From Gracilinanus agilis (Eukaryota), in the NCBI RefSeq assembly GCF_016433145.1, contig NC_058136.1:47539076-47603075 (forward strand): 64,000 nt of DNA, in the 5' to 3' direction. Under the pieces are notes generated by a model. That model did no database searches, was not told the origin of the DNA, and saw nothing but the letters and a program-made list of their open reading frames with translations. Positions 1 to 64,000 of the stretch are shown here, piece after piece. Each line of letters starts with the position of its first letter. The first letter of the stretch is position 1. Both the position numbers and the translations under genes were made by a program.

Positions 1-224
1 CCTTGCTTGTGAAAATATTCAAAGGAACAATATTAACTTGGAATATTTGAATGGTTGTATTTACATATGGCCCTGTAGCACTGGGCCCCTTTTATCTCTA
101 GGAGCAGCTTGCACTACTTGGTCTGTCTTCCCAGGGGATACTCTTTCGAGCAAATGAAGGTTGTATATACTGATCCTATCCTATTTATCGAGGCCCTTTT
201 TAAAATGGGCATCCTGAACTTCAG

Positions 225-1080
225 TCATTCAGTCAAAATTTATTAAGGACCCACAGTGGTTCATGCCAGTCATACTGTGCCAAGGGCTGGAGAAGCAGAG
301 ACAAAAATGAAACAATTCCTGGCCTCAAGGAACTCGTTTACAATGGGAGTGGGAACCAACATGTAACCAGATAAAATAGGTCTGTGATATTTTGTAGCCC
401 TAGAACAACTGGGGAATCTGGTATGAAATCAGAGACCTCCTAAATCTCCAGACAGAAGGTACCTCAGAGACTTTCTCTTTCAAACCCTATTATTTACAGC
501 TGAAGAACCTGAGCCTCAAGAGCTGAAGTGACTTGACCAATATCATTTCAGTAGTAAATAGCAGAGTCAAGATTTGAATTCTAGTCCTCTGACTCTAGTT
601 CTGGTGTTCTAATGATTTTTTCCTTTGCTGTGTTATGCAGGCAAGTGACACGTGTCCTGAATTATGAAGCAGAGAGGGAAGAGTGAAAAAGAAAGACATC
701 TGAGATTTTGGGGAGGAGGGACTACAAAGGCACAAAAATGAGAGCTGGAATGGTAAGTTCAAGGGATAGCCTGAGAGCCATTTTGACTGAAATGATAATT
801 TTTTTAAAAGCATGAATTTAGAGTTGTGTTAAATAAGCTTGGAAATGTAGTCTAGAGCTAGACTGTGAAGATCTTGAAAAGTCAAGGCCAATTGTTTGTA
901 GCAGAGAGCCATTGAAATTTCTTGAGTAGAAGAGTGATGTCTTCAGACCCATCCTTTAGAATTTCCAATTTGTTGGTTCTGTGGAGGTGTTAGGAAAAAT
1001 ATTTGCATTTGGAGGTTGGTGGAACCAAAGCCAGGAATCCTGCTAATAGTCTGCTACAATAATCGAGGAAAGAGGTAGGG
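225..1080 (-). mobile_element. Degraded L2 LINE 3' portion, interrupted by a MIR-type SINE at about 440-600
   Basis: CAGTCAAAATTTATTAAGGACCCAC...GGAGAAGCAGAGACAAAAATGAAACAATTCCTGGCCTCAAGGAACTC resembles the reverse complement of the L2 3' terminus. Boundaries are approximate. Confidence 0.6.
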
Positions 1081-1686
1081 AAAGACTGGCTCATGTGAAA
1101 CCATTACTTCTTTCCTTTTCAACCGATATATTCTTCATTTCAACCCCATTTGGATTCTCCCCACTGAGGTGGGACAATATTTATTATCTGTTTCTCCTTT
1201 GGGCTTTATACCGTATCCTTTAAGTATTCAGGTATCTTCTACAAACAAAGCCCTTCCCTTGGAACTGTTGACACAAAGACAAAAATTTGAAATCATCTTG
1301 GTCCTCTGACAGCTTACATTTGCCTTTCTCTTCTCGCTGAGTCTGACTTGTTTCCCCAAACTGGCTTGTCAGTTCCTTGAAAACAAAGGACTTCCCTTAA
1401 ACTGCATCCATTATGCTGTACACCCTAACACAGAGTAGTAGTAAGTCTTCTATGAATATTCCAGGATAGATAATGGGATTCATAAAGTTAGATGCTACTA
1501 GATTGGGGCAGGGGAGAGTGGTTAGAGACCTACAAGAAATTCTTAGCCCTTTCCCTATATGCTCTATGGGGAGCAGTTATAGATTTTGTGCCCATTTTTT
1601 AAGATCTTTTGGTCCCCTACTCTTCTTGGGTGGATGGGACTGCCCAAGGAGCCCTTACTTTGCTTTGCCAACCTGATCATCTAGCT

Positions 1687-1878
1687 CAGTGGTTCCCAAA
1701 CTTTTTTGGCCTCCCACCCCCTTTCCAGAAAAAAAAAATTACTTAGCCCCCTGGAAATTTTTCTTTTAATTTTAATAGCAATTAATAGGAAAGATAAATG
1801 CACCTGTGACCATCACCATTCTCCTGGATCACTGCAGCACCCACCAGGGGGCGGTGGCACCCACTTTGGGAATCATTG
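1687..1878 (+). mobile_element. Non-autonomous hAT (Charlie-type) MITE, family A, copy 1
   Basis: Terminal inverted repeats (TIRs) CAGTGGTTCCCAAA...TTTGGGAATCATTG, perfect 8-bp TSD ATCTAGCT on both sides, 192 bp. Homologous to copies at 46505, 50255 and 55766. Confidence 0.95.
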
Positions 1879-3342
1879 ATCTAGCTGCTATTAAATCCTT
1901 CTCTGCCTGCTTGCAAGCCTTGAGTATGTTGCACTTTGTGTAGTCCTTCTATCCCTCCCTTCTCCCCCCTCTCCCCATTATTCCAGGCACATTTAAGATA
2001 CATCTGTTTGGGATATAAAATAGGAACATTCAAGGGGAGCTGCCATTGATATATGGTGAAAAAATACATGGAGTTGGGGGAACCTTCTAAAAATGTGATT
2101 TCAGAACTGCTCTGCTAATAGATACTATGCAACCTGGGAAATACTATTTCCTCTCTGTAGGCTTCATTTTATTCATCTGCAAAATAAAGGGCTTGGCCCG
2201 TGGAGTGACCAAGAGTGCTACATTTGGAGTTAGACGATGTGTTTGGTCCTTCTGGATCTAAAGTTGAATGGTTCTATACTCCCCTTGCCCATTTGCTGAG
2301 ATGCTGGTAGACCGGTGAAGTTCCTAAGTTCTCAACTCTGGCATATTGTTTCTATTTCCAATAGTTGGGACAATCATGCCAGAAGTTGAGGTCAGTGCTT
2401 CCTTGCCTGTGGGCCTTGCCTACTCCCCTCCCTATCATTTCCTTCATTGGATCCCACTCCCAGTTGTCACAAAGGGCCAGTGAAGGCATCTGTGGGACCA
2501 GATCAAAGACTGAAACTTTCTCTGCCTCAGTAACACCTCCAGTCTCCGAAGGCTGCTCAACAGCTCCCCTTGCCTCCATCCGTGTCTCAGTATAATAAAT
2601 AAGCAAATGTACCTTCTGGAGACTGAATAAATAATGTCTAGCACACAGAGGCATGACTCGTATTCAAATGTATGGAGATGCTGTTGTGATGAATAAAACA
2701 CAAATTCATTTAAAAGCATTGCCAGATTCAGAGCAGCCTTTGGTCATCATGGATCTTCTCTGTCAGTGCATACTAGTCATACAATGCCTACTGAGGGCAT
2801 CTATTGCTTTCTTTTTTTTTTAACTTAAAAAGGATTTATAGATTTAAAGTGGAAAAGGATATTGGCAACTATCTGGTCTGCCTCCCCCATTTTACAGGTG
2901 AAAAACTTGAGTCAGAAAGGGGAAGTGCCTAAAGTCCTTCATGTGGCAGAGCCTGGACTAGATCCTGGGTTCTCTGAGACCAAATATAGCTCTCTGTATC
3001 CCTGCGACATGCTGCCTTCTGGGCTCCTAAATCTCCAAGGCTGAGGACTATAACTTTCCATATAAATATCCACACCGAATCTCAGTTCCCACTCATTAAC
3101 GTTTCTTAATACTTAGCATCTGGTGACTAGCAGTGCCCGTGTCTCCTGCTCTGTTGTACCTCACACTCCCCAAAGACAAGAGGGGCTAGAGACAGTGCCA
3201 CATGTTTGTCACTTCTTAAGGAAAGCCTGTGTTTCGTCAGCTAGATGGGGCAAATTGTCTCATAGGATGATAGGACTAGACCAGAATTTAGAGGCTATCT
3301 GGTCCAACCCTTCATTTGACAGCTGATAAGATTATGTTTAGG

Positions 3343-3570
3343 GGCAATTAGGTGGTGCAGTGGATAGAGTGCTAGACCTGGAGTTAATAAGACTTGAATT
3401 CAAATGAGGCCTCAGATACTTACAGGCTGTGTGACCCTGGGCAAGTTACTTCACCCTGTTGGCCTCAGTTTCCTGATCTGTCAAATGAGCTGGAGAAGGA
3501 AAAGGCAAACCACTTCAGTATTTTCACCAAGAAAATCCCAAATGCATTCACAAAAAAGCCGGACACAACT
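3343..3570 (+). mobile_element. Mar1-type CORE-SINE with RTE/BovB-like tail
   Basis: tRNA-like head GGGGCAATTAGGTGGTGCAGTGGATAGAGTGC, CORE TGTGTGACCCTGGGCAAGTTAC, tail GGAGAAGGAAAAGGCAAACCACTTCAGTATTTTCACCAAGAAAATCCCA...GGACACAACTGA. It appears inserted into an older minus-strand MIR. Confidence 0.8.
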
Positions 3571-5226
3571 GAGATTTGCCCAGGATTACACAGCTAGTAA
3601 GTGTCCCAAGTGGCTTTCACATCCAGGTCATTCTCTCTCCCAACTTTGGCATTCTGTTCATTAACCATTCTTCTTCTGGAAACAGGTCAGAGGCTAGGGA
3701 GTATGTGACCCCCGAGGAGAGGAGGCAATGCCAAGCTCCTGTGTTTCTTATTACCTGATGATGTCACATGAAGATTCCTCGTGTTTGGAGTAATAAAACA
3801 CAGGCTTACATCCCACCTCTGCCACATGATATCTGGTAGACCTAATACAAATCACAACCTTTCTGGGCTTCCCTTTCCATCTCTCTAAAATAATGAAAGC
3901 ATCAGACTTAAATTTAGAACTGGAAAGAACTCTATAGAATACAGATGAGCAACATACCTTTGTCCTTATTCTGCCCCCCCCCCCACATGAAGAGCATTGC
4001 ATCTTAGGATCCATTTGGGGCAAAGAATTTGAAATTATTTTAGCACAATAGTAAAAAAATACATAAATTAGAACTAAGTTAAATGAGCTCATTTCTTTAG
4101 TTTCATGTATATCATGTTCAGAAAAGAATGATTAAAATACTAATAAGCAAATATTCTCTTATTATAGCTAAGCACTCCTGAAGAAAACATTTTTATTTAA
4201 ATGGGTGTCAGAAAGTGGAAGACATTTTCTTGAAATAAGATTTTATTCATCACTTTTGCTTTGATTCATCTGAATAGTATTTTAATTTTTGTAATAATCC
4301 TGTAAATGGACAGATGACTATTTAATTTGCCCAGTATTCATTAGGGAAAAAATGACAATCTTTCCGGCTAAGTTTTGCTTCCTAGGCAGAATTGGCAAAT
4401 GGACAAGTCATAGTGAGATTTTTTTGAATCTTAGAATGTAGCTTTTGAGAGAGAAAAGGGAAAGTTAGCCAGCTTGGCTAAAAAATGACTTCACATATTT
4501 TCTTGCTTAATTGGGCCAGGATGGTCATCTCAGTGGTAACATAGAACAACTCTTTGGCATTTAAGCTATTTTTTTCCAGTTGCTGGAAGGATGAAAATCC
4601 AGATTTCTATAATCCAAGATAAGATTTCCCTGAAAATCATGGAAACCACAATGAAATTGCCAAGCTAGCCCTTTGGATTTGTCTAATGCTGATCATAAGC
4701 TTAGTGATGGATCAAATTCTCCCAAGTTAGAGGAGAACTTCTTGAATTCATGAACTGTTTTCTCAAACTGTATTGCGACGGTCTCTTTTTAAAAAAAAAA
4801 AACAACCTATGCAATTGTGGAGTAATATTAATATAGCACTTAAACAGTGCCTGGAACTTAAGGTACTTAATAAGTCTTTCCTTCCCTTCTTCCTCTCCTT
4901 CTAGATAGTTCATTTTGGTCCTTTTGATATAGTTCAGTCAGTACTGATTTAGCATCTACTATTTGCTAGGGATACAAATTTTTAAAAAATTGCCTCTTTT
5001 CAAGGGGCAGATAGGTGGTGTAGTAGAAAAGCATCCCCCTGGAAACCTGGCTTAACAAGGGAAATGTCTCCCCTGTACTTGCTATTTATTTCTCCAGATG
5101 GGATGGCAGGACTGGGTGGTTGGTGGAGGAATCACCTGTGAGATCGAAGAGATATATACATGTCCAACTTGCCAGGAATAATATTACACAAGTAGCCATG
5201 AGTTAGAATATCATGTGAGTAGATAT

Positions 5227-5661
5227 ATTTTTAAATTTTTATTTAGAATATTTTTCCGTGGTTACATGATTCATGATCCCCCCCTCCTTATTTCCTCCCT
5301 CCCGGAGCTGACAAGCAGCTCCACTGAGTTATACATGTATCATTGTTCAAAACTCATTTCCGTGTTATTCATATTTGCAGTAGAGTGATCTTTTAACATC
5401 AAAACCCTAATCACATCCCTATCACACTATGTGGTCAATCACATATTTTTCTAATGCATTTCTACTCCCACAGTTCTTTCTCTGGATGTGGACAGCGTTC
5501 TTTCTCATAAGTCCCTCAGAATTGTCCTGGGTCATTGCATTACTGCTAGTAGAGAAGTCCATTACATTCATTTGTACCACAGCGTATCCATCTCTGTGTA
5601 TAATGTTCTCTTGGATCTGCCCCTTTCACTCTGCATCAATTCCTAGAGGTCATTCTAGTTC
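5227..5661 (-). mobile_element. 5'-truncated L1, 3' UTR only
   Basis: Homologous to the L1 3' end at 46300-46980. T-rich tail at the left end. 15-bp TSD CATGTGAGTAGATAT / CATATGAGCAGATAT with 2 transitions. Confidence 0.85.
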
Positions 5662-7479
5662 CATATGAGCAGATATTAAAGATTTCTGAACTTCTCTTAT
5701 TAATTGATAGTCAGTTATCCATAAATTCCCCATTAGCTCCACAGAGTATCAGAGCCCTCCCTCTGGCCCTAAGGAAACACAAGTATTTGGGACACACGCC
5801 CTTTACCCGCACATATAAACTCTATACAGACACCTGGGGTTTTATGACATTGGCTGCCAAACTTCTCTAACTAGGTGTGAGAGTACATGCATCTTCCGTG
5901 GGCTTTGGCAGCTCCAATCCAATCAGTTCATTTTGGGGCAGCTTCAGCCACTGAGAATTAGCTGGGACGTTTTTTGGTTTTGTCGTTTGTTTTTGTCATC
6001 TTTGTCTTTTTTGTTTCTTTCTAGATAGCCAGTAAGTGATAAGTTTTTATATCCTACAGTGATAGGTTTCATAGTCTCCATAATTTGCATGAATCATTAA
6101 GGCTAATCTTCTTACCCTAATTTCTGGTGGTAATGATCTGATTCTGAAATGCTCTCAAAAGCCCCTCCATATCTATTATGGAATTAATGTTTCCCTTTTA
6201 ACCCTGGTATTCTCCTTGTATTGCTTCATAACTATAGACTGAGGAATGCAAGGATCTCAAAAGAATCAAAATCACTGGTGACTCTATAGGGCAATGAAAA
6301 TATATGTCCTGGTTAAAAGAAGGCTGCAGCTTCTACCCATGAAGAATGTCATTTGGTGGATGGGATAGTAATCCCAATGTGGAATAGACATGATGTTCTA
6401 AATAATTGTGCATCTTCTATGTTTAGGGTTATCTAAGATTCCATTATCATGATATAGAAGCCATTTTTCAATTAATGTTTTCCAACTAATAATTTCAGCT
6501 CTTTGTCCTTGTGTCTAGTAGTTTAACCATATGTGGGTTCATTTCAAAGCTAAAAATTCCCTTGATATTCCCTTCATTTCATGGACCCCACCAAAAATCT
6601 CTCTCTTCCTCTCTTTTCTTCTCTCTTCCCCTTTCCTTCCTCCTCTTCTCCTCAAGGCTGTTTACTTGTTTAAAGGGACGCTCCTTCCAGGCAAGGTGTC
6701 CAAGGAGTAAAGCTCCCAGGAATTCTGGTCCTTCCCCTCCATCCAATTGTAGATTCAACAGATTCACTAACACTTGGGAAAAAAAAAAAACTTATCCTTG
6801 CAAGCCTCATTAGTACTCCCATGGTCCAAATCCACATCCATCCGGATACAGTAACCTTGGAAAACTCTCAAATCCAATGTGTTCCCAAGGACACTCTTAA
6901 CAATATTCTGCTAACTTACTTAATGGAAATGACAGAACATTACTTCACTTGGGTAGGAGGGCCCGGAAAGTGGAAAAAACCAAATCTACATGGTAATAGG
7001 TTATAATCATTTAAGCCCTTGACTGTCTCCAGAGATGAGTAAACTTGTTCCTGAAGAGCAAATGTCTTGGCTGACTCCTGACTCTGGCCCTTTGCCTGAA
7101 GCACAGTTTGCTTACTCCAGCATTTGTGAGCAGCTGGAAAGAGCAGACAGCCCTCTGACCCCATTTCCTCTTCAAAGAGGTCACTGAAGTTCATATTTTA
7201 GAAGAGGCATGTTGAAAGTAGAGCCTCTATTTGTATCTTAGAAATAAGGTATCTTCTCTTCCTTCCCATGGACTCTTGGGAAATGAATAATTCTAATTCT
7301 AACTCTAAATTATTGGGGATGGTCAAAATTGCATCTTCTCTGTTTTTTTTTTTTGTTGTTGTTTTTTTTATCGTTTTGAAGTCAATACATAGGTCTGGGT
7401 GAAGGGAAGTCATCACCATATCAATTCTTTTGGCCTGTGGGTTTTAGTGATAACAATGTTTTGCTCCTGTCTAGAGAGG

Positions 7480-7514
7480 TTAGGTATAACCTCATCAAGA
7501 AACTTATATGAACT

Positions 7515-7546
<32 letters not shown>

Positions 7547-7576
7547 TATATATTAGGTATAACCTCATCAAGAAAC
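7480..7576. repeat. 24-bp direct repeat flanking a (TA)n microsatellite
   Basis: TTAGGTATAACCTCATCAAGAAAC at 7480-7503 and 7553-7576, separated by 49 bp of TA-rich sequence. Confidence 0.9.
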
Positions 7577-8339
7577 ATGTATAAATGAAGATTTTGAACT
7601 TTGTACTTCATCCCCCATAAGCCCTTAGTTTTCCCAAAATTCCCTTTAATCTCTCCTGCACCTCCACATTTGTGTGGTCACGTTATTGTTTTCTAGTCAG
7701 CTGTAACTCCTCCCTCTCCCTCTTTGGTTCTTGGGAGTGGGCTGGTTAGTACCTTTTAGTTAGTCTCTTTTGTTAGTTTATTATTAATAAAATATTTATA
7801 AATATTATATTTAGTATTTTGCATATTAATTTTAATCTCCACAGGCAGTTGTGAAGATGGGAGGATAGGAGTAATTAGAATTCCATGCCTTTGATGGATG
7901 AAGGTGACTTGAAAGTTGACCATTAAGCTAAGTGATGAGGGAGGTGACTGATGTGAGCTATTATGAATAAAGGCCTTTGGGAATGTGGTTATTGGCACCT
8001 CCTGGGCCACCAGAGACAAGAGAACCATTTCCTTGTTGAAGGTACTTGCGAGATTGAGACGGCGAGAGTGTTTGTTTTGATCCAAACCTCAGAAGTTTTA
8101 TATCATTGAGACTTGCGGGAGTACACCATAGCAAGGGGCTGTAATCATGATTTTTCATCATTGTTAGCATCATTTCTGGAGTCTCTAATGAACATGTCAT
8201 GTAATCCAGTGCTATCATGTACCAGCAATGGCTTTTTTCATAGGAGTTGTTATGTGTATATGTGTAGGTACTATCTTGAGGCCAAGTAGTTGTAAATAGA
8301 CTAGAAATTTGAGAGCTGCAAGGAAGGAAACTCATAGTC

Positions 8340-9120
8340 TAAGATATAGAGAGGAGTCGTTGCACACGAGAAGTTGGGAGGATCAAGGAAGACTTAAAAA
8401 AGATGGTGATCCTTGAGTAGAGCCTTGAAGAAAACTATATTGTAGGAGGTGAAAGATAGGCATGAATTCCAGGCCTGGGGAACAGCTGATGCAAAAGCTT
8501 GGCTACAAAAGATAGTCTTGCATGAGTGAGGAGCAGTGGGAAGGCCAGTTTCCCTGAATGAGAGTTTGTGTGAAGAGTAGTAATATGTATTCAGGCTGAA
8601 AAGGTAGGTTGAGGTTGGGTCGTGGAAGCTTTAAATGCCACATAGAGGAGTTTGTGTTTGTTCCTGGAAAATAAGAGAGCCTTTCGGGAAAAGAGAAGTG
8701 ACATGGTCAGATCTGCACTTTAGGAAAGGCACTTTGACATCTGACTGGAGCCTGGAGTGGAGTGCTGAGAACCTTGAGGCAGAGACCCCAATGATGGCTC
8801 TCATACAATTAAGAAATGATAAATGCCTGAACTAGAGTGGTGGTCTTATAAAGGAATATGGGAAAAAATGTCAGAGATACTGTGGAGAAAAAATCAGACA
8901 AGATCAGGCTATGGATATTTATGAGGGAGAGTAAGGAGTGAAGGATTACACAAAGTTTGAGGACCTAAGTGATTGGGAGGATGCTGCTAGGTTGGACAGA
9001 AATAAAGAGGACTAGAAGAAGGGTTGCTTTTCAGTGGAGGAAGGTTAGAAGATTCTGCTTTAAGTTTGGTGGATTTGAGATTCTTGTAGAACATCAGAAA
9101 GAGTATCTTAGACAAAATGG
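8340..9120 (-). mobile_element. L2 LINE fragment
   Basis: Purine-rich antisense L2 signature, e.g. AGAAGTGACATGGTCAGATCTGCACTTTAGGAAAG and CATGAATTCCAGGCCTGGGGAACAGC. Confidence 0.7.
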
Positions 9121-9149
9121 CCTATATACTTCCTTTGCACCCATATCTT

Positions 9150-9770
9150 AACTTTTTTTTTCTTAGATTATTGCAGTAGTCTCCTTATTGGTATCTTTTT
9201 ATCCTGTCTCTCTCCTCTCTACTCCATCCTTCTCCCAGCTTTCAAATTGATATTCCTGAAACACAGATCTGACTATTACACTGCTTTGCTCAAAAAGCTT
9301 CCAGTGGCCTCCTCTTTCCTAAATAAAGCACAAACTCTTCAATTTGTCATTTAAGGCCCTCCATATCTAGTGCCAATCTGTCTTTTCAGACTTATTTCAC
9401 ATTATTCTCCATTGCACAATCTAATTTGCAAGATGAATGCACTGTTTCTTGGCTTTTGCCCAAACTGTCTCTTCTACCTGGAATGTTCTCCTTCCTTCCT
9501 CACCTCCACATCTCAGAATGCCTAACTTCTTTTAACACTCAACTCCCATGCCACCTCTTAAACAAAACCTTCCTTGATTCAGCCCTCCACCTCCCCCTGT
9601 TGCTTGTGCCTTTCCAACCAATTATTTTGTATATGTTTGAATATTTATTTATCTGTGTCTCTTTCTTCAAACTGAATATCAACTCTGTGTGGAAAAGGAT
9701 TTGCTGTATCGTTATCTTTGTATCATCCATGCCTAGAGTTTCCTAGGGGTCTAATAAATACTGCTTGTTC
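9150..9770 (+). mobile_element. L2 LINE 3' end
   Basis: TTCCTGAAACACAGATCTGACTATTACACTGCTTTGCTCAAAAAGCTTCCAGTGGCC...AATAAATACTGCTTGTT, a typical L2 3' terminus. Confidence 0.7.
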
Positions 9771-10399
9771 ATATTCTTCATGGCCAGGCTTAACTAGCCA
9801 CACTCTGTGATCACCAGTCTATGCCTGTGACTCCTGGGAGAATCTTATCTATGACTTCCCTGAAATTTTCCACAGATGCCTTTGGGTACTATAGAATTAC
9901 AAGAATAACCTGGTAAAGATGGAATTGCTTGCCAGCTCTAGGATGGGGAAGGGAAGTAGGCAGGGAGGTAATTTGGATAATATAACTTCAGAAAAGTATG
10001 TGGAGATTTGTTATAACATGTACTTGGTAAAATAAAATATCTTTCTAGTTAAAAAAGGAGTAACCTGGTGATTCTAGCTGGAAGTGAACTCTCTATCAAA
10101 TCATCTTCTGGCATTTTGTACATTTGCCTTATCTCCCCAATAGACTGGAAATTCCTTGAGGGAATAACCATGTTTTGCTTCTCTTTATATCTAGCCTGAT
10201 GCCTTACAAAGAACAGGTGTCTAATTTTGTTGAATAACTAAATAAACGATATACATCTCTGGGAAATTCCCCGTATTTGTTATCTGCCAGTTTCACTTAA
10301 CCTTCTTTCTTTTTTCTGCTATCCATGTGGATGTTTGAAAGTCTACTCCAAATGCTTTCTCCTAAGAATCATAATATTTATTCAGTGTCTGAATGTGAA

Positions 10400-10870
10400 G
10401 ACTAAGATGACATGGGCAGATGTGTGGACTCTTCACTAATGTAAATTTTTTAAAAAATATTGGTTACTTGGTTTACATTACTCCAACTTCCCAGTCACTT
10501 TCTCCTCCCCCTGATAGAACCCTCCCTTCTAGTACAAAAAGTACAACTAAACATCATTGGCTATGTCTGACGTATGTCCCATTCTGCACCTGTGTTCCAC
10601 CTGTCCACCAAGAAGAGGGGGAAATGCTTCATCATCCATCCTTGGAAGTCAAGTTTGGTGACTGCCTTGATCAACATTTTCATATCTTCTAATATTTTCA
10701 TTTACATAATTGTGGTCATCATGAAAATTATCCTCTCCCTTCTGTGTACTTGGCTCTGCATCTGTTCATATATGTCTTTGCAAGTTTCTCCAAATTCCTC
10801 ATCTTCCTCAATTTTATGGTGCAATAACATTCCACTGCATTCATATACTGCAATTTAATCAGCTCGCTAA
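10400..10870 (-). mobile_element. Old L1 3' UTR-like fragment
   Basis: GTACTTGGCTCTGCATCTGTTCATATATGTCTTTGCAAGTTTCTCC...AATAACATTCCACTGCATTCATATACTGCAATTT resembles the antisense L1 3' UTR / ORF2-end junction. Confidence 0.55.
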
Positions 10871-12769
10871 TGGAAAACCCTTTGAATTTACAAATTGATT
10901 AAAATGCTAAGTAATTCTGACACCATACTTTATAAATGGATTTTGAAATTTTATTTTTGAGCCTCCCCCCACACCTTTGTACAGTCTAGTTAGGTGAACT
11001 TTTAGAAACAGCTTACTGTGATGTCTGACTGACAAGCTTGACAGACCATGTTATTAGCTAGTTTTACTCAAAAAGACAAGCAACAAAATCCATTATAACT
11101 CCACAAGAAAGTGTCAGAGAAATGATAAAAAAAAAGCAAGGTATTCATTTAGCCCACCAAATTAGAACATTTTATTCCAAGGTTTCTGAAGGTTTGAATT
11201 CTTTGTGCCACTCCAAGAGTAGTGAAACAGTCCATCTGCTTTCCATTGTAATGGCTGCACACTTGCGGCGGTGGTGTATTTTGAGATGCCTTGTCAAGGC
11301 ATTTCTATCTTGTTGGTGACACCAACACCTGTTGGGGGAAATTGACACAGAAGATACATCATCTTCAAATACCTGTATCAGCCCTTTCAAAGGTACATTC
11401 ATAGCACTGGACACTCCAAAGGAAACCGACACTCTCCATTTCCCAGCACCAGGAGCCCTGTTCCATCACTGTCAATGAAAGAGCAATATAAATTAACTGC
11501 CAAGTGGCTCTTGGGCAAACCACTTGACTGTTCCAATTGATAGAGCTTCTCAGGGATTGGATGTGGCTACTCAATCTTCATATTTACTCTAAGATTCTAT
11601 TTTTGACCCATGCTATGAAAATGAACATCTTATTGCATTATTTTTTTTAAAATTCAACAACTTAGTTTGTCTTTAGGTTTAATGGGAAGTGTTGGAATAT
11701 TCATTTCTTAAGTATATAGAAAGATAGTTTCTATCCTAAGAACCTATTATATCCTCCTCTTCCTCCTCCTCATCAACTGTGACATTTCCATAGCACATGG
11801 TTTTAGGATAGGTTAAAGTTTTCAAAGCACTTCAAGTAGAGCTATAACTAGAAATTTTGTGCCTGAAGCAAGGGAATGTATGAGTAGAAAAGGCAGTGGA
11901 CCAGTCACTTGATAAGAAAGAGGAATAATGGATAGATACCCTTAATACTGCATCAATACCCATTTAATAGCAAATAATCTAGTCTCTAGGTCGCAGAGGA
12001 AGGCATGTGCACAATGGATAGACACCTTATGGAATCATTAAGGAAAGACAGGGACAACAGTTGCCCAAGATGGTCAGATACAGACAGGTTATAATCATAT
12101 TTGGAGAGAAGACCTACATTTATGACAGTCTCAGTTCACTGGCATATTTTCATCCCCTGAGTCTAAGCTATATGATCTCACCTTTTAAAGTTTTTTGACC
12201 TCTTTTCAAATATAAATCTGATATTGTGCTTTTGCAGTGTGATGGCACTTCTTAGACCTCTGTGGATTCTTATTCATAATCTAATGAATCATCAGGAATC
12301 TTTGCACATTCTTTTAATTACTCTAGAATGGGCCATTGGGATTTGATGACTGGAAGTATGCTTAGTTTTTCAAAAGTCATCTTGAAAAATGCTTTTTACC
12401 TATTCTAGTTGGAATTCCCCATCAGGTAACTGTCGAGTTACCTTATCATGTTTGTCCTTATTCATAAAGATGAATGTAATAAGAATCATTAAACTCCTTA
12501 GTTAATTAGTATCTGTTATTAGTCATCCATTTACACTGTAAAAGAAAAATTCAAAAATTGAACTAGCACATAAAGAACAAATCAGTCTTTTTCCTAATGG
12601 TGATTTAATTAGAGATGCTTAACAGGGATTTAATTTGTAGCCTTTCCTTTTTACTTGGATGTCAAAAAATGAACAATTTCCTAGGCTTTTTAACAAAAAA
12701 TGCTGAATGTAGTAGACTGACCTTGTTAAAAATTTTATATCCTTCCCATTTCCATGGCTAGCCATATGA

Positions 12770-13020
12770 AAACTAGGTGGTACAGGGGATAGAGAGTTTG
12801 ATTTGGAATGAAGACAATCTATATTAGAGCATTGCCTCAGAGGCATACTGGCTGTGTGACTCTAGCCAAGTCACTTAGCCTCTCACAGCTTCAATGTCCA
12901 TTATTGGTGAAATGGGAATAAGAAGAATACCTAGCAGGGATTGTTATGAGAGTCAAATGAAATTTTTGTAAAGAGTATTACAAATTAAAGCACTGTATAC
13001 AGTATGTGCTATTACTATTC
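12770..13020 (+). mobile_element. MIR SINE, representative of many MIR/CORE-SINE fragments in the window
   Basis: CORE GGCTGTGTGACTCTAGCCAAGTCACTTAGCCTCTC...GTGAAATGGGAATAAG. Similar fragments lie near 2080-2270, 2840-3000, 15670-15930, 18630-18790, 39000-39220, 41590-41760, 42580-43000, 43440-43870, 48890-49070, 49570-49730, 52290-52470 and 53960-54130. Confidence 0.7.
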
Positions 13021-13779
13021 TGACCAAGTATTAGTACAGTGGGAAATAAAACCAGTTGGGACTATCTCACATGGCATTGCACATTACAAGGTCTGAGATC
13101 TCTTCTTTATTGCCTCTCTAAGTGCTGTTAAACTCTTCACTGATGGACTTTGAACAAGTATAGGATAAAGAGTAGCACCCAGAGCTAGACATGGGTTAAA
13201 GGAGATCCTCCAGAAGACAGAAAGTAACCCATACCCTAAATCCATTGCCTCTTTTGATAGAAGTATCCTTAGCATGTGTGTCAATTGCAATGCCTGACCT
13301 TCAAGTACAGTAAAAAATGAAAACATCTTTCACCCCCCCCGCCATGAAAGTGCACTCATACAAAGGGATGAACATGGGTAATTATTAGTAAATGCTGTTT
13401 CTGTGTGTTGCATGTAATGTGTGTTGCATGTAATGACTTCCATATGTGCCATAAGCATAGCTGACCTTAGACATTGATGTATAGAAGTGATAGGCTTTAG
13501 ACTCAAAGTCAAATAATGATACCAAAATTAGTGGGCTTAGAAACCTGGCTAGCCTGTCATTTTCACTATCATACGCTATATGTTCTTAGGGCTTTGGGGG
13601 AAAGGCCAAGATGTTAAGACCTAATGGAGAACAGGCAGGTTTCACAAGCCTTTATTTAAGCATTCTCACACTGCCCTAGCCTTTACTTAGCTCAGTGGCA
13701 GTGTATGCCTGTTTAAGCTTTTGTTCCTTGTAATCACATCACATTTCTGAATCATCTTTTAAAAGAATGGTTTTGTTTC

Positions 13780-14040
13780 TCTTTCTTTTTCTTTTTTTTT
13801 TTTTGTAAAATAATTTATTCCCAGGCATCTCAACTTCAGCCTTCCCTCCCCATGACCAGAAGACATCATCTGACAAAAAATATGTATGTATACATATATA
13901 TATATGTATATATGCATATATACATATATATATGTACATATATATGTATATAATATATTATGTCTTTTGTGTTTCTATTTATCAGTTCTTTCTCTGGAGG
14001 TGGACACTCACAAGTCATTAGAAGAAAGGGTTATAAAGCA
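13780..14040 (-). mobile_element. Short L1 3' UTR fragment with an internal (TA/TG)n microsatellite at about 13880-13958
   Basis: TCAGTTCTTTCTCTGGAGGTGGACA matches CAGTTCTTTCTCTGGATGTGGACA in the L1 3' UTR at about 5470. Poly-T at the left end. Confidence 0.55.
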
Positions 14041-15049
14041 GTTTTACTTCAGCAACATTATCAATGAAGCCTACATTGGGGAAGGCCATATAACTATTTA
14101 CCCAACTTTTATTCCAAGGAAGGAAAATGAAAGAAAGAAATAGAATCCGCTTTTTTTTTGGCAACCATTTCATCTTGCTTTGATTGCCTTTACAACAGCA
14201 AATTGTGCCCCTGCATTGACTTCTCTCTCTGATTCCCTTCTGCAGTAAGTCACTGTTTGGCAGTGAAGGGGGTACGATAGAATGTGCAGAAATCTCAGCC
14301 TCACCTAGTGTGTGATCCCAGGGTCAGGGGGGGAATTGGAGAAGGAGAGTTCACCACTTTTTCTTCAGCAAAAGAAAATTCCTGTTTTGTTCTAATATAG
14401 CTAATTTCTGCTACATGCGGCAGGAAGAACTCAAATTATCTCTGAAGTTATGACCCTTTAATTAAAATGGAAACATACAGGGAGTCTCTGCAGTTATTAT
14501 ATGAGGAGAGATTACAGCAGCTCTGATTTTTAAAGCTATAAATGGATAATGCAGCATTGTAATCCACTGGTGTCTGGCTAGAATGCTGCCCTTTGGATCC
14601 AAGTTGTAGGTGAAATTGTGTACAACAAAATCCAATTATTGCCTCCAAAAAGAAACTACTTTAGATGGAGTCCAAGGTGGGTCTATCTTGTGAGAGAATT
14701 TTGTGTCATACTGATGTGTTATAATGAGTATCATTTCTATTTCCATCTATGCTATTTAATTTTTTATTCAAGTCAGGGATAAACATGTTTAACAGCCAAA
14801 GAAGACACCTCCTTCTACGCGTAGGCAGAGATTGGTTGGGTGGGGGTAGGGAGCACCTGTGTGGAACCTTACATATAATTTAAGATTTCTACTTTTCCAA
14901 TGTATTAATCAGTTGTGCAGAATTTTTCCTAATTTCCTTCCCTTTCTCTCTTAAATCATTTCTTATAAGGCATGGCCCTTATAAGGTATGATGAGAGGGA
15001 GGAGTTTTATTTTATTTAATTTTATCAAAAAGAATTTTAATCATCACAA

Positions 15050-16150
15050 GATCAAAACCAGGTCCCTAGTTTTCACCAGGTCTTCACTAGAGTTATCCAT
15101 CCAATGTGACATTACACCATCATTCTAACTCAGTTTTCTGGTCAAACCCTAGGTCCAAATCCTCATAACAATACTAGCGAACAGCTCTCTGTCTTGTCCC
15201 TAAGTATAGCATGAGAGATTTTGTTTAAGTGTACTTTTTGTACATCATTCCCCTTACACGAGGGTCTAGTTAGCCTGTGAATAAAGGAAATTATAATGGG
15301 CCAGCATGACCTATTCTTGGTAAAGCCATACTGTGCTGGTATCACTGCTCTCTTAAGTACTCGGAAGTCATCCTCTTGATAATGCATTCTAACATAAGGT
15401 CAGATACTGATATCCAGCCCACTAATCTATAGTTTGCAGAACCTACCTTCCTTTCTTTCTTGAAAGAGACATTTGTCTTTCTCCAGTATTGTAGCCATTT
15501 TCCTCTTGTCCAAGGGTTTTAAGATCACCTGCAAGGTCTCACCAGTCTCTCCTGCCATGTTGTTCTTTACTCTCATGTGTTATTCATCCCAGTTTGGTAA
15601 GCTAAAGTCATTGAGAAAGGCTGGATGTTGAATGACTATCTCAGCATACTTGGATATCTATTCAAAGGCTCATAGGATCTTCAATTTAGACTGAAAGGGA
15701 CCTCAGAAGCTGTCTAGTTCAATCCCTTTGTTTTAGGGAGGAGAAGGGACTTAGGAACATAGGATTGCAGACCTTGATGGGGAAGGGATTTTAAAGGCTA
15801 TGAAATCCAACCCCTCTCATTTTACTGAGAAAGCTAGGAGAGATTAAAAGACTTACCCAGGGTCATATAGCTCCATTGGAACTTGGTTCTCCATGACTAC
15901 AAGAGCAGATCTCTATCCACTTTGTCACCTTGTTTGTTCTGTCCTTTTAAAGTTTAAATATAACTCTATCTTGCAAGAGGTACTGGCACCCAAACAAGAA
16001 TTCAGTAGATTAAATTCCTTGTCATCTATTATCATGCCATTAACTAAGCAGTGATTCTCACCCTTCTTCTAGTCTCTTCTTGCTCATAACAGAACTAAAA
16101 CAATGATTTTTGTTGTCCCTAGTAGACATGGTCAGCCTAGTCTAACCTCC
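15050..16150 (-). mobile_element. CR1/L3 LINE reverse-transcriptase fragment, interrupted by a MIR
   Basis: ORF 15163-15387(-) AQYGFTKNRSCWPIIISFIHRLT matches the CR1 RT motif SQHGFxKNRSCxTNLISFFDRVT. Confidence 0.8.
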
Positions 16151-16510
16151 TCACTATGCATCCTAGTGAGATTAAATAATCTGACCAAGGTTACATAGAC
16201 AGTAATAAACCCTGTATTATTTCCACTCCAGTAATGTCTTCTTAGACCCTCACGAGACAGTATACACTTAGATAGGTATTGTCTTACAAACAGAGCCCTT
16301 AAGTATAACTCATGTCCTAACCCCCACCTCTCACCATACTTGGGGATTTACTAGTGGTTAACAAATGGAGTACCAAGTCCTGCCTTGACCCTACCCCACA
16401 GACAAGTGCTGTGCCTATTCCCACCACCAGTGATCTCGTGCCATTCCCCTTTCCCTCCTCAAGTGGTGGGCTAGTCCTGCCCCCTTTACCTCCCCCCCCC
16501 CCCCCCCCCC

Positions 16511-17508
16511 NNNNNNNNNNNNNNNNNNNNNNNNNNNNNNNNNNNNNNNNNNNNNNNNNNNNNNNNNNNNNNNNNNNNNNNNNNNNNNNNNNNNNNNNNN
16601 NNNNNNNNNNNNNNNNNNNNNNNNNNNNNNNNNNNNNNNNNNNNNNNNNNNNNNNNNNNNNNNNNNNNNNNNNNNNNNNNNNNNNNNNNNNNNNNNNNNN
16701 NNNNNNNNNNNNNNNNNNNNNNNNNNNNNNNNNNNNNNNNNNNNNNNNNNNNNNNNNNNNNNNNNNNNNNNNNNNNNNNNNNNNNNNNNNNNNNNNNNNN
16801 NNNNNNNNNNNNNNNNNNNNNNNNNNNNNNNNNNNNNNNNNNNNNNNNNNNNNNNNNNNNNNNNNNNNNNNNNNNNNNNNNNNNNNNNNNNNNNNNNNNN
16901 NNNNNNNNNNNNNNNNNNNNNNNNNNNNNNNNNNNNNNNNNNNNNNNNNNNNNNNNNNNNNNNNNNNNNNNNNNNNNNNNNNNNNNNNNNNNNNNNNNNN
17001 NNNNNNNNNNNNNNNNNNNNNNNNNNNNNNNNNNNNNNNNNNNNNNNNNNNNNNNNNNNNNNNNNNNNNNNNNNNNNNNNNNNNNNNNNNNNNNNNNNNN
17101 NNNNNNNNNNNNNNNNNNNNNNNNNNNNNNNNNNNNNNNNNNNNNNNNNNNNNNNNNNNNNNNNNNNNNNNNNNNNNNNNNNNNNNNNNNNNNNNNNNNN
17201 NNNNNNNNNNNNNNNNNNNNNNNNNNNNNNNNNNNNNNNNNNNNNNNNNNNNNNNNNNNNNNNNNNNNNNNNNNNNNNNNNNNNNNNNNNNNNNNNNNNN
17301 NNNNNNNNNNNNNNNNNNNNNNNNNNNNNNNNNNNNNNNNNNNNNNNNNNNNNNNNNNNNNNNNNNNNNNNNNNNNNNNNNNNNNNNNNNNNNNNNNNNN
17401 NNNNNNNNNNNNNNNNNNNNNNNNNNNNNNNNNNNNNNNNNNNNNNNNNNNNNNNNNNNNNNNNNNNNNNNNNNNNNNNNNNNNNNNNNNNNNNNNNNNN
17501 NNNNNNNN
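16511..17508. other. Assembly gap (998 N) flanked by C19 homopolymers on both sides
   Basis: Read directly from the sequence. Confidence 1.
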
Positions 17509-17863
17509 CCCCCCCCCCCCCCCCCCCGCACAGGGAAGAGAGAACATGCTCCTAGTGGGCTGCTGGGCAGAGAGGAGGGTGAAGTGAGGAATGTCCTCAG
17601 CAAGTGTAGAGAGAGAGAGGGGAGTGGCCCAAATGCACCACTCCCCTCCAGCTCTGCCACCTGTGAGCCTCCCATGTATCCCCTGTGAGTTCTCATTGGC
17701 TGCTGGGCATAGGGGCGGGGGATATGAAACAATGTCAGCTCTGCCTGTGTCCCTCTGCCTTTCTAGTAATGAACTCTGGGGGTCTGGGGAGGGTGTCTAT
17801 GTGCCTACAAAGAGGGCTCTGCATGGTTTCTTTGGTACCCATGCCATAGGTTCCCCATCACTG
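17509..17863 (+). mobile_element. hAT non-autonomous element, family C; left end lost in the gap
   Basis: Right TIR CCATAGGTTCCCCATCACTG (reverse complement CAGTGATGGGGAACCTATGG), internal duplicated motif GGCTGCTGGGCA...AATGTC, followed by CCATAGAG, which fits the NNNTAGNN target pattern of the other hATs here. Confidence 0.75.
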
Positions 17864-20159
17864 CCATAGAGGTCATAATTCAAAGAAACAGGTAGAAGCA
17901 CATAACAAAAGTAAAAACCAGACATCTACAGCATTAAGGACCCAAGAATCAGCTAGGCTCTCATTAGATGATAGATGTGGCTGCCATTGTTGCTGGTGAA
18001 GAACTTGGTCAACTGAGCATCATTTAACTTAGGCCATTAAGTGTTTGGCTTAAATCCATTTATTTGAAATTATATTCTTGATATTTTTGTGTCAAGGGTT
18101 TTAAAAATATTTTTTATGAGGGGAATGAAAATAATGTGTTCCTGGTAACTAGCTCTTCCTGAAATCTTTCCTACTATTGACTTATACTATGAAAAACCAT
18201 CTCTTATCCTGATAAATTGACTACAGCTGCCAAATGAGGGCAAATTTAATAAAGGGCATTCTGCATTCAAAAAATCTAACTTGTGTTTACTCCATGCATA
18301 CTTATTGGTATTTATGATATGTATTAAGCATGTGTCCCTTCTGATGTGCATGAGAGGATACTTGAATGATAGTAGGATACTTTAATTAGAAAGATGATTA
18401 TGATGCTGGAAACTTATTTTTTTTGAAAAACTAAATATCAGTAATGCAACTTAGCCCTTTGATTAATATAAATGATTGATTATGCTGGAAGAAATTCACA
18501 TATTTATCTAGTATGGATTTTTTTTAAAAGACCATTAGCATTAGAATCTGATGTTTCACATATTCTTCAGCCATTTGTACTATTTTGCTTCATATCATAG
18601 CCTAGGGCAAATGGCAGCTGGCCATTTTAATTATAGAATCAGAGTCCTAGGGCTACATTGGATCTTTAAAGCCTCCTTATTTTATAGGTGAGAAAATTGA
18701 GAACCATAAAAGGGAAATGCCTTGGTTAAGGTCACACAGGTTGGAAGTGGTCTGGCTGGGTTTGAACTTGAGTCCTTTGACTCCCAATACAAATGAAGTT
18801 CTGGGTGATTCTGGCCCCACTTTGAGATCCACATTGGCCTTGTCTATGATTACCAATGAGGAACTTAACCTCTCAGAAACTTTCCTAACTTCCTTGGTAG
18901 AAATTTCAAAGTCATACATTTTGCCATTCATCTGCTCGTTCAAATACTCAAAATGTGGTTTTTGGTTATTGTTTTGTGTCTTGGATATAACAACTTCCTT
19001 AGAAGAAATGTAGTCAACATTTTTTTGCATTGAATCTCTAATTTCATCAGCACAGGGACTTTCTGGTAAAAAATTTCCTTTCCAAAGCAAGTTGGCACCT
19101 GCTCAGCCATTTATATTCTTAGTGAGTTTCCTGGGAAGTGATTTGACCAGTTACACAGTATGCCAGAGGTAGACCTCAGATCTGGGTCCTCCTGCCTTTG
19201 AGGCCACATCTCTTTCTATCAGGCCATGCTGCCTCTACATTTTATCCCAGAAGTTGATAATAAGTAAAATCCTTCGTCATGTAGCAAGAGTGTGGAATTA
19301 TAAATAGCCATATCTGATGTGACCCCGAAAGCTATGGGATGCTGCAAACTCTAGGAAATTTTCCAGGTGGTTGGGCTGATAGTCTCTGTAGGATTTCTGG
19401 GAGGACATGATCAAGAATCACAGAATGAGAAGGCAAGAATATAGTGCGATTGGCCTCACTGGAGTGGGTGAGTATTCACTTCAGCAAGACCACAGAGCCG
19501 TGATATCATAGCACTTCTACCTCTCTTGTAGTGGTCACCATTATTGAAGCTGAAATTGGCACAACCTTAATAAAATTGTATTTAAAAAGTGGAGAAGACA
19601 GAATGGGAAGAAGAATGGCTCTTTTGGAATGGGGAAGATGGTGTTCTTCAGAATGTATTTCTGAGTTGACTCTATTATTGATGAACAATTGGCAAGGAAC
19701 ATTGATGGAGCCTGCAGCTTGATGGATGAGGATTATTATAGTATTCAATCCTGAATAGCATCTTCTTGCCAGACCCAATGGTTTTAGTGGCATCTGCCCC
19801 TGGCTGATGATTAGGAGAAGGGAGAAATCAAGAGAATCATATTTGATAAATTGCTGGTAGAGTAGATTTCATCCCTCAAAACAAACAGGGTTTCCAGACT
19901 GGGACTGATATCTTAGGAGCCATATGAAAGATCAGCACAAATATTTTCAGATCAATGATTATTGGGTCAATTTAAAGTTTTTATTGAACAAAATAACTGG
20001 ACATGATAGTTTTAACAACAAGATTGTCTTAATTATTGGAGTTATCCATTGTTTGGCAATTGACTATCATAATGGCTTTGAAAAATAGAATCATGAGAGA
20101 AGTATAAAACACTTAATTACAGAGTCACTTTATGGAATGGACAGGGGGCCCAATTTGCT

Positions 20160-20520
20160 AATATATTTCTGACTTTTTAAAATTGCATTTAATGTTTTAT
20201 ATTTCAACATAACGTCTTCTATTTTCATATCTTCATCATTTCTAGGTATACTAGCTCCCCTGCCCGCTCAATTAAACCTTCATTCCACAAAGAAAAACAA
20301 TTGAGTAAAACCAACCAATACAGAGAATACATTTGGTAGTGTATGTGATATTTGACATCTGTCTACTCAGAAAAGAGAGAAGTATTTCCTCTTCAGTTCG
20401 CTAGGCCCAAGATTGGTCATTAGGGTAATTCTGAGCCTTTTTTCCATACTCTTTCCTTTGCTGGTGATAGTGTATATTATTCTCCTGATTATGTTCCCTT
20501 CAAGCTGTATCACTTCCTCA
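20160..20520 (-). mobile_element. Old L1 3' UTR-like fragment
   Basis: T-rich left end and CTGGTGATAGTGTATATTATTCTCCTGATTATGTTCCCTTC, similar to the L1 3' UTR at 46900-46950. Confidence 0.45.
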
Positions 20521-23500
20521 TAGGAATCTTTGGATTTTCAATTGAAAGCTGAACTTTGGAGAATCTCTTTTTGGTAGTGACTTTTGAAGTTAAACTTTCT
20601 CAGTTTAAATGGCAATCGAAAGAAACCTCAGGATTTAAAATGGAACCACCTCTTGCCAAAGTTCTGGATATATATCAGTGGCAAGTTTCCTGTGACTGGT
20701 TTGTCAAGTAAATTTAACACATCTTGGCTGCTCACCACTGGGCAAGATAGGAGAAAGCTCTATTAAATAGAGCATGAACAACACATTTAAAAACTATATT
20801 TTATTCTTGCCACTGTCTTCCTTTTATCTCTCCTCATTATAATACTTTGTGTTGGCTTTCTAACAGTAATAGGGCTGCAAGCAAATGAGGCGCTAGGTGG
20901 TATAGATTCAACCAATCATTTTTAGGAAAGAGGAAACTTAAATGGCTTTGCTATGGTTTTCTTGAGGGGAAAAGCGGTCATGTCTAAAAAAATTAAAATT
21001 GCCCCTTTTTTTAATGTGCCATGTAGTCATGACATTGCCAGTTGTGAAGCATCTTTGTAAACATGCCAGGCTGGGTGGAGAAGGGCACCATCTTAGACCT
21101 ATTAAAAGATTTAACACTTTTCTCATGGAATGCCTGGCCTATTACTTTTTAATCTTTTGCCAAGATGGGATTTATGAGAATGTTGGCCCTGCTGCTATGG
21201 CAACAGCAAGTAATATGCCTCAACTATTTCTGTGTAGCTAAGTGTGTGCTGAGGGAATATCTGCCATCCTGTTAAGAATACAGGAAACTGTACAGGAAGG
21301 AGTTTTAAACTTTCCCTTATTATATAGTCTGTGGCATCAAAATGCCATGTCGCAATTCTTTTGGGGGGTCCAAGATGCTCTCTGGGCATTAGTTATTCTG
21401 CCTTGGTTCCAAAGGCATCCCTCACTTTTTAGACTGGGAAAACATTTCCACCCCAAACAAATTGGTACAAGCCTTAGAAAGAAAACATTTACTTTCGAAA
21501 CAAACACGACTGAAACATTCCCCCAAGAAAACAGCCACAAACACACGAGGTTGTGAAAATATACAAGAAAATATGGAAAGGTGCATGTCAAGAAAATAAT
21601 AAGAATAATTGCTCTAGCCCTAGAGCCCGATCAGAGAGGGTAAGTGGATTAAAGGAATCCAAGCTCCCCAAACAACTCCTCCCGAACTCACAGAACCGTA
21701 AAATAAACAATAAAGGAAAGGGGCAAAATGGGTAAAGTACCACATATTAAGATAAAAGGCCACTCATTCTTTAAAAAGGAACAAAACAGAGGGTAGAGGC
21801 AATTAAAAACACTACAGAGCAATTCGATGAGAAAAACACAGAAGTAAAAGTCAGCCAGTCATGATAGCTTGAGATATATTCCAAATAATCAGGCAAGAAT
21901 TGACAGTGCTAAGAAAATCACAAGCCCAAATAAAAGAGGAGCTTGAAGAATTACAAGAGGAGTTCAATAGATAATTGAGACATAAAAAAAAAACCTTAAA
22001 ACATTTAAGAAAAGGAAGAAATTAAACCTATAATTTAATTTATATGGGAAACCTCTAGATAAGGAAATTCTATTCTTTTAACACTGAAATTAGGATAGAA
22101 AAAGTCCCCTCCCCCCCTGCCAAATACAGAGAAACTATCAAAAGGAGACTCGTTTACTTCAGTGGAAGATAGAATTCAACACAATTCAGAGAAGCTGGAA
22201 ATACAGGTCCCAAATCCCCAAATGCCTGAAGTATGGTATTGTCATTGTTATAGAGATCAACGAATTATACAAAAGAAAATTTCCAGAGTTTGCAGAAGAA
22301 CTACCAAGAGATAGAAATTTTTAAAAATTCCATAGGAACTTGGTAAGGAATAACTTAAGATTTAACACGCTTAGTCACTATGATCTTACACAGTACAACA
22401 GTAATAAGCTTCCAGCAGAAGTTAAAAAATGATAAAGGAACATTACTTTGGACCGTAGACCATACATAACATAATTTTCAAGTAGAACAAGAGAGGATTG
22501 CAGAAATGGACCTTCATTTATGCAATTAAGCATGGGCCATAAACACAGACTTTTCTCCCCAGCAAAGTTCAGCATGCTCAATGAAGGAAGAAATGGATAT
22601 TTGAGAAGCAAACAGATTCGTCAAAGTTTGCGGAGACACATGGGGACACGGATTTAGAGCTGGGAAGGACATTAGATGCGTTCTTCAAGATAGTCTTTGA
22701 AAAACCAGCTAGCCTTTAATCCCTAAAGATAAGTTTTTAAAACAATCAAAGTAAAGCATTTACTAAGAAAAAGTGAAATTCTCAGCCCTTTATATTGGCT
22801 AGGAAATGGCACAGGGGGAAGGGAAGAACACTAGAGGTAAAGGAGAGGAGAGAGAGTAAAATATGTGAAAATAAAATTATTGTCCCTGGTAAAGAGAGAT
22901 TGGATAGAATGTGCTTTGAAATCTATTCATCGTAACACTAAATGGAAATGAGCTAAACTGCACCTCCCTCAAAAAAAAATAAAATGGAAGAGTCATAGAC
23001 TGTGTTAAAAAGTAGATGAAAACAATATGTTGTTTAGAGGAAAAATATTTAATCCAGAAATATTCATTGTGAAAGAATGACTTAAAATATATCACGTTAT
23101 TCCCAAATTTTGGAAAGTACATAGAGATGGCACTACTAAAATTGGACAAAATTGGTTACAAAGCAGAAGGTATTAGAGATAAACATTATGTTGTGCTTAA
23201 ATGGATTCATACTAAGGGAAATGGAAGAAATATTAAATATATATGTAGTTAATAAAGTGACATCTTACAAATGTCTAGGAATTAGATTAAAAATAAACAA
23301 TTGTGGAGTATTTTAAGACTCCATTTATCAATGATAAATCCAACTAAATGGTGAGCAAGAAAGAAATCATAGTTAAGCAAATCATTAAATAAACGAGATC
23401 TATTAGATAAACGGAGTGAACTCAATAGGATAAATGTAGAGAAATGTTTATTGATTGATAGAGTAGTCCTTTCTTTCTAGCATTCCTGATACTTATATAA

Positions 23501-24895
23501 AATCGATTACATGCAGGGTCATCTAGGCAAATACTGAAACATAGACGTATAGAGAGAGCATGATATAATAGGAACAACATTAAATAATATCATGAAAATA
23601 AAAAGTATAGGACTTCATGGAAACTAAGACTTGGTGTATTGAATAACTGGGTAAATGAAAAAATTATAAAGAAGAAAAGGAGACTATATTAATGATAGTG
23701 GCAATACTGATGCTACAAATAAAAAAACATATGGGAAGCAGTATGTTATATAAAGCCATAAAATATCAAGCTGTATTCAGAAGCCAATTTATAGCTATTA
23801 ATGTTTATATCAATAGGAAAGAAAATGAAGAAATTGTCTGAATTTAAATATCTTAAGAAAGTAGTTACTAATTAATATATACATTGCATATATAATATCT
23901 ATACATGAAACAGAAGAGGAGCAAACAAGATCAAAGTAGGAATTACTACAACTAAAAAAGAAAACTATTGATAAGTTATTGTCAGCTCATTTATTAAAAG
24001 ACTAACAAAAGTGATGATCATGTAGTCTAGGAAGAGAGAGAATAAGACAGCCTGAACTACCAAAATTAGTGCAAAAGAAACTTTAAAAATTATTTGTGAT
24101 TGTTATACACAATTCTTTGCTATTCTGAGAACCTAAAAAAATGGATGTTGACTTGTAAAAGTCTAAAAGACCTGAACTAGTAAAATGAGATGTAGATGAT
24201 CTAAATAAAGCTATCTGAAAGGGTAAATTAGGCAGGCTATTAAACAAAAATAGCTGCTAGCAAAAAGAAGACAGGCCTAGATGGATTCATCTGATTTCTT
24301 TAAACTTTTAAAGAAAAAGTAACTCCTTCTTATTGATAGCCTTTAAAAGCAATTAGAAATGACTTTTAACAAAATTTAAAATCAATTTAAAGAAATTACT
24401 TTTTTAAAGGAAAAAAGTAACTCCTTTGCCTTATTAACAGTTTTAATGTAGAGATAAAAAGTGGGCGATCTAACTCCATACGTGAAACCAATGTGATCCT
24501 GACCCAAGACAAATCTGAAGAAGAGAACCCTTTGAACTAATATCATTATATAAATACCGAAGTATTAAACCGAATACTCATAATACAACTAAGCATAAAA
24601 AGGAAGAGGAGTAGGGAGTCCTCTAGGAATAAGTAGACTCTGTTAGTGGAGTACAATGATTATTTAATATCAGGGAATAATTAATATAATAAAGCTTATC
24701 CAGGAAGAATAAAGTTTCTTATTCTGTCATCAGAAGTGCATTTATCTTTAAGCAAAACATAGTCTTTTGTGTTAAAAAAAATTAAAAAGATATAAGATAG
24801 ATATATTTCAGCAACATGAAAAATCAATGTGGACTGTCAAGTGAGTGTTATATGTAATTATCACATACCACTTGTTGTGATCAGACGCTATATAC

Positions 24896-25100
24896 CAGGG
24901 GTCGCCAACGTATGGCTCTCGAGCCATATCTGGCTCTTTTGAGGGCCAGATATGGCTCTTTCTGCAGGAGCCATAAAGTTCATTTTTTTTTCAGGCGCTG
25001 TTACAGGACGCACTGTGAGCACTGTAAGGCTTTCATGAAATTACATTTTAAAAAATGTGGCATTTATGGCTCTCACAGCCAAAAAGGTTGCCGACCCCTG
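24896..25100 (+). mobile_element. Non-autonomous hAT MITE, family B
   Basis: TIRs CAGGGGTCGCCAACGT / AGGTTGCCGACCCCTG, perfect 8-bp TSD CTATATAC, 205 bp. Internal 14-bp inverted repeat GAGCCATATCTGGC...GCCAGATATGGCTC. Inserted in L1. Confidence 0.95.
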
Positions 25101-26027
25101 CTATATACCCTGATGCTTTACCTACCATTTTGAATGAAAGTTAGAAGATTTGCTCCAGAGAGTGTGCAGCATATGCCATGAAATTTCCCCCACACACACA
25201 TACACCTTTTTTAAAAAATATTTCAGAGATGTCTAATCTCATCATCACTTAGAAATCTTGGCAATAGCAATGTGTCCTAGAAATCAAAGGACTAGACATT
25301 TGCGTTAAAGAAGTTAAACTTTCTCTTTGCAGATGATGCAATTGCCTACCTGGAAAGCCCTGGACAGTCTATCTCATAATGAATGGAAATAATAAATAAC
25401 TTGAGAAATTTATCAGGTAGATTTTCTGCCTTTCTGCGTACAATTGAGAAAAAACAGACAAAAGAGTCATTGCTCATGATAGATGGAGCAAACGTAGTAA
25501 GAGCAACTTTATTTCTCAAAGTAACTTAAGTGACTTAATTCAATGCCAGTCAAAACACTGACAGTGTTAATATTATACTTTTCTAATCAGTCAGCAAACT
25601 TTTAATAAGCTTGATTGTGCTAGTCACTGGAGGTACAAATAATCCCTCCTCTGAAAAAGTTTCCATCCTAACAATTAAACAAAAAGTATATGCCTATGGA
25701 AATACAGTAAAATAGAAAAAGAATGGATATAAATCAATGCAAGGAAGTCAAATACAAGGAAGTTAGAGAGGGAGGGCACTAAAGGTTGTATAAATCTGCA
25801 AATGTCAAAAGTGATGCTTAAGCTGCATCAGGAGGAAGAGTGGGAGTCCCACCATTCCCTTTTTCCATTTAATCACTATGGGTTTTTTTAGCTATGCCCT
25901 ATATATGATATTCTACTTCCCATCTCCATACTTTCCCCCCTTCCTTTCCTTCAAAGCTCAGCTCAGATGCCACTTCCTAAAACAAGGCTTTCCCTCAACT
26001 CCCCAGATGCTAGTATCTCTCCAGACA

Positions 26028-26156
26028 NNNNNNNNNNNNNNNNNNNNNNNNNNNNNNNNNNNNNNNNNNNNNNNNNNNNNNNNNNNNNNNNNNNNNNNNN
26101 NNNNNNNNNNNNNNNNNNNNNNNNNNNNNNNNNNNNNNNNNNNNNNNNNNNNNNNN
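26028..26156. other. Assembly gap (129 N) within an L2 3'-end fragment (about 25900-26260, +)
   Basis: N run seen directly. Flanks TCAAAGCTCAGCTCAGATGCCACTTCC and ACTAGAATATAAGCTCTGGGAAGGGAG are L2-like. Confidence 0.95.
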
Positions 26157-27009
26157 ACTAGAATATAAGCTCTGGGAAGGGAGAGGCTGTTTAATATTTG
26201 TCATTGAATTGCAAGAGCCTGACAAATAGTAGATGCTTCAAAAATACCAGGTGATTGATTGAACACAATTAATATGGGACAATGACACATGTAAAACGCA
26301 GTGGAATTGCATGTTGGCTATGGGGGGAGGAGGGAAAGAAAAAAACATGAATCATGGAACCATGGAAACATTTTCTTAATTTTTTAAAATAAAAAATAAA
26401 AGAGTGCTTTTGTAAATCATAAAAATATAATTTATATGGGAAAATAAATAGGCAGAAATACCAAGAAGCATGATAAAGAAAATTAAGGGGAATGTTATTG
26501 TCAAAATATACTTTAAAGCAATAATTATGAATCCCAGTTGGCAATGGGTAAAGAATAGAGACACTAAAAAATAAAACACAATCTGAAAGTCTAGAAATTG
26601 ATCCTCAGATGAGCATTTAACTAAATCTACCAAAAGGTGAAGGGGTGATAGTATTAGACAATTAAAACTATTAGGAAACTAGATAGATGCTAAAAGCCAG
26701 TACTTCATACTATTCACATTCACATTCTTTAAATTAGATCATAGATTTAAATGATTATTTAAAAGAATGTTTTTTTTTTAAATTAGAAGGTTAACCCCCC
26801 TCGCCTAGCCCTTACCAGTCTTCTGCCTTAGAACCAATACAAAGTATTGATTCTAAAACAGGGTAAGGGTTTTAAAAAAGTTATTTAATTAAAATAAAAA
26901 AATAAATTAAATCTAGAAGAAACAATCTAGTTTTTCTCATAGAAGGAGATAATAGAAAAAAGGATTTTGTGGAGTGCAAGGAAGTATCTTTAAAAATTAA
27001 GGAAAATTT

Positions 27010-27210
27010 GGGGGAACAGCTTGGTGGCTTGATTGAGAGCCAGGCCTAGAGATGGGAGTTCAAATCTGGTTCAAATCTGACCTCAAACACTTCTTAGCTG
27101 TCTTACCTTGGGCAAGATGCTTTATCTCCATTGTCTAGCCTTTACTGGTCTTCTGCCTTGGAACAAATACATATTACTGATTCTAAGATGGAAGGTGAGG
27201 ATTTTTTAAA
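27010..27210 (+). mobile_element. Older SINE1-type SINE; a 3'-only fragment also lies at about 26790-26880
   Basis: GATTGAGAGCCAGGCCTAGAGATGGGAG...TTCAAATCTG head shared with the young copies, and a longer tail variant TTCTGCCTTGGAAC...GATTCTAAGATGGAAGGTGAGG. Confidence 0.75.
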
Positions 27211-29049
27211 TTATGGAAAAGAAATAAACTGGGAAAAGTCTGGTAACTAATATATCAAGTAAGTGTCCTGATGTCTAAACTCTACAAGGAACTGATAGGA
27301 CTCCCCAGTGAAGCAGTGGTCAAAGTGCATCACAAGAATACTTACAATGAAGCAAAACAAGTTGTTTTTTTTTTTTCGTGATCACATTTGATGTATAAAT
27401 TCCTTCATCAAAAAAATACGATTAAACATAAACTTAAGACGGTCCCATATAGTCACTAGAATGGCAATAATAGTGAACCATGGTAAAGAGCCAATGTTGG
27501 CAGGAGATACTCTGGAGAGTGCCTTTCTCAGATATCATTAGTAGCCCAGAGGACCCAAGTACACATTTTCTTGAGAAATGGCAATAGTCGAAAAGTTGCA
27601 AAACCGAACATACCTTTCCACCAAATGATGCTATTTCTCTATCCCCGAAATAATCTAAAAGGGGGATGGGAAGCTCTCTGTAAAAATTAGTCACAGTTGT
27701 TTTGTTTATAGTATCAAAAGCAATTTTAAACAGCCAATGTGTCCAACAGTTGGAGAAGACCAGAATGAATTATGGCATATTCATATGTTTTGGAATATTA
27801 TTTTGCCATTAAAAACAGTAAATCTGAAGCAGACAAGGAAATGAGGAAAGAACTTTAGGAAATGATTCAGAATAAAATCAGTAAAACCAGAGCTATGCTC
27901 ACATCGACAGCAGGTATGCTGCAGGTACGTCCAAGAGAAATAAAGGAAAGAAGGAACAGAATAGAGCAGAAAGAAATGTGCTTTGTTCTTTTGGACAGTC
28001 CTGATTTGGGCCATGGAGCAGAGGCATGATGGTTACTTCCTAATTTGGTCCAACGCTGTTTTGGGCTTAGGGTCTGGGGCAAGACAATGCCCTTTGTATT
28101 GTTTGTTTGATTTTCTTGTTCTTGGTGGTATTCTGTTGGTTATTAAAAGGAATGTTAAGAGATAGCCCAGCCTCCTTTAGTACCTTGCATGTTAGAGTCC
28201 TGGAATGGTATTTACCAAAACATCTTGTGCTGGCTTGTAAATATTGGAATAGGGAAGAATAAAGCTATAATAGATGCGATAATGGTTCATAGACTTCTTT
28301 CCTTGATAGGTGGCAGTTTATCATCTGCAGGAAATAGTATGTTGGCCAGATATTAGGATAGTTTTTTTTTCACCTTCCTCTTGGGTCCTTCCCCTCTCAA
28401 TGTAGGCATTCATCAGGCCCGAGTCGAAGGCATTGCTGCTTAATATCTCTTCTGAAGGACACAGAGTTGAACAGAAGAGCTTCCCACTTAGTATAAGCCT
28501 GAAATGCTGTTGATTTGGAACAACCAGATATTGATTCATTCCTGGTGCAGGGAAATTCATCATTCTGTAAAGGAGGGAAGTTAAGAAATAATGTTATATC
28601 ATGGAAAGAAGAAATAATGTTCACTTAGAGTTCTTTGTCAGCAAGAAAGCATGCCCACAAGTGTCCGAAAGCCTTTTTGTATGTGGATGAAAGAGGAAAC
28701 AATTCTTATGAGTATTCATCTATTTTAGAGTATAATAATAAAATGTCATTCTGTAGCGTTCTTTTCCTTTAGCAATTTCCTATTGCAAATGGCTTGGAAA
28801 TGCCTCTGTGTTTATTTATAGCCTGTCATTAATTTCTTTACCCAATAAATATTTATCGATAGCCTACTGCGTACAAAGTACAATGCATTGGTCCAGAGAT
28901 ATGAATTTCTATTTATTGCAAAATTTAAAACTGTACTGTGTAGAGGGAGTGCCCAGGAGGTCTTCCAGGATCTCTCTTGTCTCTCCTAAATGAGGTGTGA
29001 GATTGCCTTCACAAGGTTAAATCTCTGTCAAGGTTATTTCCTTGTTAGC

Positions 29050-29410
29050 TGGGTGAAGGACTTTGTTTTGGCACTGATGATGTTTGACCTGGATACTTTT
29101 TGACCTACTGACGTCTCATTCACTGCAAGTTCATATACTTGGGCTATATGGCTAAATCTGACTTTTAAGAATAGACTGACTGGTAGAGACAAAGACAGAA
29201 ATGAGATGAACACAGAAAACATAGAGCCAGGTTCCCTAGTGGGAAGGCTATGCAACTATCCATCCCTACAATACTGCCAACAGATAATATGCACCAATGA
29301 ATCATGCGGCTATGAGAGAAGAGCAAACCACATGATTCTTTGCAAGAAGGAAACCTGGGGGACAGCAGCAGATTGAGGTAGTGGCTCACTATTTAGGACC
29401 AAGCCAGAAA
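29050..29410 (+). mobile_element. Possible very old non-LTR retrotransposon RT remnant (RTE/RTE-X- or L2/CR1-like)
   Basis: Frameshifted motifs appear in the expected order: TTGGCACTGATGATGTT (FADD-like), GAGATGAACACAGAAAAC (INxxKT-like), CAGCAGATTGAGGTAGTGGCTCACTATTTAGGA (QQIEVVAHYLG, IExVxxFxYLG-like). Confidence 0.4.
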
Positions 29411-29802
29411 CTGTGGGAACACAGGCTGGCAGCAGTGGAGTGGTGGCAGTGGTGCAATGGAGTAGTTTCTGGATGAAACTCCTAGAAGAGTTTTGGACAT
29501 GGCACCATTCCTAAGTAATGTGTGAACTGGAGCTGAGAAGCAGTGAAGGACATGACAGTAGTGCATCTTAATGGGCATTAACTATCTATTTACCAGGATA
29601 CTTTGTTAGGCGCCAAGGATACATAGACAAAAATAAAGCTATCCCCAACCTCCTGCGGCGATACTGTAACTTAAGTGGACTATTCAGATCTGGAGAAGAT
29701 AGTCGATACTCGAGGATCCCTCAGCACTTTCCTCTACAAGGCAGCATGTCTCAAACCTTTAAATAGTACTATGAGTTCAGATCACTGTAGGGGTCAAAAT
29801 GT

Positions 29803-29964
29803 CTTGTTGACATGTCTATGAAAATATTTGTCTAACTCAAACATTTTAGAAGTATTTTCTTATTGAAGTTTCATAGTGCATCTACACAAAATAAGTGGCT
29901 ACTGAAGCATTTTTTTTGGCTAATACATGCCAAAGAACTTCTTTGCTTTCATTGTACCCTTTGA
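29803..29964. repeat. Local ~160-bp duplication, copy 1
   Basis: Aligns with 31194-31356 over its full length, with scattered substitutions and small indels. Confidence 0.9.
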
Positions 29965-30002
29965 GTGTCTGAGGTGGTGCTTAGTAAAAGATTGATACTC
30001 TT

Positions 30003-30181
30003 GGGCCAGCTGGGTAGCTCCGTGGATTGAGAGCCAGACCTAAAGATGGGAAGTCCTAGGTTCAAATCTGGCCTCAGACACTTCCCAGCTGTGTGATCCT
30101 GGGCAAGTCACTTGACCCCCATTGCCCACCCTTACCACTCTTCCACCTGGGAGCTAATACACAGAAGTTAAGGGTTTTAAA
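30003..30181 (+). mobile_element. SINE1-type tRNA-derived SINE
   Basis: A-box and B-box-like head. 17-bp TSD AAAAGATTGATACTCTT / AAAAGATTGATATTCTT. Confidence 0.92.
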
Positions 30182-31193
30182 AAAAGATTGATATTCTTGA
30201 CTATATAGCAACCTTCCAATGAAGGAAGGGAATGGAAGTAGTGACTGCAGAATGGTTGGATCTACCAGAGAGGGAAAAGAAGAGTTGTCTTGACTCTTAA
30301 TGTGTGTTTTTTTGGTGAAATAGTATGTGTCCTATGTTTTCTACTGATAACCTAAGTGTTTTCCTGAGAGTCAATGACCTTTTCCTTTGTCATTGAGAAC
30401 TAGAAAGGAGTTTTATGTTGATGTTCATTCTCAGTGGAAACTCTTGGTATGGGCATGGACTATAGAGAGATTTTGTGACTGATAATGTGAAGATGGAACC
30501 TGGTCCATGTAAGCCTAGTTTTTGAACGATGTGTTATCAACTTTTGAGTACTTTACTGATCAGGAAAGAATTTTTTTCTCTCTTTGCCTTTGATTTGACT
30601 GAAGATGGAAGGAAGCCAGAATCCTGGCTTAGTGGCAGCCCAAGAAGAAATCTTAGCCTGAATCACTCTTCTCAACAGGGTAGAAGAAGTGAGAAACAAG
30701 TATTTGCAACCAAAGACTAAAAATAAAATATGGAAGCACTACAGTGATCATTGACACTATTTCTTACAACTTTTTCTCCCATTTGATTTTTACAATGGTG
30801 TAACTTTGGGAGTGCCAGTTTTGGCTTTTAAATACAGTGTTGCATTCATTAATGATTAGAGGAAAATCATTTCCACAAAATATGGCATCTAAGTTTTTCT
30901 TCACATGAGTTTTTCTTCATATGAATAGCAATTACATCATAGCACCATGTATAATGGTATAAGTTTTATTTACTAACATTCTTAAAGTTCAGGTATAAAT
31001 TTCAAAATTAAACATTTCTTTTGCCAGTTAGCATTTTGAAGTCACAATATTTGTTTCCAACATGGTAGCAATATCCAATGCTACTTTTCTCATCAGATGT
31101 TTACATGTTGCTTTCATATGCTGATTACCAATCATGTTGCTCTGGCAGTTCATCAGTTGAACAGGACTTCTAGTGGGGAGTAGAATTTGCTAC

Positions 31194-31356
31194 CTTGTTG
31201 ACATGTCTATGGAAATATTTGTCTAATTAGCTCAAACATTTTAGAAGTATTATCTTATTGACGTTTCATAGTGCATCTACACAAAATATGGCTATTGAAG
31301 CAATTTTTTGGCTAATACATGCCAAAGAACTTTTTTGCTCTCACTATTCCCTTTGA
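31194..31356. repeat. Local ~160-bp duplication, copy 2
   Basis: Direct repeat of 29803-29964. Confidence 0.9.
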
Positions 31357-31439
31357 TTCAGCCAACTTTGTTTTTTTTTAAAAATATAATTCCCCAAATT
31401 CATTTCTAGAAGGACTTTAGAAAGATAAGTTTCTTAATT

Positions 31440-32340
31440 CACTAGAGGTGGTACTGTGAATAGGTTCAACCATTCTGGAAAACAATTTGGAATTCTAAAA
31501 GAAAAGTTATTAAGTTCATATCCATGAATCCAGGTATCCCACTACTAGAACTATCCCCTAAGAAGTTACAAGAAAATGCCCATTTGTACAAAAATGTACA
31601 TCGAAATATTACAAACAAAATGCTGTTTTTGTACGAGAAACGTACATGTCCAATGAATGGAAAATGGCTGAATAAATTTTAGCAAATAAGTGTAATGGGA
31701 TATTTCTGTGCCACAAGGAATGACAAATATAAAGAATTTAAAGAAATGTGGAATTGCCTGTATAAGTTGAGACAGAGTGAGTAAAACAGAACAGAAACCA
31801 ATATATGCAGTGATAGCAATGGTGGAAGGAGATCCAACAATAGAAGAACAAATTTATGTATTTTTTTAAAAATTTTGAACCCTTAACTTCTGTGTATTGA
31901 CTTATAGGTGGAAGAGTGGTAAGGGTAGGCCATGGGGGTCAAGTGACTTGCCCAGGGTCACACAGCTGGGAAGTGTCTGAGGCCAGATTTGAACCTAGGA
32001 CCTCCCGTCTCTAGGCCTGGCTCTCAATCCACTGAGCTACCCAGCTGCCCCCAAGAACAAATTTAAAGGAAAATAAAATGGACAGAAGTGGTATCATACG
32101 AACAGAGTTCAAGCTCACTTACTTTTAGTTACTTTAGTTAACAGTCACAAAATGTCTGTTAGTGGAAAGTGGAAAGTGGAAGACGTGGAAAGGGACATTG
32201 CCTATCAGTCAGTATCAATCACACTTGGAGGTTTTGTTTAACTGTCTTTGAGAAGCATGATTTGTAAGAGGGGAGGTATTTTGGTGTGTTAGGAAATATC
32301 ACTTATCAAAACAAATAATATGAATAAAACATAATATCCA
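31440..32340 (+). mobile_element. L1 ORF2 C-terminus and 3' UTR, interrupted by a young SINE
   Basis: CATTCTGGAAAACAATTTGGAA...GAATCCAGGTATCCCACTACTAGAACTATCCCC (DPAIPLLGIYP-like). Confidence 0.7.
31857..32052 (-). mobile_element. Young SINE1-type SINE
   Basis: Perfect 13-bp TSD AAGAACAAATTTA. About 4 differences in ~180 bp from the copy at 34936. Confidence 0.95.
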
Positions 32341-32769
32341 GAAATGCTAATGAACTCTAGATGGTGCCATATGGCAACATGGTTGAGTAGATGGGTGAGT
32401 ACATTTGGACCCAGGAATTCTTGTATATGCAGACAATATTCATCCCTGACCTTATTAATATTATTACCAAGCCTATATTTTGTGTGCGTATGTTTTTATA
32501 TATGATTATGTATATCTACATGTATAGTAGTATATACACAAATGCATATGTACTATTTGTGATGAGATTAGATTCCTTGACCTCAAAGGACCATTTCATA
32601 GTTTTAGACTTTTGATCTATGATTCTGGCCAGTATGATTCTGATTGGCTGTCCAGACCACAGGAAAAAAGCTTAATCCAAGTAAGTTAGAATAAAATTGG
32701 TAATAGTTTCTCTTTCCTGGGTGCTGATTTATTCTACTATTGGCTTTTTGATGGGATCCTTTGTTCAAT

Positions 32770-33150
32770 TCAATTCAGAAAACATTCATTTATTGCTTCT
32801 TGTGTAACACTGTGGGAATCACTTGTGATAATAGACAAAAGCAAACCAGTCACTTCCGTCATATAACTTACATTCTACTGAGAATGCATGGTGTTGAGAA
32901 TAGCACGTACATAGAAAATTAAATACAAAATAATATAGCCAGTGTGAAGATTAAAATTAATATAAAACAGGAAATAAATATTAAGCCTCTACCAAGTGCC
33001 AGAAATTGTTAAGCACTGGGAATACAAAGAAAATTAAAACCAGTCCCATCTCTCAAGGACTTCATGCTCTAATGGGGGAAATAATATATATACATATACA
33101 TATATATATATATAAATATATACATACAAGGTTTGTTACAATGCATATAT
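32770..33150 (-). mobile_element. L2 3'-end fragments
   Basis: TTCAATTCAATTCAGAAAACATTCATTTATTG and AAGCACTGGGAATACAAAG...CCAGTCCCATCTCTCAAGGA. Confidence 0.6.
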
Positions 33151-33179
33151 CTACAAAGTAAACAACACAGTCATCGCAA

Positions 33180-35400
33180 TAGGTATACCAAAAGCACTTG
33201 ATAGAGTACAATATTCTTTTATGCTAAAAAAAACCCTATAAAGCATAGCCATAAAGGAATTTTTTAGAATGACTAAAAGTATCTATCTAAAACCAAAAGC
33301 AGTCATCATATGCAATGAGAATACACAAAAACTTTTCAATAAATATGGGAGTAAGAGTAAAGACCCAATGTTATTTGATATAGTTCTTAAAATGCTAACA
33401 ATATCCAAAGAGAAAAGAAAGAAATAAAAGGCATGAAGAAGAGATGAAACTATCCCTATTTGCTGATGATATGATCATTTACTTTGTGAATCCTTTGGAA
33501 CCAGTAAAAATAATCAAAACAATAGCTTCAGTAAATGTGTAGGCAACAAAATAAATTCTCAAAAATTGTGTGTGTGTGTGTGTATGTATGTGTCACAAAA
33601 CCCAAGGAAAAAGTATAGAAAAAAATCTCATTTCAAATCACCATAAAATATCTGAGGACTGACCTCCCAATGTGCACTAAAAATTATATAGATTTATTTA
33701 CATAGTTCTCTTGAAAGAAATAAAGAACAATTCAAATAGTGAAAAAATATTCAGTGCTTATGGTTAAGCTGTGCTAATGTAGTAAAAATGACAATACTAT
33801 GAAAAGTAGTTTATGCTTTTAATACTATACCAATCAGATTCAAAAGAATACTTTCTAAAACTTGATATAATAGTAACAAGATTCATTTGGAAACTAAAAG
33901 ATCTAGAATATCAAGAGAAATAATAAGAAGTAAGAACAAAGAGGAAATAGCACTTACATACTCCATACTATATTTTAAACAAGTAGAATAGGAAATATAT
34001 CCTTAACCAAATGAGACAGAAACAATTACAAAAGATAAAAGAGTTAACTTTGATTACTTGAAATTAAAAGACTTCTGCACAGACATTAATTCATCTAGGT
34101 TAAGAAGTGAAGTAGTCAAAGAGAGGAAAAAGAAACTTTTATCAAATTTCTTTCCTAAGGGTTTGTTATCCAGGATATATAAACAACAAGTAAATATTAA
34201 ACTAATAGCCATTCCCGAGTAGATAAGTGGTCAAAGGATATGATTTGCAATATGGTAAAAAAAGAAATGGTTTGGAGAAGATAAATTGCAAGCTATTAAC
34301 TACTGTGTGAAGAATTGTTCCAAATCACAAGAGAAATGTAAATTAAAATAGACCAGAGTTCACCTCACACTTAGTAAACTGGAAGAAATTCAAAAAAATA
34401 GCAACAGTCAATATTGAAGGCGTCATTAAAGGATAGACATACTAATACGTTGTTGATGGAGCTGTAAAATAGCATAACCGTTTTGAAAATCAATTTTAAG
34501 AATTAAGCCAGTTCTCTTTATGAATTAAGACTAAAATATTTATGCTCTTTGAATCAAAGACTCCATTGCTGGACATATGCCCCAAAGAAGCCATTGGTTA
34601 AAATGGAAGTTCCCATATACATCAAAATATTTATAGCATCATTTTTCGTGATAGCAAAGAAGAATTGGAACAAAGTAAATGTCCATCAGTTGGGAAATGG
34701 TTAAACAAATCTAATGGAATATTACCATGTGGTAAGAAATGATGTGTGTGATAAATGCAAAGAAGTATACATACACACACACACACACATATATGAACTG
34801 ATGCCGAGGGAAGTAGAGCCAAGAATACAATATATACAGTAATTGCAATAATGTAAATGAAAAAAATTACACACCAAAAAGCCAAAAGTGAATGTAATTA
34901 TAAAGTCAAGCAGAGCTCATATGAAAAGATATGAGGGGGCAGCTGGGTAGCTCAGTGGATTGAGAGTCAGGCCTAGAGACGGGAGGTCCTAGGTTCAAAT
35001 CCGGCCTCAGACACTTCCCAGCTGTGTGACCCTGGGCAAGTCACTTGACCCCCATTGCCTACCCTTACCACTCTTCCACCTATAAGTCAATACACAGAAG
35101 TTAAGGGTTTAAAATTAAAAAAAAAAAAAGAAAAGATATGAGATGACACCCAGTGCCCATTGTTTCGTAAATGTAGGAAGGAAGTCTACCAGCACTATTA
35201 CACATTGCACTTGTTTTCAGACATTTTTAGCGTATCAACCAGTTGTGCTGATGTTTATTCCTCTGTAAAATTTACTGTTTGTTATTGGGATAACTCTCTG
35301 GGACAGAGGGAGAAAAAGGTACTTGGGGACTGGTGATATAAGAAAAAAAAGACCATTTAACTTTTTTTTTTAATTTAACACAAAACAAAAGTTTATACTT
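33180..35400 (+). mobile_element. L1 ORF2 (RT to C-terminus) and 3' UTR, interrupted by a young SINE
   Basis: CCCTATTTGCTGATGATATGATC (LFADDMI) at about 33455 and GACTCCATTGCTGGACATATGCCCCAAAG (IPLLGIYPK-like) at about 34560. Confidence 0.8.
34936..35129 (+). mobile_element. Young full-length SINE1-type SINE with an intact Pol III promoter
   Basis: A box TAGCTCAGTGG at 34948-34958, B box GGTTCAAATCC at 34992-35002, A-rich tail, perfect 13-bp TSD GAAAAGATATGAG, CpGs retained. Confidence 0.96.
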
Positions 35401-35639
35401 GATTCAGGAAACAGTATGGAGACGTTGGAGCTTCTTGAGCAATGGGATGAGGTAGCATGGTCAGACCTATGTTTTAAAAACATTTTGCTGAACAATGATA
35501 TGACAGTTCATAAAGTAATTGGTTTTATCTCAGTTCCCAAAATAGTACCATAGAACTTCCTAACCAGATATAGTGTTCAGGGGGAGGAACGTTGTAGCCC
35601 CAGTGAGACTTGCCCTTGTCAGATAGCATCTAGCGAATT

Positions 35640-36130
35640 TCACTTCGTTCTGGTTGCCCTCTTAAAGAATGGACATTGATAAACTGGGCCACGTCTTAAG
35701 CAGGGTGAGCAAGTGGAAAAATGAATACAGATTCTGCTGTATGAGGATGAGTTGAAGGAAGAGGGTAAGGCTAGTTCAGAGGCAGAGAAGTAAAGACTTA
35801 GGGAAAGATATGATAAATCTTTAGAGATCTGAAGGTTTATTGGGTGAGCAATGGGACTAGGCTAGATCTGGTTGACTCTACTGGATGCAGAACTAGCGCT
35901 GAGACAGTGTTATAGGGGAGCAGATTTGGGTTTCCCATTAGCAAACCCTTCCTAACAATGAATGTTATTCAATCCTGTAATGATCTGTCTGGAGGAGTGG
36001 TGTGCTCCCTTTACTGGAACCCTATACACAGAAGTTACATGGCCAAAAATGAAGCAATGTCATGGGCAGAATCCATGATCTAGGCATAGATTACATTAGA
36101 TAACCTCAGAGGACTCTTTCAACTTTAAAA
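35640..36130 (+). mobile_element. CR1/L3 3' fragment
   Basis: GGACATTGATAAACTGGGCCACGTC...TATGAGGATGAGTTGAAGGAA...AAACCCTTCCTAACAATGAATG. Confidence 0.6.
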
Positions 36131-36657
36131 TGAGAGCTATTGACATCTTGTCTCAGTTCTCACCTTCTCGGTATCTTGTCATTTTTCAGCTTATACAAAT
36201 CTGAATATCAGGAGCCAGGAAGCACTTTACCACCCTATCCTCCAAATGAAAATAAAAACAACACTTGCAAATGTCACCAACATATGTGAGGAAAGGGCAT
36301 ATCCAATGTAGAGTGTATAACATTGTGCTAATTATTCCAATAACAGGTATTATTCATACAGACTGTGTCAAATGGGCACCATCTCTCACACAAACTAATA
36401 ATAGCTGACATTTACACTTGAAAGAGCTGTGATATTGTCAGCAGGGAAAGCTTTTAGTGGGAGAATTCATCCCACTAACACAGATTGCTCCCCATCACAA
36501 CTTAGTAGGAAAGTCCAAAATGGTTGCCTGAGGCTCAGGTTCTTGCTCAGAGTCTTGTAGTTCAGGAACACCAAAGCCAGATTGGAACCAGTTTCTTCCT
36601 GACTTTAAGCCCATCACTCTACCAGGTAAGTCATAAGCCTTGCTTACTAGCATTTCT

Positions 36658-36872
36658 TTTTCTTTCTTTCTTTTTTTTTTTTTTATAAAACCCTCACCTT
36701 CCGACTTAGAGTCAATACTGTGTACTGGCTTCAAGGCAGAAGAGTGGTAAGGGTAGGCAATGGGGGTCAAGTGACTTGCCCAGAGTCACACAGCTGGGAA
36801 GTGTCTGAGGCCAGATTTGAACCTAGGATCTCCCATCTCTAGGCTTGGTTCTCAATCCACTGAGCTGCCCCC
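36658..36872 (-). mobile_element. SINE1-type SINE, long-tail subfamily
   Basis: 16-bp TSD GCTTACTAGCATTTCT / GCTTACTAGCCTTTCT, poly-T tail. Confidence 0.93.
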
Positions 36873-37947
36873 GCTTACTAGCCTTTCTAATGCACTTCAA
36901 AATTTGAAAAACACTTACCCAAGTTGTCTTACTTGAACCTCATAAAATCGTTGACGTTAATACTTTGGGGATAGCAAATGGAAAAAATATAAGTGGTTTT
37001 TCTCTCATAAAGCACTTAGAGCTTCCAAGTTGTCTCTTCTCCTGTTAATCCCTGACTTTGTTTAAGCATCCATCTGAATAACGAGCAAAGCAAAGGGCGT
37101 TTTTTAACTAAATCATTAAGTACTATGTGCCAAGCACTCTAATGAGTTCTTAGAATGCAAATACAAGCAAGATAGTCTTTGCCTTCCAGGATCTTACTTT
37201 CCAAAGAAGGAACACAACTCATGAAGGGAGTTGAAAAGAAGGTGGGAAGGAGCTATCTGGGCAGTGACATGGCAAGAATGCCTGGACCCTGGAAAAATAA
37301 TCCAGAAGCTCAGTCTATCAAAGCTCAAGATGAAGGCAATGGTCATAACAAAGAAGGTCTGACATTCAGAAAGTAAGATGGCCAAATAGACAAGGGCTTG
37401 ACTCACAGTCACAGAATTCTGCACTCAATCATCTTTACTCAATCAGACAGGCTGTGTGACTTTAGGCAAATAACTTACCCTCATTACCCAGATAACTTTG
37501 TAAGACTAAGTTTCAGATCAGGTGGTAATCTGTATTAGAAGAGGGAGTATTTTGTTGGAAGTTTTCCAGATCCAAACCAAATGCACACACATACTCATAC
37601 ACATCATTTTTGCAAGATTTCTCATTTACCAAAATTCCTTGTATCTGTTTTAGCCATCATCTGGGAATGAGAAATAGAAATAGAACTGGACACACTCACT
37701 CAAAGAGCAGTAGAAAAACAGATAAGATATCTTGACAGTCCTTAGTTTATAAGAAATAATCCTCTTCATTCTTTCTGTCACAAAAGTTGTTATTATTCAA
37801 GATGATGTACAATAAATTTTCCAGTGTATTGCTAATAGTAACACTTAGCCAGTATGGGAAGATTGCATTCCCTAACTTCTAAGGGAGCTCAGCACACGTC
37901 AACTTGTGTTCCGGATTCTTCTGTCTCTCCTTCATCTGATTTAAAAG

Positions 37948-38043
37948 CTGAATCGGAAGAAGCAGTTCCAAATCAGGGGGCGCATGCCTCCGACTTTCAT
38001 CATTAACTTGTCAACAGAGTGAAGAGAGAGGGAAAGCAATAAA
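37948..38043 (+). other. Candidate terminal exon or conserved non-coding element, unassigned
   Basis: Pyrimidine tract plus AG (TTCTTCTGTCTCTCCTTCATCTGATTTAAAAG|), phase-0 frame LNRKKQFQIRGRMPPTFIINLSTE* (stop at 38020-38022), AATAAA at 38038-38043, and 5 CpGs in about 110 bp. Confidence 0.3.
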
Positions 38044-39289
38044 AGAGACTTCTTTTCTGAGGCTGTATCTCAACATTCTAAGTTAGCTGAAGAATTCAGT
38101 CACTTATTCAGAGTTGAAAAACAAAACAAAACAAAACCCAATTTGTCCCAGATAGCATCACATTGGTTGGTTGGTTGGCATTCAGTTATCTGGATAATTG
38201 CCTTAGTTATCTACTTGTTGGACTGTGTATAGACAGAGCTTGTAGCAAGAGTCTCAAGTAAGCTCTATTAATAGTCAGTTTTTTTTAAGGAAATTGTATT
38301 TGTTGGCCACTAAAATTCTTGAACATCATCTGTTCAGTTGAAAGTGGGTTGGTAATTTCATTAGGAAAGGGAAGACTTACGCTAATAGCCTCAATGGTCC
38401 TTGAATGGATAGGGGGTTTTTACCTAATGGAAGTTGGATCATGAAGCCACAAAAAACCAAGTCTCGAATTTTTTTTTAATTTTTATTTTGAATATTTTCC
38501 CAGAATTCCAACTTTCAAAATTAACCCCTACCTTGGAGGTAGATGCTTTTGAACATGATAAACATTTTGTTCTTCCTTCTGGGGGTATCACTGAGGAAGT
38601 TATTGCTTCAATCTTTGGGAAGCAAGGATTCCAAAGAACTTCTCTTGACTCCTTGTTCACTGCCCACCGGAACTGCTAAGCAAAAGGCACGACAGCCATT
38701 TAGCTAAATGGCTGTGACCTTTCACTGGGAACATCTTTGTAAGCAGCAGATGAAAAAGCTAATGTGGTTGATTTTTTGAGGCCAAGGCAAAATCACAGTC
38801 TGTTTAGTTTAACTATTCAAATGCTCCAAGTTGGTTTTTTTTTTTTTTTTGGAGAGACCAGTGACTTGTCATGTATTGGAGGTATAGACATCACATGTAT
38901 ACGTTTACAGTCTATAACAGTGCCATAGGCCAGTTCATCTCATTTCCAAACGTACTCAGTTGAACACTTGGGCATTGGTAGCAACAGCTGACATTTCTGT
39001 GGTGCTTTAACGTTTCCAGAGTGTCCTATATATGTTTCATTTGATTATCACAGCAAGTGTGTGAGATGTAGGTGATTTCATCCTCATTTTACAGATGAGG
39101 AAACTGAGGCTGGGGGAATTTAAGTCAGCTGGCCAGAGTCATACAGTTAGTACTTGTTTGAGGGATCATTTGAAATAAGGCCTTTTATTCTCCAAATCCA
39201 GGGTTCCATTCACTAGAACCACTTAGATCCAACCACAAAAACAACTTGCTCATTAATTTGTGCACCTCCAAACTTTGATAAGATGGAGA

Positions 39290-39670
39290 GTGACAAGAGG
39301 GGAACGGCTTTGACACCATAAAAGACAAGTATCCATTGTGAAAAAAAGAAAGGAGATGTTTAGTCTGAAAAAAAGAAGATATATGGGAGAAATGATAGCT
39401 GTGTGGGATTATATTCTGTCTCCTTGGCCTTCAAAGTCAGAACTGGGAACAATGACTAGATGTTAGTTGCAAGAAGATTGATGTGGATTTAATGTCTGGA
39501 AAAACCACTTCCTAACCATTAGAGCTTTCCAAAAGTCCAATGGGGATGATTGAAGTGGTGGAGGATTCCCTCTCACTGGAGGTTCAAGTGTGAATGACTC
39601 CTTGGGAGATATTGTGATAAAAATATAGGTTAGTTTTTTATGAGTTGGCCTTGGAGGTGTCTTCCAAATT
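39290..39670 (+). mobile_element. CR1/L3 3' fragment
   Basis: GGAGATGTTTAGTCTGAAAAAAAGAAG...AAAACCACTTCCTAACCATTAGAGCTTTCCAAAAG...GGATTCCCTCTCACTGGAGG. Confidence 0.65.
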
Positions 39671-42199
39671 CAATTCTGTAATTCTTGAGAGAACTATATT
39701 AGTGTTTAGCCACAGTTGAAGCCTTCCAGGAGTCTAAAGATTCCATTCCATCAGTAGCTTTCTTGACTTTCCTGACAGGAACATACTATTTCTTCACTAG
39801 GGTGCCAGCCTTGTGCCGAGGAGTATAAGACCCATTTTAAAATCGAAGGGAAAATCCATTTCTGTTGTGGTTTAATTGTTCTCATTCTACCTCATAAAAT
39901 TGTAAAGAATGTACTTTGTAAAACTTAAAGTCCCATAAAAATTTTCCCCCTCCCTCCCCCAGATCAAAAGCCTTGTTCCCAATCTGCTATTCACATCCAT
40001 TCATCCAGGGAAGCAAACCCTGTGGATCAGGGAGCAGCCAGGATTTGAGCCTTGCTACCTGCCATCCAGTGGCTACAGTTGGGCCAAGCAAGCCAGTCGA
40101 ATTAAAGTACAAAGACATCATGAGGGAGAGAGATAGGGGGGCAGCATGTCCCAGGAGGGATCGAACCAGTACACCCACCTTGCTCATCATCTCCCTTGAG
40201 ATCCAGAGTGGAGACATTCTAGCACTCATCAATCCTAGTATGAATGATTTCCCTTCTCCCATCTCTGGCCCATTTCTCAGCCTGATTCTATAGCTATCCC
40301 ACAGGAAACTGTCACTGTGTGCCTAAGGGATCTCTCCCTACCCAAAAGAATCACTAAGTTGATCCCCCATGGCTACAAGTCACAGAACATCACTGCACGC
40401 TTAGAATTAAATTATGCAGGAGATGTGGAATACAGTCTGCCATTAGAGAAACATATACTGGAAGGAAGGAGGCATTGGTCAGGTATGAAGAACAAAAGAT
40501 GATCTCTGAATAGCATGACTAGATCACTGATGTTAATGCAAGGAGAGAATTAAAGAAAGACCCTCAGCGAGTTGAGGAGGTAGGAGTGGAGGCTGGACCC
40601 TTGTGGAGATCTTATGGACCCGATCTGCTCAGGTTGGACAAATATAGATGGATCAGGATCTGTTTCTTTGGAGGAAATAAGCAAACAGTTACAGGGCTAT
40701 CAAAGGATGCATGGATACTTTAATAATCAATGACTTCATTGCAAAGACTGGAATAGGGTAAGATGGTGAAAAATACATTGGAAAATACAGCTCAGGATTA
40801 ACAAATGAAAGAGACCAGAGGCTTGAAGATGGCCCCAAAGCATCCTATCCACAGAACATAAATATTTTCTTTAAGAAAATTAGCAGGCATGTGACAAACA
40901 CTAAATAATATCAGTAAAAGGTTTATTGACTATTTTTAATAGAGAAGAAATGACTATACACCAATCTAGGGTCCATTTCTAAATCAGTAATGTGCAGAAT
41001 TGCTTGTTAAAGCAACAAGAAGAATCAATACCAAATTAGAAGAAAAAATAAAGATAAGAAGACATTATGGCATGCAATTAAAAGGGACTCCAGTTTGAGC
41101 TTTACATTTAAATAAATGATGCCAGAATAATGGGAAATGGATAAATGACAAGATATCAAACTGGATGATTATTATCCCATAGATGTTTGGCCAATATAAA
41201 TTAATTGCCAGAAAGGAAAGACCAGGAGAGTCTAAAAACCATCTCGGCCAACAAGACTCATCTCCCTGCCAAGTAGAATGATACAGCAGCCAAAGGCAAC
41301 ACCGCTATAGAATGTAAGCTCATTTGTAGCTAGGGAATGTCTATAGCTCTTCCTGACTGTCTATCTCCCTAGCAACTATACTTTGCTGCCTCCTAAGTAT
41401 AAGAAAGGGGCCCCACAGTCCCTGGTCTTACAAGCTCAAGCACTTTACTGTATTTCATTTGGACTTTTAGTATAAACTGAAAGTATCTTTGGGCTTTTAG
41501 TGCCACCAATCTTGCTTCTGTCTTATTCGTTTCTTTGAAAAGGCCAACTGAAATGAAAAGTTTCTAAAATGTGAAAAAAAAGTATTTTAGCATAGATTGG
41601 ATGAGGAAAGAGCCCAAGAGTTGGGAGATCTGCATTCTTGTCCTGGTTTTGCTAGTAACTAGTTGAGTGACTTTGCATAGGTCTCTTTCTCACTCTGGGC
41701 TTCAGTCTTTATCTGTCATGTGAGAAGATTGAATTGGATAATATCCCAGATCCTTTCTAGTTCAAGAATATATTCTTTTAAGGGAACAGTCAAAATTACA
41801 CACACATACATATTAAAGATTTCCTTCTTTTGCTTAGCTGCCTACCCACTGGAAAAGCCAGGCAGGTCTTGGGGCAGATGGCAAGTGCCAATCACATGAG
41901 ACCAGAGTCCTGCTCGTGAGTGATCTGTGTTTGTATTGGCATGCTCTTCAGATGCAGGAGAAGAAAAACAGAGCTGGAGATGACAGTTACATTCAGGCAA
42001 GGAGTCCAAATATTTCAGCGAAAATTAAATCGCTGTTCTCTTTTTCCCTCACAGAGAGAGACAGAAGGAATTTTTGAATCCTGGCAATTCTTATTTCCAT
42101 AATCCTTCCATTTCTCAGGATCAGATGAACTGTATTTGCCTGGCAGAAAGTTAACTCGGACTCAAATTACATCTCTATGAGAAATATTCCAATCTCGTT

Positions 42200-42245
42200 G
42201 TGCGTGCATGTTTGTGCGTGCGTGTGTGTGTGTGTGTGTGTGTGT
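42200..42245. repeat. (GT)n / (GCGT)n microsatellite
   Basis: Read directly from the sequence. Confidence 0.9.
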
Positions 42246-42714
42246 TGATGCATATTAACATCTGCCCAGAGATAGGGAAAGCTCCTACCTCTGCAAGTGA
42301 ACCAAGATTGGCTCAGGATAATGGCTTGCACAGAATGAGGTAGGAATGATGAACTCCATTTTTATGTTCTAAAATCCAATTGCACCTGTTTTTTCCAAAA
42401 GCTCAGCAAAGATCTTTCCCAAAGAAGAGGGAAACAGGAAGGAACTCGGGCAAGCTCTATCATGACAAAGTTCATACCTCTCCCCCACTGCTCTGTTCTG
42501 ACTCTCTTCTTTGCTTCCTTGAATAGATTGGGAATGTTTGAAACGGAGGAATATATCAATATTAACAGAATTATTTTACTCTTTTAAGATTTGAAAAATG
42601 CTTTACATATAGCATCTCTTTTGGTCTTGCAACAACTGTATGAAAAAAGTGCTATTATTATCATCATCCCCATTTTACAAGCAAGGAAACAGGCTAAGAA
42701 AGGTTTCTTTCTTG

Positions 42715-44230
42715 GCCATTGATTCAACAAATAATAAGCAGAATGCTAGATATTTTGGGGTATACAAAGTACTTTTGTAATAAGAGTATCTTGCACGATG
42801 CATTACTTTTAGGTTTCCATAATGCTTTCCTTTCATCATCTCATTTGGTCTTAGTAATACCCTTGGGAGGTGAGCTCTGTTATTGTCATCACTTTGGAGA
42901 AGAGGGAAAGGACAAAAGAGGTAAGTTACTTGCTGAGACACACAGCTTGTAATTTTAAAGGTGCAAGGAAGGAGGAGTCAAAGCCGTGTCTTTCTTACTC
43001 CAAGTTGCCTTGCTATTTCCTCAGGATAGGCCGTATGTTCCCCTTTTAAGGTACTCACAGTTTAATTGGGGAGAATTTGGTAAGTGAACCAAACAAGCGG
43101 GAAAGAATTGAACTCAGTACAAGAGCTGTCACCCCACAGTATGTGGTTGCTCCCAAAGAGAGTTATAGAGAAATTCTGGGGAAGGAGGGATCATGATGCT
43201 TTTGAGATCATCAGGGATGTTCTGGAGGAGATGGGACAAGATATCCAGTGGTCTGTGAAGTTGGCTTACCATTTCAGTTAGATGTAAACATAGTATTATA
43301 GCTAGGAAACTCTGAGTCTTTACTGTCCAATCTTTCTGGCCCAGATGTATCCATGTGCCAAAAGCTTAGAAGTAAAATTTAGAGTCTCCATTGCAGAGGT
43401 CTTTAACTGACAGGAAAAAAGACTTTGGACCTCATCCCTTAAGGTGGTCATAGGATCATAAATTTCAAGTTGGAAGGAACCTAAGAGGTGATATGGTCCA
43501 ACTCTACCATCTTACAGGTGAAAAACCTAGAGCATAAAGGGGAAATGACTTGCCCAAGGTCACATAGGAAGTAAATATCTGAGTCATGATTTGAAGGCAG
43601 GGTCTCCAATTCTACTTCTTTCCTATTAAGATCATTGCTACTGAGAATTTTTGAAAATAATAATGAGTGACATCTTGTAGTGCTTAAGGTTTACAAAAGT
43701 ACTTTACATACATTATCTCACCTGAGTCTTGAGAGCCCCCTCTGAGATGAATGCAGCAGGTATTATTCCCATTTTTTTCAGATGGGGAGACTAAGAATTG
43801 CCTAAGTAAAATTGTCTCAGGAGGGTTTTGAATGCAAGCCATTTGGATTCCAAGTCTAGTGAATGCCATCAACTATGCTGGGCTGCCTTGATGAATGCAC
43901 TATTAAAAGAGTCTATACCAATGTGGCAATAACATGCTGGAAGGATTTAAGAAGGTGTCATCAGGAGGCAGGGGACCAGTTAGAAGGTGAATATAGTAGA
44001 ACAGACAAGAGATGATGAGGATCTAGGCAAAGAGCAAGGTAGTAGAAAGGAAGGGAAAAATGCAAGAGGCGCTATAAAGCAGGCTTCCATAGGGCTTAGT
44101 GACCGATAGCAAAGAGAAGGCAAAATAGAGAGATGGGGGTAAGATTGGTGACTTGGAATTAAGAGGGACGGAGAGAGAAGTTAGTAAAGAGGAAAAAATG
44201 ATGAATTTGTTGTAAGGCTTTTGGAGTTAT
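42715..44230 (-). mobile_element. Fragmented L2 with several MIR insertions
   Basis: GATTCAACAAATAATAAGCAGAATGC at 42721 and purine-rich L2-antisense segments at 43050-43250 and 43900-44230. Confidence 0.5.
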
Positions 44231-44590
44231 TGGATTCTAAAGTACATTAGCTAGTCTGCTTAAATTCTCTTTTCAAACACTATCATTTTATATCTTCCAC
44301 AAGTCTAGTCATTAGAAAGTACGTTCAATTGTCTCTTTTTGGGAAAACCAATTAAATTTGTATAAACCTATCACAAACTCAAGGTCAAGTACTGATAAGA
44401 AGTATAGCAAATCAAAAATTTCTAATTTTGTAGGAATATTTATCTAGTTTTACACATATACTTTCATTGAAAATTGGAAAACAAAAACTCAAATTGTCAT
44501 GCTTATGGGAATTCTGTTTGGGTACACATTGGGGAAACCTCTCCCTTCCCCTGCCTTTTCATGAAATCAGGAATATTTGCTGATCAAATG

Positions 44591-44664
44591 AAAGTTCATT
44601 CTCAACTAAAAAACTTCTCGCAAAGAGTTCTTTGTGAGAAGTTTTTTAGTTGAGAATGAACTTT
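44591..44664. repeat. Near-perfect palindrome with 36-bp arms and a 2-nt spacer
   Basis: AAAGTTCATTCTCAACTAAAAAACTTCTCGCAAAGA-GT-TCTTTGTGAGAAGTTTTTTAGTTGAGAATGAACTTT, 35 of 36 positions complementary. Confidence 0.97.
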
Positions 44665-45268
44665 AAATAAAAGTATACAAGTTAAAAATAGTTTCACAGC
44701 GATCTTGCAGTTCAGTAACATCAACTGAGCATTTTGGGAAATGGAGAATTAATCATTTTGGTGTCTCCTATTGCCCATTGCCTATGGGGAGCTCCTCCTC
44801 CTTTGTACCTCACAATGGGATCTTTTCATTTCGATAATGACTTTAAGGCATACTATTAAATCCCCAGTGGGTGCTTGAAAAATCCTCTTTTTAAAGAGCT
44901 CCAGTGTCAGTACAAAGTGTCTTAAGTGAGTTCCTCTGGCAGTTGGGTTGTAGTGGAATTATTATCAAACCAGGCATGACGGTGTTGTTTCCATTTTCCC
45001 CCTAGTATTAAGAATAGCCAATAGAAAGGAGCTTAAGAGAGTATTTCTCTCAGTGGCTTAGTGTACATCATGATGGCAGAATGGAGCACCGTTGTGTGAT
45101 TTGGCAGGCTTCATTTACTGATCGTGTCTATCCAACTTCAGGTGTACTTCAGTACTATGTAGCTCTCCTACTTTCCTCAAAGTTGGACCAGACCTTAGAT
45201 CATATCTATCCATGCCACTGATAAGCCATGCATCTAGATATATTGACACCCTTCATACATATATGTTA

Positions 45269-45495
45269 CAACAGTTCTTCACCTGGGTTCCAGGGACCAT
45301 GGATAGATTTCAGGGGGTCTGTGAACTTGGAAAGAGGGAAAATGGCATCTGTACTTTCATTAGTCTTTGGTTTCCTTTGTAATCATCTGTATTTTATTTT
45401 TTGCATTTAAATTTTTTTTTAATTTTGAGAAGCAGTGCATAGGCTGTACTACCAAAGACAGGGATCTATAACACCAGAAAGTTTAAGAAGCCCTT
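45269..45495 (+). mobile_element. Old hAT-Charlie-type MITE, family D
   Basis: Decayed TIRs CAACAGTTCTTCACCT...AAGTTTAAGAAGCCCTT, resembling CAGGGGTTCTTAACCT-type ends, with internal GGATAGATTTCAGGGGGTCTGTGAACTTGG. No clear TSD. Confidence 0.6.
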
Positions 45496-46299
45496 ATCTG
45501 GTTCCAAGATTTTGATATTATGGTCCAGGACCCAGATTTTTCTTTTAAAAAAAGAATTTACATTTCAAAATGACTATTTGTCTGATTGATTGTCTGATGC
45601 TTCTGTGACCTCCATGTAGATGTTACCTGCAATGATGCAGATTAAAAGTGACACCGGCCTGGTCATCCTGAGCACTTCTTGCCATTGCCTCCCTTTAAGT
45701 GCTTTATTGGGAGTTGTTCCTTTGTGTTCCAGGCCTTACTTCCTCTCAGCCTCTCACAATTATGAAACAAAGGAGCTTTCAATTTGGTCCATGTTTTGGT
45801 TCCAGACCACCTCCTTTTTTTGATTGGACAGCTCTCTGTGAATTGCTACCCTATGATTTTTTGTTGATAAGATGCATTGCAATACAGTGACACCTCAGTT
45901 TTCATAGATAATCTGTCTGAAAACAACCAATGAAATCTGAAACTAATGAAAATCAAGGCAATTAATTCCATACGAATCAATGTAAGTCCAATTAATTCAT
46001 TCTAGACACTCCAGAATACATACGGAAAACACATTTTATAGAGAATATAGTGATTAATACTGAAACAATAAGAAATTCATATAAAAGACTAATGTAAGAA
46101 AAAATGAATATTTAACATGGCATTTACCTTTTTGAAGGCTCTTCTTGGTGTATAGAAGACAGCCAGAAAGGGAGAGAGAGGTTACTGTTTAGAAGGGGAA
46201 TCCTCCTCTATAAGGACCTTAGGTATCAAGGCACTATTTGGAAAGACTTTGGAAAGAAGCTGACGTCTAGATGAGTTGTTACTTTATGTCCTTCTTCTC

Positions 46300-47416
46300 T
46301 CTCTTTTTAAAAAAACAACCCAAACATTTATTAAATTAATTAATTTAGAATATTTTTCCATGGTTACATGATTTGTATTCTTTCCCTCCCCTCCTTCCTT
46401 CCCCCTTCCATAGCCAATGAGCAATTCCACTGGCTTTTATATGTATCATTGATCAAGACCCATTTCTATATTATTAATATTTGTAACAGAGTGATCATTT
46501 AGAGCAGTGGTTCCCAAACTTTTTTGGCCTACCGCCCCCTTTCCAGAAAAAATATTACTTAACCCCCTGGAAATTATTTTTTTTAAATTTTAATAGCAAT
46601 TAATAGGAAAAATAAATGCACCTGTGGCCATCACGGCTCCCCTGAATCGCTGTAGCACCGACCAGGGGGCGGTAGCGCCCACTTTGGGAATCACTGATTT
46701 AGAGTCTACATCCCCAATCATATCCCCATTGAACCATGTGATCAAGGAAATGTTTTTTCTTCTGTATTTCTACTTCCACAGTTCTTTCTCTGGATGTGAA
46801 TAGTTTTCTTTCTCATAAGTCCCTCAGAATTATCCTGTATCATTGCAATTCTGCTAGTAGGGAAGTTCATTACGTTCGATTGTCCCATAATCTATCAGTC
46901 TCTATATACAATGTTCTCCTGGTTCTGCTCCTTTCACTCTGCATCTATTCCTGGAGGTCATTCTAGTTCACATGGAATTCCTCCAGTTCATAATCCCTTT
47001 TAGCACAATAGTATTCCATCACCAACAGATACCACAATTTGTTCAGCCATTCCCCATTCAATGGACACCCCTCATTTTCCAATATTTTGCCACCACAAAA
47101 AGCAAGGCTATAAATATTTTTGTACAAGTCTTTTTCCTTATTATCTCTTTGGGGTACAGACCCAGCAGTGATATGGCTGGGTCAAAGGTCAGACAGTCTT
47201 TTAAAGCCATTTGGGCATAGTTCCAAATTGCCTTCCAGAATGGTTGGATCAATTCACAACTCCACCAGCAGTGCATTAGTGTCCCAAATTTGTCACATCT
47301 TCTCCAATATTTATTATTTTCCTTTGATGCCATATTGTCCAATCTGCTAAGGTGTGAAGTTGTACCTCAGAGTTTTTTTGATTTACATTTCTCTAATTAT
47401 AAGAGAGTTAGAACAC
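46300..47416 (-). mobile_element. 5'-truncated L1 (ORF2 Cys-rich C-terminus plus 3' UTR) with a nested hAT MITE
   Basis: ORF 47058-47342(-) WRRCDKFGTLMHCWWSCELIQPFWK...FDPAISLLGLYPKE is the L1 ORF2 C-terminus. 15-bp TSD TATGTCCTTCTTCTC / TATGTCCCTCTTCTC. Confidence 0.93.
46505..46696 (+). mobile_element. hAT MITE family A, copy 2, inserted in an L1 3' UTR
   Basis: TIRs CAGTGGTTCCCAAA / TTTGGGAATCACTG, perfect TSD ATTTAGAG, 192 bp. Confidence 0.96.
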
Positions 47417-49168
47417 TATGTCCCTCTTCTCAGCTGAGATACTATGGGAGAATTTCTGCTTGAACGAGATGAGATATCTCACTCCCAATGAGAGAGCTCA
47501 TTCATTTTGTATATTGTATATTTTGTATGCTTCATCTGATTTTTGTTTGCTCTCTGTATAGATAAATGGATTTATTTGCTTTTCAACACACGTATTGCTC
47601 ACATGAGCAGGATAACCTGTGGGTTGCCCTTTGTTTTCACAAAATTAGCATCGAGGTCAAGTGGGCACACCAACAAAATCTGAGGCAACTGAAGAAAACC
47701 AAGACAATTTTTTCCAAGGAAAAAATCCATGAAAACTGAAACCAACAATAATTGATGTCAATGAAAAATGAGGTATTGCTGTATTAGCACACCCACCTCT
47801 TTATTTCCCTTTGGGTGATCCTTTGGTAGTTGTGATATGCTAGGACTCCCAGACATATAGCTGAGTGATATTGATGTTTGTAAGGTAGGCTTTAGTTTCC
47901 TGGAGAATCCTGAGGATCTACTCCCAACTATGCTTTGAAGTCATTAAGTATCAAAGTATAAATTAATTTAATTTAAAGGATCTTATTCAAGTCTCGACAG
48001 AACTTCTCCTTCCATATCCTCTGCAACAGATAACTGTGCATATGTGAACAGAATCCACACACTGGTTTTTTTTCTGTAAGTACTTATCATCCCTGAGATA
48101 TGAAATGACCAAAAATCCCAGGAAATTATGTTTGTTTCTTATGGCCATTGAGTGCATGATAAAATCAACCCTACCATTTCCTTTATTCCCCTCTTCAAGG
48201 ATTACCTATGGGCCATCCTTCCAGTTAGTTGCAGTTTTCTTCTTTCTCATGATTTCATTTATAGCAAAAATCTCAAGATAGTTCCAATTCTGTTTCTCTA
48301 GAAGTATGTGCCATTAGTCAGGGTATTAAACATTAGAGAACCAACACCAAAGTTAAAATTTATAGACAGTCTCAAAATGGCCTTATTCTTAGTTTGCTTT
48401 GCTTTCCTATTTCGCCACTGTGTGGCCGTCATGAAAGAAACAGGAATCTACGCAAAATTGAGGGCCATTTTGTAGTTATCTTTGTTAATGGGTTGACATG
48501 GCCAAAATACTCATCACTATGTGGTGAGTCAATCCATGCTTAAATCAACTGGTCCTATCCATTTCAGACTAGACTCAAAACCTAGTAGAAATTGTCAGAG
48601 TTTATACTCTACTGTCATAACTTTTTGGAATCCAGGTTCACCTTCACAGCATGAATGAGATGTAATAGTTGTCCATGGCAGAGACTGACAATTTACCCCA
48701 AGAATATACCACAGTAGAAAGTTGGAGATTGATAAATGTCCATTGTGGAACAATTTTGCCCTTCTAGGAAGAAAACAAGCCCAAACCATTTGTTTCATAG
48801 GTAGAATAGAAAGGCGAGATTGAATAGGTTTCTTGGTCACCTATTTTTGTGTGTGCCTGTTTCCAAAGAAATTTGACGAGAGCTAAACAAAAATTTGTGG
48901 AGAAACATAGATGTAGAAGGGACATTAGAGAGCCTACAGTCCAATTCCTTCGTTGTAAACATAGGAAAACGGAGATGCAGAGAGGATGAATGGGGTAACT
49001 AGTCATTGGCAGAGGCACACCAGAAAAGAACTCTCCTAATTCCAGTACAGTGCTTGTTCCACGCTAGCCTCCATCTCATTTTCCTTCACTTATTTTTTTA
49101 ATATGAGGAAGGTCACCGTTTGGCAGATGACATGGAAAGTGTGGGCTGCTGCAGTAACTTGGGCACTC

Positions 49169-49417
49169 TATAAAAATAGGATTTGGCTGTGCTCCGAGGA
49201 CGCTGCCTTGGGGAGATGTCTAGACGAACCATAGCAGAGCAAGCCAGCCAACACTTTCTGTCCTATCCAGCCACTGTTTACATAAATATACTGGTCAATC
49301 CCACAAGAATGGTAAGTAGTTATGATAATGCCTTTGGTTAAAGCAGAAGGACTTTTTCTCATGTAAAAATAATCTAAAGGGCACAGAAAATGGAACATCA
49401 TTGGGTCAAATGGTTCA
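49169..49417 (+). promoter_or_regulatory. Candidate TATA promoter and first exon with an intronic DR3 element
   Basis: TATAAAAA at 49169-49176; ATG at 49216 opens 32 codons to ATG|GTAAGT (donor at 49312); GTCTAGAC at 49218-49225; TGTTTAC at 49275-49281; GGGTCA-aat-GGTTCA at 49403-49417. Confidence 0.4.
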
Positions 49418-50254
49418 AATGAAATCATGCAGCATTTTGACACTTGATCTCACAAGAACATGATTTTTTATATTTGTGATCCAAGTGACAGTGAGAGATC
49501 AAGAGATCAATCACGTACTGCATGCTCAATATGTATCAGAGGGAAGGAGACCCATGCAAGGCACAACTTCTAGCCCTGGACTTAGAGACAGGAAGGCCTG
49601 GGTTCAAATGTGGCTTCACACACTTATTTGCTTGAAGAGCCTAAACAAGTTATTTAATCTCTCTGTGTCTTAGTTTCCTTCTCTGTAAAATGAAGGAGTT
49701 GAGCTTGATGGTCTCTAAAGCCTCTTCAAGCTTGTTCAGGGACAGTCTTCTATTCCTGCCTGTGCCCCCTCATTCTATCTTCTGCCATCCTTTCCCTAGC
49801 CTAGCTACCCTTGCTTGTTCTTTGTAATAGAGACATGGGAGAGGAGAGAAAATTTCGGTTCATAAAATGAACAGTGAGCAAGCTCTGTAGCAAATTCTAC
49901 TGAAGAGAATGGGCTCGTCATTCTTTGCCACATTTGAAATCTTCTCAGTAGCAAAACTCTGTACTACTTTTTCACACTTGTCTTCATTTCCTTTTGGGAT
50001 AGAATAAGAAATTATCTGTAACATGATTAGCACAGTTCTTGGCATATAGTAGGTGCTTAAGAAATGCTTGTTCATTTTTTCCTCCCCTTCAAAGAAATCG
50101 TGAAGGATACTTAAGTCACCCGGTCCTAGGCTGAGTGAAAAGATATAGTATACCTAAGGTAGGGTTACTAGAACTTTGTCTTAGGCACCAACATTTCAAA
50201 GGGGCTGGCATCATCACTTGCCATTTTCCAGCCATTTCTTTCCATTGCTTAGAA

Positions 50255-50447
50255 CAGTTGTTCCCAAACTTTTTTGGCCTCCCGCCCCCTTTCCAGAAAA
50301 AAATATTACTTAGCCCCCTGGAAATTAATTTTTTTAAATTTTAATAGCAACTAATAGGAAAGATAAATGCACCTGTGGCCATCACCACCTCCCTGGATCG
50401 CTGCAGCACCCACCAGGGGGCAGTGGCGCCCACTTTGGGAATCACTG
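50255..50447 (+). mobile_element. hAT MITE family A, copy 3
   Basis: TIRs CAGTTGTTCCCAAA / TTTGGGAATCACTG, TSD GCTTAGAA / GCTTAGAG, 193 bp. Confidence 0.95.
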
Positions 50448-51008
50448 GCTTAGAGGGAGAGAGAGCTTTCTTCAGCAGTTTCCCTACAGGTGAACTCCTC
50501 CTTATCGCTTTTGGGGTGGCCTGTCCTAGCTATAGCTTGGCTGTTTAAAGCTCTGAGTGGTTGCTCTTGTGCCGCTTCCCATCAGTATGTGCCTGCCCCA
50601 TTCTTCCAGGGTAGGCAGGCAGTCACTAGTACAAGGTGTAGGCCTCCATGACTGGAGGCAGCAGAGTGAACTGTTCAGTCTCAATGACTTTAGCTCTTAA
50701 GGATGTAAAAGGATATCTCTCTCTGCTTGTAATCTCTGTCTGATTGCCTCTGGACATTTGGATGGGGAGGCGGGGAAACTGGCAGGATTGGTTCCTCTAT
50801 TTGTTATCACATAGAACCGAAAACATCCCATGGGTGTCCCTTTTCTTATATACATGTAGTACTGTAGGGCATGATTTTTTGCTGTGAGGCCTTAAAAGAT
50901 TTAGGAATTACCACAGAGGAGCATAAATCGTACAGGAAAGCTCTTTCATTCCGATACGAGTTTTTTCTCTGTCTTTAGGGGTTTTGATACGTTGATATTT
51001 GTGGTTAC

Positions 51009-51113
51009 CTGCACATACTTATGTATATGGACAGGAATTTTTCCTATAGGTTTAAAGAAAGCGCCATCACATGTATAATATGGGGAGTCGCCATTAGGTG
51101 CTTTTTTTTTTTC
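51009..51113 (-). other. Candidate 105-nt phase 0-0 exon, unassigned
   Basis: Acceptor CTCCTGTATCTTTTTCAG|G, donor CAG|GTAACC. The only open frame is EKKKAPNGDSPYYTCDGAFFKPIGKIPVHIHKYVQ. Confidence 0.25.
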
Positions 51114-51169
51114 CTGAAAAAGATACAGGAGTTTCAGAGAACCGCAAGCTCAATAGGAGTTAGAAAGCT

Positions 51170-51790
51170 GATATGGCAACTCAAAAAAACCTGAATGTGA
51201 TGTTGGACTGCTTGAACAGGGCCATGGATTCCTGGAATAACAAGGTAACAGTCTTGCCATAGTCTTGTTTCTGTTCCAATCAGCCCACATCTACAGTACT
51301 GTTCTCAGGTCCAGGCATTGCTGTTGAGGGTGAATGTTGATAAGACAGAGAATATCCAGAAGAAGGCAACCATGATGGTGGAGGACATTGGGCCTATGCT
51401 ATAGAAGGCGTTTTTCATGTGGAAAAGAGAATGCCTCAAGGGGCCATCAGAGCTGTATTCCAGTATTAGGAGACCTGTCACGTGAAGGAGAATTTAGTCC
51501 TACTCTGCTTGGCCCCAGAGAGCAAAGTTGAGAGGGGTCAAAGGTAGTGGCAAAGAGGACGTCAGGAAAAAAACTTCCTCACAATGTTTCACTGGGAAAT
51601 GGAGTGTCCCAGGAAGTGGGAAGTAGGCTTCACAGAAGGCCTGCAGATTCCTGATAAATGATCAATACCTGTTGAGGATGGTGAAGGCAGGATGTCTCGT
51701 TAGGTCATGATGAGACTAAATGGCCATTGAGGTGCCTTCCAGCTCTAAGTTTTGTGCATCTGTATGAACGATCCTGACTCAAGGCCAATT
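51170..51790 (+). mobile_element. CR1/L3 3' fragment
   Basis: CCCACATCTACAGTACTGTTCTCAGGTCCAGGC (PHLEYCVQFW-like)...GAATATCCAGAAGAAGGCAACCATGATGG. Confidence 0.7.
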
Positions 51791-54700
51791 TAACATTCCC
51801 TCACCTGGGTTATAATTAATCTCCAGCAACGTCACAGATCTACCCATACATGTAGTACTCTGTCTCTCAGGCACCATCTAAGGGCACTTGTGGTTCTGGG
51901 CCCTGGCCTTCATCCCATGACAATCATTCTATTCGAGGAGCTATAGACAATGATCAGGAGAAGCCATTTTCGCCTGTGTGGACATTAGTTATTCCAAGGA
52001 CACTCTCTGAAAAGGAGTAAGGTGAAGGGAGGTTATTATTGTTGCTGAGATAAATGATCAGAGATAAAGACTTTTTCCCTTAGTGTATCATACAATTAAT
52101 TATTGCTCTTGGACCTGTTATAAATGTGATCATCTAATTAATTGTTGCTACCGTGACATACATTAAAAATAAAGCACCCTTCTCAGGCACGTGTCCACAG
52201 AATGAATCCTGATTTATTTTTGGTAAATTACAAGCCAGACCTCACATGGGATAGTAATGCAATGACGCCAGGGATAAGATGAGCATGAAAGGACACTGGA
52301 TCATAGAACAAGAGATGAAAGAGACCTTAAGGTTCATCTGGTCCAATATTATTTTACAAATGAGGAAACTGAGATAATACAGAGAGATTAAGTGAGTTGT
52401 CCATGAGCTTGTAGATAGTAACGATCAAAACTAGAATTCAAATTCAGGTCCTCTGACTCTGGTAGACTACAGTGCCTAAAAAGATCTATGTGGCATTGAG
52501 TGGATTTCCTCTTAAAGATTTCTGGGAGAGTATGGTTGGGAATATCACAGGATGAAAGGCCTGGGCCTCAACTGTTTAAGATATCTTATAAATCTCACCA
52601 TTGCTGAGGTCACAGCTGTTGAACTAGCCAAGGGTTGCACACTACCTTAATGTAGTTTGGGGCCAGCTAAGTTATTGATAGTGTAAGAATGCACTCCAGT
52701 AATAAGAATCAAGTGGGGTGCTCTGCTCAGTTGCTACTTTTCCCTTGAATCTTACCTGCCATTTAGTTTGGTATCTTAATGCGCTTGTGGTGTGACATTG
52801 CATGTTATCATTATTGGTGCCGGTCCCTTAGTCTCTCACCTCCTGTCCCATCATGCCATTTCCCCAACTGGCAGCACTATTTTCTGGTATTATGCTGGAC
52901 CCCAGTGTATCTGAGGATAATGTGTTTTTCTAGGAGATACCTCTTATCTTCTAGTACCTCCATTGGACCCCTTCCTCATGCAATCAGGTACCTAGCTTCT
53001 CCAGCCATGAAGTGTTAGGGCAACCGAGGCTCCTGGCCAAGACATCCACAAGTCTAAGTATGACTTGTCCCAGCAGTAAAACTGTGGATCTGTGGTTTTC
53101 TGATCAGACTCAAAGCCAGGGTCTTTGTTCTTGGAAGGGGGCATGAGAAGGAAGGGTGTGGCCCCAGATAGACATGCAGCCCAGATTGAAATGATGGAGA
53201 ATAAGGAGGATCTGAGGCAAGATGTCGTTTGGCGGTACTCCATTTTCTGTGCTCCTTGCCCCCCACCACTTCATCCTCTCCGCTGAGTCCTGGCCCTTTA
53301 TTGAGTCAATTCCTGTTTTGTTTCCTAGTCCCCTGCACCTCGATCTTCTTTGCCTTATTCCCTTGAACTCTCTGGATGAGTGAAAGCAGCTGTACTGCTA
53401 CAGGAAGGCTTAGGGTGCAAGTCAGGGGCCATGATGATCCCTTTCCCCCCTCCTCCCCAAACAGCCTGCTCTTGATATTGTCTACAAGACAGCTAAATAG
53501 CTGAAGCCCCTTCTTCATCCCACCCTCTCCCAGCCCCCCAAATACAACAGAACTAATTCATCCAGCACATGGCTGGAAAATTGCATGCCTGGCCAGTCTG
53601 GTTAGCTTAAGAAACCAAGATCTGCACCTGAATAAACTGGTCTGTAAGCCCGATTGCCAGAAAGAATGCCGTCCTCCTACAGAAATAGGTTGTAGAAACT
53701 GTCAAATGTTGAAATGCGTGCACACACACGTATGTATGTGCGTCTGCGATGGGAAAGCAATCACCACTCAAACATTTCTTGTTTTCACTGGAAAGAATTC
53801 CTTGACATTTTTCCTCATCTAGCAGACATCAAATATTCTAGGAGTCCTGGGCACACGTACATACATTCCCTGGCTTTTTCTTTGTATCATCTGGGAACCA
53901 AGAGGGAGTTTGGCATGGTGAATTATGAGTCAGACCAGCAGTCCAGAAGATCTGAGTTCAAAGTAGGTTTAAAGGAAAGAACTCCAGAGTTGGAGTTAGA
54001 AGACCTTGGTTCAAATGTCAGCTCTATCACTTCCTCTGGGACCTTGTTTAATTCACTTGACCTTTCTGAGTCTCAGTTTTCTCTTTTGTAAAATGAGAGT
54101 GTTACAAGAGATGCTCTCTAAGGTCCTTGGGAATCCACAGTTTATACTTCCGTGTTCCTGCCTCTGATATCTACTAGCTGTGGGATCATGGCAAACTTCT
54201 TTTTTTCTTTTTCTTTTCTTCTTCACTTTTCTTCTCGTTCCCATTCCCTCCTCCAAGCAACTTTCAAAGACTAAAAATTCCAGAGGAGTTGCAACTCTGT
54301 AAAAATAGAGGAAGTTGCCACACTGGGATGTCCCTCATACTCTTGACGACAAAGGCTAAAAAAATCATGGTGGAAAGGATATGATGTCATAAATGTTGAA
54401 AATTTAACAATCAAGCTGGAAATATCTTTAAATACTGAGAAAAAGGAAAACCAGATAGGCAAGCCCTTGTCACCTATCAAAAGACAAGACGCTTTCTTTC
54501 CCTAGCTAAGACAAGTCTACAAATCATATCATTGGAGGAATCATTAGTTCACTTGAGCAATAAAACCCTAGATCAAAATTCTCTGGCTTTTGATTCCAGC
54601 ACATACCCTGCTAAAATATGATCAGGTGCCTTCTCAGTTATGATCTTCATTAGCTAACTCCCACCCGCACATCTAGGAAGTGGACGTAAGTGATACAAGC

Positions 54701-55329
54701 AATAAAGGGTCCGTGGGGTCCAAGATGGGACCTGATTGTTCCCCCCACCCCTTGCTGGTGAATAAGACACCTTTGTTGATTTAGGAACTTTGGGAAGCCT
54801 TTGAGCTTGCTCTTTTTTCTTTACTTTTCTTTTTATATGCAATTCAGTTCAGAGACTGCACCTCAAGGGAAGGATCATAGAAGAGATTAGGGGAGAGGGA
54901 GAAATGGTTAGAACTGATTTTCTGGCCTTTAATAGAATACGAAATCCTTTAACCTAGAATGGCTAAGACATTTTCCTAGCATTTGCATCAAATTGATATG
55001 CTCAGCTGAACCAGAATTATACATACCCATTATTGCTATTATATCTAGTATTTTATCAAGTCTATTTTGATGTAATTGTGTGGGTTTCCACCTAATTTAT
55101 TCCATGCCTACATGACATCCAGAAATTAGAAAGCTCAGCGCACTTCCTGGAGAGAAGGCAGACCCTATTTCCTTCCCTGCTACCTTTTCCACTCTTCACA
55201 GTTTGACTTTTAGTCTTGAGGATTCCAACTAGTGTGATGACTGTTGGGTTCCAACACATTTCTGGAGTTTGTTATGATCAAGAATAAGACATAGACCTGT
55301 CTGTGAGAAGTTTACTAACTAGTAGGAGA

Positions 55330-56780
55330 AGATGTCTATCCCTGTGATGCAAGGCCCCATGGGATGTCTTCAGTAATAGAGGCAGAAACACAAATACATG
55401 GAAACACAAAAGAGGGAAGAGGAAGGAGAGATTTGGCTAAGTATATGGAGTGGCCAAAATCCCTGAGGAGGGTAATGACAAAGTGTGGCTGGAGGTAACT
55501 GAGAATGGTTTGGTTTGGACTAGGGAGCATGTAGGAGGAGGAGTGAGAGGTCAGAGTGGAAGGCCTGGTAGTATAGGTTCTTGACTGATCCAGTTCATTA
55601 TTTTGATGCTTCAGAAGCTTGTGGATTAGAAGAATGGCATAATGAAAACAGGATTTCAAGGGATGAATCCAGTGACAGGATGAATTGGTGAGGAGCCCAG
55701 CCGTGAGGGAGTTGAGAAAGCTTAAAGAAGGAGTGATGAAGAGAGTTACAACAGACAGGTTAGAGCAGTGGTTCCCAAACTTTTTTGGCCTTCCGCCCCC
55801 TTTCCAGAAAAAATATGACTTAGCACCCCCTGTCACATACTATCACTGTCCCCTTACAGTATTCACTGCCCCCAAATGCACCTGTGGCCATCACCGCCCT
55901 CCTGGATTGCTACAGCACCCACCAGGGGGCAGTGGTGCGCACTTTGGGAATCACTGGGTTAGCAGTTAAAACAAGACTTAGTGAGTGATTGGTTATGGAA
56001 AGCAGAAGGAGAGTAGAAGAACAGTGAGATTTTGAACTTGGGTTACAATTGATGTAATTATCATTTGTAATTATCAATTATCATGTATAATAATGGCTCA
56101 TTTAACATGGCTCTGGAGGAGATTTAAGTGAATGAAGTTAAGGGCACAGGTAGAAGGGCTAATTTGGAAAAAAAGACAATAGAGAAGAGAGAGTATGAGG
56201 TGCTACAGAAGATCTCCATAGAGATTTCTTCAATTTATATGAGGGCTTGGCAGAAATGTACTAATAGTGGATAAGAGGCAGCTCAGTGGCATACCTCCTT
56301 TCAAGGCAGGAAGTGGGCAACAAACTAAAACTTTGTGTCTTGGCAGGATGAGTTGCAGGGTGTACTCAGCTCAGTGAGCAAGCTTGGTATGCGGGGCAGT
56401 TTGCTTCAGCAGTTAGTGAAAAGACTAGTAAGAATAATAGTATATTAAGGCTCTCATTTCCAGGAGACCAAAAGGGTAATGGGAAATTTGTGGTGATTTT
56501 GCACAGTTTGTGCCATTTCTTCTGTTTCTGCCAGCATCAAGTAACAGACATGCATTAAATGCAGGGCAATCTTTTCTTGGAAGAGAATGTGAAGGGGATG
56601 AAGAAACATCTGCCTAACCTCTAGTCTCACAGAGAGAATAAGGGGTGTCTTGAAAGAACAGAAGAAGGAGGATTTAAACAGGCAGAAAGAAATTCTAACC
56701 TGTTTGGAGAGTAGAAGAGGGTGAGTGAGAAGAAAGGAAAAGACTGGAGTTTTTGACAGACTAAAATGATGGGTCATATT
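55330..56780 (-). mobile_element. Fragmented L2, interrupted by hAT MITE copy 4
   Basis: Purine-rich L2-antisense sequence on both sides of the MITE, e.g. GTGAGAGGTCAGAGTGGAAGGCCTGG. Confidence 0.55.
55766..55956 (+). mobile_element. hAT MITE family A variant, copy 4, with a different internal segment
   Basis: Same TIRs and subterminal sequence, TSD GGTTAGAG / GGTTAGCA. The AT-rich core of copies 1-3 is replaced by GCACCCCCTGTCACATACTATCACTGTCCCCTTACAGTATTCACTGCCCCC. Confidence 0.93.
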
Positions 56781-56829
56781 TAATAGTTAAAATGTACTAA
56801 GGATAAGTGTAAACTCTAATACTTGGGTT

Positions 56830-57430
56830 CAAAAAATCAACATTCCAAGTATAGGACTGAATATGTATATCAAGAAAAGTGTTTTTGTGATTAGGAACAT
56901 GGGAGTTTAGTGACTGGTAAGTTGATCTGGCAGCCCAAAAGTCTAATGCAATCTTAGGGTGCCTCAAGAGGAAGGGCATAGAATATCTACAGCATACAAA
57001 GAACAACTAAATTGACCCCCATGCTCCAGATGTCACCTGACTAGGCCAGTAGACAGTAGGATTTTGCATCTCTTATTTTGTGCTTTTTGACCTTTATAGT
57101 GCTACTTAAGTTCTCATCTTAGTTCTCCTTCTGAGTGCCAAGCATAAATCTAATCCTTCTTCATCCTCACAATCTTACATCTGGAGTATTTTGGTCACTT
57201 TTGGGTGCCACATTTTAAGAAGATTGATGAATTGTAATGTGTCCACAGGAGGGCAACCAATCCAGCATCAGACCTGGAGACCATGCTATCAAGTGTCAAT
57301 TGAAGACACTGGGCATTGTTTATCCTAGAAAAAGAAATAATTAGGGAGGACATGAAAGCTGTCTTCAGGTGTTTGAAAGGCTATGATGCTAGAGAAGGAT
57401 TTGACTTTATCTTGTCCTTAGAGGAAAGAA
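56830..57430 (+). mobile_element. CR1/L3 3' fragment
   Basis: CTGGCAGCCCAAAAGTCTAATGCAATCTTAGGGTGC (AAKKANAILGC-like) and ACATCTGGAGTATTTTGGTCACTTTTGGGTGCCACATTTTAAGAAG. Confidence 0.75.
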
Positions 57431-57469
57431 CTAAATCACAGAGTTACAGAATGATCATTGTAAAGTTCC

Positions 57470-59990
57470 TATGAAGCTATCCAGCACAACCTATACACCT
57501 AAGGATACATCCATAGACTTATAACTTATCAGATAAGTGTTCCTCCAACCCCTACTTGAAGACTTCCAGGGAAGGAAAATCCATCAACTCTCTTAGAAAT
57601 CCATTTATTTCTTGACAACTTCTGATTGCTTTTGTGACGTGGGCTTCTTTGGGACTTATACCCATTCTTTCTGGTTCTGCCTTCTTGGACCAGACAACAA
57701 GTATAAGCCCCTATCTATGTGGTATCCCTTCAAATAACTTGAAAATAGCTATCATTTCCCATCTTGGTCTTCTTATTTCTGGGCTAAACTTGCCCAGTCA
57801 TTTCAACCAACTCTCATATGACTGAAGGTACTTTGCCATATCATTTGATTCTCCTCTAGATACTCTCCAGATTATCTATATCCTTCTTAAACTGTTGTGC
57901 CTGGAACTAAACATCATACTCTAGATGAGGTCTGACAGGGGCAGAGCATGATGGGACTCTCACCTCTCAGTTCTGGAAAGCCACACCCTTTTTAATGTAG
58001 CTCTTATTGGTTTCATTGGAAGACACATCACAATAATGATATGTTGAGTTTGTATTCCACTCAAACCTCCAAATCCTTTTGAAAACCACTGCTGTCTATC
58101 CATGCATTTCCTATATTGTATTTGTGGTAGCGATTTTTTTTTTGTTTCAAATTGTAAGATTTTACATTTTTCCTTATTGAATTTCATTTTATCAGATTAG
58201 CCCAATGTTCTGGCCTCATAGTATCTGTTTTTGGATCCTGACTCTATCTTTTTTTGTATTAGCTATCCCTACCAGTTTTGTGTCATCTAAAAATTTGAAG
58301 AGTATACCCACAATTCATTTAGCCAAGTCAACAAACAAAATGCTAAACAGAACAAAGCTGAGCACAGATCTCTTGTGAATTCTGTTTGAGATCTCTTTCT
58401 GCATTGACTTTGGGGGAGTTGTTTTTGGTTTTCATTCTTTACCATTACCTTCCATCTTAGAAGGCAGAAGAGCAGTAAAGACCAGACAATAGAAGGTTAA
58501 ATGACTTTCCTAGGGACACATAGCTAGAAAATATAAGGGGCCATATTTGAATCCAGCACCTTCCATATGACTACCAATCCACCAAGCCACTTGGCTTACC
58601 CCCTGCATTGACTTTGAACGTTGAAAGAAAAAGCTCTGAATCCAGTGACCCAATCAGTTTAAACTACATCAGTTTCTACTATCATCTAACCTGTTTCTTT
58701 CCATCTTCTCCAGAAGAATATGAGAAAAATATTTCAGTCTTTGATGAAATCTAGGTCAAGTTACATACATAGCATTGTCTTCATCTGCTAGTTTGGTAAG
58801 CCTGTCAGAAAAGGAAATAAGGTTAGAGTGGCATGACCTGTTCGTAATGAGGTCATGATGACTCTTTGCTGTTACTGCTTCCTTGACTAAGTGTTTGCCC
58901 TCTTGAATGATCTTTTCTAGAAATTCCCCACGAATCAAAGTCAAGCTCACTGGACTAAGTTTGCAAACTGTTTAGCTGCCCCCACTTTTTAAAAAAATTG
59001 GGACATTTGCCCTTCTCCCATCTAGTGATACCCCTCTTATTTTCCATAAGCTTTCAGATATCTATGACAGTGGCTCAACCAATTCCATCACTAATTCTTT
59101 TTTTTTAGTTTTTTTAAACCATTAACTTCTGTTTATTGATTTATAGGTGGAAGAGTGGTAAGGGTAGGCAATGGGGGTCAAGTGACTTGCCCAGGGTCAC
59201 CCAGCTGGGAAGTGTCTGAGGCCGGATTTGAACCTAGGACCTCCTGTCTCTAGGCCTGGCTCTCAATCCACTGAGCTACCCAGCTGCCCCTGCCATCACT
59301 AATTCTTTCATTGGCTAAAGATGTCCTCTATCTGAGCTGGGTTATTTGAATTTATCATGAGTACTAAAGTCATCTTTCACTATGTCCTTTCTTAGCTTAG
59401 GCATCTACTCTTTGTCATTCACTTTTGTTTTCCTATATATAATGCAAAGATCATTCTCATTGACAGAGAAAGCAGAAAGAAAATAAGAATTAATCAGTTC
59501 TGCTTTTACCCTGTTGCCAGTTATTTTTATGCACCCCACACAAAGATCTTGTTGCTTCTATCTTCCTTTTTCTCCCATTGTAACTTTTTTTTTTTTTTTG
59601 CTGTCCCTGGATTGCCTCACTAACCTCTGTTCTTTTTGAGCGTTTCTGACTATTTTTATAGAGCCATGCCACACCCTTTTTTAGACATCTTATTTTATAA
59701 AAAATTAGCCTTGCTTCTATTGTGGGTCTTTTAAAAAAATCTAAAATGATTGCTGAGTTCTCTACGCATTGACATTGGTTGCCACGTCATTTAATTTTTT
59801 CTCCGTTTTGGACCTGTTTCCCTTTGTGTCTTGAGCATCTCCTATCCTTCCTGAGATTTAACCTTTCCTGTTCCTTTGAATTAGGTATACCTATCCATAG
59901 TCTTGTGATGTCTCTTATCAAGTCTCAGTGATACTTCTGAAAATAAATGTTTTGCCTTTCACTAGAATCTCCGGATCTTCTAGCTTGTTT
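57470..59990 (-). mobile_element. Long CR1/L3 element (RT to 3' end) with two SINE insertions (about 58430-58605 and 59101-59292)
   Basis: ORF 57960-58187(-) MKFNKEKCKILQF and ORF 58756-58950(-) SHHDLITNRSCHSNLISFSDRLTKLADEDNAM are CR1 RT motifs. Confidence 0.85.
59101..59292 (-). mobile_element. Young SINE1-type SINE
   Basis: Perfect 16-bp TSD CCATCACTAATTCTTT, full head, poly-T tail. Confidence 0.95.
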
Positions 59991-60009
59991 TCTAAACTTC
60001 TTATCCCCT

Positions 60010-60215
60010 CCCTTTTCCCTTCTAAGAATCCCTCCCTTATCTCATCATCTTGCCTTCCTATTTCTTAATATGAACTCCTTCTAAGAATCCATCCCTTAGC
60101 TTATCTCCTTGCCCTCTTTTCTCTTAGTCTACACAACCTTCTAAGAGTCTTCCATATTGTATTACCTCACCCTCCTATTTCTGTGTAAGTTAAAAACACT
60201 TTTACCCTTCTAGAT
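60010..60215. repeat. Degenerate ~60-bp-period tandem repeat (CCTTCTAAGA core), probably part of an antisense L1 inter-ORF segment
   Basis: CCTTCTAAGA recurs at about 60018, 60078 and 60137, with a looser unit at about 60207. Confidence 0.5.
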
Positions 60216-60329
60216 GTATGTTCCCTCTTTAACCCAGATCTGATGAGAATAGGTCAATGCTATTGACCCTCCACCCCTCCTCCCCTTCAACATAATAGTT
60301 CTTCCATTCATGCCTCTTTTGTGTGAAAT

Positions 60330-62950
60330 GAGAAAAAAAATATCCATTTATAAGTAATTTTTTCTAAAAATTCAAGGATTAACCAATTCCAACATTGAAT
60401 AAATTATTTGAAATAATAAGTAAAAAAGGAATCCTACCAAACTCCTTTTTATGAAACAAACATGATACTGACACCTAAACTGGGAAGAGCAAAAACAGAG
60501 GAAGAAAATTATGGGCCAATTTCATTAATGAATATGGATGCAAAAATCCTAAATAAAATACTAGCTGAGAGACTACAATGGTATATCAAAATGATTTTAC
60601 ACTGGGACCACACAGGATTTATGCCAGGAATAGAGGGTAGTTTTTCAAAAGGAAGGCTATTAATATAATTGATTATATTAATCACAAAAGATACAAAAAT
60701 AATATTTTATATCAATTGATTTAGAAAAAGATTCTGACTAAATACAACACTCATTCCTATTAAAGACACTGGCAAGTACAGGTTTAATTGGATTTTTACT
60801 TAAAATAATAAGAAATATCTACCTAAAACCATTGATAAGTATTATTTGTAATGGGGATAAACAAGAAGCCTTCACAATAAGAAGTGAAAGGATGCACATT
60901 ATTACCAATATTATTTAATATTGTATTAAAATGCTAACAATAATAATAAGAAAAACAAATTAAAGGAATTAGAATGGGGAAAGAGGTAATAAAACTTTTT
61001 TTTTTTGCAGATGATATGATGGTATATGTGGAAAATCCTAGACATTCCACCAAAAAATTTAGTTGAAACTATCAATAATTTTAGCAAAGCAGCAGGATAT
61101 AAAACATAGTCACACAAATCATCAGCCTTTCCATATATCACTAACAAAGACCTGCAAAAAGAGATAAAGATACCCCATTTAAAATAACCATAGACAGAAT
61201 AAAATACCTGAAAGTATATCTGCCAAAACAAACCCAGGAAGTACACCAACATAATTTTAAAACACTTTTTACACAAGTAAAGTCAGATTTAAACAATTGG
61301 AAGAAAATTTATTATTCATGGGTAGGCAGAGCCAATATAATTTAAATGATAATCCTACTAATCTTCATATTCAATGCCATCCCAATTAAATTACCAAAAA
61401 TTATTTTATTGAGCTAGAAAAAATAACAAAGTCCATTTAGTAGAACAAAAAGTCAATATGAAAGGAATTAATGGGAAAATGTAAAGTGGTCTAGCAATAC
61501 CAGATTTTAAACTGAATTATAAATCAGTAATTACCAAAATCATTTTGTACTGGCTAAGAAATAGAAGCATACATAGATCAGTGCAACAGAACAGAGATGC
61601 AACTAAGAGTAGTAAAAGTCTAATATTAATAAATGTTTTAAAAACGTCTATAGTAACTTTGTATTTGGCAAAAGTAAAGATCTAAGTTGGAGTAAGAATT
61701 CCCTGTTTGGTAAAAAATATTGGGGAGAATTGGAAAGCAGTTTGGTAAAAACTAAGTATAGGCCATTATCTCATGCTATTTACTAAGATGACTTCAAGGT
61801 GGATACATGACCTAGACATAAAGGAAGATATCATAAGCAAATTAGAAGAAGAGAGGACATATTACCTATCAGATTTATGAATAGGAGAGAAATGTATAAA
61901 AACAATAGAGAGGATTGTGAGACATAAAATGGATGATTTTTATTACAATAAATTAAAAGGCTTTGTACAAATAAAACTAATATAGCTAAGATTAGAGGGA
62001 AAGATGAAAATTGGACAAAAATGTACAAACAGTGTTTTGGATAGTTAAACTATACTCATAGCTAAAATATATTGAGAATTTGATCAAATTCGTAATAATA
62101 TTAGCCATTTCCCATTTGATAAATGGTCAAAAGATATAAACAGATAATTTTTTGGAGGAATCAAAGCAATATAGTCATATGAGAAAACGTACTAAATTGT
62201 TACTGATTAGAGAAATGCAAATCAAAACAGTTCTGAGACATCACCTCACACCTATCAGATTGGCTAAAATGATAAAAGAAGATAAAAAAGATTAAAAAAA
62301 AAGATAAAAGAAGAAAGTAAAAAATGTTGGAAGGGATGTAGAAAAATGAGGATACTAATACACTGTTAGTTGAATTGTGGACTGATCAAACTGTTATGGT
62401 TTTTAATCTGGAATTATGCCCAGAGAACTATAAAATTAAATATGCTCAGCAGTACCACTGTTGGGTCAGTATTCCAAGAAGATTAGAGAAAAAGGAGAAG
62501 AACCTATTTGTCCTAAAATATTTATAGCATTTCTCTTTGTGGTAGCAAAGAACTGGAAATTGAGGGCATGTCCATCAGTTGGGAAATGGCTGAACAACAT
62601 GTAGTTTTTGATAATGATGAAATACTAGTGCACCATAAGAAATGATGAGCATGTAAATTAAAAAAAAACATGGAAAGACTTATATGAAATTATAAAAATC
62701 AAAATGAATAGAACCAAGAGAACAGTATATATAGCTACAGAATTAAATTTTTGAAGAATAACTTGTGAATATCCACATCTAGAGAAAGAACTGATAAATA
62801 GAAACACAAAAGACATAGTTTACATATTGATTTTATTTTTGGTCAAGTGATGCCTTCTTTTGTGCAGGGAGGAAAAGGAGGGAAGTAGATACCGGGGACT
62901 TTTGATATAACCAACAAACAAATTATTTAGTTTTTAAAAGGTTAAAAAAG
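60330..62950 (+). mobile_element. 5'-truncated L1 (ORF2 RT through 3' UTR), inactivated
   Basis: ORF 60462-60668 [25 protein letters not shown] is the L1 RT domain. TTTGCAGATGATATGATGG (FADDM) at about 61005. C-terminal and 3' UTR sequence follows, with multiple stops and frameshifts. Confidence 0.93.
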
Positions 62951-64000
62951 ACATTAAAAGCAGTCTGAACTGAGTTATCAGAAAGGAGAGGTAAGTTTTA
63001 TTTATAAAACCTAAGAGAAAATAGTATACCTAGTTTAAAAAAAAGTTTGGCAGCATCTGTGATGGCACAAAGAAAACTCCCTGCAACTCTCCATATGTTG
63101 TGTGAGTTTGAAAACATTCCCTTCTTTTCCTCAGCTTTTGTTTATATAGAAGCCTTCCCCCCACATTCCAACTGGGTATAAGATTGTGCCCAGTGAGCAT
63201 CTGGTCGCTTCAATTTCTCTCTCTCTCTCTGTGAAAGAATCAGGAGCCTGCCCTGTGTCTAACAGCAAAAATTGAACTTGTGTAAAAGGAATTTGGAAGA
63301 GTATGGAGGATGATGGGAGGGAGGGCTAACTTAGGCAACTGAGGCTTCTGGGCAGTGTTTAGAGATGCACCCCCCCCCCAGTACTCTCCATGGAGCCCTA
63401 ACCTTGGCATGACAAATGGTCCTCCCACTATATAATAATGTATCATTGAAAATAGATCTGCCATTGAGGACTCAAGAAGGATTCTCATTTTTATGTTTCA
63501 TTTTAAATAGAAGCCAATTCCTCTGGGTATAGTGCTGGTTACACTAATGAGGATAGTATAAAGGAGTTAATCATCATCTCAGTGCTAATTGTTCCTTTTT
63601 TTCAGATTTCAATTATACTTGTTTCCTGGGGAAGTTTTTCCACGTAGGAGCAATTTTGGAAACAGACAAATAAAATCCCAAGTCCTAGACAGCCTTTAGC
63701 CACTCTAAAGGGGATAAAAGTAAGAGAAAGCTTCCCCCAGCCCCTTTGTGCATTCATTTCTATTCCCCAATGGGAGCTGCTATTATGGTTGCAAAGTCCT
63801 CTATTGGGGGATATGGGGAGTATGCATATTAACAGGATACCATTTGTAGTCCAGTAGCAGGATTGATTCATAAGTACAAAGTCATATATGAGCTGTGCCA
63901 TAAGAGAGATATGGACGTGGGATTAGTGTCTAAAGACTTAGGGACAATCACTAGTGACTGAGGATCGAGGGTCATGGAATGCTTCACTGAGGAGTTGGCC

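What the first reader, a model, noticed from the sequence alone, without database searches (positions are those of the whole stretch)
1687..55956. A hAT MITE family carries a consensus CTCF core motif; four co-oriented copies, three around a candidate promoter
Seen: each family-A copy has a subterminal motif, CCACCAGGGGGCGG (1841-1854), CGACCAGGGGGCGG (46659-46672), CCACCAGGGGGCAG (50410-50423) and CCACCAGGGGGCAG (55919-55932). Three match the CTCF core consensus CCASYAGRKGGCRS at 14/14 and one at 13/14. All four point the same way. Three lie within 9.3 kb and bracket the candidate TATA promoter at 49.17 kb. The CpG-decayed form (GGCAG) still fits the consensus, so the site would survive deamination. 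The variant copy 4 swaps its core but keeps the motif. Known: retrotransposon-driven CTCF site expansion is documented in mammals, including a SINE in opossum (Schmidt et al. 2012, Cell), and CTCF orientation governs loop anchoring. Inference: a DNA transposon may have seeded lineage-specific insulator or loop anchors.
Basis: partly seen in the sequence, partly recalled or inferred. Interest (0 to 1): 0.75.

Follow-up and report, generated by a model that had tools for sequence, protein, structure and literature searches.

The report
Opossum-type hAT MITE carrying CTCF motif
Four copies of a roughly 192-base dead cut-and-paste (hAT) transposon each carry a textbook binding motif for the genome-folding protein CTCF, but the motif is part of the transposon's own end structure, decays like the rest of the element, and no binding, insulation or promoter could be shown, so it is an ordinary case of a known way that such motifs spread.

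Summary
Four copies of a 191-193-bp hAT MITE lie on the + strand at 1687-1878, 46505-46696, 50255-50447 and 55766-55956, each with an 8-bp target-site duplication. Each has the CTCF core 25-38 nt from its 3' end. Three match at 14/14 and one at 13/14; about 0.005 matches are expected by chance.

- The motif's G-rich half is the element's own subterminal inverted repeat.
- The motif differs from the consensus as often as the rest of the shared arms (5.4% against 5.2%).
- Its CpG is lost as often as the other CpGs.
- Co-orientation (p = 0.125) and clustering (p = 0.19) are not significant.
- Co-oriented sites cannot form a convergent pair around the "promoter". That promoter is only a TATA-like word, with no coding sequence found downstream.

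DNA-transposon spread of CTCF sites is already documented: hAT-Charlie MER20 and MER91B in human, and hAT families in lamprey. The opossum ChIP study named only the SINE MAR1_Mdo.

This scan has already noted the same family on other pieces of this genome; six of those notes, five with follow-ups, were shown. Verdict: a real feature and a new member of a known kind, with function unshown.

The parts
1687..1878 (+). MITE copy 1. The flanking 8-bp TSD ATCTAGCT lies at 1679-1686 and 1879-1886. The CTCF core at 1841-1854 matches 14/14 and keeps its CpG.
46505..46696 (+). MITE copy 2. The TSD ATTTAGAG lies at 46497-46504 and 46697-46704. The CTCF-like core at 46659-46672 matches 13/14; the second C is changed to G.
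50255..50447 (+). MITE copy 3. The TSD is GCTTAGAA / GCTTAGAG. The CTCF core at 50410-50423 matches 14/14, with its CpG decayed to CA.
55766..55956 (+). MITE copy 4, a sister subfamily with the same arms and an unrelated central stretch of about 45 bp. The TSD is GGTTAGAG / GGTTAGCA. The CTCF core at 55919-55932 matches 14/14, with its CpG decayed to CA.
50281..50321 (+). 5' subterminal repeats in copy 3: CCGCCCCCT near the TIR, and GCCCCCTGG at 50313-50321. Both are inverted counterparts of the G-rich half of the 3' CTCF core.
49169..49316 (+). It is listed only because the finding names it. It is not supported as a promoter.

Best explanation
These are four independent insertions of a non-autonomous Charlie-like hAT transposon (a MITE of about 192 bp). 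They sit in what looks like non-coding marsupial DNA.

The CTCF-consensus word lies 25-38 nt from the 3' end. Its G-rich half (AGGGGGCGG) is the inverted counterpart of CCGCCCCCT, which sits at the matching position of the 5' end, and a third copy (GCCCCCTGG) lies further in. Short subterminal repeats of this kind are what hAT transposases normally dock on (inferred from general knowledge of hAT elements, not tested here). The CCACC half completes a CTCF core by accident of the master sequence.

Every copy has the motif because every copy descends from that master and is still young. Copies are about 4-6% from their common ancestor. That is roughly 13-20 million years at the marsupial neutral rate quoted in PMC3621081.

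Since insertion the motif has decayed neutrally. The shared orientation and the loose cluster are chance, or possibly local hopping. The copies are potential CTCF sites, and some family members may well be occupied, but nothing here shows binding, insulation or a link to a promoter.
For: - hAT hallmarks are present: 8-bp TSDs fitting the Charlie-like NYYTARRN pattern and a CAGTG (YARNG) terminus (definitions in PMC3014272).
- CCAGGGGGC pairs perfectly with GCCCCCTGG in the 5' half.
- Aligning the 5' ends with the reverse-complemented 3' ends shows the run CCCCCT at matching positions, invariant in all six ends of copies 1-3.
- Copy 4 swapped its centre but kept both arms. This is expected if the arms are what transposition needs.
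- Motif cells differing from consensus are 3/56 (5.4%), against 28/537 (5.2%) in the homologous arms. Variable columns are 2/14 against 27/137, Fisher p = 1.
- The motif's CpG is kept in 2 of 4 copies. The three other clear consensus CpGs are kept in 7 of 12 cells (read from alignment A1).
- Substitutions are mostly transitions; K2P distances are 0.08-0.13.
- Orientation p = 0.125 and clustering p = 0.19.
- Two metagenome elements (L017, L052) share about 48 nt of the 5' end, including a CCCCCTGG subterminal repeat. This repeat is therefore a transposon feature that also occurs outside this family.
Against: - Four copies give almost no power to detect selective constraint on a 14-bp motif.
- The core is a perfect 12-nt match (CCACCAGGGGGC) to the strongest class of CTCF words (my own knowledge of the JASPAR-type consensus). 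Such words are often occupied.
- Binding was not tested.
- None of the 120 other elements that share the 5' terminal 19-mer carries a CTCF core. The full motif is therefore special to this family rather than generic to the TIR type.
Confidence: 0.75

Rival explanations
1. The MITE-borne motifs are genuine CTCF-bound sites, and the family has seeded lineage-specific insulators or loop anchors, including the three forward-facing sites at 46-56 kb.
For: - Three exact and one near-exact consensus cores lie in a window where about 0.005 are expected.
- Other TE families with a consensus CTCF motif are bound and act as anchors: B2, the dog SINEC families and MAR1_Mdo; hAT-Charlie MER20 and MER91B in human; hAT-Tip100 and hAT-Charlie in lamprey.
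- The CpG-to-CA change keeps the consensus.
Against: - No occupancy data could be obtained.
- The opossum liver ChIP-seq study names only the SINE MAR1_Mdo as the carrier of over-represented bound words, and never mentions a hAT or DNA-transposon carrier.
- The motif and its CpG decay like the rest of the element. Decay of the CpG argues for germline methylation rather than protected occupancy.
- Copy 2 is mutated at the second C, which I recall to be a near-invariant position of the CTCF matrix (own knowledge).
- The sites are co-oriented, with no reverse-strand partner downstream in the window, so they cannot form a convergent loop around 49.17 kb.
- The promoter itself is unsupported.
Confidence: 0.2
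2. The CTCF motif serves the transposon. By recruiting CTCF or cohesin to its end, the element would shield itself from silencing, or bias excision and reinsertion towards open chromatin. On this reading the motif was selected in the master element rather than in the host.
For: - The full core is specific to this family among elements that share the same terminus.
- It sits in the subterminal region where protein binding matters for transposition.
Against: - This is purely speculative, with no data here.
- The G-rich half is explained by the inverted subterminal repeat alone.
- No autonomous master was found to compare with.
Confidence: 0.05

Closest known systems
hAT-Charlie MER20 and MER91B as CTCF loop-anchor and TAD-boundary sources in human (PMC9902604, PMC6979391)
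   Same: A non-autonomous hAT-Charlie-type DNA transposon whose copies carry CTCF motifs, so motifs were spread by cut-and-paste transposition.
   Different: MER20 and MER91B are ancient eutherian families with demonstrated CTCF occupancy and loop anchoring. The element here is a younger family of a marsupial-type genome, with no occupancy data.
hAT-Tip100 and hAT-Charlie repeat families enriched at CTCF ChIP-seq peaks in Arctic lamprey (PMC5504073)
   Same: Lineage-specific, recently propagated hAT DNA transposons associated with CTCF sites.
   Different: The lamprey families were defined from ChIP-seq peaks (odds ratios 18-50). Here only the motif is seen.
MAR1_Mdo SINE expansion of CTCF binding in opossum (Schmidt et al. 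2012, PMC3368268)
   Same: Same host lineage is likely. A repeat-borne M1-type core is spread to many loci.
   Different: MAR1_Mdo is a retrotransposon with shown binding (hundreds of events). The MITE is a DNA transposon and is not mentioned in that study.
Horizontally transferred hAT families of opossum: OposCharlie1 (OC1) and SPIN
   Same: Charlie-like hAT, MITE derivatives of about 190 bp, NYYTARRN-type 8-bp TSDs, and a similar age range (PMC3621081, PMC3014272).
   Different: OC1 termini (CAGGGGTCCTCAAACT) do not match. The SPIN terminus (CAGYGGTTCTCAACCT) matches 14 of 16 only. The family's name and its autonomous master remain unidentified.

Membership tests
hAT superfamily, non-autonomous (MITE) | 8-bp target-site duplication | tested here: met
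   Matches of 8/8, 8/8, 7/8 and 6/8 flank the four copies.
hAT superfamily, non-autonomous (MITE) | Short terminal inverted repeats with a YARNG terminal motif | tested here: met
   The ends are CAGTGGTTCCCAAA and TTTGGGAATCACTG: 14-nt arms, 86% complementary in copy 3. The YARNG definition is from PMC3014272.
hAT superfamily, non-autonomous (MITE) | Charlie-like target preference NYYTARRN | tested here: met
   The TSDs are ATCTAGCT, ATTTAGAG, GCTTAGAA and GGTTAGAG. All have the central TAG, and most flanking positions fit.
hAT superfamily, non-autonomous (MITE) | An autonomous partner encoding a hAT transposase with the same ends | tested here: inconclusive
   No such element is in the window. 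L017 and L052 share about 48 nt of the 5' end but have no long ORF.
OposCharlie1 (OC1) | OC1 terminal sequence and arms | tested here: not met
   The OC1_Das consensus begins CAGGGGTCCTCAAACTATGGCCC. It shows no similarity to these copies beyond the generic Charlie terminus.
SPIN | SPIN TIR CAGYGGTTCTCAACCT | tested here: not met
   14 of 16 positions match.
Functional CTCF binding site | Match to the core motif CCASYAGRKGGCRS | tested here: met
   Three copies match 14/14 and one 13/14. The source of the consensus was checked in PMC6746451.
Functional CTCF binding site | In vivo occupancy by CTCF and cohesin (ChIP) | not testable with these tools
Functional CTCF binding site | Motif more conserved than its surroundings | tested here: not met
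   5.4% against 5.2% of cells changed. CpG kept in 2/4 copies against 7/12 cells elsewhere. Power is very low with four copies.
Loop anchor pair or insulated neighbourhood | Convergent orientation of the two anchors | tested here: not met
   All four sites face forward. The only reverse-strand near-match (40059-40072) lies upstream of the cluster, and none lies downstream.
TE-driven CTCF site expansion | The family consensus carries the motif, and many copies are dispersed | tested here: inconclusive
   The consensus of the four copies carries the motif. Dispersal is suggested only by this scan's unchecked notes from other windows. The genome-wide copy number was not measured.

The most novel reading that the evidence does not exclude
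This hAT MITE family is a sizeable, so far unreported source of CTCF-occupied sites in the opossum lineage. That would be a DNA-transposon wave alongside the MAR1_Mdo SINE wave. Forward-facing copies such as those at 46-56 kb would act as stacked left-hand loop anchors.
Probability: 0.2. Interest if true: 0.5.

Novelty: new member of a known kind. Interest (0 to 1): 0.25.

Why it matters
If the family were shown to be bound, it would add a cut-and-paste transposon to the repeat-driven CTCF expansions known in marsupials. It would also offer a natural series of motif-intact and motif-mutated copies for testing how young TE-borne sites gain or lose occupancy. As it stands, the finding shows that a perfect CTCF word can arise as a by-product of a transposon's terminal repeat structure. 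Motif presence, shared orientation and proximity to a TATA word therefore do not amount to evidence of an insulator.

Tried and rejected

2. A search for more family copies found none.
   - The metagenome scan with the 5' terminal 19-mer gave 120 loci (0.77 Mb). They share only the terminus, and none carries a CTCF core.
   - Three scans of viral contigs found nothing.
   - The genome-contig scan with an internal 21-mer gave two chance matches, in an archaeal MAG and a Pedobacter, both unrelated in context.

3. The family could not be named.
   - It is not OC1.
   - The SPIN TIR matches only 14/16.
   - The SPIN and OC1 source papers (Pace 2008, Gilbert 2010) are not held.

4. The hairpin or pre-miRNA reading of the MITE is rejected. 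The DNA fold gives z = -0.89, and there are no Rfam hits in the window.

5. Promoter and gene context found nothing in support.
   - There is no coding ORF downstream of 49.17 kb.
   - There are no Pfam hits for the ten ORFs scanned, chosen from those of at least 90 aa.
   - TATA-like 8-mers are common in the window.
   - The sigma-70 scan is irrelevant to a eukaryote.

6. The supplements of Schmidt et al. 2012 hold no per-family table of bound repeats.
Full report
**Observation.** An exact scan for CCASYAGRKGGCRS finds three matches in the 64-kb window, at 1841-1854, 50410-50423 and 55919-55932. All are on the + strand, and 100 shuffles gave none. With one mismatch allowed, 46659-46672 (CGACCAGGGGGCGG) and an unrelated minus-strand site at 40059-40072 are added. 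Base composition predicts about 0.005 matches per window.

Each of the four + strand motifs lies inside one copy of a repeat. blastn of each copy against the window finds exactly four members, all on the + strand. Read from the sequence and the alignment, the elements and their 8-bp target-site duplications are:

| Copy | Coordinates | TSD |
|---|---|---|
| 1 | 1687-1878 | ATCTAGCT, 8/8 |
| 2 | 46505-46696 | ATTTAGAG, 8/8 |
| 3 | 50255-50447 | GCTTAGAA / GCTTAGAG, 7/8 |
| 4 | 55766-55956 | GGTTAGAG / GGTTAGCA, 6/8 |

Copy 4 has an unrelated central stretch of about 45 bp but the same arms.

**Assembly gaps.** The gaps are at 16511-17508 and 26028-26156. They touch no copy and lie between copy 1 and the other three. 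Only copy 1's distance and relative orientation depend on the scaffold. Copies 2-4 lie in gap-free sequence. Continuity across the gaps could not be tested.

**What the element is.**
- The CAGTG terminus (YARNG), the 8-bp TSDs and the central TAG of the TSDs fit the Charlie-like hAT families with NYYTARRN targets tabulated for Anolis (PMC3014272).
- It is not OposCharlie1, whose consensus starts CAGGGGTCCTCAAACT (supplement of PMC3621081).
- Its terminus matches the SPIN terminus at 14 of 16 positions.
- The family name and the autonomous master remain unknown.
- Pairwise K2P distances are 0.08-0.13, with transitions dominating. Each copy is thus about 4-6% from the common ancestor. At the marsupial neutral rate quoted in PMC3621081 (3.21e-9 per site per year) this is roughly 13-20 million years. 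With four copies this is a very rough figure.
- The element does not fold into a notable hairpin (z = -0.89), and the window has no Rfam hit.

**Where the motif comes from.**
- Within copy 3, CCAGGGGGC (50413-50421) is a perfect inverted repeat of GCCCCCTGG at 50313-50321.
- I aligned the 5' ends of copies 1-3 with their reverse-complemented 3' ends. The run CCCCCT sits at matching distances from both termini and is invariant in all six ends; the full word is CCGCCCCCT in most of them.
- The G-rich half of the CTCF core is therefore the element's own subterminal inverted repeat. In hAT elements this kind of short repeat is normally where the transposase docks. That is inference from general knowledge, not tested here.
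- Only the CCACC half is private to the 3' end.
- Two metagenome elements (L017, L052) share about 48 nt of the 5' end, including a CCCCCTGG repeat. The repeat is thus a transposon feature that also occurs outside this family.
- The full 14-nt core is not generic. None of the 120 elements sharing the 5' terminal 19-mer (0.77 Mb of contigs) has it.

**Is the motif under constraint?**
- Against the four-copy consensus, 3 of 56 motif cells differ (5.4%), against 28 of 537 (5.2%) in the homologous arms.
- Variable columns number 2/14 against 27/137, Fisher p = 1.
- The motif's CpG survives in copies 1 and 2 and is CA in copies 3 and 4 (2/4). The three other clear consensus CpGs survive in 7 of 12 cells (read).
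- So there is no sign that the motif, or its CpG, was protected. A CpG decaying at the usual rate suggests germline methylation rather than stable occupancy.
- Four copies give very little power, so this is absence of evidence and not proof of neutrality.

**Arrangement.**
- Four copies sharing one orientation has probability 0.125. Three of four falling within 9.45 kb of a 64-kb window has probability 0.19. Neither needs explaining.
- Co-oriented CTCF sites do not form the convergent pairs that anchor loops (established knowledge).
- The only reverse-strand near-match lies upstream at 40.06 kb, and none lies downstream of the cluster. The cluster therefore cannot "bracket" anything as an insulated loop on the evidence in this window.

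**The candidate promoter.**
- It is a TATA-like word at 49169-49176, followed about 130 nt later by ATG and then GTAAGT.
- Such 8-mers occur 21 times in the window, against 12.5 expected.
- No coding ORF lies downstream.
- None of the ten ORFs scanned, chosen from those of at least 90 aa, hits Pfam.
- The only coding-like remnants look like LINE fragments. One is a weak RVT_1 hit at 60462-60665.
- The promoter is therefore unsupported.

**Binding.** I asked for ChIP-seq runs holding 46300-56100. 

In the literature, the opossum liver CTCF and STAG1 ChIP-seq study attributes the opossum-specific bound motif-words to the SINE MAR1_Mdo. It reports hundreds of events with M1-type motifs only. It never mentions a hAT or DNA-transposon carrier (PMC3368268). 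Its supplements hold no per-family table. This is weak evidence against massive binding of the MITE in liver. It is not decisive, because their word analysis normalises by background occurrence.

**Comparison with what is known.**
- hAT and tcMar elements are among the families enriched for CTCF sites in human and mouse (PMC7156512).
- In Arctic lamprey, recently propagated hAT-Tip100 and hAT-Charlie families are strongly enriched at CTCF peaks (PMC5504073).
- Spread of CTCF motifs by a DNA transposon is therefore an established kind. This would be a new member, in a marsupial-type genome, with function unshown.

**Earlier notes of this scan.** The same family has been noted before on other pieces of this genome; six such notes were shown, and five of them had follow-ups that reached the same conclusion. 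I tested two of their claims myself.
- That the motif is part of the transposon's end structure: confirmed.
- That close relatives with the motif occur in arthropod DNA: not reproduced with my pattern. My loci share the terminus, and in two cases the CCCCCTGG repeat, but not the full core.

**Verdict.** The functional reading is unproven, and several of its specifics are not supported: the promoter, the bracketing, the meaning of co-orientation, and the novelty of the route.

Noticed in passing
L001-L120 (metagenome contigs, for example JGI24158J21664, JGI24159J19872, JGI24021J15306, Ga0210059, Ga0081606): A handful of JGI metagenomes hold more than 120 contigs with eukaryote-type hAT MITEs that start with the same 19-nt terminus as this family. 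They have quite different GC-rich subterminal repeats, such as GCGTACCAC or TTACCCC. This is probably host DNA of an unidentified animal in host-associated samples.
   Followed up: partly
L017:2074-4013 and L052:1-2338 (minus strand): Two longer elements share about 48 nt of the 5' end with the window's MITE (about 84% identity), including the CCCCCTGG subterminal repeat. They have no long ORF, and no 3' terminus lies within the contig. They may be decayed relatives of the unknown master element.
   Followed up: partly
window 47058-47342 (-), 57960-58187 (-), 58756-58950 (-), 60462-60668 (+): Short ORFs whose translations look like LINE ORF2 fragments. One gives a weak reverse-transcriptase (RVT_1) hit, E = 3.4e-5, below Pfam's cut-off.
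   Followed up: partly
window 22000-36000: A long stretch with strongly positive AT skew (up to +0.22) and low GC (0.31-0.37) on the + strand. This would fit a large A-rich sense-strand LINE block. It was not examined.
   Followed up: no
window 44591-44664: Another note of this scan records a 74-bp near-perfect hairpin here, about 1.8 kb upstream of MITE copy 2. I did not examine it.
   Followed up: no
window 16317-17732: The long ORFs listed here on both strands (353-471 aa) run through the assembly gap at 16511-17508. They are artefacts of the N run.
   Followed up: yes
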